Shown here: positions 1 through 64,000 of the stretch, piece by piece
How positions within the stretch are numbered: position 1 is the stretch's first letter
Layout: each line of letters begins with the position of its first letter
NCBI GenBank assembly: GCA_036785375.1
Contig: JAWMAR010001358.1
Location: forward strand, 62,001 to 126,000
Direction: 5' to 3'
Length of the DNA stretch: 64,000 nucleotides
Origin: Leucoraja ocellata
Taxonomy: Eukaryota
The notes under the pieces: model-generated
What the model was told of the DNA's origin: nothing
The model's input: the letters and a program-made list of their open reading frames with translations, nothing else
Databases searched by the model: none
Position numbers and translations under genes: made by a program

Positions 1-129
1 TCAAATCTGAGACTCCTCAACCTAACCTGAAACGTTCACCATTTCTTTCCACAGACGCCGCCTGGCCTGATGACAACAACTATTTGTTTTTATTATTTCA
101 TCTGCAGCTTTTAAAAATATATTTATTTT

Positions 130-2349
130 CATCAGCAGATTAAACTAGGCCTTGAGTTTGATGTGCACTTGGATCTCCAAGACTAAAGGAAATATTCTTG
201 TGGTGAAGAGTGTGGGGGTTGAGATTTGGAAATGTTAGCCATAAAGCTTACTTCCAACACCAGCTGACAGCAACAAGTCTTGAATAACCAATGGCAGTGC
301 AAGCCTTATGGATAAGTGAACATCATAAGCAATAAATGCCAAACTCCATGGCAATGTTATACAAAAGTTGTACAGGTCATACATTCAAAATAGTGAAAGT
401 TTAACCTCGATTTGCCACTGCTGGAAAAAGACTGGAAGCGGAGGTGAAAATGTGTGAGCACTTCAAGAATTAGATGGATGAAGATTTTCTTTGATTGGTA
501 AATTAAATAGGCAAGGGGCCTTTTGCATCTTATTCACCTTGAAAAATATCACTTCTGTATGTTAAGATTTAGAATTTACACATACAGGTCTCCTATTTCC
601 CCTCCATTCCTGTGCTCATGAAGGCACTATTTAAAATTATCTGAACAGCTACAGAAGTCACATTCAAATTAAATTGTTCCATTGGTCATCGCTGTATTTT
701 GGTCCTAACGTACAACTGATGTTACATTCTGATATTTCCACATTTAGTGTTCATTTCTAAAGTACTGTCACTGGGCTCGGTAACATGAAGCAAAACACTC
801 CAGAAGTTTAAGTAAAAAAAGACTGAATACTCATTCTCCCCACAGAAAGGAAAACTCAACACATTTGGAGGGAATATGCCTGAAAGAGTGAATTGATATT
901 AATCAGAGATGCTGGTGTGGATTGAAATGGCTTTTCTTTACTCCTTTTACACTTGCTCAGACTCACTGGAAATTTGGTATTTGCTACATCAGTCTAACTG
1001 ACTACTATTACTCTAGTAGTCCAGCTGACTACTATTGTGCACCCTCATATTGTATGAAGTTGAAGCACAAATCACCTCTACATGCACAGATCACTTTAAA
1101 CGAGGATCATCTCTATGGCACAACTTCAAAGATACTAACCCATTAAATATGCAGAATTTTCTTTAAATCACAATCTTTGGCTGATAAATCTGAAATGCAC
1201 TTCAAATGGGTCTACTGCAGCATTTAAGTTTCAGGAAGCTAGCTGATTGGGCTACTATAGAGCTGTGCTTGTATTTGGAGCAGCAATGGAAGAAAATGGG
1301 CTATGGAGAAATGTAACTAGAATATATTGGGAGAAAGTGCAGCAGTCCAACTACATCATAACAGAAAAAGATAGATTAAAGATTTTTGGCTGCAGTGTGG
1401 ATCACTATCCATTTTGATTGGGGTTAGATGTTCAAAATGTTAAATTCAAGCCTGAAGTACAATGATCTACACAATATTAATCCAGCTTTTCCTGCTAGGC
1501 TCATCATCTGTCATCATCACATATACAAATTAAAATGCAAAACATTAAATAGAAGAGGGGAGGGAGAATATCCTCTGGCTTTTATGTCAAAAATGTAAAT
1601 TAGTCCCATCACCTTTCAACCAACTCTTAATTAGGTTTAAATTAAAAGTTCTGGGGGGGGAGGTAGGAAATAAAGTGTTGTTAATGCAACAGTGAATAGG
1701 AAAGAAAGATTTAAAAAATATACATCCCTGAGAGAAAACAATTGAGTAGGTAGAGCTGATTGATGTATGTATGACTTCCATCGCCGATGCCAAAACAAAG
1801 TATGCTTTAGCCTATCACTAGTTTCAAAAACTATGAGCTAGTTGCTGCCTGAACACTCAAAGCTTGCACAAACAACCTTTGGAGTCTTATTCCTCAACAA
1901 ACAGAACAATGAGTAATACATTTACAAGATTTTTTCAACAATAATATTTCATTAAACATTAAATGTCAAATGGAATAAATTTTCTGCTTAAATAGTGCAC
2001 AAGCTGGTAGATGAAAATGTCTGATGCATCGGGATTTTGGAAGGCAACAGCATTTTCCAACAATGAATAAATCCTAAAAAAACCTTTCTCCCTTCTAAAC
2101 GTTTAGTGACAAGAGCAGCTGTAAATGCTGTATTCTTTCATAAATCATAGCTTCTGGTCCCACCATTATCTATATAAAATAGGAGTGTTTTTACAATTTG
2201 AAGAGCATAAATAACTGATATTATAAGGATAACTGTTGAGACAGTAGCTTGTGTGGAAGGCATGATTGTATATATAATGTCAATCTAGAATAGCATCTGC
2301 CGGTTTCCATTTCACATCTTGTACAGGAACTGCATTTGTTACCCGCGCA
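130..2349 (-). other. BAIAP2L1: Probable BAIAP2L1 3' UTR or downstream region (3' end not determined)
   Basis: Repeat-poor AT-rich sequence after the stop. The minus-strand AATAAA hexamers I found are at 122-127 and 88-93, inside a repeat fragment, so the poly(A) site is uncertain. Confidence 0.4.
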
Positions 2350-2422
2350 CTAAATCACGGGTGCCGATCTGTCATTTGTTACTGTTGGTCGGAGTTTTAC
2401 AGTTGCAAAAGGATTTCCTCCG
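2350..2422 (-). CDS. BAIAP2L1: BAIAP2L1 last coding exon 14: [23 protein letters not shown]
   Basis: Acceptor ttgttacag; WH2-like C-terminus; TAG at 2352-2350. Confidence 0.96.
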
Positions 2423-5400
2423 CTGTAACAAAAGAGAAAGTATGAGTATAAACAAGGAACCGCAGAGGGTGTTTTACAAAAAAAGACTGCTGGAGTAACC
2501 CAGCGGCTCAGTCAGGCAGCAAGAATGAGTGTTTCCACCATCACCATGGAAGACCGCAAACATCCGCACAATACCATCAGGTGAGGACAAATTAATTGTA
2601 TTTGGCCCCAATGTAAAATGACGCTATGTACCAAAAAAAGGGTTTTGCAAATATTAGGTGTCTGGATTTCAGTGTTATTATGTTATTTTTATGTCTACGT
2701 TTTTTGGCAGCTCCGTTCATGCAAGCAAAGGGAATTGCTCTGAAAGAGATATTCAGCAGAGAGTTTGCTCATATCATAGTGGATGCTTCTAGTTTTGTTT
2801 TATTCATTATATATGAGAAAATTCAAAGAGGTAGCAAAGCTTTTTCAAACTGTATGTTGTACGAAAACAAAGCTTACCAGGAACTGTTTCAAAGCAGCAA
2901 ACAATGTACAGTGGGAAACCACACTGATAACATGGCCAACAAAGCACTCCAACAGCTCTACGTTGTCCGAAGGTGGAGGAGATTATGCATGAAGATGGAC
3001 ACAAAGTGCTGGAGTAACTCAGCGGGTCAGGCGACATCTCTGGACAGAAAGGAAGGTTTCCTACCTGAAACGTCACCCATCCTTTCTTGCCAGAGATGCT
3101 GCCTGACTCTGAGTAACTCCAGCACTTTGTGTCTATCTTCGGTCAAAAACTGCATCTACAGTTCCTTCCTACACGGGAAATTCAGCATGTCCTTAATGAT
3201 TCTTACCAACAGATGCACCACAGAAAACATCCCATCTGGATGCATCACTGCTTGATATGACAACTGGTCGATTCAAGAACACAAGAAACTGCAGAGACCA
3301 ATGAAGGCTGCGGATCAATGAAGGCTGCCTCCACGCTATTCACTCCATCGAAAATTGTCACTGCCTTTGGAAAGCAGCTAACATAATCAAGGACCACTCC
3401 CACCCCAGTCATTCTCCCTTCCCCTGCTGGGCAGAGGATGCAAAAGCTTGAAAGCACGTTCCACCAGATTGAAGACTTTCGGTCCTGCTGTTATCAGAAT
3501 CTTGAACAGTCCTCTCAAACATCAAGAATTATTTATCTGTCAATCTACCTCGCTGCAGCCCTTGCACTTTTAAAACATACTAAAAATGTTTTTTTTACAG
3601 TTGAAAAAAACTAACGCGCTCCTGACATGGCTGCTGCCAGAGCAGCGCCCCCTACACGATGTAGATGAATGACGGGTAACATTTTGTACTACTATATCAT
3701 GACGCAAAGGAACTTTCCCATTAGAGAGAACCTAATACTTCCCTTGTCATTGACATTCAGCATATTTACCATTATCGATCCTTTACCATCAACCTCTTGG
3801 AGCCAAAAATACACCTGGAGCAGCCATATAAAAACTGGCTGCAAAAGCAAGTTAGAGGCGGGTTGTCCGGCAGTGACTGATTTGCCCCTCAGCACTTCAA
3901 ACTTCGTCCACCATAATTCGAGTGCTATTTGGTTTATTACTATTGTCACATGTACCAAGATACAGTGGACAAACTTTGTTTTGCATTACATTTAGGCAGA
4001 TTATACCTCTGGTATAATCAAGGTAATGCAAAAGAAAAAAATATGATGTAGCATGTGGCGTTACAGCTAGAGAGGGTGCGGATTTTTTTTTAATGTAAAA
4101 TTGTAAATTGTCCTGAGTGTGTAAGATAGTGCTAGTGGACGGGGTGATTGGTGGTCAGTACTGACATGGTGGGCTGAAGGGCCTGTTTCCGCACTGTATC
4201 TCTAAAGTAAAGTCTAAAGTCTGTGTTGGTTTGTTATATTGAGAGGTCCTGTAGTAATAAACAATAAAGCTATTTAAAAATACTTCTGTTATTTCCATGG
4301 GGGTTATACCCACTCTGCTTTCTTCCTGTTCAGTTATGTTGTGAAACAGGCTTGATTAGTTCAGTTGAAAGCAATGTTGGCACTGCATTTAACAGGTTAG
4401 TTAGAGCAAATCAAAATACACATTCAACACCCAGCAGGCCAGGCAGCATGCATGGAAAGAGAAATAGAACATTTCAAGTTGAATATCACTCAAAAGAACT
4501 AGAAAAGAGTAAAAGTTAGTTTTAAGTTGCAGAAAAGGTGGGGGAGGTCAAAGGGTTGGGATGGCTAGGTCAAAGGGACTATTTAACAAGGGGGATGTGG
4601 GCCAAACGCAGGCAAATGGGACTAGCTTACATGAGGTATCTTGGTTGGCATTCACAAATTGGGCCAAAAGGCCAGTTTCTGTGTTGTATGATTCTGTCTC
4701 TCTCTATCTTGTTAGATTTTGGCTAGGGTTGGTTTGGAGAGTGCAGGAACTAGGCAGAAAGGAGTGTGGGAACCGATGCCTTCAGATAGAATGGAGCACA
4801 GTAAACATCACCTGGTGAGCCAGATGCCAATCGTCAGGGAATTTCTGGGTGGTCAGCTAGCAGATATTTTAATGCACTGCATAAAGTAATCACTCATTCT
4901 ATATTTGTTTTCTCCAAAGAAGGGACACAGTGAATATCAAATGCTGCTGATTCAGTCTGCAGCGACAATCCCAAGCTTTTTGTTGCCTGTCGCTAACTCT
5001 CCATCCCATTCCCACTCTGACCCACACCATCTGTTGTAACAAAGCCCAAAGCAAGCTTGAGGACAGAACCTCATTGTCTGTCTGGGCACATACCAGTCAT
5101 AATACCGAATTCTCCATTTCAACCATCATTCTCTCTGCAACGTAAAAGTTCTTTTGATCTGAAACTTTAGTTAAAATTTTTTATTTTGAATCTTTGACTC
5201 TAATGCTTCCTGACCTGCCAGCATTGTGGCTTTGTGGTATATTTCTAGCATTTGATTTTCCTAATATGCTATTGTTGAGCACACGCTACTGGGAAGATTA
5301 TGAAGTTGTAGCAATATCTCTTACCTGAGGAAAGGTGGCTTCATAGTGCCATTCACTTCTGAACTCTGAAAGAAGGAAATGTAAATTTCATAATGCACAG

Positions 5401-8400
5401 GTAATAAAATATATTAAAATATCTAAGCTTAACTACATTAAATTTACCATTCAGGGTTTTCTGATCGTAATGCATTGTAGACATTGTACTGTGTTTATTC
5501 AGTAGAATCAATTTCAAAGTATATGTAGGCCATTCAGTACCAAGGTGAGAATACTTTCTGACTACAGTGAATTAATGGATTCAGAGTATATGCTAGACAA
5601 GGACTGACTTAAAAAAAACATTAACCAGAAAATGGCTGAATAGTCTAATTTCTGTTCCTAACTCAAATACATGGACTATGATCCTGTCAGGCAACCTTTG
5701 CTAAATTCCAACAAATTGTAAAATTATAGATCTTTCCATAAATTTATGTCCAGTTAAAAATATAATTATAATTTGACCATCTTTGCCAGTGGTGGGGAAA
5801 CTCTGATCTTAACCTACAGATAACTTTGATTTAACAATGGTTAATCACCAGGAAGCCCTCATATGTCAGCCATTTAGATGAAAATACATTGACCTGAAAC
5901 ATCAACTCTTGTTTCTCTCTATCACGAGCCGACAGACCTGCTGACTGTAGCCATTTCCATTTTTATTTCACATTTTCAGCATCTGCAGTTTTTGCTTTTC
6001 TAATCTAACAGAGCAGTGATAAGTAAAGTCAGATATAATTTAGAGGACATGCAATACATTTCTGTTACTCGTCCAGGTTTTTTCTTCCTTACTTTTCAAA
6101 AGTAGTATAAAACACTGCTTGAATGGATCCGCAATACATATTCTAAAGCTGACAGATCGGTTGGTGGTGATGGATGGGGCTAATTTACAGATTGGGAGAT
6201 ATTAGAATTTAGCATTTTTGGGTTGGAACTTTTTCTCCACGACTGAACCCAAGTGATAATCAGTATTTTTTTTAAAGTATAGAATATTTTAAAAATGAAC
6301 AAAATTAACACGTTCAAATTTAAAAACTGTTTTATTTTATTTGGACACTACATTTATCGGTGAAAGGGGATCAAGTTCCTTCCTGTCGCTTAAGAGGCTT
6401 AATGTTCCTGTCATGCAATACAAACCACAATCACACGATGGCAGTATTTAGTCAGAAAATTGGCACAGAGATCAGCTGTTCCCAATAAACCGATTCTCTA
6501 AACTTTATTTTAGAGATACAGCGCGGAAACAGGCCCATCGACCCACTGAGTCCGCACCGACCAGCGATCACCCCGTACACTAATACTAACCCACGCACAC
6601 TAGGGACAATTTTACAACTTGCCAAAGCCAATTAACCTCCAAAGCTGTACGTCTTTGGAGTATGTGAGGAAACCGGAGTACCTGGAGAAAACCCAAGCGG
6701 TCACAGGGAGAACGTACAAACTACATACAGACAGCACCCGTAGTCAGGATCAAACCCAGGAATCTGGCGCTGTCAGACCACAACTGTACCGCTACGCCAC
6801 CCAATTCCTTAACTGTGAAATTTGATGTAGGGTCTCGACCCGAAGTGCCACCTATTCCTTTTCTCCAGAGATGCTGCCTGACCCGCTGAGTCACTCCAGC
6901 ATTTTGTGTCTATCTTTCTTAACTATGAAATGTGGATACAAGGAACTGTAGATGCTGATTTATAAAAACATTGTCCTTAACTATAAAACCATTTTTTTTT
7001 TTAAATGGTAGCATACTCGTAAGTTCCACCTTTCCACACCAATCTTAAAAAAAAAAAGCAAGTGCAGCAAAAAAGAGAGAAAGAAAAACACCAACACGAG
7101 AGAGAAACTAGCAGGCAATAGATCTAAAAAACAAATAAAAAATAAAGTTTACCCTGAACAAAAACGGAAAAAGGATCTAGTTGTTATGGTCCACATTGAC
7201 ACTAACAACACAAGCAGAACTGGGAAGGATATTTTGCAGAGGGATTACGAGTGGCTTGGGGCAAAATTGAAAAGCAGAACCATGAAGGTCATTACATAGC
7301 CACGTGCAAATTGGCTGAGGGTAAATAAGATTACAGAAGTTATGGCTCAATGGTTGGTGTGAGGGAAATGATTTCTGGCTCATGAGGTACTGAGGGAGGA
7401 TGAATAGAGCTGCACTGCTGGGATGAGTTTTATTTACACTGTGCTGAGAGTAATGTTATGGGAAATCGCATAACCAAGATCATAGACATAACTTCAAACT
7501 AACTGGGTAGAACGATTCAAGTAATGGGAAGTTTATGGAATTAAAACTAATTAAGTAATGAAGAGGCAAGTTAAAATCAAAGGGCAGAAAGTATGCAGCA
7601 GAAATGATATCCAAATAACTTTAAATTGTTAAAGTCAAAGCTCAAGATTCTTTATCTGAATACACTCAGCATTTGTAACAAGACAAATGAAGTAACAGCA
7701 CTAACAGAGATAAGTATAGGAGTCGGGACGTCACATTAGAGTTATTTAAGCCGTTGGCAGGAGCAAATTTGAAGTCCTGTGTGCACTCCAGGCGATCTTG
7801 CTACAGGAAGAATGTCATTAACTGGAAATGGTGCAAAAGAAGACTTGATGTTACCAAAGTTTTAAGGTTTGAGTTACAAGGATAGGCAAGGACTTAGCCT
7901 TTTTTCCTCTGGAACGTAGGAGGCTGAGGGGTGACCTTATAGATGTATACAAAATCACGAGATAAGGTGAATTACCCAGATAAGGTCCTTTACCCAGAGT
8001 AGGCGAATCTAAAATCAGAGGACATAGGATTAAGGTGAGAGGGGAAAGGTTTAAAAGGAATCTGAGGGTCAACTGTTTCCACACAGAGGGTGGTACGCTT
8101 ATGGAATGTGCTGCCAGAGAAAGTGGTAGAAGCAGGTACAATTACAACATTTAAAAGATACTTGAACAGGTATATGGATAGGAAAGGGTTCGGGATAGGG
8201 GCCAGTTCAGGCAAGTGGGACTAGCTCAGTCAGGCAACTTGTTCGGCATGGACGAGTTGGGCTGAAGGGCTTGTTTCATGCTGTACATGAATTTTACGTA
8301 TCTATATGTTAGATAGCTATTACAGGAATACAGTTGTGGGGTGACCAGAACTGGGAACTCAATATTCCAGATTTTTCAATGTTCCAATAGGCAACAACAG

Positions 8401-11400
8401 AAAGGAGGTGGGTGGCATTGTTAACCAAGGACGGAATTAGTGAAGAGGTGAGTTATGATATAGATGCAGTGAATTGTTATGTGGAATCAGAGGAGTGTAA
8501 ATAAAGGATAGCAGGTAAAGGCAGACTGGTGGGGGTGGTCTATAGCCCCCCAATGTGTTGCCTCATAATAGGTAGAAGTATAAATGGCATGTCAGAAGGG
8601 AACAGCAATTAACACAAGCAATTTTAATCTGCATATTAATTGGATTTATCAAACAATCAATTGCACCAGGTCTGTTTTTAGAGCAACAGTGTATATTATA
8701 CTCTGGAACAGGCTATTTTAGAGTTTGTCATGTGCAATGAGGTAGGATTAATGAGAGAGTTTGTAGTAATGTTTCTATGGGAGAAGTGATCCTATGAGAG
8801 AAATAAATATATATTGTTTGAGGGTGAATACCTTGGGTCCAACTCTAGTGTCCTCAACTTAAAGGCAATTACAAAGGTATGGAGAAAGAGCTATCTAAAA
8901 TATATTGGGGGTGAAAAGCAAAGGTGAGCAGTGGTAGATAGTTCATAATGCTCACCGGCAATTCATCCAAACCAGAAAGAGGGATTCAATTGGAAAGATG
9001 GCAAAAGATTAAATAAAAAATTAAAGCAAACAATAATAAAAGTTATTGGACTGGGAATAATTCAGGAAAAGCTGTTAATATGGAGGACAAAATGATTAAG
9101 TGTAAATTGACATGATATCAAAACAAGCAGCAAGACATATAGATATATAAAGATGAAGAGGATGGTTTAGATAAGTGTGGAATTCCTTAAGGGAGCGATT
9201 TGGGAATCAATAGCAGGAGCAAAGACTAGGCAGATAACTTAAGTGGAGGAGTACAGAGGAGATTCATCAGAATTATTTCTAGGATGAAGCTTTTCAGCAA
9301 CAAGGAGAGTGTAGAAAGGCTGAGTATGTTTTCTGTGGCATGGAGGGGATAAGGGGACATCGAATTGAGGTACACATATGGTGAAAAGTGAAGAGGGAGA
9401 TTGAAACCTGGAACCTGCCCAAGGAGATGGAAGAGGCAAGTTCTCTCAACATTTAACAATATTTAAATGAGGATGTGAAACAGCATGGCATAGAACGGCA
9501 GGCGGCCGAAAGGTAAAATTTAGTACATGGGGATTTGTAGGGTCTGCTTTTGTCCTTGTCAGTACATGGCCGACATGATGACCTTCCAGCATAACTGGTC
9601 AGCTGAGACAGGAAAGTTGTTTGCCTGAAATTGCTGAATTCATTGTTGAGAGCTGAAGGCTGTCTGATGGAACAAAATACTTTCCCTCGGGCTTTTGTTG
9701 TGATTTGGTTGAACAATGCAAGAGATGAAATGCAGGTCTCAGTAGAACTAGGAGGAGGAATTAAAGTAACATGGAAACCAGTGTGAATGGGTGATCGATG
9801 GTCAGCATGGTGGGCTGAAGGACCTGTTTCCATGCTGCATCTCTAAGCTCTAACATGAAACAGGAAGTTCAAGATCACCCCTGAAGACTAAAAGCAAGCA
9901 TTCTTCAATGCAGTTAACTGATCTGTGTTTGCTTTCTCCGCTGTGGAGAACAGAAGAGAGCACAATAAATTGTATGTGCAAATGAATTGAAATGCTGATT
10001 AATTGGGAAAATGTCCAAGATTTGGAACAGTGGGAAGGTGTTGCATCTCTTACGGTTGCATGGGAAGGGGAGTGACTGTTCATGGAGATAACAGAATGAA
10101 CCAAGGAGTTAAGGGGAAATAACAATTCAGAATACTGAAAAGGTTGGGGAAAGAAGGAGTGCTGACTGCCAGCTTCTTGTTGAAAGTGGTGGCAATAACA
10201 GAGTATGATCCATAGTATGTGGGGCTGGTGAGGTGGAAGATGAGGATGGAGAGAACTCCTGTTTTGCAGGTATGCATCGGTAGAGAAATCCATTCCTTGG
10301 GGATCTCGGTGCAGCAGGGGTTGCTCAAGGAATATACCATAGGAGATGATCTGGTGTTAGTGGTTGAGCGAAAAACAGCGATTTTTAGTGAATCGAAGAA
10401 AATCCCTACAACAATGTTTCTAATAAAATAGAATTTCTGGATTTCAGAGCCAACACAAAAAAGGGAACAATATTTCCACCATCAAAAAAATATCCCCACT
10501 CACAATAGTTTCCATCTTGTAAGCTAGGGGCACAAAATAAACTAGAGAATTTTTGTTCTTGATTATTATTGAGTATTGGTATTGGACGAAATGACCGCAT
10601 GTTTAAACAACAAGTTTGAAAACGAAACAGTTAACCAAAGGAGGTCTGAGAAGGTGAGAACTGTACTTCTAAAAACATACATCAATGAGTGACCTCCAGA
10701 AAGAGCAGGAAATTTTAACAAAACAATTTAATATGATATAGAAGTATGGGAACTGGCAAAAATATAGTTGTTTTCAATATATTATTATTCTTTAAATTAA
10801 AATCTTACAAAATGGAAAATATATTTTTGGAAGGAAAGCAAGGTCAAACTTTATACAAATTTGGTGTTAGATAGATTGTGTGTTTTTTCCACCCCAATAA
10901 CTCTCATGAAACGTCATGATAGTGCAGCAGATTATTTCAGATGATAAAAAATGCAGAATTTAATGCTTGGGGACATGAGCAACTGAGTATCTTGCCCCAT
11001 ACTCCATGCCTTCTAACATTAAACATTAACTAGTAGCCTTATAATATTGAAGAAATTGGTTCTCATTTCAGACAGAATCACTCATACACGTCACATGAAT
11101 CTTGTGTAGGGCTTCAAGCAAGCTACTGTGCCAAGCACTTCTTTCAATTGCAATAAATCCTTCATAGATTTAGAAAACAATTACAGGCAAAGGACATGCT
11201 GATCCAAATATCAAGACTCCAAGTTCCCAGCCTAATTTATCGCCGCCACTTAATGCACAAGTTGCAGTTTTACACATCGGCTTTTAACACCTTTTCAAGC
11301 ATTGCATTTTTTTTTGCATTAACTTCCTAGCATTTATATTATTAATTATAAATGCATCTCAAAACAATGCAAGGGAGAACCCAGTTCCAAAGATAGCTCA

Positions 11401-14400
11401 CAGGTGTGCACTAAAGCTTGGAAATGCATTAAAATATGTAAATTTTAATTTAGCTAAAGCAGTATGCTCAGGGCAACTACTCTTGGGGATCCTACTATTT
11501 ATGGCAATGTTATCAGAAGGCATTTCTAGGTCAGACTCAGCACAATCTAATTCTATATACCTTTCCTCATACTTCTCAGCTCATGCTTCAACGAAACACC
11601 TTCTAGACCAGTGAAAGATCCTGAATTTTGTACAGTAGTCATTCTTGGGCTTAATAGATGGACAAATCTTGTCATCTGCACCCCAAATCAACTAATCCCA
11701 AAGACTAGTTATTCACCACGCTACACTGGGTATCATTTTATATCAAATCCAAAAACAACTTAAATGGCTAAGTAAACATGAATTAGCATAGGATGAGTGG
11801 TGCAAATCAATTGAGATTTAATGCAGAAATGTAAGTTAGCAATATTTTCTGAATTATATATTTAAAACATAGAAAAGATTTCCCCCACTCCACGTCCCCG
11901 CCAGCCCTGGTCCTAAACTGAAAAATCACACAGATATTTAAAATATTTCTCGACAAATTCATTTTCAAAGCTGGTAATTTTCTCTTGTCAAAATTCACTT
12001 CACTTAAACAATTTTGCTTTTTTACCAGCATTTAGGAACTGTTCCTTACAATTAATACGCCCATTCTTCATTTGACCCTTTAAATAGATATGTCTACATG
12101 AACACCAGTATCATTTCAAATTAAAGTCTGCATCTTGTTAATGGAAAAAAAGTAAATATTCTGTTTATAAAAATTGCAAGTTAATATGACCACGGATCAA
12201 CTGGGAAAGTGATCCAAGAAACGACAGATGGAATTTAATTCTGACAAGTGTGAAATGTTGCACTTTGGAAAGTTAAACCAGGGCAAGATATGTACAGTAA
12301 ATAGCAAGGCATTGGAGAGAGTGTTTTTGAACAGAGAGTCAAAAGGTGCATGTACATAGATCCTTGAAAGCAGCAACACAGGTAGATAGGGTGGTGAAGG
12401 CGGTGTGTGGCATACATTATTTCATTGGTCAGGGCATTGGCAGCTTTATCCTGTAACTACACTGTGGATGGCTTGATTGTAAGCATGTACAGTCTTGTCA
12501 CTGACTGGATAGCATGCAATAAAAAGCTTTTCACAGTACTTCTTTACACGTGACTATAAACTAAAACTAAACTAAACATTGAGTACAAGCACAAGAGATT
12601 ACACTGGAATCTGTCGCAAAAAAAAGAGCAGCTGAAGGAACTCAGTGGATCAGGCAGCCTCCATAGAGGGAAATGGCCTTTTGACATTTTGGGTTGAGAC
12701 CTTTCATCTAGATTGCCAGACTGAGATGATCTTTTACTTTTATTAATTTATCATATACCATATTTTCAACCTCCAGTTTGAAAATAGCATGGATAACAAT
12801 CACTTGTTGCTTCGAATTATGAACAGTCAGCGTATAAAAGTTATTAAAAATGAACTAAAATTTTCCTATTTTCACTTTCTTTTTTTTTAAACAAATTGCA
12901 TGCAGTAAAGCAATATTGTCCAGGAACAGGTCTGCAACCCTCTGGGCAAGTGCGTGGTGCATGCTGATCTGAAGCAGCAAAACAAAACCAATCCTTTCAA
13001 GTGTAGGACTCGATCAGATAAGAACAATCACATTAATTCATAAGAATCACTTATTCATAAGAATTAATGGGGATTTATTTTGCTTTAATGAAATCAATGC
13101 TGAGCAAAGTCATTCACCATTGATTATCGTGAATTAATGACTAAATTCTCATGTGATTCCAAGTCTTGGAAGTAAAAAGATTATTTTTTCTGCCTCCTCC
13201 GTGTCAGCATGTTCAATGCGTTGGTCTCGTATTACGACTCACTGGATGTACGGGGAAGAGAATAACAAAGGCGATAAACTGATTACAAATACATCTTCAC
13301 AGATATTACTGAACAGGGTGCAGGCTTGATGGGCTGAGTGGCCTACTTTTGCTTTAATTTTCTTATATTCTGGATCTGCATTGAACACTAGAGAGCACGT
13401 ACATCAGTATTACTCCAGTGTTAATCCTCTCTAACTCTTGACTTTTGCAATTGTAAGCTAACTTTTGACCAATGCTGTATCAGCTCCATACTCCGCCTGG
13501 ATGGCTCAACACACCACACAAGGGTACACCACTCACAGAACCTAAGCATCACAGTTATCACAATCTGTGCACTCCACTTATTCCTTTAATTTGTTTCATT
13601 TTTTTTGCCACGGCCATCATTTCAAATTAAGATGCATTTAATTTTTTTTTTGCAGAGGATGGCGAATCTCCAGAATTCTCTATTCCAGAGGGTTGTGAAG
13701 GTCAGTTCATTATGAAAGTAAATGTAGGTAAGTTTGTGAAAGATCAGGGAATTGAGGGCTATGGGGAATTGGCACTGAAGACGAGCTGAGGCCTGCATGA
13801 TCATATTGAAGGTGCATGGTTGCTTAACCCTGCTCTATGTTCTTTTATTAACCTTGTCATAGATCAATATATTTGTTACATCCTCTGATTTTCGTTTTAT
13901 ATTTTGGTTCAAGGTTTGGCAGATTCTTCTCCCTGAAACAACCATTTAGTATTAATTTCTCGAGCCAATAAACTATTTTTTGATATCCATTTTCTTTAAA
14001 GGAATGGCACATTTGTATTCAAGTCAGGCCCATTTTCAAAATGTTACACCAGAAATCTGTACATCCTTTTGTACAAGTATAACAGGCAACAGTAAAAAAA
14101 ACCCATGGACAGAGAAAAGTAATTCTTCATAATTCATGCCCGGTTAGAACACAACATTCTTTGTACTTGGCCATGCGTTGAAGTTCCAAATGTTGATTTT
14201 ATCTTTGTTTACACTTGGATAACTGGGAACTAGCTGTTGTGTGAATACTTTCTCTAATATAAACTATGCATTTAACTCCAACCTTGGTTCATGGCAAAAA
14301 AATCAACCAGAAGGCGGGTATTTGGCAACTCTTGCCTGGACTATCATACAATGTATTTAGTGTCCATAACTTTCCTGTGAAGAGAATTTAAAAGATTCAT

Positions 14401-17400
14401 CACCCTCTGGAAGAGGACATTTCTCAGGTTCTTAATGTACTTGCCACCTGCGGGCCAGATGATTTTGGGTTACAGGCCGCATTCAGCCCGGGGGCCAAAG
14501 GTTGCCGACCCCTGCTGTATGCTAAACTAGCAGTTCATGTAAGTGACACCCAGCTCCAAAGATTTAAATCAATAATCCTTATACATTTATATGTTGATTT
14601 TCAAATCTTTTCATGAGAAATATATTGGAGTGAAATTCTGATCAGCGGAATGTGACCCAAACTCATGAGACTCGGTGAGAGTTCATTCATTGAGTAAAAA
14701 CACAAGAAACTACCTCCCTGTACTTTTCGCAACGAGACTGGTTATCTCGTTTTGCTTTTGCTTAATTAACATACCTGTATGTAAGAAATAATAATACTCC
14801 TAGAACTAAAAACAAGAACACCCTATATAAATTATTGACATTTAAATAATGTGGTACTACTGGCCTCTGATGGGTACTTACCGAGTCTGAGTTGTCTGGT
14901 TGAGGTAGAATTCCTCGATTAGGAGCACTGCTGTAAGAGTGGAATGTCATTTCCTTGTTGTGATGCCTAAGTGGCATTGATTCATAATCTGGTGGAGGTA
15001 GGGCAACATTTGACCTCTCTGCAAGATTAAGGATGCTGATACTCCGTGCAGAAGCTGTGCTAAACCAAAGACAATAAAAGAAAATTACAAGGTGCTTTTT
15101 TCCATTATCACAGACACATAATACAAAAAAAAATTTAAAAATCTAGTAAACCTTGGTTAGTTTTTACTTTATTATTGCTGTAATGGCCCAGCAGAAGATA
15201 ATTTAACTAACTCCAGATAGTGATTAATTTTATCAATAGCTTTTTGTATGCTATTGCCTTTACTTTCTAATATTAAACATACTGGTCAGAGTGAAACTGT
15301 CTCAAACAATTATGTCTCGATTTTCAGTTTATCTGAAATTTCTCTACATGATCCTCAAGTAATTTTAATGGATAATCGTGCTTGTGAATTAAATGGCTTC
15401 ACTGCCCCTTGAAGGAATTTCATTCAATATCATAATCATTGTGAAAATGATCATGTACAGAGACCCATTGTGTGAGTAATATGTAGTACATGAAGACATT
15501 TAGATCACCCGAATTAACAAAATCTGAGGAAAATTTAACTCCCAGATAGCCAGACAACCCAGAACATGTTGCTTCACCACAAGACTTCATTTTGCACTCC
15601 AATATGGTAGGTTAACCCTCTCCATGTTTGTTCCTGGAGATCATACAAATTAGGGGGAAGAGAGATATAAACGATTACACTAAATACTGGAGTAACTCAG
15701 CAGGTCAAGCAGCATCTCTGGAGAACATAGATGGATGGCTTTTCAGGTCAGGACCCTTATCCAGTCTAAACGTCACTCATTTTTGTTCTCCAGAGATGCT
15801 TCTTGACCAGTTGAGTTTCTCCAGTACTTTGTGTCTTTTTTGTAAACCAACATCTGCAGTTCCTTGTTTCTACATAAATGATGAACGCGGTAGATCAAGG
15901 AAATAGAGTTAAAAAAGAGAGGTCTTAGGCAAAAAAAAAAATACCAACGCCCGCTCTTTGACAGAAATTTCCTATAATCATTTGACTTTTCATATATTTG
16001 CATTGGTAACTTTCAAAAGGAACTTTAATAACAACTCCTTTATTTACGAATAGCTGTAATTGAATGTTAAATTGTTGAGTAAACTATAACACACCCTTGA
16101 GGGAACCAATGGGAAGAAAGTCTCCGTTCTTTGCAAAGAACATTAGGGATGAGCTTGGGCAGATTGCTTTAGTTAGTAAATGGAGAAGCTGTTATTCAAT
16201 GTGCAGCGGTTACTCTTCTCAAATAAAGGTATGGTGTTATAAACACATGTGCTGTTGCAGAGATAGATTGCTTGACACAGAGGCTGTTTAGCACTATTTC
16301 TTACATTGAATACAGAAGATATTGTCTCAAGAAAGCACTTATTTTGTGCATCAGGAGTTACAAAATAAACCAATCACACAGTAGATCCATTTCTCAGGCT
16401 AATTACCAGTTGGGAAGAGGAAACTTTTATGCAGCGTGTTCCCTGCCTGGTACAACATCGTGGAAACTTGTAACATGGATTGCCAAAAACACAATTTCTT
16501 TCTTGATGTGGTTTGATTGTATAGTATAAAGACTCTCCTTGTGGCCCAATAGTCTATGCCAAAATGTATGCTCACCGTAAACTTCATCCCAATTTATTTT
16601 CACTCCAATTTATTTTTCACATGTTGACATTGAACTGGTTATTACAGTGACTAACAGTTTGATCAAAATTGAAATTTGATTTTTCCAGATGCCATTAAAT
16701 AGTAGGATCCTAGTTCTGAGTGGATTTTGTGATTCTTGGAATAAAAATAGATTAAGTAGTCCAATCTTATAAATGTGATACTTCTCTACCATTGCCAGCC
16801 AGAAATTTTCAATCCTATCTTTTAACTATTGATGGAATCATCTAGGTTTCATCAATGAGGCCAAATCAAGTTTGTAATATATCCCAACATTTGCACTAAA
16901 TTATAGCTAGCAAAGTGCAGCATAACTCTGTTATTCTAGTGATTTATTAATGTAAAAGAAAAACAGGCAAACCAAGGTCCAGCTAAATACAAACTGAGAA
17001 AGGGTTAAGATTTTAAACTCCTCGTGAGAATTACTTATTTAAAACCATGTCCTCATTAACTAGTACAAAGTGTAATATATAATCTAATATTTGTATCACC
17101 AGGAGATTAAAAGATGGCTAGGTATGTCCTTGACATGATTACCAAACCTTCTCAAACAAGCACATGGCTTACTATTTTTGCTGTAATTTTCAAACTGAAA
17201 GCCTGGATTGTTACTTCCGTTGTTGCTTACAGATTACAATATTGTTGCGTAACTTAATGGGAGTTTTCCTTTGACTAGTTGACTCTACCCTTCAATGGAA
17301 TGAAAAACTGGGCATAGCTCACAACAGCCAGCTAGTCTGCCACAGTCTGTTTTGTATCCTGTGCAGATGCATATATTTTGGTAACTGTATAATAAATAAA

Positions 17401-20400
17401 ACGCAACTAAAGGGTCCAACCCAAAATGAGTGATGAACATCAAAAAATCTAGCTGATTTGAAAACATGATAGATGAGATTACAGAAAACTAATAGTTACT
17501 TTGTATTAATTGTGGTAATTGACCAGGAGGGATACTAGTGACCCCAGGTGTGGCTGAGAGGGAGTCCAGAAACCCGAGTGGCAAGAGCCTTGCAAAACAC
17601 TACGTCACAGGTCAAGTGACTTCTATAAATTGTCCCTGGTGTGTAAGAAAGAACCAGCGTATGGGTGATCTCTGGTCAGCGTGGACTTGGTAGGCCGAAG
17701 GGCCTGTTCCCACATTGTTTCTCTAAACTAAACATTTGTCCCACTGTGTCGTAATCAAGCTTCATTCTCCACTCCATCAAATGATATTTAGATTTCTCAC
17801 ATCATCCACCTATGCAGCCTCTCAAAAAGTGAATCACCGGGATTCGTCCAGTGATGCAATCTCAATCAAAATACAAACTGCTGAAGGAATTCAGTGGTCA
17901 ACCTGACCTATTGTGTTCCTTCAGCAGTTAGTTTTTTGCTCAAAGTTCCGGCACCTGCAGCCGCTTGTGTCTCCTTGGTCTTTCACCATTTGGAAGACGT
18001 ACAACTCCAGTTCCTTTCCATTCTTTCAGTTTGAAGAAAGGTCTCGACCCGAAATGTCACACATTACTTCTCTCAAGAGATGCTGCCTGTCCCACTGATA
18101 TACTCCAGCATTGTGTCTACCTCCAGTTACTTTCACCTCTTTGCACAATATCTCTCCAATGTTTGTGCACACATTAAAAACTAACGTCCAAAATTATTAT
18201 CCCACCACTGATGGGCGATAGTAGAAAGCCCTGAAGTTTAAGATGTAAAGTTATCTGGTACATTAAACTTCGCTTAACTAATAAAAGGCAGAGAAGCAGA
18301 ATATTTAGTGTTATCCAAATTACATATTAGTACAGCTGACAATGAAGAACATGAAGAGAGACACAAAAAGCTGGAGTAACTCAGCAGGACAAGCAACATC
18401 TCTGGAGAGAAGGAATGGGTGACATTTTGGGTCGAGACCCATCTTCAGAAGAACGTCACCCTTTCCTTCTCTCCAGAGATGCTGCCTGTCCCACTCAGTT
18501 ACTCCAGCTTTTTGTGTCTGTCTTCGGTTTAAACCAGCATCTGCAGTTCCTTTTTACACAATGAAGAATATAAAATATTCACAGCTATTTTCAATATCAT
18601 CTCTATACTTATAAAAATCTCATCTTGTATGTGGATTTGTGTGTGTATAATCATATCTTCTCGAAAAAACGACACGGTAACGGTAAAATTTTAACACATT
18701 CCGGTAGACATTTTTCTCGTAGTCCAAAAATCACCTTATCTGAAAATTTAATGCTTTATTTCTCGAGTTATTAGTGAAAATGTTCAAAAATCTGACAAAA
18801 CTTAGAATTTAAAATGACTGTCTTTCGCTTTTGATGTCACAATGGGTCTGCGTGCCTTCTCCCTCGCGCTGCAAGTGATGTCACCCCCCAACCCTCCCTC
18901 CTCCCCGTTATTGAAAAGACGCGGCTGGGGATGAAGTCGGGCCCTGGACTGAAAACCAAAGATCATAGCTGATGACTGCGGTGGCCCAACTTGCGGTCCT
19001 TTGGTCGACGCTCGCCCGCCCACTCGCCGCCTCACTCGGGGTCCTCGTGTTGACGCATGGTGGGGAGGTTGCTGCTGCTCTCTGCCTCTGCCCCGTGCCC
19101 TCTGCACCACCCTCCCTCTCCCGCTGTGCCTGTGAGTTGGGGGCTATGCATGAGTGGATAGGGAGGGGGATGGGGTAAATGAAGTAAATGAATAATATTA
19201 ATATATCAAGGGGGGTGGTTAGTGTGTGTGTGTGTGTGTGTGTGGGGGGGGGTGGTTAGTGTGTGTGTGATGCCGCAGGCCACCTCCCCCGCGGCCGCTT
19301 GTTGATGGGATGGGACCCAAAGGGTCCCACTAGGTCTCGTAGTATTTAAAAATGAAAATCTGAATTTGTGAAAAGTTCTACTTTCTACTGGGCCAGTGTT
19401 AATAATATCTAAATATCAAATTCCAAATTACATTATTATGAGGTACAATTAGACCAAATGATTTATGGCTACAAGAGAATATTACTTCGACTACTTTTAA
19501 CATAGATATCAGAAGTCTATTATGTGATAGTCAACCTCATGGCAGCCATAAAAATGCAAGATATTTATGAACTTAACTGACCAGAGTGAAATAAAAGACA
19601 TAGCAACTTCAACCACTGTGCAACACTTCCATGAAATCCTGAATCCATGTTTGCAATACAAACCTTGGTCACTGAATACAAGTGATTTACAAAATAAAAT
19701 CTTGCCTCATGTTCAAATCCCCATGGTTGACATATTATGAAAATTAAAGAGCTGTTTCTCCCTGGATAATGAAAGTTTACCTCTCCAGGAAATGGATGAA
19801 ACCCAGAAAATAAGGCACCAAAAAATAAATATTTCAATTTGACATAGAGATCAATCCATCACATTTAGAAAATTCCATTCTGAAATTTTAAATAGTCTCA
19901 AAGAAAAAATAAATACAATATGTAGAATCAGTGACAGAGAACCGTCAGTGATGACAACTACACAGTAATTATTGTGAATCAATAACTGCCTCATATAGAT
20001 AATTAGTTGGAATCAGGGACTTCTGTTGTGTGAATAAATGAGGAAAGCTGGTTTGAAAGTAGAGGGGGTTTAGGAGAGATTTAATAAAAATACTTAAAAT
20101 TATGAGCAGATTTGAAGGGGAGACACAAATAGGATAGATAACTTGGGGGTAGAGGAAGGTAGAGAAAAAAGGGAATTTGTTTTTAAGAATGTAAATTTGT
20201 GATCTGGAATATATTACTTTATAAGGACAATGGAGAAAGTGTCAACATTCAACAGCATTGAATTGAATACTCAATAGGGGAAAAATACAGAGCTATGTGG
20301 GGGGAGGGGGGAGAAACATAGGAGAACTAGATTTATTTTCCAAAATAGCCTGCCTAATAGCCAAATGCCCTCTATAATTTGTGATTTAAACTCATGCACA

Positions 20401-23400
20401 GTAGAATGCCATAGGAACACGGTGGACAGCAATCAGAGTTTGCACATCACATCTATCAAAAATAATGTGTTTTGTTCCTCACTGTATTATAGAAAGCACT
20501 GTGGCTCTGCTAGCCAATAAGAAGCAGAGCCTACTGTAAGATTAAATCAGCTTAAATAACATTACAACTAGTTATAAGACTTTTGTAAAATTCATGGTCC
20601 TTTTTATTATGGTCCGTGTTTCTAAAGATTATTCCAAATACCTTAATTCATTGCTTTAGCATGCAAACAATGTTGTTTCAAAAATTCCAACATTGTTTAT
20701 GCCATCTAAGTTTACTCTATCAGGATTTACTTGAAGAGTTGGAATCAGTTTAACCGGAATGCACAATTGAAAGAATACAGGAAGTTTGACAATTTTAGTA
20801 TGACAAAGTATAAACTCCTTGCAAATTGTTGTTTCAGAGAAGTTGCTTTAGAATTTGTCGATACTGCTACCCCTGCTTTGAAGCTCAGAAAGCATGTATA
20901 CAAGTAATGCAATTGCCCCACAGAATACTTCATACATATGCCTTCACATACTGAGTGGAAGCATAGGCTTCATAGCTTCGTCTCTAGGTATGGGCAGCAA
21001 GTGGTTGGAGACCTGCTGCTTAACAACTCGAGTAACTCAGATTCAATCCTGATCTCTAGTGCCATCTGCTTGGAGTTTGAACATCTGCCCTATCGCATTT
21101 ATGGCAGATTCAGCAAATCTTGGGCAGGTGGGGGTCGGCCTGGTAGGCCTGCCGGGTAGCAGCACCTCGGACTCGTGAGCTACTGCTGATCCGACACTTA
21201 TTGCACTTCCAAGGGCAGCTTATTAACTGCCCATGCAAGAAATGTAGGTTTTGCTGTAAAATAAATTTATATTTAATATTTGTTTTACTTAAGCTCCCAG
21301 CAGTCCACAGTGCATTATAGACACGGGAAGGATATAATTAGTGGGTCAGAGGTGTATTGGTGTAAAATTATTACGCAACTTCTGTTGGTCGGGTAAAACG
21401 GATAATATAGCAAGGCTCTGGAACCAAGGGTGCCGGAAAATCGGGGGTGCACCTGTACTGGCTGAAATTGTCAATATAAATGACATACACTAGTCATTAT
21501 TGATGGGGTGCAGCTGTCAAAATTGCTTGGTTGGCAGCATTCTCAGGGATCTCAGTCCAGTTAATAGGTTAATCAGGTGTGAAATGAGGGCTGCACTATT
21601 GGACATGCCATCCCTTAGATGCATTATTAAACCGAGGTTCAACTAGCCTCTCTGGTACTATTTAGAACAAAGAATCTATCCTTGGGTCCTGGAGAGAATT
21701 GCTCAGTTCACAGTTATTAATATATATTTGGTGAATATCACACCAGTTTGAGGAAATTTGTGATAGTTGGCAGCTGCATTCCAATATTACAGGAATGAAA
21801 ACACTTCAAATGAGCAGCTTGCTCATAAACTGTAAAGCACTTTGAACCATTCTGAAAGCGACTAGAATGGCACTATTGAAATCAATGTTTTTCTTTTTCT
21901 TTACGTGACTATAATTTCAAATACCAGATGGCATAGATTTAAACTGATTGGCATGATGGTTTTTTTAAAATAAAAAAGCTTCTGGTTGGGCGCATATAAT
22001 ATGAAGGATTCAAAAGCTGCATTAAAATACCCATCTACTCACAAGACAAAACTAATGGCAAACATCCTCCACTGCACTTGGATCAATGGTCACTTGTTCT
22101 TCAGCTGAAAAACCCACCCAGATTTCTTAATTTAAATTCCTGCGTGTTGGGGCAGTAACTTTTTGCTGATCTCTCTATATTTGAGATTTCATTTCGAATA
22201 GCTATATCAATTGTTCTTGGAAGATATTTCTGATACCCTTAAAATATATTAATGCACTTGTTGTAACATTCTGTACTATAGCGATCTTGAATTCATTATT
22301 TACATGCAGCAAAGTGGAAGTGCTGGATTTTACCACAATTAAATGTAATAGATGCTTACTTAACACAGATCATTGGGTATGATAACATCATTTCAGGAGC
22401 AGGTTAATTGATACAAGACAGACCTCAAATGAAATGGGAAGAATTTGTATAAAATAATTTATATACATTAACCTTTATATTGATTGATTTTAAATGAAAA
22501 TTGCAGGTTTAGACAAAAATGACATAATTTCTTGTCAAGGATTATACAATCACTTAACATTTTTATTATTGAATTATAAGCCTCAAGAGAAGCATTCTGC
22601 ACAGGTTTTATCATCAAAAGCAATTTTGACCGTAAAAATTGAAAAATTTATGCAATATGAAAGAGTGCCCTCTATCAAGAAAGACAGCGCCTTATATTCC
22701 ACATGGAAAGCTTACAACCCAATGGTATGAATATTGAATTCTCCAGTATTAAATAATACCCCACCTACCACATTTCCCTTTCCAGTTCCTCCACACCCCA
22801 CTGTGCACCCATTTTTTCCACTATCCCACCCCAGTCGCTCTACTCCTTCCCCCTCCTTCGCACACTCATCTCCCATATCAGAGTCCCTAATTTTTCTTTT
22901 ATCCCCCCCCCCCCCCCTTTCCGTTCCCCTTCTACCCAAATACCACCTTCTGGCTTTGCATTTCATTCATCCTCCTCTCCTTATCCAACACCCTTTTGTT
23001 TTATTATTTGGCAAAAGGCATATCAACCTTCCTCTTCACCTGTATCCATCTATCCCTTGCCAGGCTTTGTACCATCCCCACCGGTTTTCCAGCTCCCCAC
23101 CCCCCCCCCCCCCCACCCCTCACAGAGATGCTGCCTGACTTGAGTTCCTCCAGAACTTTGTGTTTTGTCCAAGATTCCAACATCAGCAGTTGCCTGTGCC
23201 TCCTCCTTGCACAAAGTGGGTCTGACAACTCCCACTGAAGGTTGGGATTGCAGATCCAGATGGCGACTCAGTTCTCTGCCCCGCCCAACTATAATTACTA
23301 TGTCGGATTGTCACAGTACATAGTAAATATGGTCAAAGTCTTCAACTCTTTGAAGTATAATAGTCAATACACAAATAAAAAGAGTGTCTATCTCATTTAG

Positions 23401-26400
23401 GGATTACTGACTATCAGCAGAGATAGATCTGTTGGATGCATTTTCTGAGCCAGGCGACTCAGAATACTATTTCATAGGATATTTTGAGATATGGATGAAC
23501 TACATTGCTCCTTCAAAATGAAGGCATTTCCATCTTTATGTTAATCAAGTCTGTAAAACTTCTCCAAACATTTACCTTCTCCACCTAAATTAGGTGTGAT
23601 TAAATTCTGCCTTAAAGTATTCATTACAAACTGCTGATTCATGATAATGAACTGGAGTTTGGAATAGCGAGAAATCATAGAATTAAAAGAGTAGCAGAAC
23701 TGTTAATTCCGGAGAAGGCCTTCTGCATTCAATTGCAATTAAAATTATTGTAGTTTTACTAAAATTCTGTAGAAAAAAAAACTGTATACATTTCCTGCAA
23801 GCTTGAATCTTAAAGTTGATACAATTGTAATACTTATGTCAGTTTGCACAGAAGATGTGAAGAGCTGCCAAGAAACATTATTTTTAGAAACTCGAAGCCC
23901 GTCGCAAGACAAAGAGAAATTTCTTCACACAGTGTGGTGAATATTTGGGATTCTCCAGTGCGGAGGGCAGTGGAGGCTCAGTTGACTGAGTTTATTCAAG
24001 ATATTTGAGAAATCAAAGGATACAGGGACAGTGCAGGAAAATAGTGATGAAATAGAAGATTAGACACAACCTTGGTGAATAGCAGAGAAGGCTGGAAGGG
24101 CCAAATGGCCTACTCCTGTTTCTTATGTTCTTAGGTGCCAATCTACAGGGAAAAAAGGGGAATTGTTCAACCCATGTTACCTCCACTCCAGAACTAATAC
24201 CACAACTTTAACTATTGAACTGTGGTACGCAGATGATGTTTGCACACACATAATCCTAAGCAGAGATCCAAAATAATATTGACTTATTTGTTGATGCATA
24301 CCAGAAAAATTACCTTTCTAAGTTCTAAGATATGCAAGCATTAAATGACTAACAAGTTGTGAAATAAATACTTTCTGCAGTTGCTTAAAACTGGAAGTAG
24401 AAATTTATACTTATAGAAAAGAAAATTGTGAGATTTTTTTTCCTAACACGAAAGGTTTCTAATACTACATTTCCTTTAACATGTATTACCTGAGTGCAGG
24501 TGACATATCTGGAGCTTGTTCTAGTGGCCTGGTGTAGGAAGTCGGAAACCAACCTCTCCTGTTCAGAAGGAATAAAAATATTGTAATTAAACCCTTTTAA
24601 ATGAACAAACATCTTCAAGAACAGCATTTTTTTTTGTATTTACAACATTCCAAGTCTGAGCTAGTCTTAAAATTTGACCTGCACTAAATCTTCACATTTA
24701 TTTTTCACTGAATGTGGATCTAAAATTAGCTGTCATTGTTAAAATAGTTCAATGGATTTAGAGGAAGAATTTACTAAATTTCTAGCTTCCTGTGCAAGAG
24801 GATCCTTCAAATAGACTATGAAGACCATCAATGAAGACCATTCAATATCTTTTGACATGACAAAAAGATTTGTAGTTATATAACAGGAATATGACTTTCA
24901 CCTAAGTCTACTGGACATCATGCATAATAAATTGCACTCTCTCTCATTAAGCACAAGAAGTTATAAATTATTCATGCACTTTCTGTTCATATTTCACCAC
25001 AGTACATTTAATGACCAAGTTGATATAAACACAAACACTGTTGAGGAGCCTATTGCTTAAGTCTTACAGTGAGGGCTTTACATTGTTTTCTAACTTCTGC
25101 TGGATGTTTAGTTTAGAGATACTGCATGGAAACAGGCTCTTGGGTCAACCGAATTCACGTCGACTATCATTTACCTGTTCACACTAGTTCTATGTTACCC
25201 ACCTTTTTCCAACAACTCCTTGCACACCAGGGGCAATTTACAGAGGCAAATTACCTACAAAATCAGTCTGAAGAAGGGTCCTGACCTGAAACGTCACCTA
25301 TCCATGTTCTCCATAGATGCTGCCTGACCCACTGAGTTACTTCAGCATTTGTCTTTTATCGTTATCCAGCATCTGCAGTTCTTTATGTCTAACCTATAAT
25401 TCTGTATGCCTTTCTCCCCCACCCCCCTCCCCCCGAGGAAATCCACACGGTCACAGGGAGAATATACAAACTCCACACAGATAGTACCCAATGTCTGAAT
25501 CGAACCTGGGTCCCTGGTGCTTTAGAGCAGTAACCCTACACTGCGCCGCCATAACGTTACAGGAACATTTCCTAATGACAGTTCAAATGGAAAAACTCCA
25601 ATTGTATCTTTATAGCCTGTGAAATCTTAAGTTAACATATTAATGCAGATCAACCTTTTCTTGATTTATAATACATAAAAAATTGTAAACAAATTATTAA
25701 ACTGTATGCTTTGTGAACTACTCCACTAAAACACCTTGAACAACTGAAAAGCTAAATGAAAATATAGCAGCTGCAAATCTGAAATAAAAGCAGAAAAATG
25801 CTGGAAATATTCAGTAGCTCATGCAGCATCCATGGAGAAAGAAACAGTTAACATTTTAGATTGATGACCTTTCATTAGGAACAGGAAGAAATGGAAAGCA
25901 TGTTATAAATTGTATGAAACCGAAAGACGAGAAGAGGGAAAAAAAGTTTTATGTAACCCATAGACCACCAAACTGAATAATGAAAAGGTAAGTGCTGCCA
26001 TTTGAGAGAGGGTGGTGAACATTAGTTAGTTATGGTTACACAAAAAAGCTGGAGAAACTCAGCGGGTGCAGCAGCATCTATGGAGCGAAGGAAATAGGCA
26101 ACGTTTCGGGCCGAAACCCTTCTTCAGACCCTTATCTGCAGTTCCCTCTTAAACAGTTAGTTATGGTTGATCAGTCCAGATTTAAGAAGGACGTGAAGGA
26201 TAACAAAGGAAAGAAAAAATGTTGAATTGTGTAGATAATACAGCAGTTTCTACTTGAATGTGGATCAGACAGGATGTGTGGAGAGAGAAAAAAAAGTTAA
26301 CAATTCATAGAGATACTTTCATGTATATTTATTAAGAAAAAATTGTCACTCTATTGACCAAGCAAATTAGAATAATTTAACTCAGACACCAAATTGGCAG

Positions 26401-29400
26401 GGAATCTTGGATATTACTAGTTTGCTCCTACAGATGCCTTGCTACACAAATTCACAAGACTGAATTGAAAAAAATCTCCATGAGTAGATTAAAATCAAAC
26501 ATTGCTATACTAGTTTTAAATAAAGAAATTTTATTTTGTATAAATAAACATCATGAACCCCTTTCCACGGTTTTACATTTATGGTCCTAACCATCCAATA
26601 TAGCAATTATTCATTCAAACCTATCAACATCAAAAAAACAGATTATGTTTATTGGAGCTTGAAACATCTGTTATGTGCAAACTGGCCACCATGTTTCTCA
26701 CTTTAGAATAGTTACCATCTAAAGGTTAACTGTAAAGTATTAAAGATAACTTGTAACCACAATAAATGCAAGTCTTTCGTTTTTTTAATCTTGGTAATAC
26801 ATGAATAAGAGTTGCTATGAAACAGGCCATTTTACATGAACCTAAGCTTCCAGAAAGATTAAACAATACAATCCTCACTTTTATCCTATTTGTACAATGT
26901 TGATTTTTGCTTTAGTCCAGAATTAGTCACAATAGGACTACATTTTCACCATGATCAAGAAACAATAGCAATTTTGGTACAAACTGCATCTCCAGTCAAT
27001 TTAGGTTCTGTTGGGATTGTGTTTAGGGAGAAGGATCTCTCGTGTCTCAAGTCCTACATGCCTGAATGGAAATTTAAGATACAGGAAAGGTCCAACTGTA
27101 TTGGCTATAAACTCTCTCTGTTAGGGGGCCTATCTGTTGGGGGTGAGAATGGGATTGAAGTTGATAAAATGTTCTTTGCACAGTGTCAGTTCAAAAGAGA
27201 GATGGCAGGTTACAAAATGCAGTCAAGCTCATTGAGGAGTGAATCAATGTCTGTTTAGTGTCGAAACGAGGAAATGCAGATGCTGGCTTACACAAAAGGA
27301 CACAGTGCTGGAGTAATTTCGCAGGTCAGGCAGCATCTCTGGAGAATGTGGATGTAAGACATTTCAAGTCAGGACCCTTCCTCAGACAGAGGAAGAGTTC
27401 CTACCCAAAAAGCCACCTATCCACGTTCTCCCGAGATGCTGCTTGACCTGCTGAGTTACCCCAGCAGTTCGTAGCTAACTGTTGAATGTTCTTCTACTAT
27501 ATTTTTAATGCATTACCAATATAATAATTCTTATGTTGTAATCATTTAAGGCAAATGAGAACTCACAGTTTGGTTATATCATGTTCTCCATACAGCCAGC
27601 CATCCTTTTCTTCTGGTATTAGAAGTGTTAGTACATCCCCTTCTGAAAAGCTCAACATATTCTTGTTATTTCCTGCAGTGTGTGGAAAAATGCTTTTCAC
27701 TTTTGGCCTTTGAACCATGTTCAGTCCAGTTGCAACAGAAATGGATCTTGATAGACCGATATCCTCTGTAGAAAAAGTACATTAAATTCATTACTGCAAG
27801 ATCTTTTTAATACCGATATCATATCATTGCAACAAATTCAATTATTCAACTATAATTCAATTCAGGGCAATTACAAACTGTAACATAACAAGTTAGTTAA
27901 AAGCGGCAGAATGAATTTATGTAACATGTTCACTTGGCTTGAAATTAAAAGTTTTATAATTTTTTTTTAAAGAAAATGAAAAGTAGGAATTCCCAATCCT
28001 TAAGTTATACCTTAAACTTTTCTGTGCAATTACTTTGTAGAATGAAACAAATAAGCCAAATTTCATTTCAGATAGTTCAAGAGTTTTAAGATGTCTTAGT
28101 AAACAGTATGGTATACTTTAATTTCATTTTCCAGCAGTTTTTATCTTCTATGTTCGTCAACATATACACTAGAAGTCACTGAGTTAACTTCCTGCAAATG
28201 AAATCCACTGTTCCAAAATCATAAAGAAACTAACTGTGATTCCATCCAGCAGAATATTAACATCTGCAGTTATCCAAAACTGCAAGATTTACTTTAAAAA
28301 ACAAATGTTAAGCAAATGATCACGCCCGAGAGGTAATTTTGCTTCACTTAATACCAATTGAAATAATCTTGTATGATGTAATGTGTAGGAAGGAACTGCA
28401 GATGCTGGTTTATACCATAGACACAAAAAGCAGGAGTAACTCAACCGGTTAGGCAGCATCTCTGCAGAAAAGGAATAGGTGACCTTTAAGGGTCAGAATG
28501 TCGGAATGTTTGAAAATAAGTTTCCTGCTGTCACTACAGCTTTTTGTGTCAATTTTCTAGTATTGATGTAATACAGGTAAATTGTAAAATAAACTCAACA
28601 ATCATTATGCAGATTGAACCAGCACATATTCAATCCCTCAAGATCAACAAATCTCTCTGATAATTAGAGATTGGTAATCAATGGTTGATGTACAGGTTTG
28701 CATGGAAATGCACAGATCACATTAATAATGGATCAAGTAGACAAGCTTGCTTAGATTCTACTGGTACTAAGGGGGTATTTATTAGATTCCACTCCTTACC
28801 TGTGGATTCGGTATTTCTCTCAATCGAGGCTATGCGCTGTGCATTTGGGTGGTTGAACATATCTGGCAGAGGACTTTTCTGAATTCTTCCAGGAGGAGCT
28901 GGTGGTATTTTTATATTGTTCTGTAATGTAGGATCATGTACCTGGAAAACCATTATCATTATTTTCTTGCTTACTTAAAATAGTTTGGAATATCTTCATT
29001 AAAACATTTCTGGTTGGGGCATTTCTTCTACACATGATAAAGAACAAGGGCCTGATAAACATCTTGTTAAAAGATGGGAGCTTGGTCACCTTTACTTAGA
29101 AATTATGCATGTTAAAGTGTTTTTTATTATAGTGACCTGACCATGATAACAAGACCCATCTGTACTACATTAATAACTGGGAATATAAATAATGGTATTA
29201 TTAGAAACTAACAAGAACACGATAATTTAGTATTAATGAGCTAACATCACTCCTTAGGATTAGTGCCTGCCTCATTAGGCTCCAGGATTTGGTTAGAGAA
29301 TAAAGTGTAATTAAATTTAAGGAATCCTTCTATAAAGTTTAATAGTGAGGGGTGAGCATGATCTGTACCACAGAAATACCAGAATGAAAAATAAACAAGA

Positions 29401-32400
29401 CAACAATTTGTTTTGCCAAATGTACACAATCACAAAAATATACTTTTGCCTAAAGAAATTCTCTTCTTCTATTTTCCAATTGGTTTTAAAATCCTACAGA
29501 ATTTCATAGCAACTAAAGTTTCACTGGAATTTGTTTTAAACTGTGCAACTAATTATTTGAAAATCAATCTTATTTTCTATCTATAACCCCACTGTCTATT
29601 TTGCAGGTCTTGAATTGTAAAGCACCATCACACCATTGTGATTTGTAGCATTAACTAGAAATGTTTGGTCAAATATTTATTTTGAACTAAGAATTTCCCA
29701 TGAGAATTTGACATGTTATTGAAAGTAACCAGCCCTAATTACAGGAAAAAGTTATTAACTAGCTATGTATGCCTGAAGATTTGATTGTTTTGAACAAGCA
29801 AAATAAAATGTTTAAAGATCCTACGGATAAAGACATTTATTTCAAGTTCTGTATGGTGGATGGAGTTTTCTACTCGGAATTACTCAGTGTTCAGAGAATT
29901 CAGAAGCTATTTTTAACATCATCCAAAACAGAGCTTTGAATCGCATTTGGAAATCTGGAAATTAAGTCTTCCTTAAGCTCTGTCCCAACAATTGTATCTT
30001 TACACAATTCTAAGACGTTAAACAAATAAAGATAATAACTTTTCCATGATTATTACATTATTTGCAAGTGGAGAAAATAATGTTTTACTCATTTCATGCA
30101 ATCGGAATAAAATAATCACCTTCACCAAAAGAGAAAAGATAATTATGATTCCCCTGTTAATATCTATCCTAGAAAGTACCTGTGGGGATACTGGGCAAGA
30201 ACAGGACTAGCTAGTCTATGAAGCTCACTTAGCTCACTCGCTTACAACCACTTTTTATCATAATGCATGAAGAACTCAAAAAGATGGGAAAGCATGATTT
30301 TTCTTCCACAAAACCTTACCTTCAACTTTTCTCAGTGTTCGGCTATAATGTATTCAATAACAACGTCTAACTTATTTCTGTGGCAGATGTTAAGCTAACT
30401 AGTTTGTAGTTTAGACTACAAAGGACATGAATAAGCAATGTTTCAGGTCAGGACCCTTCTTCAGCCTTCTTTGAAATTTCCTTTTTCCTGTCTTTGTCTC
30501 ATTTTGAACTAGCCAAATGGAACATAAAACCCTTTGAGCCTGTCCTACCATTACACATTCACACCTAATTCTAAAGGATAAAAATAAAATATAGAAAATA
30601 TACTGTTATTTGGGATTTTATAATTACATGTATAACAAAGATATTTTAATAAACATTTCCCTCCTCTCTTGCCAAAGTCAGCTACTCACAGAGTATCTTC
30701 CTATCATTGGAGAAGGTTGAGGAGTTTTGGATGGATATGATGGGAAGCTGCTATCATCTTCATTCAAGAAGTCCGGCACGTTTGTGGCATCCAAGCACTT
30801 ATCCTGCCAAATATTTATTTTGGCACGAAGAAGTCCATTGGCCTAAGTGAAAACATTATATAATGGTCATTAGATGGAAATTATCATTTCATTTTCATAA
30901 AAGTACCTCAGAGTACAAGGAAAGGATGGGTTAGTTTATAATTAGTGTAGTGCCACATTCTACCCCTATGCATTTTAATAATTACCATTTCTTAGCCTGC
31001 GCTTCACGGCATAAACTCCGTTCCCTTGTCACCATTTCCATCCTTAGTTATTGTCTGAAGCCGAACCAGATTGCTGGCATATTAGCATTTCGTGTTTGAT
31101 GCAAAATGATATCTCAACCACGCACTTGCTTGAATACCAGACTAATTTCCACCTCCATAATGTTTGGACTCCGATTCTATCATAGGTCATCTATTGCTGA
31201 AAATCTCACTTTGTTAGTTTAGTTTAGAAGTAGCATGGAAGCAGGCCCTTCGGCTGACCGAGACCATGCAGACAACCAATTACCCAATCAGACTAGTTCT
31301 ACGTTATCCCACTTTTTTCATCCACTACCTATACATTAAGGAGTATTTTACAGTTCAGTTTATTTTATCGTCAAATGTACAGTGTAAAGCTTTTGTTGTG
31401 TGCCAATTAACCTACAAACTCGCATGTCTTTGGCTTGTGGAAAAAAACTGGAGCACCCGGAGGAAACGCACGCAGTCACAAAGTCCAAACTCCATACAGA
31501 CATGACTCGAGGACAGGATTGAACCCATGTCTCTGGCGCTGTGATGCAGCAGCTCTATCGGGTATGTTACTGTGCCACCCACAATTCTAGACTTACTTCA
31601 AATGCTCTCATGGTTAGCTACCGATCTTATCAGCTACCGATCTTTTTCTCACAGAGTCTGTGGAATTCTCTGCCTCAGAAGGCGGTGGAGGCAGGTTCTC
31701 TGGATGCTTTCCAGAGCTAGATAAGGCTCTTAAAAATAGCGGAGTTAGGAGATATGGAGAAAAGGTAGGAACGGGGTACTGATTGGGGATGATCAGCCAT
31801 GATCATATTGAATGGCGGTGCTGGCTCGAAGAGCCGAATGGCCTACTCCTGCACCTATCGCAGAATCTCATCTCCCTGGAAATGACATTTGCAACCACAT
31901 ATATTGGCTCTCAATCCAACAATAGTGCTGAAGAAAACATGAATTATGGCTATTTTCAGTTCCTTACAGTAATAATGATTATAATTTTGAACATAATTTT
32001 AATGCTTTCCAATACATATTAACACAGAAAAATTCAATTGTTTCACAATTATTTATATACAGACCTTTTCATGGTAATTGCTTAGGTCTTGGGAAAAAAT
32101 GCAATGCTTGTCCACTAGGAAGCAGAACCGTCTTTTTTCTTCAAGTAATGCCTCTTTGCAGCCATCAGTGATGAACCTCTGAATGTCGCTTTCCCTCGTA
32201 CTGATAGTTGCTAGAAACTGGAAGGAAAAGATCCAAATGTCAATCTGTTCCTTCATAAAATATATAGCAATTTCTACCAGATCACAATTATTCCTTCCTG
32301 GTTTCTCCCAAAATCATGTTCGTAGATTTATTGCCACATTTATTATATCAGAACTACTTTTAATGCAAGTTTATTTGTTTCTAAAACAGTACTCTGAATA

Positions 32401-35400
32401 GTCAAATTGGGCTATATTTCAGAAGCCAAAGATTTTGCGGCGGCACGGTGGCTTAGCGGTAGAGTTGCTGCCTTACAGCGCTTGCAGCGCCGGAGACCCT
32501 GGTTCGATCCAGACTAAGAGTGCTGTCTGTAAGAAGTTTGTACGTTCTCCCTGTGAGTGCGTGGGTTTTCTCCGAAATCTTCGGTTTCCTCCCACATAGA
32601 CATACAGGTTTGTAGATAAATTGACTTGGTATGGGTGTAAATTGTTCCCAGTGTAGGATAGTGTTAATGTACGGGGATCTGTGCGGACTCAGTGGGCTGA
32701 AAGCCCTGTTTCCGCACTGTATCTCTAAACTAATCTAAATTTAAAAATACCCCCAAACTGGCTATTGAAAATGGAACCGTGAAAACACGAGGGATCATGA
32801 GGGATAATCAGAGGCCAATTTCAGATTAAAATATTGCTCTCTCAGGCATAGGAATTCATTAGGAATAAAGACAATTTAATCTGCAGTTATAAACAGAACA
32901 GCAATAATTTAGTGGCTTTACTCAATTATGTTTTTACTTTGTTGTTAATGCATGAAAGATTATCATGTCATACAAAGAGGTCAGAAAAATAGCAGTGAAA
33001 ATTCTACCATACCTCCACACGTTAATTTGGATATGATTTCTAGGCTGTTACTCCTATCTATGATCTATTAATAGAACCAATTTGTAGGCAAGGTGCACAT
33101 TTTCCAGTTCTTGGTTTCTCTTCAAGGACAAATAGATGACAGTGACGCAAATCTGCACCCTCTTTATAAAATGGGCATGTTTCATACATAGATGTTTTAA
33201 ATTAAGCTACACTTCACCAAAATGTGATCAATACGAAGTTATGAACTTAAAAATTCTAAAATGCTGAAATTGTGCTTAATTATCAAAAATATTATACAAG
33301 CATGGTGCAAGATTACATAATAAACAAATTGTTCACCATGCATCTCCTAAATGTACTATCCAAACTCTTGTCTATACAAATAGTAAATCCGTAGAGCTGG
33401 GCAGAATTCAATCAATAGTAATCTGGAAACAATATGCATTAGTTAACTTTATGTCTTGCCATAACGGTAGGGCTTCTGCCCAGGGATAAAGTCACTTGAC
33501 TATTTTAAAATGACAGTCTTAGCATTCATACTAGAGAAAAAAGTATACACATAATATTGAGTGTGCTCAAATTACATTTAGTTTAATAGACACCATTTAC
33601 TAAAAGAAAACAGCTTGAAACATTCATGGAATTGAAAATTTGAGCATTCCCGTTCTAGCTGCAAAAAAATCTCAATAAAATTGCGTCAAAAATGTTTAAC
33701 AAAAAGCTATAGAAATTTGGTAAGATGTGCAATCCTCACTGTCTCAATAAAGAGTAGCTATACTTGGTATCCCTTTGTTTTTGTTCTACTTATTCTCCTG
33801 TTGTGGGCGTTACTGGTAGTTATCGCCCATCCCTAGCTGCGGTTGCAAAAGTGACAATCACACCCTGCATAGTCACCTTCAACATCATCACTACCCCACC
33901 CTTGCCTATACTCATAATTGTGGGTTTCATGGGTGGGGAAGTAAAACATATTAAAATTGATCTTGTGCATTTGGCAAGCCTATCTGGATACAAAGGTAGG
34001 ATGTGAATGAATGGCAATTACAATTACATTCTATGTTGTCATCAAAAATATTCAAATAGATTAGGAAGTAAGCAAACTGAATGCGCAGCATTAAATGAAA
34101 ACAATGACACATATTGGAGGCCGAATTTAAAAAAAAGTTATTTCACACGTTGCTATTCACAAAGAGTTGCATGTTGACAATGTTCATTTACAATGTATAA
34201 TTACAATGCACTATAGAAAAATTCTGAACAAAAAATGTGCACAATTACAGCATTAGAAACTTGCAGGCCAAGAGGATGACATTTGATCTATTGTGCTCTT
34301 TGAATAATAATTTTAATGCAATATACAAGCTTTGTCCCAAACGCTGCAAGTATATTTAGATGAAGTTTATTTCGGAATTTCACTTGGGAGTTAAAGGAAA
34401 GTTTCTGCAATTTTTCACATAGTACACTACAAATCAGAACAATCCCAAATGGAGAAATTAAATAAATAATTTTACCTTTAAACCATTTATCTTGTTATCA
34501 ACTCACAGATGAACCCATTTCTCCCTGTCAATACAATCCTCAATTGGAAACCCCATAATGTTCTCTACTTTAAGGAGAAAAATTACAATTTCTCCCATCT
34601 CACCATGTAATTGAAGGTCTTGTAATTGAAGAAATTGCTGGACAACTCCTTAGACCTTCACTGATATGGTGCACAGTAGTCCAATGGAGCCTTAGCTAGT
34701 GATTAGTGTAGTGCACAACTGCTTTGATTTATTCCCCCAATTTACAAATGAGCACCGAGTGCTGGGGTGGCTCAGTGGGTCAGGCATCATCTCAGGAGGA
34801 TATGGATAGGCGACATTTTGGGACAGGACACTTCAGGAGAAATTCTTCAAAGTAGGCATACCTTAAGGAGATTTTGCTGTGGGACTGTGGAATGTAGAAA
34901 CGAGAAACTGCAGTTGATGGTTTACAAAACACAGAGTGCTGGAGTAACTCAGGCAGCATCTCAGGAGAACATGGATAGGCAGTGATGTTTCTAAAAATGT
35001 CTACTTTGAAGATGTTCTCCTCAGAATGCCTACTTTGAAGTTCTGTTAAAGAACACTCCCGGCTCCAAATGTCACCTTTCTATGTTCTCTAGAGAAGTTG
35101 CCTGACCTGCTGAGTTACTCCAGCACTGTCTTTTGTAAACCAGCATCTGCAGTCCCCTATTTACAAAGCCAAGAACTGTACTTCATAAGATTCAATTGCC
35201 TTATCAATTTGGACTGGTATTTGGAACCATGAAGATGCAACTCCAGATCCTTCTATTTTTATACTGCCCACCTGTGGGTTAGTGGAAGACTTCTCATCCA
35301 AATCAGAAGGTCGTGGATGCAAACTTAAATCCAGTGAACTGCTGCCTTAATACAGCACTTGGGGAGTCCTGCAGTATTGTTGCTCAACTGCTGTCAGGAT

Positions 35401-38400
35401 AATGTAAATAACCTCATTTTGAACAGCAGGGAGATACTCCTCAATCAGTGAATTTTAAAAGAAATTTCTAGTCATTAAATAGCTGTTATAGCCAAGGCTT
35501 CCGTTTATAAATTACCTGTCATATTTCCCTAAACTGAAACATTTAGGAATCATAAGTGATTTTGAAATGTAATCACATCATTGATTACATTTCAAAAGTT
35601 CAAGCCCCTAGGATTTTCTGAAAATGGTGTAAAGGACATCACATGAATGCTTGCTTTTTTTTTCTTCCACAGTGCATCATGTCAAACTTACTCAAAATAA
35701 ATTGCATCTGCTACCTGTTTGCCCATTTCACTGTCAAAGTTCATTTGAGCTCTGATTTATCCTCAGGAGTTACTGTCTTCCTAAGTTTTCCATCACACAT
35801 GCAGGTACTATCACAACATTTAAGAAACATTTGGACAGATACATCGATAGGATAGGTTTAGAAGCTTATTGGCCAAACACAGATGGGTGAGAACAGTGTA
35901 GATGGGGCATGTTGGTTGGCTTGGGTGAGTTGGACTGAAGGGCCTGTTTCCACGCTGTATGACTCTATGACATACTTTAAATTAGTGTTCTTTCTACCTA
36001 TCCAGGTCATTTCTGATGGAATATAGTAACACATCTATTGATTAGCTCTAGCAATGGCAGGTTTGTCACTGAGAGGAGAATTAAGGTCAAATAGTTCTGT
36101 ATTATGTAGATTTCAGAAGAATGAGAGATTTCATTGAAACTTTCTAAATTCTTTAAAGGCCTGGCTCATGAACATGAAACATCCCATCTACTTTTCTCAA
36201 TGATTGTTGCTTTGTCTGAAAATTTCCAATATTTCTAATTATATCAGATTTGCAGTATTTAGCTTTATGCTCAACTCAGAAAGCTGCTTATCAACATAGG
36301 AGAGTGGCCAGAAAAGTGATTACAAAGAAAAGACTGCTTTGATTACAATAAATAATTGCAATACTATAGTGTCAGATGGCTTGTGGTTTCAGGTAGCAAA
36401 CCTATTGTTATTTGCACCACAGATGACTAATGTGAGAATTCCATTGTACCACTACAACACAATTCATATCCGCCTCACATGACAGAATTTTATTCATCCA
36501 GTGTCTGAGAAACACCGGTTCATTCTTCCATTTTCACCATTCACAAGAAATGTATTTTAGTTTTAGTTTAAATCTCAAACTAGTCTGATACCATCCTTAC
36601 TTGATCCCCATACATTTTCCAACATTTTGGTCATCACATACTTCTTTACGTCGGGCATACTTATTTTCAATGTTCATACTGTTGCCCTGACAGAAAATCA
36701 CATGCAATTCATAATTAAAGATTGTACAATGGCAAAGTGCATCGTAGAAATAAACCAGTATTAGTCATGTACGAAAGGAGCAAGACAGAGGAAAGTTAAT
36801 ACATTAGACTAAATAATCGCGGATGAAGATGGGAGAGCATTTCTTGTTAGACATTCAATGATGGACTTAACACCTACCTCCATTTCTTTATTTTCATATT
36901 TGTAAGCATTTTTCGTTCCTTGACTTTTCCTTCGAAGTTTCTTGAGTTCTGCTTGAGACTTTTCCAGGGAATCTAATTTAGTTCTGTGTTCTGTTTGGTA
37001 CTTTTTAAGAGTTGCCTGCAAGAAAATTATTTCAACATATTAATCTGCATGCCTTGAATGGCCAATTTATTATAATATCTTGCAGGGCATTGGCAGAGAA
37101 TTAAAAACTGCTGAAGTTCTTACAGGGATTCTAACCTCAATGCTGGCCTAATTCATCCAACTTAAATTCAGATAAGCACTTAGAGTCATAGAGAGATACA
37201 GTGTGGAAACAGGCCTCTTTGGCCCAACTTGCCCACACCAGCCACACTAGTCCCACCTGCCAGCATTTGGTCCATATACTTCCAAACATGTCCTATTCAT
37301 GTACCTGTCTAACTGCGTCTTAAATGTTGGGATAGTCTCTTCCATTTATTTCAACTTCAGACAGTTATTGCTGATCCTGGCTGTTGTTACCCTTTGTTTT
37401 TCTTATAAAATGATCACATCTGAGAATTAAGTTGTGTAGCACTCCAATAAACAGATGTATCTTCCTTTTTTAAAGAGGATATTCTGAGATAGGTACATGG
37501 ATTGAAGGTTTATATTATTAAAGTATGTTTTAGACTGTTTTTCTGTCATAGTTGTAGTAATAGGAATAGACATAGGAAAAATGAATATGCTCTCTAGCCC
37601 TTTTGTCTATTTAGCCATTCATTAAGATCATGGCTGACCCACCACTTTCCTCCATATCCTTGCTGCCCATGATACCCTGACAACAACAAAACAGGAATCA
37701 CATTTTCCTGAGAGTTCTAAGGGCAAGCTAGGGAACTGCATGTTCAGAGGTCAGCTCCACGTCCAATTGGAAAAAACAAGGACTTATTAGGGACATTGCC
37801 TTGTGCATAGGAAATAACATGTCACAAATTTGATTGTCAAGGTCCCACGTGGTAGACAGGTCTGAAAGGTTAGCTCACTTGAGATCCAGAACGAGTTGGC
37901 CTAGGATCAAGATCAATTGGGAAAGTGGGCAAAGAAAGGGCATTTAACTTGAACGTGCAAAATCATGCATTTGGGAATTTAAATTCGGGCAAACTTACGC
38001 AATGGCAGGGCCCTGTGAAACGTTGTAGGCAGAGACACCCGGGGCACAACTACATGGTTCCCTGAAAGCCTGGGATTGTTTTCCCTGGAGTAAAGGAAGT
38101 GAGGGAGGAGGGGGTGCTTATAGAAGTTTATAAATTCATGAGAGGCATAAATAAGCTGGATGGCCAGTCTCCAGGGATAAGCGAGCCGAATACTAAAGCC
38201 ATTGGTTTAAGATGAGAGGGGAAAGATTAACAGGGAACCTGACAGGCAGGTTTTTCACATGAACGGTGGTGTGTGTATGGAATGAACTGCAAGAGGAAGT
38301 TGCAGAGGTGGTATGTTTATAATGTTTAAAAAGACATTTGGACAGTTTTATGGACAGGAAAGGTTTAGAGGTATTTGCAGGCAAGCCAGACTAGCTCAGG

Positions 38401-41400
38401 TAGGCACTTTGATCAGCTTGGACAGGCTTGCCTGAAGGTCCCATTTCCAAGCTGTATAATTCCATGACTGACAAAATGTTTAGTTGCGCAAGATCAAGTG
38501 TTCACAATGAGTTTGATATTAATTATGTAAACGGTTCCAATTGAATAGATTAGGTACTTACATTCATGTACTTCATATCTTGATCCGTTTTTCTCTCCAA
38601 TTCACCGATTATGTCTTTATGAAATTTCCTAAACTTCAAGATGAAAAAGATATTTCTTAAAGATATAACAAGAAACTACAACAACAGAAGAAAGAAAATT
38701 ACTTAAATAATGCCCAAATATACCTAGGCCTAGAAATTCTAATGCACTGAATTTAGATGAGAGATGGGGAGAGACGATGGGGATCAACAGTGAACAGGCA
38801 AGAGGCTGGTGCAAGTTGTCATCTTCATGGTAAAGGTGAAGAATATGAGGCGATTGGATTGTGAGGCCAGGATTTGAGAGGTCAGCATTGTGGTTGGAGG
38901 GGATGTCAAAAATATGAAAGATAAGTAGCGATGGATCCTCTTGGGATATTGTTTTCCATATTGCACCAAATGTAAAGAGAATGATCAGACAAGGTCCAAA
39001 ACCAATTTTCAATTATAATATGCTATAACTATGCTATGTAATTGAGTTCATGAATTTCTTCCTCTTGAAGATGAATTTATCTAAAAAATTGATTTGGGAT
39101 CCTTTAAATAAGTGCTGATTCTGTGCATGCTCAAAAACAGTTTTGCCTTCCACTCAAGAATCACTAATATTTTATATATCTTTTTTTAATGAAAGGGAAG
39201 GTAAGCATTCTGATCTCAAGTTTTCAAAATAATTTTGCAACTAGACAAAAAGCAATATTTTAGGTTTAACTTGACTCAAATGCAATAATTAAAAAAATTC
39301 TAACGAATAACTTGCAACAACTAAACAACCTTTTCAATTTAGGTCCGAGATCATTAATCAAGAGTTAAGAGTCAAGAGCATGGAGGGAAACAGAATGGAC
39401 ACCATTTATGAAAATTCAACCAGATCATGACTAAAAGAGCTGGACTGAAGCTTGACATCCTCTGAGTGACTCGCCTCCTGATATCCCAACACCTTCCACT
39501 ATATTTAAGGCAAAAGTCAGAGGCACAATATAATGCCCTGTACTTGCCTGGTTGAATGCAACTCTAATAACTTTAAAGAAGCTTGATACCACCGAAGACA
39601 AAGCTGTCAACTTGATAAGCACCTCATCCACCATCTTAACTATTCATTTCCACCACTGGCACACAGGACTGCAGTGTATACCATCAGCACCTGCCAAATC
39701 TATGACATCACCCCCAACGCAAGGGCAGCTAGTTCATAGGAACAACACTACCTTCAATTTCCCTAGGTCTAAGTTCTGGAACTTCCTATCAAATACCACA
39801 ATCGTAAATCTTCATTTCAGAGATCGCAGAGGCTCAGGCATTGATGGGCAATTAGAAAGGTCATGTTTCCTTTCGGCATGTGAAAAAATTGGAGAGGAGT
39901 TGAGGAAATTTTTTTTTACAGTGGTGGTGGTCTGGTACTTGCTGTTAAGATACTTGAAGCGTTGTAACCAAGAGTGGTAGAGCTGGGAAGAACATTTTAT
40001 CTAAATGTTGTATCATTTTGTGCCAGAATTCAATTTGTATTTTAATGTTATCCTTCAGGTTTATAATCAGGTTTATAATCTTGCATAAGATTACAAAGGA
40101 AAAACAATTTCAAACTATTTTGAAAAGCAGTGTTTAACATACATACATTATCTTCCATTTCTAAGTTGAGTTTCTTGTGAGCGTTTGAAATATCCATTAA
40201 GACTTGGCCTATGGGAGCAAATAGAAAATAGATTTACAAAGCTGTTTCATTTATATTTAGAAAAGTACTTGTTTATGATTTCTCCATTGTAAATGTTACT
40301 GAATTCCATGTCCGTCCTATTTTATTTTCTCAATGCTCATCTTACCACATTTCGGGTCTCAACCTGAAATGTCACCTATTCATGTTCTCTGGAGATGCTG
40401 CCCGATTCGCTGAGTTACTACAGAACTTTGTGAACTTTTGTGTATTAACCAGTATCTGCAGTTCCTTATTTCCACAGTTTATGCTTCCTCCAGCTAAGAT
40501 TGAAATCAGAATAGTCATCAATATTGAACTACCTGGTCTACCTAAATATTTTAATGTTAGGGTTTAAAAAAGAAAATCATGCTTTGAAATAGCAAATTTA
40601 TTCCTCAAGTTTCATGTTTGGTAAACCTGAACTTTGTCTTCGAATCTTGAGCTAAACAGAAAAGTGTGGGGGAAAAAAATCTTAAATAGCTACTGTTTTG
40701 TGTTTGGGAATTCATAATTGCATGATTCATATTTGCTCCTTGGCTACACGTGGTATTATATCTACAATACTGGTTCGAAAATGATGGACTTCTTCCAAAG
40801 TCTTCCACAGCAAGCGCAAAACCAGGAGCAATCAAAAAGCAAATAAGATGCAGAAATCTGAAATAAAAATAAAATTTGCTGAAAATACTCAGAGGAATTG
40901 ATTATTTATGAAGGAAGGTTCTGACTGGAGTAGTTGACCTGAAATGTTAACTCACCCCACAGACGCTGCCTGACCTCCTTTTTTTTATTTCAGGCTTCTG
41001 CAAGTTCTTAAAAATATTAAAACATGCTTATTTTCTCACTTTGCCAGTTCTGATGAAAGATTAATGACCTAAAATGTTAGCTTTGATCATCGATCGATCC
41101 CTTTGCCTCACCAGGCACTGCCTGATTCGCTGAGTTCCTCTTGCAGTTTATTTTAGAAGCTAAACAATTTTCTTCAGTTTGACCAGCTCCTTAACCTCCA
41201 GATAGGATAAAAATAAATAATCTTGCCAGGTGCCAACTTTAATATGTAGAATTTTGAATATTAAACTTAAGATCCTAAAGGGCCTGACCCACTGTACAAG
41301 GTAATTCAAGAGCTCTCACGAGTTAAAAAAAAATCAAACTCGTGGTAAGTACGTAGAATGTACGTAGGGGGTAAGTCGGAGCTCGGGACGTCTCCTAGCG

Positions 41401-44400
41401 GTTCGTAACGCTAACGGCAGGTACCTGGGAAATGCGGTAAGCTCGTGAAGATTTTTCAACATGTTGAAAAATGTCCACGAGAGCCCCGAGTACCTACGAG
41501 CGGCTATTACCGTAATTCTCCGAGTTCGAATCGGGGGAAACTCGGGAGAACTCTTGAATTATCTCGTACAGTGGGACAGGCCCTTTACAAGCTAAACCTA
41601 AAATCCCAGAAGAGCTTGTCTCCAGTATTTATTCAATGTTGAAAATTTAAACATGCCAATATATTTGTCAATAGATAATTTGCAAAGGAAACTTAATTTC
41701 ATTATTGTGTTGAAATAATTTTTTTGCCAACCAGAGTAATCTCCTGCAATTATCTAATTCATAGTCGAAGTTATGGTTATAGTTTTGCAAGACACTCCCT
41801 AAAGCAATCTTATCTGTCTGCCTAGCAACCAAAAAATGAATAAAAGCAAACATCAATATTTGTCCAATGAGCATCAATGACAGGTTCTAGCAGAAGGTGG
41901 GAAGATTTTATGGTGGGAGGAAGTGGAGCACAATGATTGCATGTGTTTGTGACGTTGTATATTATATGACAATGCTGAAGAGGAGCATTGTTTGTTTAAA
42001 GAATTTGATTATTCTGAGAAATTAAATACAATATATTTATTAGCTTTTGGGATGTAAAACACTTTTTTTCCTGAACCCTGCCAAGTCAGGATTTCCTGCT
42101 GACAGAGATCATGTTGCCTACCCAAAAGACATGAACATTGGATTTTCCAATTCATATAACTACAAAACCCTCCCTCTCTCCCTTCTTCCCCAAACCACCT
42201 CCCCTCCCCGTGCTCCACCTGGACGCACCTATTTCTCCCCTCCCTCCTACATTCCTTCCTCTAGCTTCACAGTACCCAACTCTTCAATCCTTTTGTCTCA
42301 CACCTGTCTTTTCATATCTGGCCTATATCCAACCATCTGCCTATCAACACCCCCCCCCTCCCCCACCCTTACTCTCTGTATCAATCTATGACATGTCAGG
42401 CTTTGTCCTACCCTTTGTCACCATTTTTTCCCCCTCCCCCACAATCAGTTTGATGAAGGGTCATGACCCAAATCGTCACCTATCCATGTTCTCTGGTGAT
42501 GCTGCCTGACTAGCTGTTTTATTTTCACGTTGCTAGTCATTTGGCATTAACTTTTCTTGTATCACAGCTGTAACTTGAAAAAGCTGAAGAATGTGGGCTG
42601 CCACTAGGGTTGCTAACTTTCTCACTCCCAAATAAGGAACAAAAGGTCAAAATAAGGGACAAATTCCAGACAGTAATTTGTTGACCGACTCGGCCATGGC
42701 TAGGTGAATGGTGAGTTGGCCTGGGTGCTGAACTGCACACAAAGCCCAGCCGGCGGGCCGGCTCAGTTTTGGCCCGGACGCCGGACTTTGCGCGTGACGT
42801 TACGCGCAAAGTCCTGCACCCCATCCAACTCATGAACCGATGATCAGCAATGAGAAGGAGGGGTGGTGGTGTCAGCGGTAATCAAAGGTCGGACTGCTGG
42901 CCGGGCTGCCGACTGACAGGGCCCACAAGCGAGGCGCTGCTGCTCCACTCCATGGGCTGCACTACGTTGGGACAGGTGAGGCGGGGCCGGACAAGGCGCT
43001 CCGATCCAACAGTACCCTCGACCAGATTAGTAACAGGTAAACCAATTTAGTCCAATATACAGGATAATACGGCTAATACGGGACAGTTGGCAAACCTAGC
43101 TGCCACCCTTTGGTGACATGTCAAGGTTAGGCATGTAGGTCTCAATTCAGATGAAAATACCAACTATCTGCAAACATTTCCATACTTGTTCAAGGAATGG
43201 AGCAATCCTTTTTTTTGTCCAAATTCTTGACATGTTGGTTGCAGCAATTTATAACCCAATTACATGCATAATTCACAATACTATGAATTTCATCAATATT
43301 TACTGGTAAACCATAAACTGAGGATAAGAGGATCTGTTTCAATTGTAATGCAATTGGAAGTTCTGGGAAAAATAAGGTAATCTCACAACTATGCTTCAGT
43401 TGCTGCTTCTGACCTGTCATTGGTAACAATGTTACCTCTAAACATTGTTAAAAGGAAAGAATACCATTAAATCTTTTGACCTCTAGAATATTTAATTTAT
43501 TAAATGTTGTAAGATTATGTTACTGTTTATCCAGCTTCAGGTTCATCAATATATCCCCTCCAAAAAAGCTTGGAAATCACCCAATTAAAAAATGCAATGA
43601 TATGCAAACCTAAATTATAACAGCCAGCTTGTCACCGCCAACATGCATTTGATATTGAAGCAAATATATTTTATCTTGAGAAAAGGTATTCTAGCAAATA
43701 GGAGTAGTCATTATCAATAATTCCGAAGTTTATTGTCTGAAGACATGTCCCGATGATAGACTGTTACTTCCCCCACCAAAATGTTTTTTGCTAATTATTC
43801 TTTCAAAAATAAGTTTGCAGGTCAAGAGGAATATAGTGATTGCATTCCATTGGTCTGGATATTGGTCTGGAGAAGATTGAATTGAACATATAAAAAAATC
43901 AGCAGGAATAAGCCATCTGCCATTCAGTTAAGATTGTGACTGCTCCGATTGTAACCTTCACTTTGCATTTCCCGATTTCTAGAATTTTAATTTTAGACTC
44001 GTTGGGAAGTCGTGCTCTGCAAGATTACTACCTTGGATGTCTATTTGAACAAAGTGGCAGTGAAGGAAATGATCATTTTTATTTCCTCTTTTGCATAAAA
44101 AGATCAATATTAACAAATGGAAACAAAAAAGGTCACTGCTCATTTAGCATTTAACCGTTCATTTCTTTAACATAGAGCGAGATGATAAATGAACAGCAAA
44201 TAACAAACAGTAAAGAGAACCGGGGCATTACTCTAGCACTGCACAACTAATTCTACAAAAAAACTCAATTATATGAATAGTTTGTTTGCTGGATACCATG
44301 GAGAAAAATGAGTGCAACATTTTCACAAGTGTACTTGTTTGGGTAATTATTCAATAAAGATGGTAGCTAATTAAAAACATATGGAAAGCACTTTGATTGT

Positions 44401-47400
44401 ACAACTTCATCGAATGGGCATATTAACTATGCGTCACCTCTTGCGAGTTTATACGTAGGTGATCAAGCTGATTAGTAAAACCTTAAAGGTCACAGAAATA
44501 GCAACACTATACTAAACAAACAAGTTAATCAAGATTCAGAAATAAGTGGAGGTGAGCCTTGCATGGAAAAAATGTCAAGACAATACAATGCCTTTTAGCT
44601 ATTACCGGCTCCTTGCCATTTACTGATAACAGATTTTGACCAAATATTTGGATGGATGGATGAAGTAATGAATACAGAAAAAGTAATTACCCCTCAACTG
44701 CAAGATTTAATTAATCAATTCAAAATAAAAGGTAGCTTGAAGGGTCCCAATGCAAAATGTCACATATCCATTCCCTCCACAGATGATGCCTGATCCGCTG
44801 AGTTACTCCAGTACTTTGTGGTTTGCTCAAGATACCAGCTTCTGCAGTTCCTAGTGCCTCCAAAGCTAATGTCACCTTGCTACGAGTGTGTGGTCCAATC
44901 AGCTCCCAAAACCATAAAATCAGCCACACAGCATAGAAACAGGCCCTTTGGCCCATTATGTCCATGCTGACCTAGTTGGGGTTCTGGTTCAGTCCCATTT
45001 GTCCACATTTGTTCCATACTCCTCTTAACCCTTCCTATCTATATATCTGTCTAAATGTCTTTTGAAAGACATAAACATATGAAATAAATCATTAATTGAC
45101 TAATCCTGGAACCCACCAGAATCTGGAGATGCACCTTTACCAGTAAGCAATACCACACAAGATTCAATAGTAGTGAAAAGAACTAGGCATGATAGTCATA
45201 TAATTTTTCTACGATTAAATTCAGAAATCTGAATTTATCAGTTAAAATAAAATGAAAACTATTGAAAAATAGACAGTGGTTATATTGTCACATTTATTGT
45301 TCAAGAAGGAACTGCAGATGCCGGAAGATCGAAGGTACACAAAAATACTGGAGAAACTCAGCGGGTGCAGCAGCATCTATGGAGCGAAGGAAATAGGCGA
45401 CGTTTCGGGCCGAAACCCTACTTCTTCAGACATTTATTGTTGTGTTCTCGATAGTAATGAACACATTACTAGATTCAAGTTGTTTCAGATACATCTGAGA
45501 TGCTAACGTAGTCTCAAGAGGGGAGTCAAAATTTATAGTAAGTTACCTACAACAAACTTTGCATTAGGTGATTTGAAATGGCATTGTTATCCAATCTGGA
45601 ATGAGTTTTCCAGCCAAGCATGTTGGCAAAATTAGCTGTGTGTTTAAGAAAAAGTAGTTCAAAAAACTAATTCATTCATCCATCCATCCATCTTCTGTTG
45701 AGAAAATTGATATTCTGTGCCTTCCTATGTAAATGCACTCAATATTTTCAAACATAACTCAAGCTTTCTTTTAAAATTTGAGATACAAATACATTTTCCA
45801 ATTTAATTTCTCTGTTCTATTCAGAGATTTAGTCATACTCACACACACAGGAACTCCTTTACATGTGCTCTCTCTTATAAAGCACTGTTTCTGAAGTGAG
45901 ATAACATAATTAATACTAAAAGTTTCTGTGGAATGGGGAATAAATGGAGCTATAAGCACATTTATATTTTCAGAATCTTCATTTTTTGGCAGGATCTAGA
46001 GAGTAATCCAACACACTTCACAAAAGTGAACCTTTAAAGTATGCATACATTTTTAATTAAAAATAAAACAGTAAATGCTGGAAACAATTAGCAGGTTAAG
46101 CAGCAACTATGGAAAGAGAAGAGAGTTAACTGTCAGGTCAAAGTTTCTTCAACAGAACTGAAGCAGTCTTTGATCCGAAACATTACATTTTCCACAGTTG
46201 CTGCCAGACCCAAGTGTTTCTATCACTTTCTTTTTCTTCAAGATTTCCAATTACTTAACATCTTAAGTTTGAGTGAATGCAGTCATATGTTGTTCTAAGC
46301 TGCCAAAAGGTTCAACAGGAAAGTGAAACTGACCTACCGTTTTCTGGTCAGACTTTGGTTCTAATTTTGAAGTATATTCTGACATTAGCATTTTCTTTTA
46401 TTTGAATGTGATTGAGGTATTTCTTTTTAAATGTAAAGCTTGAAATCAAATTGTTGCTTATTAATTCCATCCATGACAGTTTTTTTCCCCCCATGAACAT
46501 TTTTAAAATATTACAATGGAATATATGGAATTTGATTATCTTTGTCTGAAAGCAAATTGTGGATTTGGAAGATAAATATGTATGCCATTACAAACCCGGC
46601 AATCTATTTGAGAAGCTCAAATGACGCAAAATCAGTTCATTAAGTCCATATGAAACACAAGATTAAATCACTGTCATACTTCAAGCTACTATCATTTGAG
46701 TTTTGCTACCCTTTTTTCATCATTTTCCTTAAAGTACCATTGACGATCAGTGTCTGTTTTGTCCTTGCTGTGTAATGAAACTCATGCAAGATTAATAAAT
46801 GAGAAAGTCCTCGGCAGTGGATTAGTTGGCAATTCTATGACCAGCATGTGTGTCACAGTAATAAGTAGTCAATTGCATTCAAGGCCGAGGAAGCACTATG
46901 CATCAATACAAAAGGAAAAGTGGTTTGTGGTAAAAATCAGTTGCAATTGGGAGAAGAAAATGCCATTGTTTAGTGAATCATAAAATTGTAAAACAAGAAA
47001 AAACCCATTCCCGAGCAAGTCTTCCAAATAGATAATATTAGCTCACTGTGAACGAATCCCATTTACACAGAGCACATTATAACTTTGCAATCAGAGAGGA
47101 CATTAATAAAACATGCATCACTAAATCATTCTGAGTACCTCGTCTCCGTCTTTCAACTTCACATCCTATTCCTTCATCTCTCATGCACTACCTTAGTTTC
47201 TATCTGAAACCCTCTAAATTACATCTCAACATTGTGGCAGTGGGTATCCCATTTCAACCTTTTTCTGTCAAGTAACAATTCTATTTGGTTCTCATGATGC
47301 CTTTCCAAAACTAAATACACTAGCACCCAACAAAGCTCCAGAATAAATGCTTTATATTTCAAATTAATTTAGTGGTTGCCTTCCAGAAATATTTTCTGAT

Positions 47401-50400
47401 TAAACCAAGGAATCATGATTCACACATCCTTTACTGCAACTAGATCAAAGCAGGATTAGATTGGCAGAGGTATTTTTCTCGATGACCCATTCAAATTGAT
47501 GACTCCATATAATCTTTAAATTGCTTCACTTTTCAGGCAACTATTTAATTGCAATCAAACATCTCATTTTATCTATACATCTGATGTCACACTATAATTT
47601 ATCTGCCATGTCTTTATGTCTCAATAGTTTTTCAGGTCAACCTTAAAATTGAATAGCTGTTATATAATACAAATAATCAAAAGCACAACACCATTAGTAA
47701 TGACAGACTATCTCCAGATAACAAATTCCTTTTTTGCAGACGTCCATGTCAATTTTGCTCACGTCAGAAAGTACATTAAAAATACATTCTATATGATAAC
47801 CGTATCGTCACCGAATTGTAATGGACATCCAATAGGCGAAAAGAACAATTACTAAAAGTGGAGAGATAGAGGAAACTAGTTCTGTTAATCATAGGAACAA
47901 ACTATATATGTACATCATTTAACATTATTGGAGTTTGTTCGTATGTAGGATTGTACATACATTGGGAGTTCATAATCCAGGCGCATTCCGTAGTCATTGC
48001 TAACAAACCAGGTAATATTTGTACCACTGAAAGTTTCAACATTCAGCTAATTTATTTTTGAAGGTACAATAAACTCTTCCATTTTGTTTAATATGTTCTG
48101 TTTGATCAGTTGTAGTTTACACGACACAAAAGCTGCAACAGGTGCCACAGCCTGTACTGTTTAATATACACAATTAAATATGGCACAACATAAACTTTAC
48201 AGAATAAACAGTTAAGATATTGCATAATATATTCTTCAAATATTTAAAAAAAAACTTGACCAAAATGGAATGCAAGAAACAAATTCAAGCAGCTACATTA
48301 AATAAATTATGCTTTTGTAAGATAACAGTGGGTATGCACATTTGCACTGAAAAACCCATTAAGAAAAAATATTCAGAGTTCTGAACAAATGGAACCAAAC
48401 TGCTAATATTTGTGGCAAAAGGTACAAGTCAGAGCACGACACGTTGATCTTCAGAGATAAATTCATGCCTCAAAAATAATTTGATTTAAAATAACAGGAA
48501 ATTCTGGAAACGCAGGGCTTGAAAGTAGACTGTGGAAAGCCTGTGACTCCTTCATCGCTTTCAAGCTCTAGATTGTTTCTTTTTCCACAGACGCTGCCCA
48601 ACCTGATGAGCGTTTCCAGGATTTTCTGGTTTTATTTATTTTGGATTTTTCCAATAGCTGCAGTTTTTTGCTTTTCAATAATTGGAATTAACCAATGATT
48701 ATAGTAGTCTCTCAGTGTGGATCCAATAGATATCACTGCAAAATAATCTTTCCTAAAACAGTTTGCCTTGAAAAAACCTCAGTTTTAGAACCATTGTTAA
48801 TCTGAAATAGTTTGGTTGCATAGTAAAAACTAAAATTATGATAAAAATCAGTCATGCCAATGGAGTTTTCTTACAGTTAACATTTCTAGAAAATCATACC
48901 AAACAAGTGCACAGCTCCTTGCTTAAACAGTTTCCAGACTGATACGTGATAACTAATCATTTCATACTAAGATGTGAAAATTATGCAGATATGGATCTGC
49001 ATATTCATAAGCTGTTTTAATCTGAAATAAGTAGTTTTCTTTTAGAGCTACTAGGAAAAATACCTGTTAGGACTCGGGTGACCAAGTGACTTTAAATAAA
49101 TACTTCTGTACTAGATCAAAATTCTGTGACCTATAATTCAGAACTGCCTCTGAATTATTTAACCCATCACAAATTATTCTTGCAAAGTTCTCTGTGTGTT
49201 GTGCAATTTCATTTTAAAATAAAACAATGTAAATGATAAATTGCTGGATGTGATGAGAAGAAGTAAATGATATAATAATAAATCATTTTTTCACAAGTTC
49301 CAGGAGTAGAATTAGGCCTTTCGGCCCATCGAGTCTACTCCACCATTCAATCATACCCATTCTAATCAAGGATTCGTCTATCTCTGCCTTAAAAATATCC
49401 ACTGACGGCCTCCACAGCTCTCTGTGGCAATGAGTTCCACAGATTAACTACCTTGAAGTTCCTCCTCACCTCCTTTCTAAAAGAGTGCCCTTTAATTCTG
49501 AGACTATGACCTCTGGTCCTGGAATCTCCCACCAGTGGAAACATTCTTTCCACATCCACTCTATTATGCCTTTCATTATTCTGTAAGTTTCAATGAGATT
49601 CCCCCCTCAACCTTTTAAACTTCAGTGAGTAGAGGCCCAGTACTGTCAGACGCTCATTATTTGCTAACCCACTCATTCCTGGAATCAATCTTGTAAACCT
49701 CCTCTGGACCCTCTCCAGAGCTAGCGCATCCTTCCTCAGGTATGGGGCCCAAATTTGCTCACAGTACTTCCAGTGCGGCCTGACCAGTGCCTTATAGAGC
49801 CTCAGCACTACATGTCTGTTTTTGTATTCCAGTCCGCTTGATATAAATGCTAGAATTGAATTTCATTTCCTTACTACCGATTCGACTTGCAAATTAACTT
49901 TTAGGGAGTCCTGCCCCAGCACTCCCAAGCCCCTTTGCATCTCCGATTTCTGGATTCTCTATCCATATAGAAAATTATCTACGCCTCTATTCTTATTACC
50001 AAAATGCATGACTCCGCACTTTGCTACACTGAATTTCATCTGCCACTTCTCTTCCCATTCTCCGAACCTGTCCAAGTCCTTCTGCAGAGTCCTTGCTTCC
50101 TCTACACTGCCTGCCCCTCCACCTATCTTAGCATCATCTGCAAACATGGTCACAAGGCCTTCAATACCCTTATCCAAATCATTAATATACAACGTGAAGA
50201 GAAGCAGCCCTAGCACTGACCCTTGTGGAACTCCTCTAGTCACTGACAGCCAACCTGAAAAAGCGCCTTTTATTGCAACTCTTTGCATTCTGCCATCCAG
50301 CCAACCCGCTATCCATGCTAGTACTTTCCCTTTAATACCTTTAATCTCATCTTCACCTTATCCAAAGGCCTTCTGAAACGCACCGAAGCCCACATTATTT

Positions 50401-53400
50401 GCAACTGTTGAAAATTAATATAGCAACATAAAAGCATGATCTTGTTACTCTCACACCCTAGTGATTTTCTCTTCTCCCCTGTCTTATTAGGCAGTAGATA
50501 ATAAAGCTTGAAAGCACTATCACCAGATTGAAGAACAACTTATTTCCTGCTGTTACCAGACTCTTGAAAAGTCAGTTCATCTGCCAAGGACAAATTTCCA
50601 ATCTTCTAATCCACCTCATTGTGGCCCAAGCACTTTTTATCTGCAGTTTCTCTGTAGCATCACATTATATTCTCCTCTGTTTCTTTTGTTTGGCACCATT
50701 GATGTACTCATGTATGGTTTGATTTGCGTTGGTAACACAGAAAATTACATTAATGTTAAAGTAACATTAATGTTCACTTTCAGTACAAAAAACTATAAAT
50801 TAGACAATAGGCAATGGATCAAAAGAGCTGGCTGAGAAATTTGTGTCTCAGTTTTAAAGGCAAACCTGATCAAAGACAAGATAGCGCAATACAATCCCAA
50901 ATTATTTCAAAGGATTACAGCCAAGTTCACATACCCAGTGTGCAACAGTACCTTCAAATTTATTTTTTTCCACAGGAAATCTTCACAAGCAAAGAATCTC
51001 TCTGCAAGCACCAATTTACAACATCAGCATTGTGACTTGTTAAACTGTTTTTGTTGCTAGAATTCATAATAGCTTCCACTTTATGAATGTGCCCCATTGT
51101 ATAACTATTTTAGGAGCAATGTTATAATGCATATCTAAATTTCCAAAACAGCTTTCCAAACATTAAAATTTAAATAGATGCTGAAATCAATTGACATCCA
51201 ATTAAACCATCGTTTAATCCCAAGATTATGTGTTATTGAAAATTTATACTGCCTTTCAACACAACCTTTCCAATTCATTCAGAAGACGCTTTTTAGATGG
51301 ATATCTTAATAATTTCAGTTTCCTGTTTACACTGTGAAAAGTTAGGTTGGTGTCATGACATGATGTAATGTTTCTCAAATCCTTTCAAAAATATTATGGA
51401 AATGTACTGAGACCATCATCCTGTCAATGGTTTACTTGACGGTAATACACCACAACTGACTGCCAATATCTGGTTTCCATTGGAAGGTTTTCCAAGCTAA
51501 ATGTTCTGCTTATAGCTTTAGCATCTAATTCAAATATTCATGTTCAACATCTTAGTTGCCACCACTGACCAGAATTAAACTGGGCCGGCCATGTAATTAG
51601 TGGCTACAACAGCAAGTCAGAAGCTGGGCTTCTTGCTGTGAGTGACTCACCTCACATCCTTGGAGGTTTTTCACTTTCTACAAATCACAAATCATGAAAG
51701 TAACAAAGTTCTTCAAAATGCAGCAAACTAATTTATTTCCCCCCAATTTTTTGGCAAGAATAATTATTAGCTTGAACCTCTTATTTATTTATTTTACTTT
51801 GATTTATTAATGCTTTTCAGGATCTAGCATTGATGGCAAGGCCAGCATTTAGTCTCCATCAAGAAGCAAGACAACTTGATGCAACATGAACTGCTGCAAT
51901 TTTTCCAGTGAAAGTATGTTCAAAGTGGTGCTGGATTGGGCGTTCCAGGATTTAAATGGCGATTATTAAAAAACCGCAACATATTTCCAGGTCAGAGCGA
52001 TGTGTGGTTTGAAGATAAAAATGCCAGTGGATGTACTTCCATCTGTCCCAAGTCTGTGCCTTACTAGATAGTAGTCACGGGTTTGGGAGGTGCTGGTGGG
52101 GTAGTCTGGGCAAGTATCTGCATTGCAGTTGTGGATGGTAGACACTGCAACCACTCCATGCAGGTGGTGGAGTGAATTCATGCTTAAGGTGACAGAGGCA
52201 GTACCAATCCAGTGGGCTATTTTGTTCTGTGTGAAGGTTCTCAAATATGATTACTACAATCCCAGCAAGTGGAGAGTATCCCATTACATTCCTGACGTAC
52301 TTTGCAGGAAGTGAAATGGCTTTAGAGTGTGAGGAGGTACGTCACTCATCACAGGATATCCAGCTTCTGACCCACTCTTGTACTCACTGTGGTTATGGGG
52401 CTTGACCAATACAATTCTGGTCAATGGTGGCCCCCAGAATGTCGATCACGATACATGGTATGGCAACAGCATTGCTTGTCAAGAGCAAGTGATTCACTAG
52501 CCAATTTTGTGGACTTTCATGGTGGCACAAATAATACTTGCAATAGTATCTGTGATCATATTTTCTGCACAACTGCTATATGTTGGAGCAGGTCTGTATT
52601 TTATGCCCTTATTTATGAAATCATTGTGGGCACAGGATAAATGAACTAAAAATATTCCCTGTTAACTGCCTCGTCTTCACTCAGTAAAAATTACAATGTT
52701 GGTACATTTTTCTTAGAACAATATCAATCTCAGTTAACAGTGTAAATCCTAAAAAATTTAAGAACAGAGATTATAAATTCAGAGCATGCTTACCACTTAA
52801 CACAGTATTATTAACAATTTCAACACGAAAGTTAAACATAGCCATGTTCTCCAGCATCTGCAGTTCCTTCTTAAACACATAGCCATGTTTAATTTGGTGC
52901 ACAAAATATTTAATAGTATATTGTAGTACAATAGATTTCTCACTGGTGTCTTGCCCTTTATTTAACCCTCAATCAATAATATTGGGGAAAATAGTCTAGT
53001 CATGTATTTAGTTATTCTCTTTGAAATGTTATTGTGTGCAAATTAACTGGCGCATTTACCAATGCTATAAAAGTACCTAAGGCTCACATATACCTCCGCT
53101 CAGTCCGCAATAACCAACCTGACCTCCCGGTGGCTCAGCACTTAAACTCCCCCTCCCATTCCTAATCCGACCTCTCTGTCCTGGGTCTCCTCCATTGCCA
53201 GAGTGAGCAACACCGGAAATTGGAGGAACAGCACCTCATATTCCGCCTGGGCAGTTTGCATCCTGATGGCATTAACGTTGAATTCTCCCAATTTTGCTAG
53301 CCCTTGCTGTCTCCTCCCCTTCCTTAACCCTCGAGCTGTCTCCTCCCATCCCCCCGCCCTCGGGCTCCTCCTCCTCCCTTTTTCCTTCCTTCTCCCCCCC

Positions 53401-56400
53401 ACCCCCCATCAGTCTGAAGAAGGGTTTCAGCCCGAAACGTCGCCTATTTCCTTCGCTCCATAGATGCTGCTGCACCCGCTGAGTTTCTCCAGCATTTTTG
53501 TGTACCTCACATATACTTAATTGGTTGTAAAATGTATTGGGAAATTGTAAAACAACGGGTGCAGTGCAAATTTCGGTTAATTCTTGGCTCGAGGCACTTT
53601 TATCCCTTAACATAAATATCTAAGACTTCTCATAAATATTAGTGGTCAGTTTGCACAATGACTAGTCATTTATTTAAAGTATCAGAAAACTGGACATGAA
53701 ACACGACTAAGGAGTGTTCCCAAAGTATAAAATGTGTAGATGGATCCATGGTAACATTTGCCCTGCAAATTTGCTTTCTCAAGTGTTAAAGTAGCTTGCT
53801 TGGGAGTATTTACATTGTATACATACAGACTAATGACCAAGAGCAATTTGAGAACAAATATTTCATCTGCTGCTCATCTGAAATAGTGAAAAAACGATGT
53901 GTAATAAAAATGCCTGAAGTCTTCAAAGCAACAGTGTGTGCAGCTTTCTTCATGGTCAGCAAGGTCAACTGCTTCCATGCCATTGACTTTAATAAAGGTT
54001 TTCAGGTATCAGCTTAGGGAAGTCCATAGGGATACATAACTCAAGATGAGTGAACAGCCAATCATGTTGAAGAATTTTCATATGGTAAACCGGGAAACAA
54101 CAAATATAAACTTATTAACCAATATTGTAACCATTTTACACAATAGAAAATAAAGATTGAAACATGCAAGATAAATAAATTGAATGATACTTAAAATTGT
54201 AACAAATATTTTGTAATGTGGGAGGAGTAATAACCTACATTGAAGATTTGTTTCTGTTAGGCACCCATAGGGTGCTGAACAATATTTATGGCATAAGACG
54301 ATAACACAAATTCACTTGGAGTCATAGAGTGATAGTGTGGAAACAGGCCCTTCGGCTCAACTCATCCACACCTGGCCAACAATGCCCCAGCTACACTAGT
54401 CCCACTTGCCTGCGCTTGGTCCATATTGCAACATTTTTGAAATATTCACAGAAATACTCGTTCATAAATACTTCATTTTTCATACTTGCCTTGGAGGCTG
54501 GAAAACAGTCATTCTTGGGAAATAGGAATTACAGTTGGTTGCTCTAGGATTTTGATTTGGCATCATGTTTAGCATATACATCATGGGCAGAAGGGCCTAT
54601 TCCTATGCTGTACTGTTCTATGATAGTTAACCATGCACATACATAGCCTTTACTTGCAGTTTGTTTTAACGACAGTGATACAGATACTGTTGCCATTGTT
54701 GAAAATGTAAAATCAAGATTCAATCCCAAGTGTTCAGGTCAAAATTATGGAGCCCTCAAATGAAAGGAAAGAGCTTTAATACGTATATAAAATGGAATTA
54801 TAGTAGTTTATATATCATAACATTGTTATGACATATTTAGTTATTCTTTGTAATTTATGCTGTAAATACCTCCCTCCCAGTATAACAATTAAATTAACTA
54901 TGTGCATGGTGTTAACACTTTATTTTTATTTTTAAGATGTAGTCAGCAAACTGAGATGAATGGAAAGAAAATGTGCTTTTCCCTGTAGATTTTTACATTC
55001 ATTTCCAGATCTGTCTAATGGCAGACCTGGAAAGAGCTGAACAAGAATATTCCATTCATGGCAGTGAATGAACAAGCCTCTGTCTAGTTTTGCTAACATA
55101 CTGCCAGATTTCACACGGTATGGGAAGATGAGAAGGGAAGTGTGCAGAAATAATACAAGAAACAATAAGGGACTGTGAAAACAATTTATATACTTTTCAT
55201 AACCTCAGGAGGTATCAAAGCAATTTATGGTCAATGAAGTATGCATGATGTGTAATCACTCTCATGAAGAGGGAATGATAAAACAAGAGAGTATGCAGAG
55301 AGGGACAAACTGTTAATTTTACAGTTGGATTACATTTGAGAAGAACTGGCCATTTCCGATACAACCAGGGAAAAACTGCCTGTCTGAAATTGCTGAGTTC
55401 TGTATTGAGTCACAAAGAAAGCAATGTGCATAGGTGGAAAATGAGGATCTGCTTCAAGCTTTTGTTGTTTTTGTTGGGTCTAGATGAAACAGTATGGGAA
55501 GCAACAGATTAGCAGGTCCGAGAGAGTTTGAGATATGGATAATTAATTTAGTAAAGATACAACATGGAAATAGTCCACACAGACCATTGATCACCTGTTC
55601 ACACTAGTTCTATGTTATCCCACTTTTGCATACACTCCTTACACATTAGGGGCAATTTACAGAGGCCAATTAACCTACAAACCCTGAAGTTCTGAAGTAA
55701 TCTGAAGAATGGTCCTGACCTGAAACATCACATATTCATGTCGTCCAGAAATGCTGCCTGACCTGCTGAGTTGCACCAGCGCTTTTTGTCCTTCTTTTAA
55801 GCCCACAAACCCATATGTCTTTGGGATATGAGAGGAAACTGGAACACCTGGAAGAAACTCACACAGTCACAGGGAGAACGTGCAAACTCCACACTGACAT
55901 CACCCAAGGTCAGGGTCGAACTAGGGTTTCTGGCTCTGTGAGGCAGCAGCTTTATCAGCTGCGCCACTGTGCCACCCTAAAGTGAAAGGTAACTGGAAGA
56001 GCAGGATCATCATTGCAGAATGAATAGAGGTGTTCTGCAAAGCATCAAAATATGCAGTGCAGAGAATATTCCTTTTGTCCAATACGCCCTAACCTGCCCT
56101 CTACAACTTGTTTTTTTTCTACTTTGTTGGCACAGCTGATAGAACCGCTGTCCCTCAGTGCCAGAAGCTCAGGTTCATTCTTGATCTCAGATATCTCGCT
56201 GCATGGAGTTTGCATGTATTTCCTGTGATGGAATGGGCTTCCTATGGATGTTCTGTTCGATTCCCATATCCCAAAAACCAAAATCAATTGCACTGTAACT
56301 TTGCACCTTGGCGAGTGGTAAAATCTTGGGGTGGAGGGGTGAAGAACGATTGGGAAGTTGTTGAGCGTGAGGAGAATAAAATAATGATATTAACAATAGT

Positions 56401-56544
56401 AGTACGATTATAAATACAGTTGAGATACAAAAAGGATCAGGTAGTTTGTGCTCTTACCCAGTTCTCTGGACACTGGCGATTGTGAACTCATCTCTCCCAA
56501 CTTCGAAATGGCATCAAAATATATCTTGCCTGCTCCCACCATAG
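2350..56544 (-). CDS. BAIAP2L1: BAR/IMD domain-containing adapter protein 2-like 1 (IRTKS), 5'-partial: coding exons 3-14 (exons 1-2 outside the window)
   Basis: 12 exons with GT/AG ends and compatible phases (87,62,72,138,153,153,142,199,69,178,41,73 nt = 1367 nt, open to TAG). Translation has IMD motifs ([19 protein letters not shown]), [12 protein letters not shown]3 (IFPHTAG...[15 protein letters not shown]...RGWFP), PPPDY and C-terminal [27 protein letters not shown], as in recalled vertebrate IRTKS. Confidence 0.95.
2990..3174. mobile_element. Fold-back PLE-terminal element
   Basis: GACACAAAGTGCTGGAGTAACTCAG ... GAGTAACTCCAGCACTTTGTGTC inverted arms; 3' tail ...CAGTTCCTTCCTACAC. A further fragment lies at 2450-2521. 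Confidence 0.8.
3180..3575 (+). mobile_element. Rex1/Babar-type LINE 3' fragment
   Basis: [21 protein letters not shown] matches the recalled LTNFYRCTIESILSGCITAWYG motif. Related tails at about 3930-4090(-), 12445-12575 and 50450-50730. Confidence 0.7.
4860..5260 (+). mobile_element. Degenerate Penelope-like 3' fragment
   Basis: AACTCTCCATCCCATTCCCACTCTGAC and AAGCTTGAGGACAGAACCTCATT..TCTGGGCACA align to the 53150-53250 GIY-YIG tail. Confidence 0.65.
5325..5365 (-). CDS. BAIAP2L1: BAIAP2L1 exon 13 (41 nt): [13 protein letters not shown](S)
   Basis: Acceptor ttctttcag, donor gtaaga; NGT.KPPFLS motif; phase 0 to 2. Confidence 0.92.
6497..6802 (-). mobile_element. V-SINE (HE1-like)
   Basis: Reverse complement of the 32437 family: TTAGAGATACAGCGCGGAAACAGGCCC ... 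GGGAGAACGTACAAACT ... TACCGCTACGCCACC. Confidence 0.85.
6822..6974. mobile_element. Two PLE-terminal pieces in opposite orientation separated by repeated target sequence
   Basis: Plus piece 6822-6917 and minus piece about 6932-6970; CTTAACTRTRAAA at 6808, 6918 and 6976. Confidence 0.75.
7230..9230 (+). mobile_element. Old CR1 LINE (ORF1 end and ORF2 endonuclease region) with a younger CR1 3' fragment nested at about 7715-8290
   Basis: [23 protein letters not shown] (about 7641-7710) resumes as IAIT...[10 protein letters not shown] after 8310. The insert encodes [16 protein letters not shown] and ends in the GGGCTGAAGGGCTTGTTTC tail. Confidence 0.75.
9590..10340 (-). mobile_element. Degenerate Penelope-like element ORF 3' region (GIY-YIG), interrupted by a SINE/CR1 tail at 9779-9850
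   Basis: ORF track peptides [30 protein letters not shown] and [15 protein letters not shown] match decayed GIY-YIG motifs. The inserted tail is flanked by TAACATG(G)AAAC (9767-9778 and 9851-9861). Confidence 0.75.
14450..14515. mobile_element. hAT (Charlie-like) terminal fragment
   Basis: GCGGGCC...GGCCGC..GCCCG..GGTTGCCGACCCCTG end typical of CAGGGGTCGGCAAC-type TIRs; only one end seen. Confidence 0.5.
14882..15059 (-). CDS. BAIAP2L1: BAIAP2L1 exon 12 (178 nt): [59 protein letters not shown]
   Basis: Acceptor tggtttag, donor gtaagt; RSIS..NL.E and the PPPDY (WW-binding PPxY) motif. Confidence 0.94.
15676..15872. mobile_element. Fold-back PLE-terminal element
   Basis: Inverted arms CTGGAGTAACTCAGCAGGTC / GACCAGTTGAGTTTCTCCAG; imperfect TSD ATAAAYGAT. 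Confidence 0.75.
17870..18122. mobile_element. PLE-terminal fragments (degenerate hammerhead TTGAAGAAAGGTCTCGACCCGAAATGTC at about 18031)
   Basis: Similarity to the other copies in the window. Confidence 0.7.
18353..18557. mobile_element. Fold-back (inverted) PLE-terminal element with TSD
   Basis: Arms of about 70-75 nt (GACACAAAAAGCTGGAGTAACTCAG... / ...CAGTTACTCCAGCTTTTTGTGTC); TSD ACAATGAAGAA at 18339-18349 and 18558-18568. Confidence 0.85.
18600..19339 (+). mobile_element. Non-autonomous Helitron-like element
   Basis: Starts A|TCTCTATAC; 3' hairpin TGGGACCC-AAA-GGGTCCCA (19311-19329) a few nt before CTCG|T (decayed CTAG); no TSD; internal (TG)n at 19222-19270. Confidence 0.65.
21370..21455. 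mobile_element. Tc1/pogo-type MITE end
   Basis: GTGCCGGAAAATCGGGGGTGCACCTG followed by TA; the other end was not found. Confidence 0.4.
21575..21900 (+). mobile_element. Old DeuSINE (SacSINE1/AmnSINE-like) with L2-type tail
   Basis: GCTGCACTATTGGACATGCCATCCCTTAGATG..TTAAACCGAGG Deu-domain-like sequence; ACACTTCAAA..CTGTAAAGCACTTTG tail. Other copies at about 26590-26785, 35270-35600, 52935-53580 (split by the PLE), 55180-55265(-) and 57640-57960(-). Confidence 0.6.
22680..23200 (+). mobile_element. Penelope-like 3' fragment (ORF end, pyrimidine-rich UTR, terminus)
   Basis: [23 protein letters not shown] then C/T-rich tract and GATGCTGCCTGACTTGAGTTCCTCCAG terminus. Confidence 0.75.
24490..24558 (-). 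CDS. BAIAP2L1: BAIAP2L1 exon 11 (69 nt), SH3 C-terminal part: [22 protein letters not shown](S)
   Basis: Acceptor ctgaacag, donor gtaata; GWFP.SY SH3 motif; phase 2/2. Confidence 0.95.
25106..25552 (-). mobile_element. V-SINE interrupted by a hammerhead-bearing PLE terminus (25261-25389)
   Basis: SINE halves on both sides; insert CAGTCTGAAGAAGGGTCCTGACCTGAAACGTCACC; TSD-like ACCTACAA / ACCTATAA. Confidence 0.82.
26038..26154 (-). mobile_element. Short PLE-terminal insertion with inverted end piece, 14-bp TSD
   Basis: TSD AGTTAGTTATGGTT at 26024-26037 and 26155-26168; about 97% identical to the 53412-53503 terminus. Confidence 0.88.
26095..26132 (-). ncRNA. Minimal type-I hammerhead ribozyme motif in BAIAP2L1 intron 10, pre-mRNA sense
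   Basis: Minus strand reads GGGU CUGAAGA A GGGU-UUCG-GCCC GAAAC GUU GCCU: full core, 4-bp stem II with UUCG loop, 4-bp stem I including two G-U pairs, palindromic AACGUU. Confidence 0.65.
27258..27470. mobile_element. Fold-back PLE-terminal element about 100 nt downstream of exon 10
   Basis: GCTGGAGTAATTTCGCAGGTCAGGCAGCATCTC ... GAGATGCTGCTTGACCTGCTGAGTTACCCCAGC. A similar fragment lies at 28383-28550. Confidence 0.75.
27567..27765 (-). CDS. BAIAP2L1: BAIAP2L1 exon 10 (199 nt), SH3 N-terminal part: (E)[65 protein letters not shown](L)
   Basis: Acceptor ttctacag, donor gtgagt; IRTKS-type SH3 sequence. Confidence 0.97.
28800..28941 (-). CDS. BAIAP2L1: BAIAP2L1 exon 9 (142 nt): [47 protein letters not shown]
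   Basis: Lies within ORF 28717..28959; acceptor ttttccag, donor gtaagg; PPAP.GR...SPL.DMFN motif. Confidence 0.94.
30690..30842 (-). CDS. BAIAP2L1: BAIAP2L1 exon 8 (153 nt): [51 protein letters not shown]
   Basis: Acceptor tcacttag, donor gtgagt; end of IMD (WQ..C.DA..VP) and TPQ.SPMI linker. Confidence 0.93.
31213..31580 (-). mobile_element. V-SINE with a short LINE-tail insert (about 31353-31400)
   Basis: Same family motifs. Further partial V-SINEs lie at about 4095-4222, 17610-17732, 21000-21090 and 56130-56330. Confidence 0.78.
32065..32217 (-). CDS. BAIAP2L1: BAIAP2L1 exon 7 (153 nt): [51 protein letters not shown]
   Basis: Lies within ORF 32053..32256; acceptor cttccag, donor gtctgt; IMD signature [14 protein letters not shown]. 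Confidence 0.97.
32437..32740 (+). mobile_element. Near full-length tRNA-derived V-SINE (HE1-like) with CR1-derived tail
   Basis: A box TGGCTTAGCGG 32449-32459, B box GGTTCGATCC 32501-32510, V domain GTTTGTACGTTCTCCCTGTG..GTGGGTTTTCTCCG, tail GGGCTGAAAGCCCTGTTTCCGCACTGTATCTCTAAACTAA. Confidence 0.88.
34749..35152. mobile_element. Composite tandem/inverted PLE-terminal array inserted in a CR1 remnant
   Basis: Three terminal units plus TTCAAAGTAGGCAT and its inverse ATGYCTACTTTGAAG (twice); flanks CCCCWATTTACAAA at about 34735 and 35154. Confidence 0.7.
36878..37015 (-). CDS. BAIAP2L1: BAIAP2L1 exon 6 (138 nt): [46 protein letters not shown]
   Basis: Lies within ORF 36809..37021; acceptor tcttgcag, donor gtaggt; contains the IMD basic patch KKLRRK. 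Confidence 0.97.
37700..38470 (+). mobile_element. Fragmented CR1 LINE (RT and 3' end)
   Basis: Decayed KVPRGR, CKIMHLG and LGLFSLE motifs plus the CR1 3' tail. Other CR1 pieces at about 9240-9540, 12185-12440, 13660-13850, 20020-20380, 23900-24135, 31645-31860, 34250-34720(-), 35790-35970, 37180-37340(-), 44925-45070(-) and 54320-54625. Confidence 0.7.
38562..38633 (-). CDS. BAIAP2L1: BAIAP2L1 exon 5 (72 nt): [24 protein letters not shown]
   Basis: Acceptor tcttgaag, donor gtaagt; phase 0/0. Confidence 0.95.
39410..39860 (+). mobile_element. CR1/L2-group LINE RT C-terminal remnant
   Basis: [42 protein letters not shown]. Related copies at about 51510-51730(+) and 51810-52530(-). Confidence 0.65.
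40147..40208 (-). CDS. BAIAP2L1: BAIAP2L1 exon 4 (62 nt): (G)[20 protein letters not shown]
   Basis: Acceptor ctcccatag, donor gtatgt; phase 1 to 0. Confidence 0.94.
40350..41150. mobile_element. Cluster of degenerate PLE-terminal pieces (40350-40475 and 40845-41150), including the older CTGATGA-type hammerhead relic at 41045-41082
   Basis: CAGTT-CTGATGA-AAGATTAATGACCT-AAAATGTT-AGCT; GATGCTGCC..TGAGTT..CCAG motifs. Other relics lie at about 1-115, 4410-4500, 5140-5260, 5870-6000, 12590-12715, 25770-25890, 30420-30465, 44740-44860, 46070-46250, 48490-48680, 58255-58370, 60690-60772, 63670-63790 and 63915-64000. Confidence 0.65.
41279..41584. mobile_element. MITE with about 45-bp TIRs, PIF/Harbinger-like
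   Basis: AGGGCCTGACCCACTGTACAAGGTAATTCAAGAGCTCTCACGAG ... CTCGGGAGAACTCTTGAATTATCTCGTACAGTGGGACAGGCCCT. Flanks are TAA/TTA, or TA/TA if the TIRs are one base longer, so the superfamily is uncertain. Confidence 0.8.
42108..42512 (+). mobile_element. Penelope-like 3' fragment with degenerate hammerhead
   Basis: ATGAACATTGGATTTTCCAATT (MNIGFSN), C/T-rich UTR, then CAGTTTGATGAAGGGTCATGACCCAAATCGTCACC at about 42446. Confidence 0.75.
42605..43098. mobile_element. Non-autonomous hAT transposon with a perfect 8-bp TSD
   Basis: TIRs TAGGGTTGCTAAC / GTTGGCAAACCTA; TSD GCTGCCAC at 42597-42604 and 43099-43106; GC- and CpG-rich interior. Confidence 0.9.
45302..45429 (-). mobile_element. Short PLE-terminal insertion (hammerhead with 3-nt insertion), 12-bp TSD
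   Basis: TSD ACATTTATTGTT at 45290-45301 and 45430-45441; same young subfamily as 53412 and 26038. Confidence 0.88.
49290..50376 (-). mobile_element. CR1 LINE 3' portion (RT domain), decayed
   Basis: ORFs 49959..50288 ([20 protein letters not shown]...FADDAK...KWQMKFS) and 49590..49808 ([13 protein letters not shown]...[14 protein letters not shown]); CR1 3' tail near 49300-49350. Confidence 0.92.
52849..52876 (+). mobile_element. 28-nt extreme 3' end of a PLE with a 13-bp TSD
   Basis: CTCCAGCATCTGCAGTTCCTTCTTAAAC flanked by ACATAGCCATGTT (52836-52848 and 52877-52889). Confidence 0.8.
53094..53505 (+). mobile_element. Young 5'-truncated Penelope-like retroelement: GIY-YIG C-terminus, pyrimidine-rich UTR, hammerhead-bearing terminus, 11-bp TSD
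   Basis: Translates [67 protein letters not shown] (TAG 53298-53300). TSD CTCACATATAC at 53083-53093 and 53506-53516. Inserted into a DeuSINE. Confidence 0.9.
53411..53447 (+). ncRNA. Minimal type-I hammerhead ribozyme motif (PLE-associated), GUC site at 53439-53441
   Basis: CTGAAGA 53414-53420, extra A, stem II GGGT/GCCC with TTCA loop, GAAAC-GTC. Stem I is weak (2 bp, 2x2 loop, 2 bp). Confidence 0.65.
55370..56100 (-). mobile_element. Penelope-like GIY-YIG remnant split by a V-SINE (about 55545-55978), itself split by a PLE-terminal piece (about 55684-55797)
   Basis: Minus-strand peptides [17 protein letters not shown] (about 55990-56042) and [12 protein letters not shown]...[10 protein letters not shown] (about 55380-55460) flank the SINE. 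Confidence 0.75.
56458..56544 (-). CDS. BAIAP2L1: BAIAP2L1 exon 3 (87 nt): (A)[28 protein letters not shown](G)
   Basis: Acceptor ttttaacag, donor gtaaga; IMD helix sequence. Confidence 0.95.
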
Positions 56545-56879
56545 CTGTTAAAAATCAATAGAAAAAATTATTTTGACATATGGCCTTTTAATTATTTCGG
56601 CACGTTTCACAGACAGTACAAGATACCAACAAGAGCAAACCTGGTATCTCACGAATGTTGTATTGCAAGGAATTTCTGAGAATCATTACAACTATTTTAG
56701 TTACATAACAAGTATATAAAACTACACTTGAATTCCAATATACCAAATGAAGCGCATGTGGCTGGGTGGATCAAAATTAAGACCAGAATTTACATAGTAC
56801 CCATCACACCCAAAGCTGTCACAAATACTGTAGTCAAAGAGAGCAACATTAGCAAACAGGACTGGCAGGTGCACGGAAA

Positions 56880-57640
56880 CAATTGAAGTTGGTTTAAACT
56901 GCTTTCATTTTAATACTAGAGGTTTAATAGGTAAGGCGAATGAACTCAGGGTGTGGTTTGGCCCTGGGCAATGGGATATTATATCCATAACAGAAACCTA
57001 GCTGAGAGAAGGCCAGGTCTGACAGCTCAATGTTCCAGGATACATAGATGTGATGGAGATGCAAGGGGAGGGGGTGGTTGGCTTTTTGGTCAGGGAGGAT
57101 TAGAGGGGATATTCTTGGGGGATCACCTACTGAGGCAGGATGGGTATACTTAAAAACGGGAGGGGAATTATCTCTTTTAGGGGATTGTATTTGCAGCTCC
57201 CAATAGTCAGCATCAATTAGATGAGCAGATATATAGGGAGATTGTAGATTGACGTAAAACTAATAGGGTGGTATTAGCATGAGATTTCAACATCCGTAAT
57301 ATTGACCCCCCCCCCCTCCCCCTAGTGTAAACGGCTTGTATTGGGATAGAATTTGTTAAGTGACCAAAATAATCTTTCTTGACCAATATATAAATGGCCC
57401 TACAAGCGAGGGAACACTGAACCTCCTTTTGGGAAACAAGATAGAACAAGTGATTGAAGTGTCAGTGGAGGAGCACATTGGGACCAGTGATCATAACTCA
57501 AGTAGTTATGGAGAAGGATAGGACTGACCCACAAGGTTCTAAATTGGGGAACAGCTAATTTGAGAGGCATTAGGGGGAAACTTGCAGAGGTCGTTTGGGA
57601 GAGTGTGCTTGTAATGTAGGAGATGCAGCAACCAATTTAC
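56880..57640 (+). mobile_element. CR1 LINE ORF2 endonuclease remnant
   Basis: Decayed ..YFN.RGL.GKA.ELR.W, IT ET*L, GGGGGW, DFN, and EHIGTSDHNS motifs across frames. Confidence 0.7.
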
Positions 57641-58481
57641 AACCATGTGGTCCCAAAATAACAACTTACTATTATCCAAATAATCTATTTTAATCATATT
57701 GACCAAGGGAAATATACAATGTACATTATACATTGTATAACACAATGGAACACTTCCCTCATCTTCAATATCCTCATCAAGCTGAGAGAGTAGGTAAGGG
57801 GTCATTTGACCATCTCATCTAAAAGCAGCATTTTGGGCAATGTAACGCACAATAATACAACGGGGTAACGTTTTGAGCTCAGGAACTTTCTTAGTCGTCC
57901 AAGTCAAAAAGATAGTGATGCTGACAAAGCCACAGCTGACATCTATATATTTTATTTTCAAGTTTGCAAACACTGCAAACCCATTACAGTAACTGAAAGT
58001 ATATATGCAGCTAATCCTTCTTAAAAGGTAAAGAATTGAATTTTTTGGATGGAGTGACTCCAGTTACTTTACAGTATTATATGAAATAAATCTTGGGTAG
58101 AAATGAGTCTCAAGTCCATTGCACGCTAAGTGAAATATTCCTTCCTTTGAGGTTTCTCTTCCTATTCAAGTATTTTATCAATTTAAGATTTGGCTTTTCA
58201 AGGGCTATTGAGGAGAGTAAACACAAGACAAAGTTTAATTGTTTTTTTGAAGTCACAAGACACTGCAGATGCTGGAATCTGGAGTAAAAAATAAACTGCT
58301 GAGGAACTCAGTGGGTCAGGCAGCATCTATGGAGGCAATGTTGTGTGTTGAGACCCTGTATTAGGATCGAGATTGGAGCGGGCAGAATGTAAATTATACT
58401 GGGCATCTCATGTTTTACTATTAGTGCTGATGCAACCAACCTGATACTTAGACCTCAACCAAAATGCTGTAGATACAGTAT

Positions 58482-60863
58482 CAGGGCTCTCACTTAACTT
58501 TTTTCCCCTGTTGCCAGCCGGGCAGCTTTGACAGCTTTTTAGGTTGCTAAATAACAGTTTAGGTGGTCAATTTAAGACGACTTGCATGACGCGTGTGATA
58601 ATGTGCTCGAACGAAGTGCGTAGTTACCAGTCGGAATTATACTCAATGAAGCATTCACATATTATTTCTGCTTCTAATAATGTCACAAACTAAACATATT
58701 CGCCAATCAAGACATGATATATACCACAATGACATGCAGCAAAGTTACAATACCTTTTTACACATTGCAATTAATGCAATTTCTATTATTTCTTTCTACT
58801 TCCCAACAAAAATGTGGTTGGATTATTCAGCGTATGATCAACCTGTGTCAATAAATCCTGGACGATGGTAACATATATGCTTAACCATGCACACTACAGA
58901 TTGATGCAAGCATGTTTTCCGTGAAGGACCGAAAATTATCATGACATGGCCATAGCATGGGTCGTTATTGCTATTGGTACAGAAACACTCTCGCTTCCCA
59001 CATAATTTATCCACAACAAAATATACAGGTTGCAAAGAAATTTCTAAAGGCATTTTATGATAATAGCTGTTAAAACCGACTATACCCATCTGATAAGTTA
59101 AACATTACACTAACTGACAGTAGATGGCCAAAGGACATAACTGCATCAAATGTTCTTTTGGTAATATGTTTAAAGGTGTCAAAATGCCACATTCCAGGAA
59201 TTTCAGATTAAATGTATGTGTTATGAACATCAATGAAGATACCCTGTTTGTATGCACCAGGTTTAAAAAAAATTATTGATAAACGCTGTTTCAATCATCC
59301 CCACTTCACAATTAACGTTAAAATTTCAACCGAAATATCTGCTGACCAAATTTGTGCTGTATATGACCGACAGTAGAAGTTAAACCTGGATAAATCCAAC
59401 GTATAGTTGTGAATGTTGCTCATTAAATAACAGTACTGATACTCCATATTAAGAGCATTGATTTGCTGTTAAAATGAATTCTGTAATAACATGTCAACGG
59501 TAGCTGTGACAATCGAACACTGCGGTTTAAATGTTTCACATGTTCACAATTTAATTAACGCATCTTTATGGATTAAAACAAATAATAACATTGGGATGTA
59601 AAACAAATTTGATTGCATTCCGTTATCAAACATAGTCAATTTTTGCTCTGAAGACATTTCCAGCACAGTAGGGTGGGGGGGCTGTGAATCAGTGTGGGAT
59701 GGATAAATGGCGGGGGGGGGGGGGGGGTTAGAAGGCAAGGTGCGGGATGGATGGATTGAGGCAGGGGAATTAGTGCGTGTTGGTTGGAATATGTAAAATT
59801 GTGAGGGGAGAGCGCGGGGGATGTCAGTGGGGTTAAATGGGGTGGATCAGTACAGGATTGACGGGGGGGGGGGGGGCATCAGTACAGGATGAATGAGGGG
59901 ATCAGTACAGGATGAATGGGGGGAGGCAGTGCAGGATGGATGGGAAAGGGGGTGAGTACAGGATTAATTGGGGGACCAGTGTAGGATGGATGGGGGGGGG
60001 GGGGGGGGGGGGGTGGCAGGAGAATCAATGCTAGGTGGATAGGGAGATCAGTGCAGAATGAATAGATGGGGGCGGGAAGGGGGGGGGGGTAGATGGGGAG
60101 GGGAGCACAGGGGATGTCAGTGAGGACTGAATAGAGTAGAGGCGGGAATGGGGATCAGTGGAGAGGAGGGGTCCCAGGATAAGGAGGCGTACATGAGAGA
60201 GAGAGGGGGAGGGGGGGTAAGAGGTGGGGAGGAAGGAAGGTCAGCGCTCATCGGACATGGACGGTATCATCGCCCTGCTGCCTTGGCCGTCCCTGTCCAC
60301 CGCCAAGTGCCACCGACAAAGGGGGAGGCAGTTGGGATCTCCTCGCCAGCGCCTCCCCTCCTCCGCCAGCCAACAGAAGGTGTGGGGCCGAGCGGTGCAA
60401 CTGCTTCAGACGGTGGAAGGAGGCCTCCCCCTTCCTTCCCCCTTCCCGTCCTCGGCGTGCGGGTTTGTTTTGAAAGCGGTTATCGCTGTTAGTGGATTGG
60501 CAAGCAGCGGCCGCTATCAGGGCGGGCGGGGTGCTGGAGGAGGAGGAGGAGCCGCTATCGCTGCCGCTGGCAAAGATCCAATAGGATCTTTGGCCGCTGC
60601 TGTGCGGGGCCTGTCATTCGCTCCGACCCTCCGCCACCCCACACCCCGTATCTTTGCTCCGCACTACGTCGTCGCCACCGACAGGAAACATCGCGTTCCT
60701 TTTCTCCAGAGACGCAGCCTGACCCGCTGAGTTTCTCCAGTTTTTCGTGTCCATCTTCGGTATAAACCAGTGCCAAACCGGGCAAAATGTCTCAGCATTT
60801 AGGTTGCCCGGCGGCACTTTGGGTGGTCATTGGCACCCGGGCAACCGCTAATTTCGAGCCGTG
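58482..60863. mobile_element. About 2.4-kb non-autonomous DNA transposon with a 5-bp TSD (hAT5-like)
   Basis: Ends CAGGGCTCTCACTTAAC / GCTAATTTCGAGCCGTG; AGTAT on both sides (58477-58481 and 60864-60868); subterminal TTGCC/GGCAA repeats; no intact transposase seen. Confidence 0.72.
59670..60230 (+). repeat. G-rich minisatellite inside the DNA transposon (unit about GGGGATCAGTRCAGGATGAATG) with poly-G runs
   Basis: Repeated CAGTACAGGATG/CAGTGCAGGATG units; G run at 59992-60013. Confidence 0.85.
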
Positions 60864-62342
60864 AGTATCCACAGATGACCTGCCGAGTTCTTCCAGTCTT
60901 TAATTGTTTCCTTGACTGTCGATAGCTTAGTGCTAAAGTAAAAATTTCAAACCCTGGTATATAAATAAAGTCTTTATTTAAGTATATGAAATGGCCCAAT
61001 TGCCATCTTTTCAAATCACAAGTTTACAAAGAAATACACCCATTATTCAGCTGGGACTAAAACCATAGAATAAAATGATAAAGATCAGGATAAATTCCTT
61101 TGATCAAGGCAAGTTTCAAATTATTCGCATTCTATTAAGTTCACTTAGCAAACTAATCTTGACATAATGAAAAGAATGGAAATATTATTTTTTTGAGGGC
61201 TGGGTCTCCTTTTGGACCAACTAGGAATAGAGCTATTTTTCTACAGAGCACTTACTAAACGTAAAGCATAATTTCATAATTGCATTTTGTAAACCCCAAC
61301 TTGCAGATTTAATTGACTTATTCCTCATGGAATAAGAACAAAAGCTATGTAAAAAGTTTAAATTAGATTTTCTTTAAAAATCTTACAGAATGTCAGCTGC
61401 TCTTTTTAAAAAAAAAAAACAGTAATAACTGGAGGATTTCTAATTTTGTCTTTAAAAAAAAGGCAATGTGTAAAAATGTGGTTAGAAAGTCTTTCATTTT
61501 TTTTCATTAGGTCTCTATTGCAGCTCAACTATAATTGGAAAGGGACCTTTCAACAATTAAGATGAACTCCCGAGAATAATTACAATTAATTTATTTCCCT
61601 TAAATGACAACAACCAGACCAAAAATAGCTTGCATCTCTTTTAATCAGGGATAGATATCTTTTAAATATCCTGCCCAATTAACCGGTAGCAAGTACTTTT
61701 TTTGAAACAAGGGCATAGCTAAAGGCTGGATAAAAACCAATTTCCATTGTGTGCAACATGGCATGTCATAGATTTAATGGTGGACTTCACCAGGAGAAAG
61801 TATTGTTCCTTAAACATGTCTGCAAGGAATTTGAATTAGCCCAGTCATTCTAATTACACCAGCATTAATTTCATGACTTTATATTAGGATCAGACTTCAT
61901 CCAACTTCTTTGCCCATTTAATAGTTTCAGATCTTCAAGGTACATTGATGTTTTGCGATATGCATCTTCAATTTACAAAATTATGTTGTCCTATAAAGAT
62001 TAGTGAGCACAAGAATTCAATGCATCAGATTTCCTATACTACATTCCACACAGCCTTTTCAGTTTACAAACGTTTATTGCAGGAAATGTTTTTGTAAGAA
62101 TGCGGCCTCTTATAAATTGAGTAATGACTGTACCCTTACTGAGAATAAAGGACTGGTCTAATAAAGCAGGTGACCTATCCCTATAATTTCCTAGATATAA
62201 TTACCAATTTTTATGCAAAATTATCCCATGGTTATTTCCTCACTAAACTGATAGAATGCAAATTGAGAGTTAAGGCATGATTGAACACTAAAGTTAACTC
62301 TATTTGGAACTCAACACTAGTTCCAGAATCAAGCTATATTTA

Positions 62343-63160
62343 TGATGGCGGACTGCAGGGGTGATGCGCCGTTGTGTATGGCTGCTCCTCCTGCAGTCCG
62401 TCCTTTCACCCTTTTTTATTTTTAGTCCTGTCCGTACAAAATGTTTATTGGAGGTCTTCTTTTATGTGGTGGGTGGGGGGAGGGGAAGGGGGAAACTGTT
62501 TTAATCCCAGTCCTACCTGGTCGGAGATGCGGTTTTCTTCCGAACCGCATTTTCGTCCTCTCTGTGCGGCCTACCATCAAGCTGGAGCAGCGTTTCCTGC
62601 CGGGACTGCAGCTTCGCCGGCGGTGCAAATGCTGGGACACCAACATCGTTGAGCTGCGGCTGCAGAGCGTCCAGCCGCGGGCGGACGGCACTGGATTTTC
62701 AACACGGCGGGGCCTGGGATCCGAGATCGCCAGAGTCGGAGGTCCGGCCGGCGCGGCCTGAGAACTTTGGACATTGCAGTCTTCGGGGAGGAAGCGGCCG
62801 CTTCAGTCCAGGCCGCTGAAGAATGTTCACCCGACGCCGATGATCCAGCTTCGCGGCAGAGGGCCTGACAACATCGGGTTGGCTGAGGAGGCCACATATA
62901 GACCCCGACCTCGGGTGGACTATGAGGGGGAGAACTGGATATTTTTAGTGCCTTCCCTCATAGTGAATTCTGCTGTGGGGGGACGTTTCTTGTTGATTTC
63001 TATAGTGTACTGTTCTGTGTTTCTTTTTCTTTTTTCTTTTTTCTGGATTTATTGACATTTAATCTATTCAATTAGTTTAATCAATCTCTGTAAAGCACTT
63101 TGGTTCAAAGCGATTTTGTTTAAAAGTGCTATATAAATATTATTATTATATTATTATGGT
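62343..63160 (+). mobile_element. GC-rich non-autonomous retroposon with an L2-type 3' tail
   Basis: Starts GATGGCGG, CpG-rich body, ends TGTAAAGCACTTTGG...AAAAGTGCTATATAAATA followed by (TTA)n. Confidence 0.6.
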
Positions 63161-64000
63161 ATTTTAAAATTAATACAGAGCAAAATCACTGCAGTGGCAG
63201 TTACAACTGCACCTTTCCAATGTAATACCAAAATAAAAATTTTGGTCAACAGAACTGCATTATGAAAATGTTTCTATCGCATTTACTCTGTGGCTAAATA
63301 AAACTTCCATAATTCTGTCAAATTCCATGACTTAGGTAAATCTCTAGATTAAATGGAATTGCAGGAATAAACTTAAATTAAACCAGATTTATTAAATGTA
63401 AAGGCAGCTGCACATTAGCTGATTCATCTTCTAAATGTAGACTCTTAAAGACACATATTATTTAATCCTTGCTCAAAATCTGAGTCAGCCTTAAAATACT
63501 GTCCCCATTTTCGGTTTCCTTAAAGTTTGACTTTGGACTGAAAAGAAGGCTTCGAAATGAATTCCCAGTTTGTAGAATTATAGGTCATCATGATAGAATA
63601 AAGAAAATAGGACACTAATTTTAGTACACTGAGAGATTCAATAGATATTTAAACAATAATGGCTATCGCTGAAAATCTGAAATAAAAATCTGAAATGAAA
63701 ATGCCAGTACACGCAGCAGGTCAGGCAGTACTTGTGAAAAAGACAGTTGTCATTTCAGGTTGAAGACCTTTCATCATGAAGCTAGAAAATTATTTGATGT
63801 TGTAGTGGGTGGAGATCAGTTGAATCATTTAAGTATTTGCATAAAGAGTCATATAGCACGGAAACAATCCCTTCAATTCGCACTGACCCAACACCCATCT
63901 GCACGATGTGATGTCTCCAGAAGGATTCAGACCCAAAACACTACGTATTCTTTTTCTCCAGAGATGCTGCCTGACCTGTTGAGTTATTCCAGCATTTTGT

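Follow-up and report, generated by a model that had tools for sequence, protein, structure and literature searches.

A 64,000-nucleotide stretch of the genome of the skate Leucoraja ocellata (contig JAWMAR010001358.1, positions 62,001 to 126,000; hereafter the window) is strewn with short modules bearing a hammerhead-like core, several with TSDs of their own. This raises the question of whether they are merely the truncated ends of a Penelope-like element (PLE) or an RNA that is mobilized in its own right, and why so many of them begin at the front of the hammerhead. Positions within the module are numbered here from the C of CUGA (0; window position 53414), with negative values upstream, and counts on 864 kb refer to the window together with 16 random 50-kb blocks.

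The module family and its parent element

The sequence-only reading had claimed more than 25 dispersed copies, and their abundance is real. Allowing up to three mismatches, a 32-nt motif matched eight times in the window and never in 100 shuffles, while a profile search recovered 479 module segments from the 864 kb, 39 of them in the window, and none from shuffled DNA; a 29-nt tail-only piece (52850-52878) is additional to the 39. As six head-to-head inverted pairs occur among the window segments, the insertions are fewer than the segments. The Penelope family accounts for about 4.9% of the bases sampled, and exact-pattern matching across the genome returned 42,424 copies of two 50-mers versus 314 of the module-leader junction. 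The description of the copies as hammerhead-bearing holds for a minority and fails for most: CUGA is reached by 18 of the 39 window segments, and the minimal hammerhead is intact in three of them and in 35 of the 479 overall. The core has the form of a minimal type I hammerhead: it combines CUGAnGA, GAAA and NUH with a stem II that is paired, and it lacks helix III. Stem II consists of three G-C pairs and a U-A or U-G pair, with changes on one side only, and in 71 of 88 cases U2.1 has either G or A as its partner. The putative self-cleavage site is predicted to lie between 53441 and 53442; an Rfam scan of the window yielded no hammerhead match, and the folding z of 0.6-0.9 denotes a weak fold with uninformative scores.

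The element whose terminal repeat (pLTR) the modules represent is a Neptune-type PLE of about 4 kb, and near-full-length copies of it are present in the same genome. In these the module lies at both ends, 3.8-4.0 kb apart (L292, L293), and a partial tandem from -742 is seen in L273/L274. A 909-codon frame elsewhere in the genome, beginning at about +162 of the element, combines RT (PF00078, E 1e-6), a DKG motif, a CX4CxxC linker and a GIY-YIG at the C terminus (PF01541, E 8e-4), with both domain matches falling just under the Pfam cut-off. The linker, CNRKKCNTC, corresponds to the CX2-5CxxC that precedes EN, which fits Neptune and also Nematis and is absent in Poseidon. A single ORF with RT and C-terminal GIY-YIG is what defines an EN+ PLE, and the optional 30-40 bp tail and adjacent inverted copy of PLEs are likewise found, an inverted arm being present in 22 of 62 short copies. 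Within the window, the physical link of a module to a GIY-YIG ORF end, claimed for 53094-53505, is confirmed by a remnant whose residues are identical to the end of the 909-codon frame at 42 of 43 positions; a Pfam search with the 44-aa window remnant gave no match. The four sets of TSDs of 11-14 bp that had been reported (at 18339, 26024, 45290 and 52836) are all real and exact, and the proposed starts at the CUGA edge are borne out at 25262 (-6), 26129 (-2), 45431/45429 (-2..0) and 55701 (-1). The earlier view of the modules as Penelope-terminal pieces inserted by PLE machinery is supported, and the family is an ordinary PLE, not a demonstrated separate self-copying RNA.

Table 1. Copies of the element in the window, with strands, TSDs (first/second repeat) and component parts
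Feature	Positions	Strand	Details
Young 5'-truncated PLE copy (-322..+93)	53083..53516	+	exact 11-bp TSD, 53083-53093 / 53506-53516
GIY-YIG/CCHH C-terminal ORF remnant	53092..53300	+	one internal stop, 53163-53165
Pyrimidine-rich 3' UTR	53301..53407	+	C run at its end
Module of that copy	53408..53507	+	ATCAGT edge (-6), CUGAAGA core at 53414, 4-bp stem II, GAAAC-GUC, 3' end +93
Head-to-head insertion	18339..18568	.	arm 18351-18449 (-) and direct arm with tail 18452-18557 (+); exact 11-bp TSD, 18339/18558
Young insertion	26024..26168	.	arm 26037-26129 (-, from -2, intact core) and short direct tail piece; exact 14-bp TSD, 26024/26155
Young solo module with tail (-2..+128)	45290..45441	-	exact 12-bp TSD, 45290/45430; GT microhomology at 5' joint
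Tail-only insertion (+101..+129)	52836..52889	+	without hammerhead; exact 13-bp TSD, 52836/52877
Older solo module from -6	25262..25383	+	core intact
Older module from about -1	55701..55801	+	
Old head-to-head insertion	34746..35156	.	mRNA-leader pieces from past +129; 34835-34872, matching about +150..+187 in a full-length copy, is joined to a module start
Old head-to-head pair	2989..3167	.	
Old head-to-head pair	15673..15864	.	
Old head-to-head pair	27269..27484	.	meeting point is a TCAG-T-CTGA near-palindrome
Older module	6823..6918	+	
Older module	18030..18127	+	
Older module with tail	28391..28494	-	without CUGA
Older module with tail	40354..40467	+	
Older module	42426..42516	+	own pyrimidine-rich UTR upstream
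Older module with tail	44739..44852	+	
Older module	60679..60770	+	
Older module	63914..64000	+	cut by window end

Where the copies begin and end

We mapped the ends of 106 young copies, 93 of which reach +3 and serve for the 5' ends; a second, downstream-anchored set was also used for 5' ends, and 124 ends for testing the cleavage site. The 3' ends gather at two points, +89..95 (64/106) and +126..130 (32/106), which correspond to the two RT start sites and the tail described in the available text on an anole PLE (PMC11167929). The 5' ends are not uniform, and the plot that the sequence-only reading had called for displays a peak at the ribozyme edge: 48 of the 93 lie in -8..+3 against 1.8 expected, a hazard about 36-fold over background. 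The same interval stops 33 of the 74 copies without an inverted arm and 33 of 83 in the downstream-anchored set. The commonest end is -2, not -6, and of the four full-length copies in which the 5' core is retained, three start at -2, -2 and -9. An origin of these ends as alignment artefacts was rejected, as TSDs abut them with a match of at least 7 nt in 33 of 40 direct short copies (about 24 of the 33 having at least 8 nt; short matches can be chance). Upstream, the edge adjoins a 14-nt C run at -20..-7, inside which ends are rare (1/45 at -11..-9). About half of the young copies continue into the 3' UTR. Of 24 independent copies extending beyond +129, 21 have a leader piece that terminates by +290, which indicates that the RT re-engages in the leader. 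Relative to the cleavage site, the 5' peak lies 30 nt further upstream, across the fold from it, and so matches neither a cleavage product nor a stall at the fold. About half of the stubs stop at one sharp point, which is likely to be the capped mRNA start.

Insertions of capped full-length L1 are marked by an extra G (PMC11702581, from the text available). Of 25 GUC-subfamily copies whose 5' end is at -6, 14 carry G at -7, versus 28% expected (p=0.003), and long copies of this subfamily in unselected loci have it in 0 of 50. As G also occurs there in three selected long GUC copies, and as a templated G in 13 of 20 long copies of the commoner GUU subfamily, some of the -7 G may be templated. 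Older subfamilies gave G at -7 in 10 of 25 by script and 28 of 67 by eye (p~0.01), against a control at -4 with 27/100 by eye. An extra G was sought before ends at -3 and was absent; before those at -2 it is weak (36/100 by eye, about 28 expected), and pooled peak ends do not differ significantly from ORF truncations (16/37 vs 10/40, p=0.10). The excess is a modest one from four positions or sets examined, and a further count by eye, in which about 27 of 47 flank-like ends at -6 showed G, was set aside as support, being confounded by the templated-G subfamily.

Origin of the short copies

The modules are PLE terminal repeats inserted with TSDs, and we posit, at a probability of about one half, that the short ones are complete run-off copies of the capped 5' leader of the mRNA. 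Transcription would start at the A at -6 of ATCAGT; the RT/GIY-YIG protein would bind the leader, nick the target and prime internally at one of two AC-rich sites, such that the RT would meet the RNA end after about 100 or about 135 nt, with the cap sometimes copied as an extra G. Repair through 1-5 nt of microhomology might shift the joints a few bases downstream, priming on both nicked strands would generate the head-to-head pairs, and longer copies could reflect partial-tandem RNA produced by read-through, or else a template jump. Making the stubs would not require hammerhead cleavage. Internal priming at AC-rich sites is an in vitro result for the anole PLE, as given in the accessible text of PMC11167929, and in D. 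virilis the Penelope pLTR contains both a start site and an internal promoter (PMC2377424). A strict leader template cannot yield copies that continue into the 3' UTR, and about half of the young copies therefore speak against run-off. RNA reads from a related species displayed no pile-up of starts or ends (poly(A) and single-cell libraries, 1-5% per run, swamped by passenger copies). More tentatively, and at slightly less than even odds, we propose that PLEs prime reverse transcription within the 5' leader of their own capped mRNA, so that a directly integrated 100-135 nt "strong-stop" cDNA would be the default product. In the skate genome this step would have left hammerhead stubs numbering roughly a million; it would fix the start site of the element at ATCAGT (-6) and would furnish mini-tandems with two hammerheads, a possible source of retrozymes.

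The edge by itself would also fit a roadblock: if copying were blocked at the C run, an equally abrupt boundary would result, full-length copies included. Here 3'-primed copies on read-through or circular RNA would meet the C run or polypyrimidine tract upstream of the hammerhead, where about half would end, to be trimmed to microhomology; homopolymer slippage, a G-quadruplex formed by the nascent cDNA or a protein bound there have been considered as the cause. We regard this as possible, if rather unlikely: the C run sits directly at the edge, its length differs among long copies, ends rise mildly at -20..-9 in the second set (8/50), about half of the copies get past it, and a single template type suffices; yet almost none end within the run, a C-rich patch at -64..-55 lacks a clear block, and the G at -7 is not predicted. 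A pyrimidine tract followed by CAG|TCTGA also suits a 3' splice acceptor, with the modal end at -2, and the available text of PMC4209133 places the end of a D. virilis intron at the 5' end of helix I. Stubs from spliced or splicing-intermediate RNA are nonetheless improbable, given that the ends scatter across -8..+3 instead of being fixed at -1 and that the TSDs usually abut them directly, without a common upstream exon.

The suggestion that the short module constitutes a retrozyme-like RNA in its own right, non-autonomous, self-cleaved, perhaps circular, and moved in trans by the PLE protein, finds no support, and we rate it marginally below the splicing origin. It could appeal to the excess of 50-mer copies over module-leader junctions, to the modules' own TSDs, to a few mini-tandems with two cores (e.g. 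[-1..+216][-3..]), and to the proposal, in the accessible part of a preprint, that animal retrozymes are pLTR-derived (bioRxiv 10.64898/2026.07.22.740005). Against it, the ends do not peak at the GUH cleavage site (5/124 ends in +25..+30, 1/124 at +28), and the window has no tandem module arrays, with only six direct two-core pairs among the 479 segments and every mini-tandem joint different. Further, short and long copies have haplotypes in common (difference p=0.10, on a small sample of short sequence), stop rates are alike in both subfamilies (37/69, 11/24), few segments retain an intact core, and 75-94% of the related-species RNA reads continue into unlike sequence. The other earlier suggestion, stalling of the RT at the hammerhead fold, is the least credible of all. 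A shoulder of ends at +4..+24 (36/119) would agree with it, but many of these mark places where inverted arms join at the palindromic stem II, the fold is weak, and the main peak lies 5' of the entire fold, where the RT is already through.

Relation to known systems and significance

The published text available on EN+ PLEs of the Neptune/Nematis type (Craig et al. 2021, PMC8557442; Arkhipova et al. 2013, PMC3846280) describes the same RT, CX2-5CxxC linker and C-terminal GIY-YIG, as well as hammerhead pLTRs, heavy 5' truncation, an adjacent inverted copy, an optional 30-40 bp tail, TSDs and solo pLTRs; the skate family differs in its scale and in the sharp 5' edge at the hammerhead front, for which that text showed no counterpart. 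Its core shares CUGAnGA, an unpaired base before stem II, the lack of helix III and a palindromic ACGU with metazoan PLE minimal hammerheads (Cervera and De la Pena 2014, PMC4209133), differing in a stem II of 4 bp and a helix I of about 2 bp. The accessible portion of that study already reports dispersed single minimal hammerheads "probably related to truncated PLEs" and pairs on opposite strands separated by 100-700 bp; the vertebrates it names include no sharks or rays, and end positions are unmapped there. In the Poseidon PLE of Anolis, PAc (Frangieh et al. 2024, PMC11167929), two internal AC-rich RT starts define the tail, as is proposed for the skate, and both strands are nicked and extended; hammerhead cleavage is dispensable and no reads end at the cleavage site. 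The ORF of PAc starts inside the hammerhead, in contrast to about +162 here, and the text available offers neither a 5' end map of genomic stubs nor a proposal that copying runs off where a capped RNA begins.

Animal non-LTR retrozymes (Cervera and De la Pena 2020, PMC7229834; Li et al. 2026 preprint) resemble the skate modules, in the parts available, in being non-coding, pLTR-related and furnished with a type I hammerhead, and in that dispersed monomers exist; they form tandem 150-450 bp repeats with mostly canonical hammerheads and give unit-length and circular RNA. The skate modules, in contrast, are not arrayed, possess a minimal core, and have ends that bear no relation to the cleavage site. 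A further parallel is provided by retroviral minus-strand strong-stop DNA, in which priming near the RNA 5' end produces a short cDNA that copies the terminal repeat and runs off. The difference is that priming here would be on nicked chromosomal DNA, so that the run-off product itself would be integrated. Searches of open-access PMC and bioRxiv returned no account of the family in sharks or rays, nor of such a strong-stop model.

How PLEs regenerate their terminal repeat and acquire tandem or inverted ends is posed as an open question in the text available from PMC2377424 and PMC8557442. The skate genome bears on it with tens of thousands of near-identical young stubs, both ends of which record points of priming and stopping. 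Were the edge not the capped start, the family would be an ordinary, very abundant repeat; if it is the capped start, internal priming as observed in vitro would extend to a genomic rule.

The parent element and the abundance of its terminal repeat

Alongside one module copy, bounded by a target-site duplication (TSD) of 11 bp, the window encodes the end of a GIY-YIG domain. An upstream walk through genome copies recovered the parent frame of 909 codons, comprising RT, DKG, a CX4CxxC linker and GIY-YIG, with whose end the window remnant shares 42 of 43 amino acids; hence, the physical link of the module to a GIY-YIG ORF end, noted in the sequence-only reading, is borne out. As such a linker before GIY-YIG marks Neptune or Nematis Penelope-like elements (PLEs) in the classification of PMC8557442, the parent is probably a PLE of one of these types. 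In natural near-full-length copies a module stands at either end, with a spacing of 3.8-4.0 kb, and an ATG lies at about +162 (counted from the C of the CUGA core, window position 53414); thus, the module is 3' terminal repeat and 5' leader alike. Stops or frameshifts break every parent copy examined. The ATG (module +160..+168) sits in a splice-donor-like AAG|GTATGC, and no spliced joint was found among the RNA-read joints shown for a related species. The full-length copies L291-L296 contain variable 27-bp coding tandem repeats (GPDLPNMAA-like) in the N-terminal ORF, about 900-1100 nt into the element.

The 32-nt motif of the sequence-only reading has 8 window matches at ≤3 mismatches and none in 100 shuffles. 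A profile constructed from 143 copies was searched against 864 kb (the window and 16 chosen blocks of 50 kb from 16 contigs), yielding 39 segments in the window, 479 in total and none in shuffled DNA, so that the many dispersed copies are confirmed, as are all four TSDs named in that reading, each exact (11, 14, 12 and 13 bp). The epithet "hammerhead-bearing" holds in part: 18 of the 39 window segments reach the CUGA, but only 3 have an intact minimal core. Segments occupy 4.9% of the sampled bases, which extrapolates to roughly 1.9 million in the 3.44-Gb genome and, with the 479 segments, makes the window typical rather than a hot spot. Two exact module 50-mers have 6,070 (GUC-type) and 36,354 (GUU-type) genome matches; raw counts are inflated by the segmental duplicates and repeated blocks common in this assembly. 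A far older AT-rich subfamily in the window indicates that elements of this type spread in successive waves.

The module family is thus a real, very abundant repeat of a known kind. Scattered minimal hammerheads left by truncated PLEs, either single or paired on opposite strands, like those of the skate, were described in 2014 (PMC4209133), and PMC3846280 and PMC8557442 present an inverted pLTR, a tail, a TSD and solo pLTRs, all matched here, as standard PLE features. The Penelope of D. virilis has a start site and internal promoter inside its pLTR but differs in the intron between start site and hammerhead (PMC2377424).

Features in the window and one related locus
Position	Strand	Feature	Remark
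53092-53300		end of GIY-YIG domain
9850-10356	-	very old PLE-like ORF or 3' UTR remnant, other subfamily	no Pfam match for 9850-10353
22700-23190		as preceding
38629-39012	-	as preceding
23-108, 5890-5991, 25768-25877, 46062-46150, 48583-48665		far older AT-rich module subfamily
25228-25261, 25434-25500, 55650-55900		modules inside a SINE	same target at other genome loci
34835-34872		leader piece joined to module	old example
34746-35156		short partial tandem
49959-50357	-	RT fragment	Pfam PF00078, E 4e-11; presumably CR1/L2-type LINE
59872-59997		23-bp minisatellite
G000:C58:1479974-1483385 (same genome)		3.4-kb duplicate around window 53094	99.6% identical

The ends of young copies

Young copies were taken in contig order from the first 90 GUC-type and first 30 GUU-type matches, of which 106 remained after removal of 14 duplicates. 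Their 3' ends fall at +89..95 (64/106) or +126..130 (32/106), two positions that represent the known optional PLE tail, which PMC11167929 relates to a pair of AC-rich internal sites where RT starts. The end mapping proposed in the sequence-only reading also revealed a 5' peak at the ribozyme front: 48 of 93 copies reaching +3 stop in -8..+3, against 1.8 predicted from the upstream rate (about 36-fold). This edge recurs in copies without an inverted arm (33/74) and in a second set (33 of 83 5' ends), which was anchored at +59..79, hence able to show the cleavage site, and retained 142 of 168 copies after duplicate removal. An inverted arm is present in 22 of 62 short copies, and joints commonly show microhomology of 1-5 nt or short filler. 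At many 5' joints the opening 6-12 bases of the element are copied again, a pattern resembling slippage, or templated repair, where a template ends.

The edge is not a cleavage product, since the stubs include the ribozyme's 5' half; in the second set 5 of 124 ends lie in +25..+30, with one alone at +28, the predicted cut being between +27 and +28. Neither is it a stall at the ribozyme fold, as the earlier reading had offered, because RT, copying its template from 3' to 5', would already be beyond the fold when it reaches the edge, and the fold is weak. That reading's other option, an independent retrozyme-like RNA, fares no better: besides the single end at +28, no tandem arrays occur in the window, direct pairs with two cores number 6 among the 479 segments, and no separate lineage of short copies was seen, haplotypes being common to short and long copies with similar stop rates in both subfamilies. 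On the points compared, the modules likewise depart from the retrozymes defined in PMC7229834 and a 2026 preprint (bioRxiv 10.64898/2026.07.22.740005). In RNA of a related species, sampled as 1-5% of each of four runs from two studies with most reads 90-95% alike, coverage of the module is thousands-fold, 75-94% of reads continue into unlike sequence, and loose ends lie at the same three boundaries as in skate copies; these libraries, blind to small or circular RNA, show no start or end pile-up.

We posit that the edge is likely the start of the element's RNA at the A of -6, whose cap could be copied as G at -7, comparable to the extra G from a copied cap seen in full-length L1 insertions (PMC11702581). 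Of the 676 GUC copies whose -7 base is not C, the first 50 were inspected; the upstream DNA resembled flank in 26 of them, or 25 once a duplicate was removed. Among these copies ending at -6, G occupies -7 in 14/25 versus 28% expected (p=0.003); judged by eye, about six of these G have no template in the target or the arm, and about six coincide with a target G. Long GUC copies at unselected loci have it in 0/50, and older subfamilies in 10/25 by script or 28/67 by eye from 100 listed rows (p about 0.01); the control position -4 gives 27/100. Conversely, a templated G at -7 in 13/20 long GUU copies counts against the cap reading, and the excess at pooled peak ends is not significant. The G excess is modest, and several positions were examined. 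A serious rival, to which we give less credence, is that a block to RT at the C run produces the edge; few 5' ends of the first set lie inside this run, upstream of the edge. Of four independent full-length copies with a 5' core, three start at -2, -2 and -9 and the fourth is a partial tandem from -742; two further full-length copies are truncated near +55 to +60.

Leader joints, target sites and a proposed leader run-off model

Exact copies crossing from tail into leader number 314 in the genome. Among 24 independent ones in the first 30, 3 reach the ORF; the other 21 stop no later than +290, chiefly at +199..+267, and are joined there to a downstream piece of module or UTR. RT may therefore remain bound to the leader and re-prime on it after drop-off, consistent with the in vitro requirement, reported in PMC11167929, for sequence lying some 55-60 nt past the RT start sites. 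No two copies need share a joint, and the variety of joints shows that they do not derive from a single circle. The short partial tandems (L261-L290 and one in the window) have an upstream piece ending at +145..+290 of the leader, with clusters near +199, +212..219 and +248..267, some at AC-rich spots; L286, L287 and L290 contain a pair of hammerhead cores separated by about 220-290 nt.

Several copies (5' flanks of L235 and L250, also L141 and L151) adjoin the same AGATCTTTG-containing target repeat, which may be favoured for insertion or may lie in a duplicated region. The SINE hosting modules presumably resembles shark HE1/V-SINE, and modules in L375, L376 and block L031 are flanked by sequence similar to the minisatellite.

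The module's parentage, its pair of 3' end positions, the sharp 5' edge and the occurrence of TSDs and inverted pairs are observed directly; from these we infer that the element would be transcribed from a capped start at -6, and that RT would prime internally on the leader of its mRNA and run off the RNA 5' end, leaving a short stub. Joints would be closed by microhomology repair, and priming on both target strands would generate head-to-head inverted pairs. About half of the young copies extend into the 3' UTR, which would require read-through RNA or a template jump. This leader run-off model is a testable addition to an otherwise known kind of repeat.

Follow-up and report, generated by a model that had tools for sequence, protein, structure and literature searches.

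A recent, polymorphic Penelope-like stub carrying a minimal hammerhead motif, most likely idle, in an intron of the skate IRTKS gene

Small self-cleaving motifs of the hammerhead type have been described in several transposon-related and intronic settings. The available portion of PMC4209133 defines a class of minimal hammerhead ribozymes (min-HHRs) in the pseudo-LTRs (pLTRs) of metazoan Penelope-like elements (PLEs), including forms with an extra nucleotide before stem II; cleavage by a single minimal hammerhead was undetectable there, and dimers and trimers cleaved at a low level. In the lizard Anolis carolinensis, the hammerhead of the PLE Poseidon_Ac (PAc) cut only with the PLE protein, in vitro, according to the accessible part of PMC11167929; insertion was independent of cleavage, the RNA-seq described in that part included no reads ending at the site, and the protein required the first 172 nt of its ORF. 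Amniote intronic hammerheads, in the RECK intron and others, are canonical motifs conserved across species, as presented in the available text of PMC6155905. Tandem retrozymes have also been tied to PLEs, and were found to be under-represented in Xenopus introns, a result that concerns tandem arrays only (bioRxiv 10.64898/2026.07.22.740005, available portion).

The motif considered here lies in a 64,000-nucleotide stretch of skate DNA, referred to as the window. Its host gene is BAIAP2L1 (IRTKS), transcribed from the minus strand, as established by domain and structure matches and an RNA-type contig. The exon at 27566-27769 (minus), which encodes the first part of the SH3 domain, matches Pfam SH3_9 and the IRTKS SH3 structure (PDB 2KXC) at E 3.8e-23, against just 2.8e-15 for IRSp53 (3RNJ). 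The covered part of the following exon (24490-24557, minus) encodes the end of the domain and was delimited by its translation, the contig join and an AG acceptor. Domain matches placed IMD exons at 36869-37024 and 32065-32214 (minus), upstream of the SH3 exons. The RNA-type contig X18/1 links 27566 to 24557 with zero differences, so that the intron spans 24558-27565 (3,008 bp) and the motif is sense; this spliced junction defines the intron and is silent on the insertion allele. The 2KXC match and the contig thus bear out an earlier sequence-only reading, which had placed a hammerhead in the sense strand of IRTKS pre-mRNA between the two SH3 exons. The labels 'intron 10' and 'exon 10' agree with human numbering. 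Exons 3-11 were located by motif, exons 3-5 being among those obtained from the upstream motif search; the search of 80 kb upstream located neither exon 1 nor exon 2, and tblastn with paralogue exons yielded no upstream exons.

On the minus strand, positions 26096..26131 read as a minimal type-I hammerhead core, and the letters of the sequence-only reading are confirmed. The 5' strand of stem I (GGGU, 26131-26128) is followed by C3-A9 (CUGAAGA, 26127-26121) and by an additional A at 26120, between A9 and G10.1, as had been claimed. Stem II (26119-26116 paired with 26111-26108) comprises 4 bp, three G-C and one U.G, with the G10.1-C11.1 pair formed by G26119 and C26108. G12-A14 (26107-26105), the palindrome ACGU (26104-26101), U17 (26100) and the 3' strand of stem I (26099-26096) complete the motif, with a predicted cut at 26100/26099. 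All core nucleotides are therefore in place, and the min-HHR pattern CUGANGA ... GAAA ... UH is present. Stem II is capped by UUCG, as the same reading stated, and its closing pair is U.G, not C-G. Because the extra-stable UUCG tetraloop is closed by C-G, this loop does not belong to that kind. The palindrome had been given as AACGUU; it is palindromic and without a loop, but its productive register is the 4-bp ACGU (15.2-16.2), since the longer register pairs A14 and U17, which must stay free. U17 is a weaker cleavage base than C17. The four pairs of stem I are U.G, G-C, G-C and G.U, two of them thus wobble pairs.

In type-I topology, intact core, extra nucleotide between 9 and 10.1, G10.1-C11.1 pair and loopless palindrome at 15.2-16.2, the skate motif resembles the min-HHRs as set out in the available portion of PMC4209133. 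It differs in the length of stem II, 4 bp here versus 7-8 bp in the schistosome motifs of that source, and in the native stem I of its family, which has just 2 bp. Within a set of 73 family copies, stem II pairing (G-C, G.U, U-A or U.G) is retained in most, and the first stem-I pair switches between U-A and U.G among subfamilies (44/73 and 19/73).

Scoring against Rfam, which had been proposed as a check, gave no family match at the gathering threshold over the whole window; at E <= 10 over 25950-26250 the hammerhead models (type I, HH9, HH10 and others) were likewise absent, and only four unrelated weak matches were returned. This silence is expected for a motif without helix III. A loose core pattern occurs 10 times in the window, versus 5.75 +/- 2.57 expected, and is not enriched. 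The 3.44-Gb assembly (G000), on the other hand, contains the exact 32-nt core 25,169 times and the reversed control 0 times, which identifies the motif as a repeat and not a chance match. The assembly comprises two haplotypes, so that many loci are counted twice in this figure. A C17 variant of the core accounts for a further 5,761 matches. More than 25,000 identical cores, counted over two haplotypes, exceed the 4,000-9,000 given for coelacanth and Xenopus in the available portion of PMC4209133, with which the family shares its occurrence as mostly single dispersed copies within truncated PLEs, thousands per genome. Cartilaginous fish are not named among the hosts in that portion. Literature searches at the level of main texts found no paper on a PLE hammerhead from this group; supplements may list fish motifs.

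The motif is carried by an insertion of 117 bp (26038-26154) flanked by exact 14-bp direct repeats, the two copies of the target-site duplication (26024..26037 and 26155..26168), of which the other haplotype holds a single copy. The last 4 bases of 26024..26037 are common to the 3' end of the element (microhomology). Most of the insertion is the 92-bp 3' end of a 5'-truncated pLTR (26038..26129, minus), identified by its match to a parent element with which 95 of 96 bases are identical over 26034-26129. The truncation point lies 2 nt upstream of C3. Beyond it come four nucleotides of junction filler (26130..26133, minus), which supply pairs 3 and 4 of stem I, and then the 21-bp 'tail' end of the PLE in inverted orientation (26134..26154, plus), matching the parent tail in reverse at 21 of 22 bases over 26134-26155. 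The inverted piece that the sequence-only reading had recognised at the 5' junction is thus genuine. Its claim that this junction supplies a 4-bp stem I holds for the length; two of the pairs are G.U and the extra letters come from the filler, not from the inverted tail. The filler and the next 2 bases reproduce the element's own AAGGGU, found 12 nt downstream, and this hexamer occurs in 179 of the 641 copies with GGGU upstream, where two free letters would give 1 in 16. Such an excess, combined with the repetition of the element's own sequence, makes it likely that the filler is templated, and the repeats of AAGGGU, as read in these junction sequences, suggest template slippage during 5' joining. 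The same junction filler was seen at the loci L025, L027, L028 and L032.

The parent lies near 8.67 Mb of G000:C1 (L044/L045, 8.664-8.673 Mb) as 3,985-bp tandem units whose pLTR carries the identical 32-nt core. Its 578-aa frame matches RVT_1 (E 4.9e-7) and GIY-YIG (E 0.004, a weak match below the curated cut-off), in line with the PLE origin proposed earlier. The two units are 99.9% identical to each other, one of them being frameshifted, and they are probably a source element that is still active. Tandem pLTR-ORF-pLTR units, a tail and inverted 5' pieces, the traits of EN+ PLEs, are all present, and family copies occur with the tail, without it, and as head-to-head pairs. The arrangement recalls PAc, as far as the accessible part of PMC11167929 describes it: an ORF with RT and GIY-YIG, tandem units, a pLTR hammerhead, a 'tail' bounded by two 3' end points some 35 nt from each other, and copies that span the predicted cut site. 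The PAc ORF starts within the hammerhead, whereas in the long frame of the skate parent the first ATG comes some 155 nt after the cut site.

Truncation of this kind is common in the family. Among 44 distinct young copies (46 rows, L001-L020, L047-L126 and the window, less 2 fetched twice), 25, the present one included, have their first base no more than 6 nt upstream of C3, most often at the GU that precedes it; in this count 3 rows with variant native flanks were scored as untruncated, and copies broken inside the core are uncountable. The hot spot may mark an RNA 5' end or a stop of the reverse transcriptase. The predicted cut site is included in all 44 copies, consistent with a template of uncut RNA.

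The insertion is a young polymorphism and not a conserved feature. The second haplotype (C58), 99.1% identical to the window over 52,761 aligned bases, is precisely empty at this site and has the duplicated sequence once. Empty sites were also recovered in all four public runs examined (4 samples, 2 studies, 2 species labels), in contigs that skip 131 bases and join 26023 to 26155 through 14 shared letters. Among the matches listed, X1, X2 and X6 show empty-site contigs at full flank depth, and the flanks in X1 are identical to the window letter by letter. Run X3, possibly not independent of the assembly, carries both alleles: the right junction of the insertion at a depth of 15.8 with zero differences, and the empty allele at 18.9. 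The two haplotypes also differ in length by about 860 bp and about 300 bp present in C58 only and by 97 bp present in the window only (17533-17541, 41083-41088 and 22368-22464); none of these differences is a young PLE stub.

Nor does the stem I of this copy set it apart. Native copies, with CAGU upstream and a 2-bp stem I, make up 14,620 of the 25,169 cores, and relative to these the suggestion that its stem I is better than in sister copies is correct. The 36-mer with GGGU, as found in the intron, occurs however in 641 equal copies, and 440 copies carry AGGU, in which A-U replaces a G.U and improves the stem; UGGU precedes 278 copies. In 7 of 20 loci fetched (10 GGGU and 10 AGGU), stem I reaches 5-8 bp. 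Judged by these sequences, stem I of the IRTKS-intron copy is better than the native one and far from unique. The notion of an exceptional copy thus gives way to a core found 25,169 times in identical form, here in an insertion that the other haplotype lacks and whose site is empty on alleles in 4/4 runs.

The geometry of the motif bears directly on whether it could cut. Since ACGU has no loop, helix III requires a second copy, and from the junction geometry one copy would contribute the core and stem II of a double hammerhead and the other the strand that is cleaved, making stem I intermolecular as well. The filler-made strand would consequently aid the site of a partner, and its own site only when paired with an identical transcript. 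In computed folds of 48-nt pieces, the homodimer reaches -16.9 kcal/mol versus -7.1 for the native homodimer, about 10 better, but it is 2.3 kcal/mol less favourable than two monomers, and the best non-catalytic dimer is favoured over it by 14.1. On these models the junction improves the homodimer over the native form, and dimer cleavage in vitro would be possible. The ACGU duplex itself is computed at -1.7 kcal/mol, and the AACGUU register at -3.5.

Partners within the gene are poor. Three other sense-strand motifs lie in the window (27385, 30464 and 45429), offering the IRTKS site a stem I of 2, 0 and 2 bp, and the respective heterodimers are computed at +20.9, +12.2 and +10.5 kcal/mol relative to monomers. 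The nearest possible partner, in the same intron, is an older decayed sister with a broken palindrome (27358..27385, minus); the best in the window, 19 kb upstream, has C17 and 3 additional nt ahead of stem II (45399..45429, minus). The modelled share of monomers in which stems I and II are paired while the core stays open falls from 5.8e-3 for a 52-nt piece to 6.8e-6 for 112 nt and 2.8e-6 for 192 nt. In the 52-nt piece it is 4-10 times that of native copies, yet below 18 of 20 GGGU/AGGU sisters, and at longer flanks it is no better than in native copies. In a 301-nt context, the junction Gs are predicted to pair with the upstream intron (0.85) and stem II to be displaced (0.71-0.78), and compared with shuffled sequences the fold of the motif is unremarkable (z-scores of -0.47, -0.43 and +0.10). 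These are equilibrium models, with co-transcriptional folding and proteins outside them, and they score the parent's own motif equally poorly; they hence argue against a special advantage of this copy and cannot prove inactivity.

Were sense copies to cut pre-mRNA, they would be expected to be scarcer than antisense copies. This was evaluated in 795,200 bases covering 7 other gene spans, with strands taken from same-strand domain hits and not from annotation. Among 49 motifs with a paired stem II, 41 have an intact palindrome and H17; these intact cores are sense in 26 cases and antisense in 15 (p = 0.12), and this small sample shows no sense depletion. A stem I of at least 3 bp was found in 2 sense and 3 antisense motifs, and of at least 4 bp in 1 and 1, a class too small to judge. 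At a mean spacing of about 31 kb between sense intact cores in gene spans, one inside the IRTKS gene is expected.

In three raw RNA runs that share the X3 species label, 12,039, 9,887 and 10,844 reads were aligned, nearly all from other copies of the family. The PLE family is young and transcribed, so its protein may be present. Read starts or ends do not accumulate at 26099/26100 above threshold, but the exons of the gene were essentially uncovered and the libraries are ill-suited to ribozyme ends; this result was given no weight as evidence. In the single-cell RNA of X22 and X23, family reads are 1.8-3.5 times commoner antisense to the hammerhead (25994-26114 and 25268-25388), a ratio to which library strandedness and internal priming could contribute.

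Taken with its anatomy and age, the locus is very probably a 117-bp stub, recently inserted and still polymorphic, of a Penelope-like retrotransposon present in many copies, and its minimal hammerhead sits most likely as an idle passenger in the IRTKS intron. Target-primed reverse transcription would have begun at the internal start site of the pLTR and halted 2 nt beyond the hammerhead core on its upstream side; the same stop is seen in about half of the young copies. The truncated end would then have been joined to an inverted piece of tail via a short templated filler, which by chance extends stem I. Only an identical transcript from the same allele would give the 4-bp stem I, and because a second identical copy is needed, cleavage before splicing of the 3-kb intron is expected to be negligible. 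The earlier proposal that IRTKS pre-mRNA could be cut co-transcriptionally at 26100/26099 is not supported: a lone copy has no stem III, its partners in the gene are poor, it misfolds in context, and sense copies are not depleted. That the motif plays any regulatory role is hard to credit.

A weaker form of activity deserves comparison with the idle passenger. The insertion allele could be cut in vivo at a low rate, through paired nascent transcripts of the same allele or with aid from the PLE protein, so that IRTKS mRNA would be slightly reduced or truncated. The intact core, the gain of about 10 kcal/mol in the homodimer, protein-assisted cleavage of the anole PLE in vitro (PMC11167929, accessible part) and the fact that the allele is not fixed are all compatible with this. 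Against it stand the 14.1 kcal/mol that favour a non-catalytic dimer, strong competing folds in context and the absence of sense depletion (26 vs 15). The stub, moreover, retains only a small part of the element RNA, and the anole protein depended on the first 172 nt of its ORF, as far as the same partial source goes. Low-rate cutting is thus unlikely, and that it would represent a mildly harmful or neutral new mutation, rather than a regulatory device, carries the same low probability. Far less credible is a domesticated ribozyme that regulates IRTKS in the manner of RECK, separating the IMD from a complete SH3 domain. Its type-I form and its sense position in an intron, here between two SH3 exons, do recall the amniote motifs of PMC6155905 as presented in its available text, which are canonical and conserved across species; the IRTKS motif is minimal, polymorphic and 99% identical to its parent transposon. 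A fixed orthologous site and helices I-III that fold within a monomer, the marks of domesticated hammerheads, are both absent, as are stem III, tertiary-contact loops and an Rfam match. As a conserved feature it is refuted by the empty sites of the second haplotype and of four samples, which carry two species labels, and a sense intact core every 31 kb or so of gene span makes its position unremarkable. An assembly artefact, to which the presence of the insertion in only one of two assembled copies might point, is just as improbable given the perfect 14-bp target duplication and the X3 contig over the right junction (depth 15.8, no differences), even if X3 is possibly not independent of the assembly.

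As found, the idle passenger adds a further copy to a motif already known from transposons and has little significance. Its heterozygosity nevertheless provides an internal control, insertion against empty allele, for whether minimal PLE hammerheads cut host pre-mRNA in vivo. On a broader and very improbable reading, though less so than the domesticated ribozyme and the assembly artefact, 5'-truncation junctions repeatedly rebuild stem I (more than 1,000 copies of at least 4 bp), and a subset of segregating intronic stubs, the IRTKS one among them, is cut in vivo, lowering or truncating host mRNAs in an allele-specific manner. Cutting would proceed via neighbouring nascent transcripts or with the help of the PLE protein, and the stubs would amount to heterozygous ribozyme insertions; if true, thousands of them would form a new source of cis-regulatory variation. 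Literature searches on exon tethering across a cut intron returned nothing directly relevant. L038, L042 and L043, whose stem I has 6-8 bp, are better test cases than the IRTKS-intron copy.

Some further copies were noted in the course of this work. At about 30 places the window holds pLTR stubs from older PLE insertions (for example 6823-6909, 18361-18517, 25266-25350, 53412-53504 and 55701-55789); they belong to several subfamilies and are spread over the gene in either orientation. A junction-made stem I of 6-8 bp is seen in L035, L024 and L029 as well as in L038, L042 and L043, and the hammerhead-ready fold in long context reaches 0.35 in L043 and 0.13 in L038. Non-LTR retrozymes, as described in the available portion of bioRxiv 10.64898/2026.07.22.740005, are likewise non-coding, hammerhead-bearing and PLE-derived, but consist of tandem units with at least two hammerheads, whereas the IRTKS copy is a solo stub with a target duplication. 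Five AGGU-type cores at G000:C48:8432742-8433129 form a short tandem array with 44-bp spacing, possibly a retrozyme-like micro-array that would permit dimers in cis.
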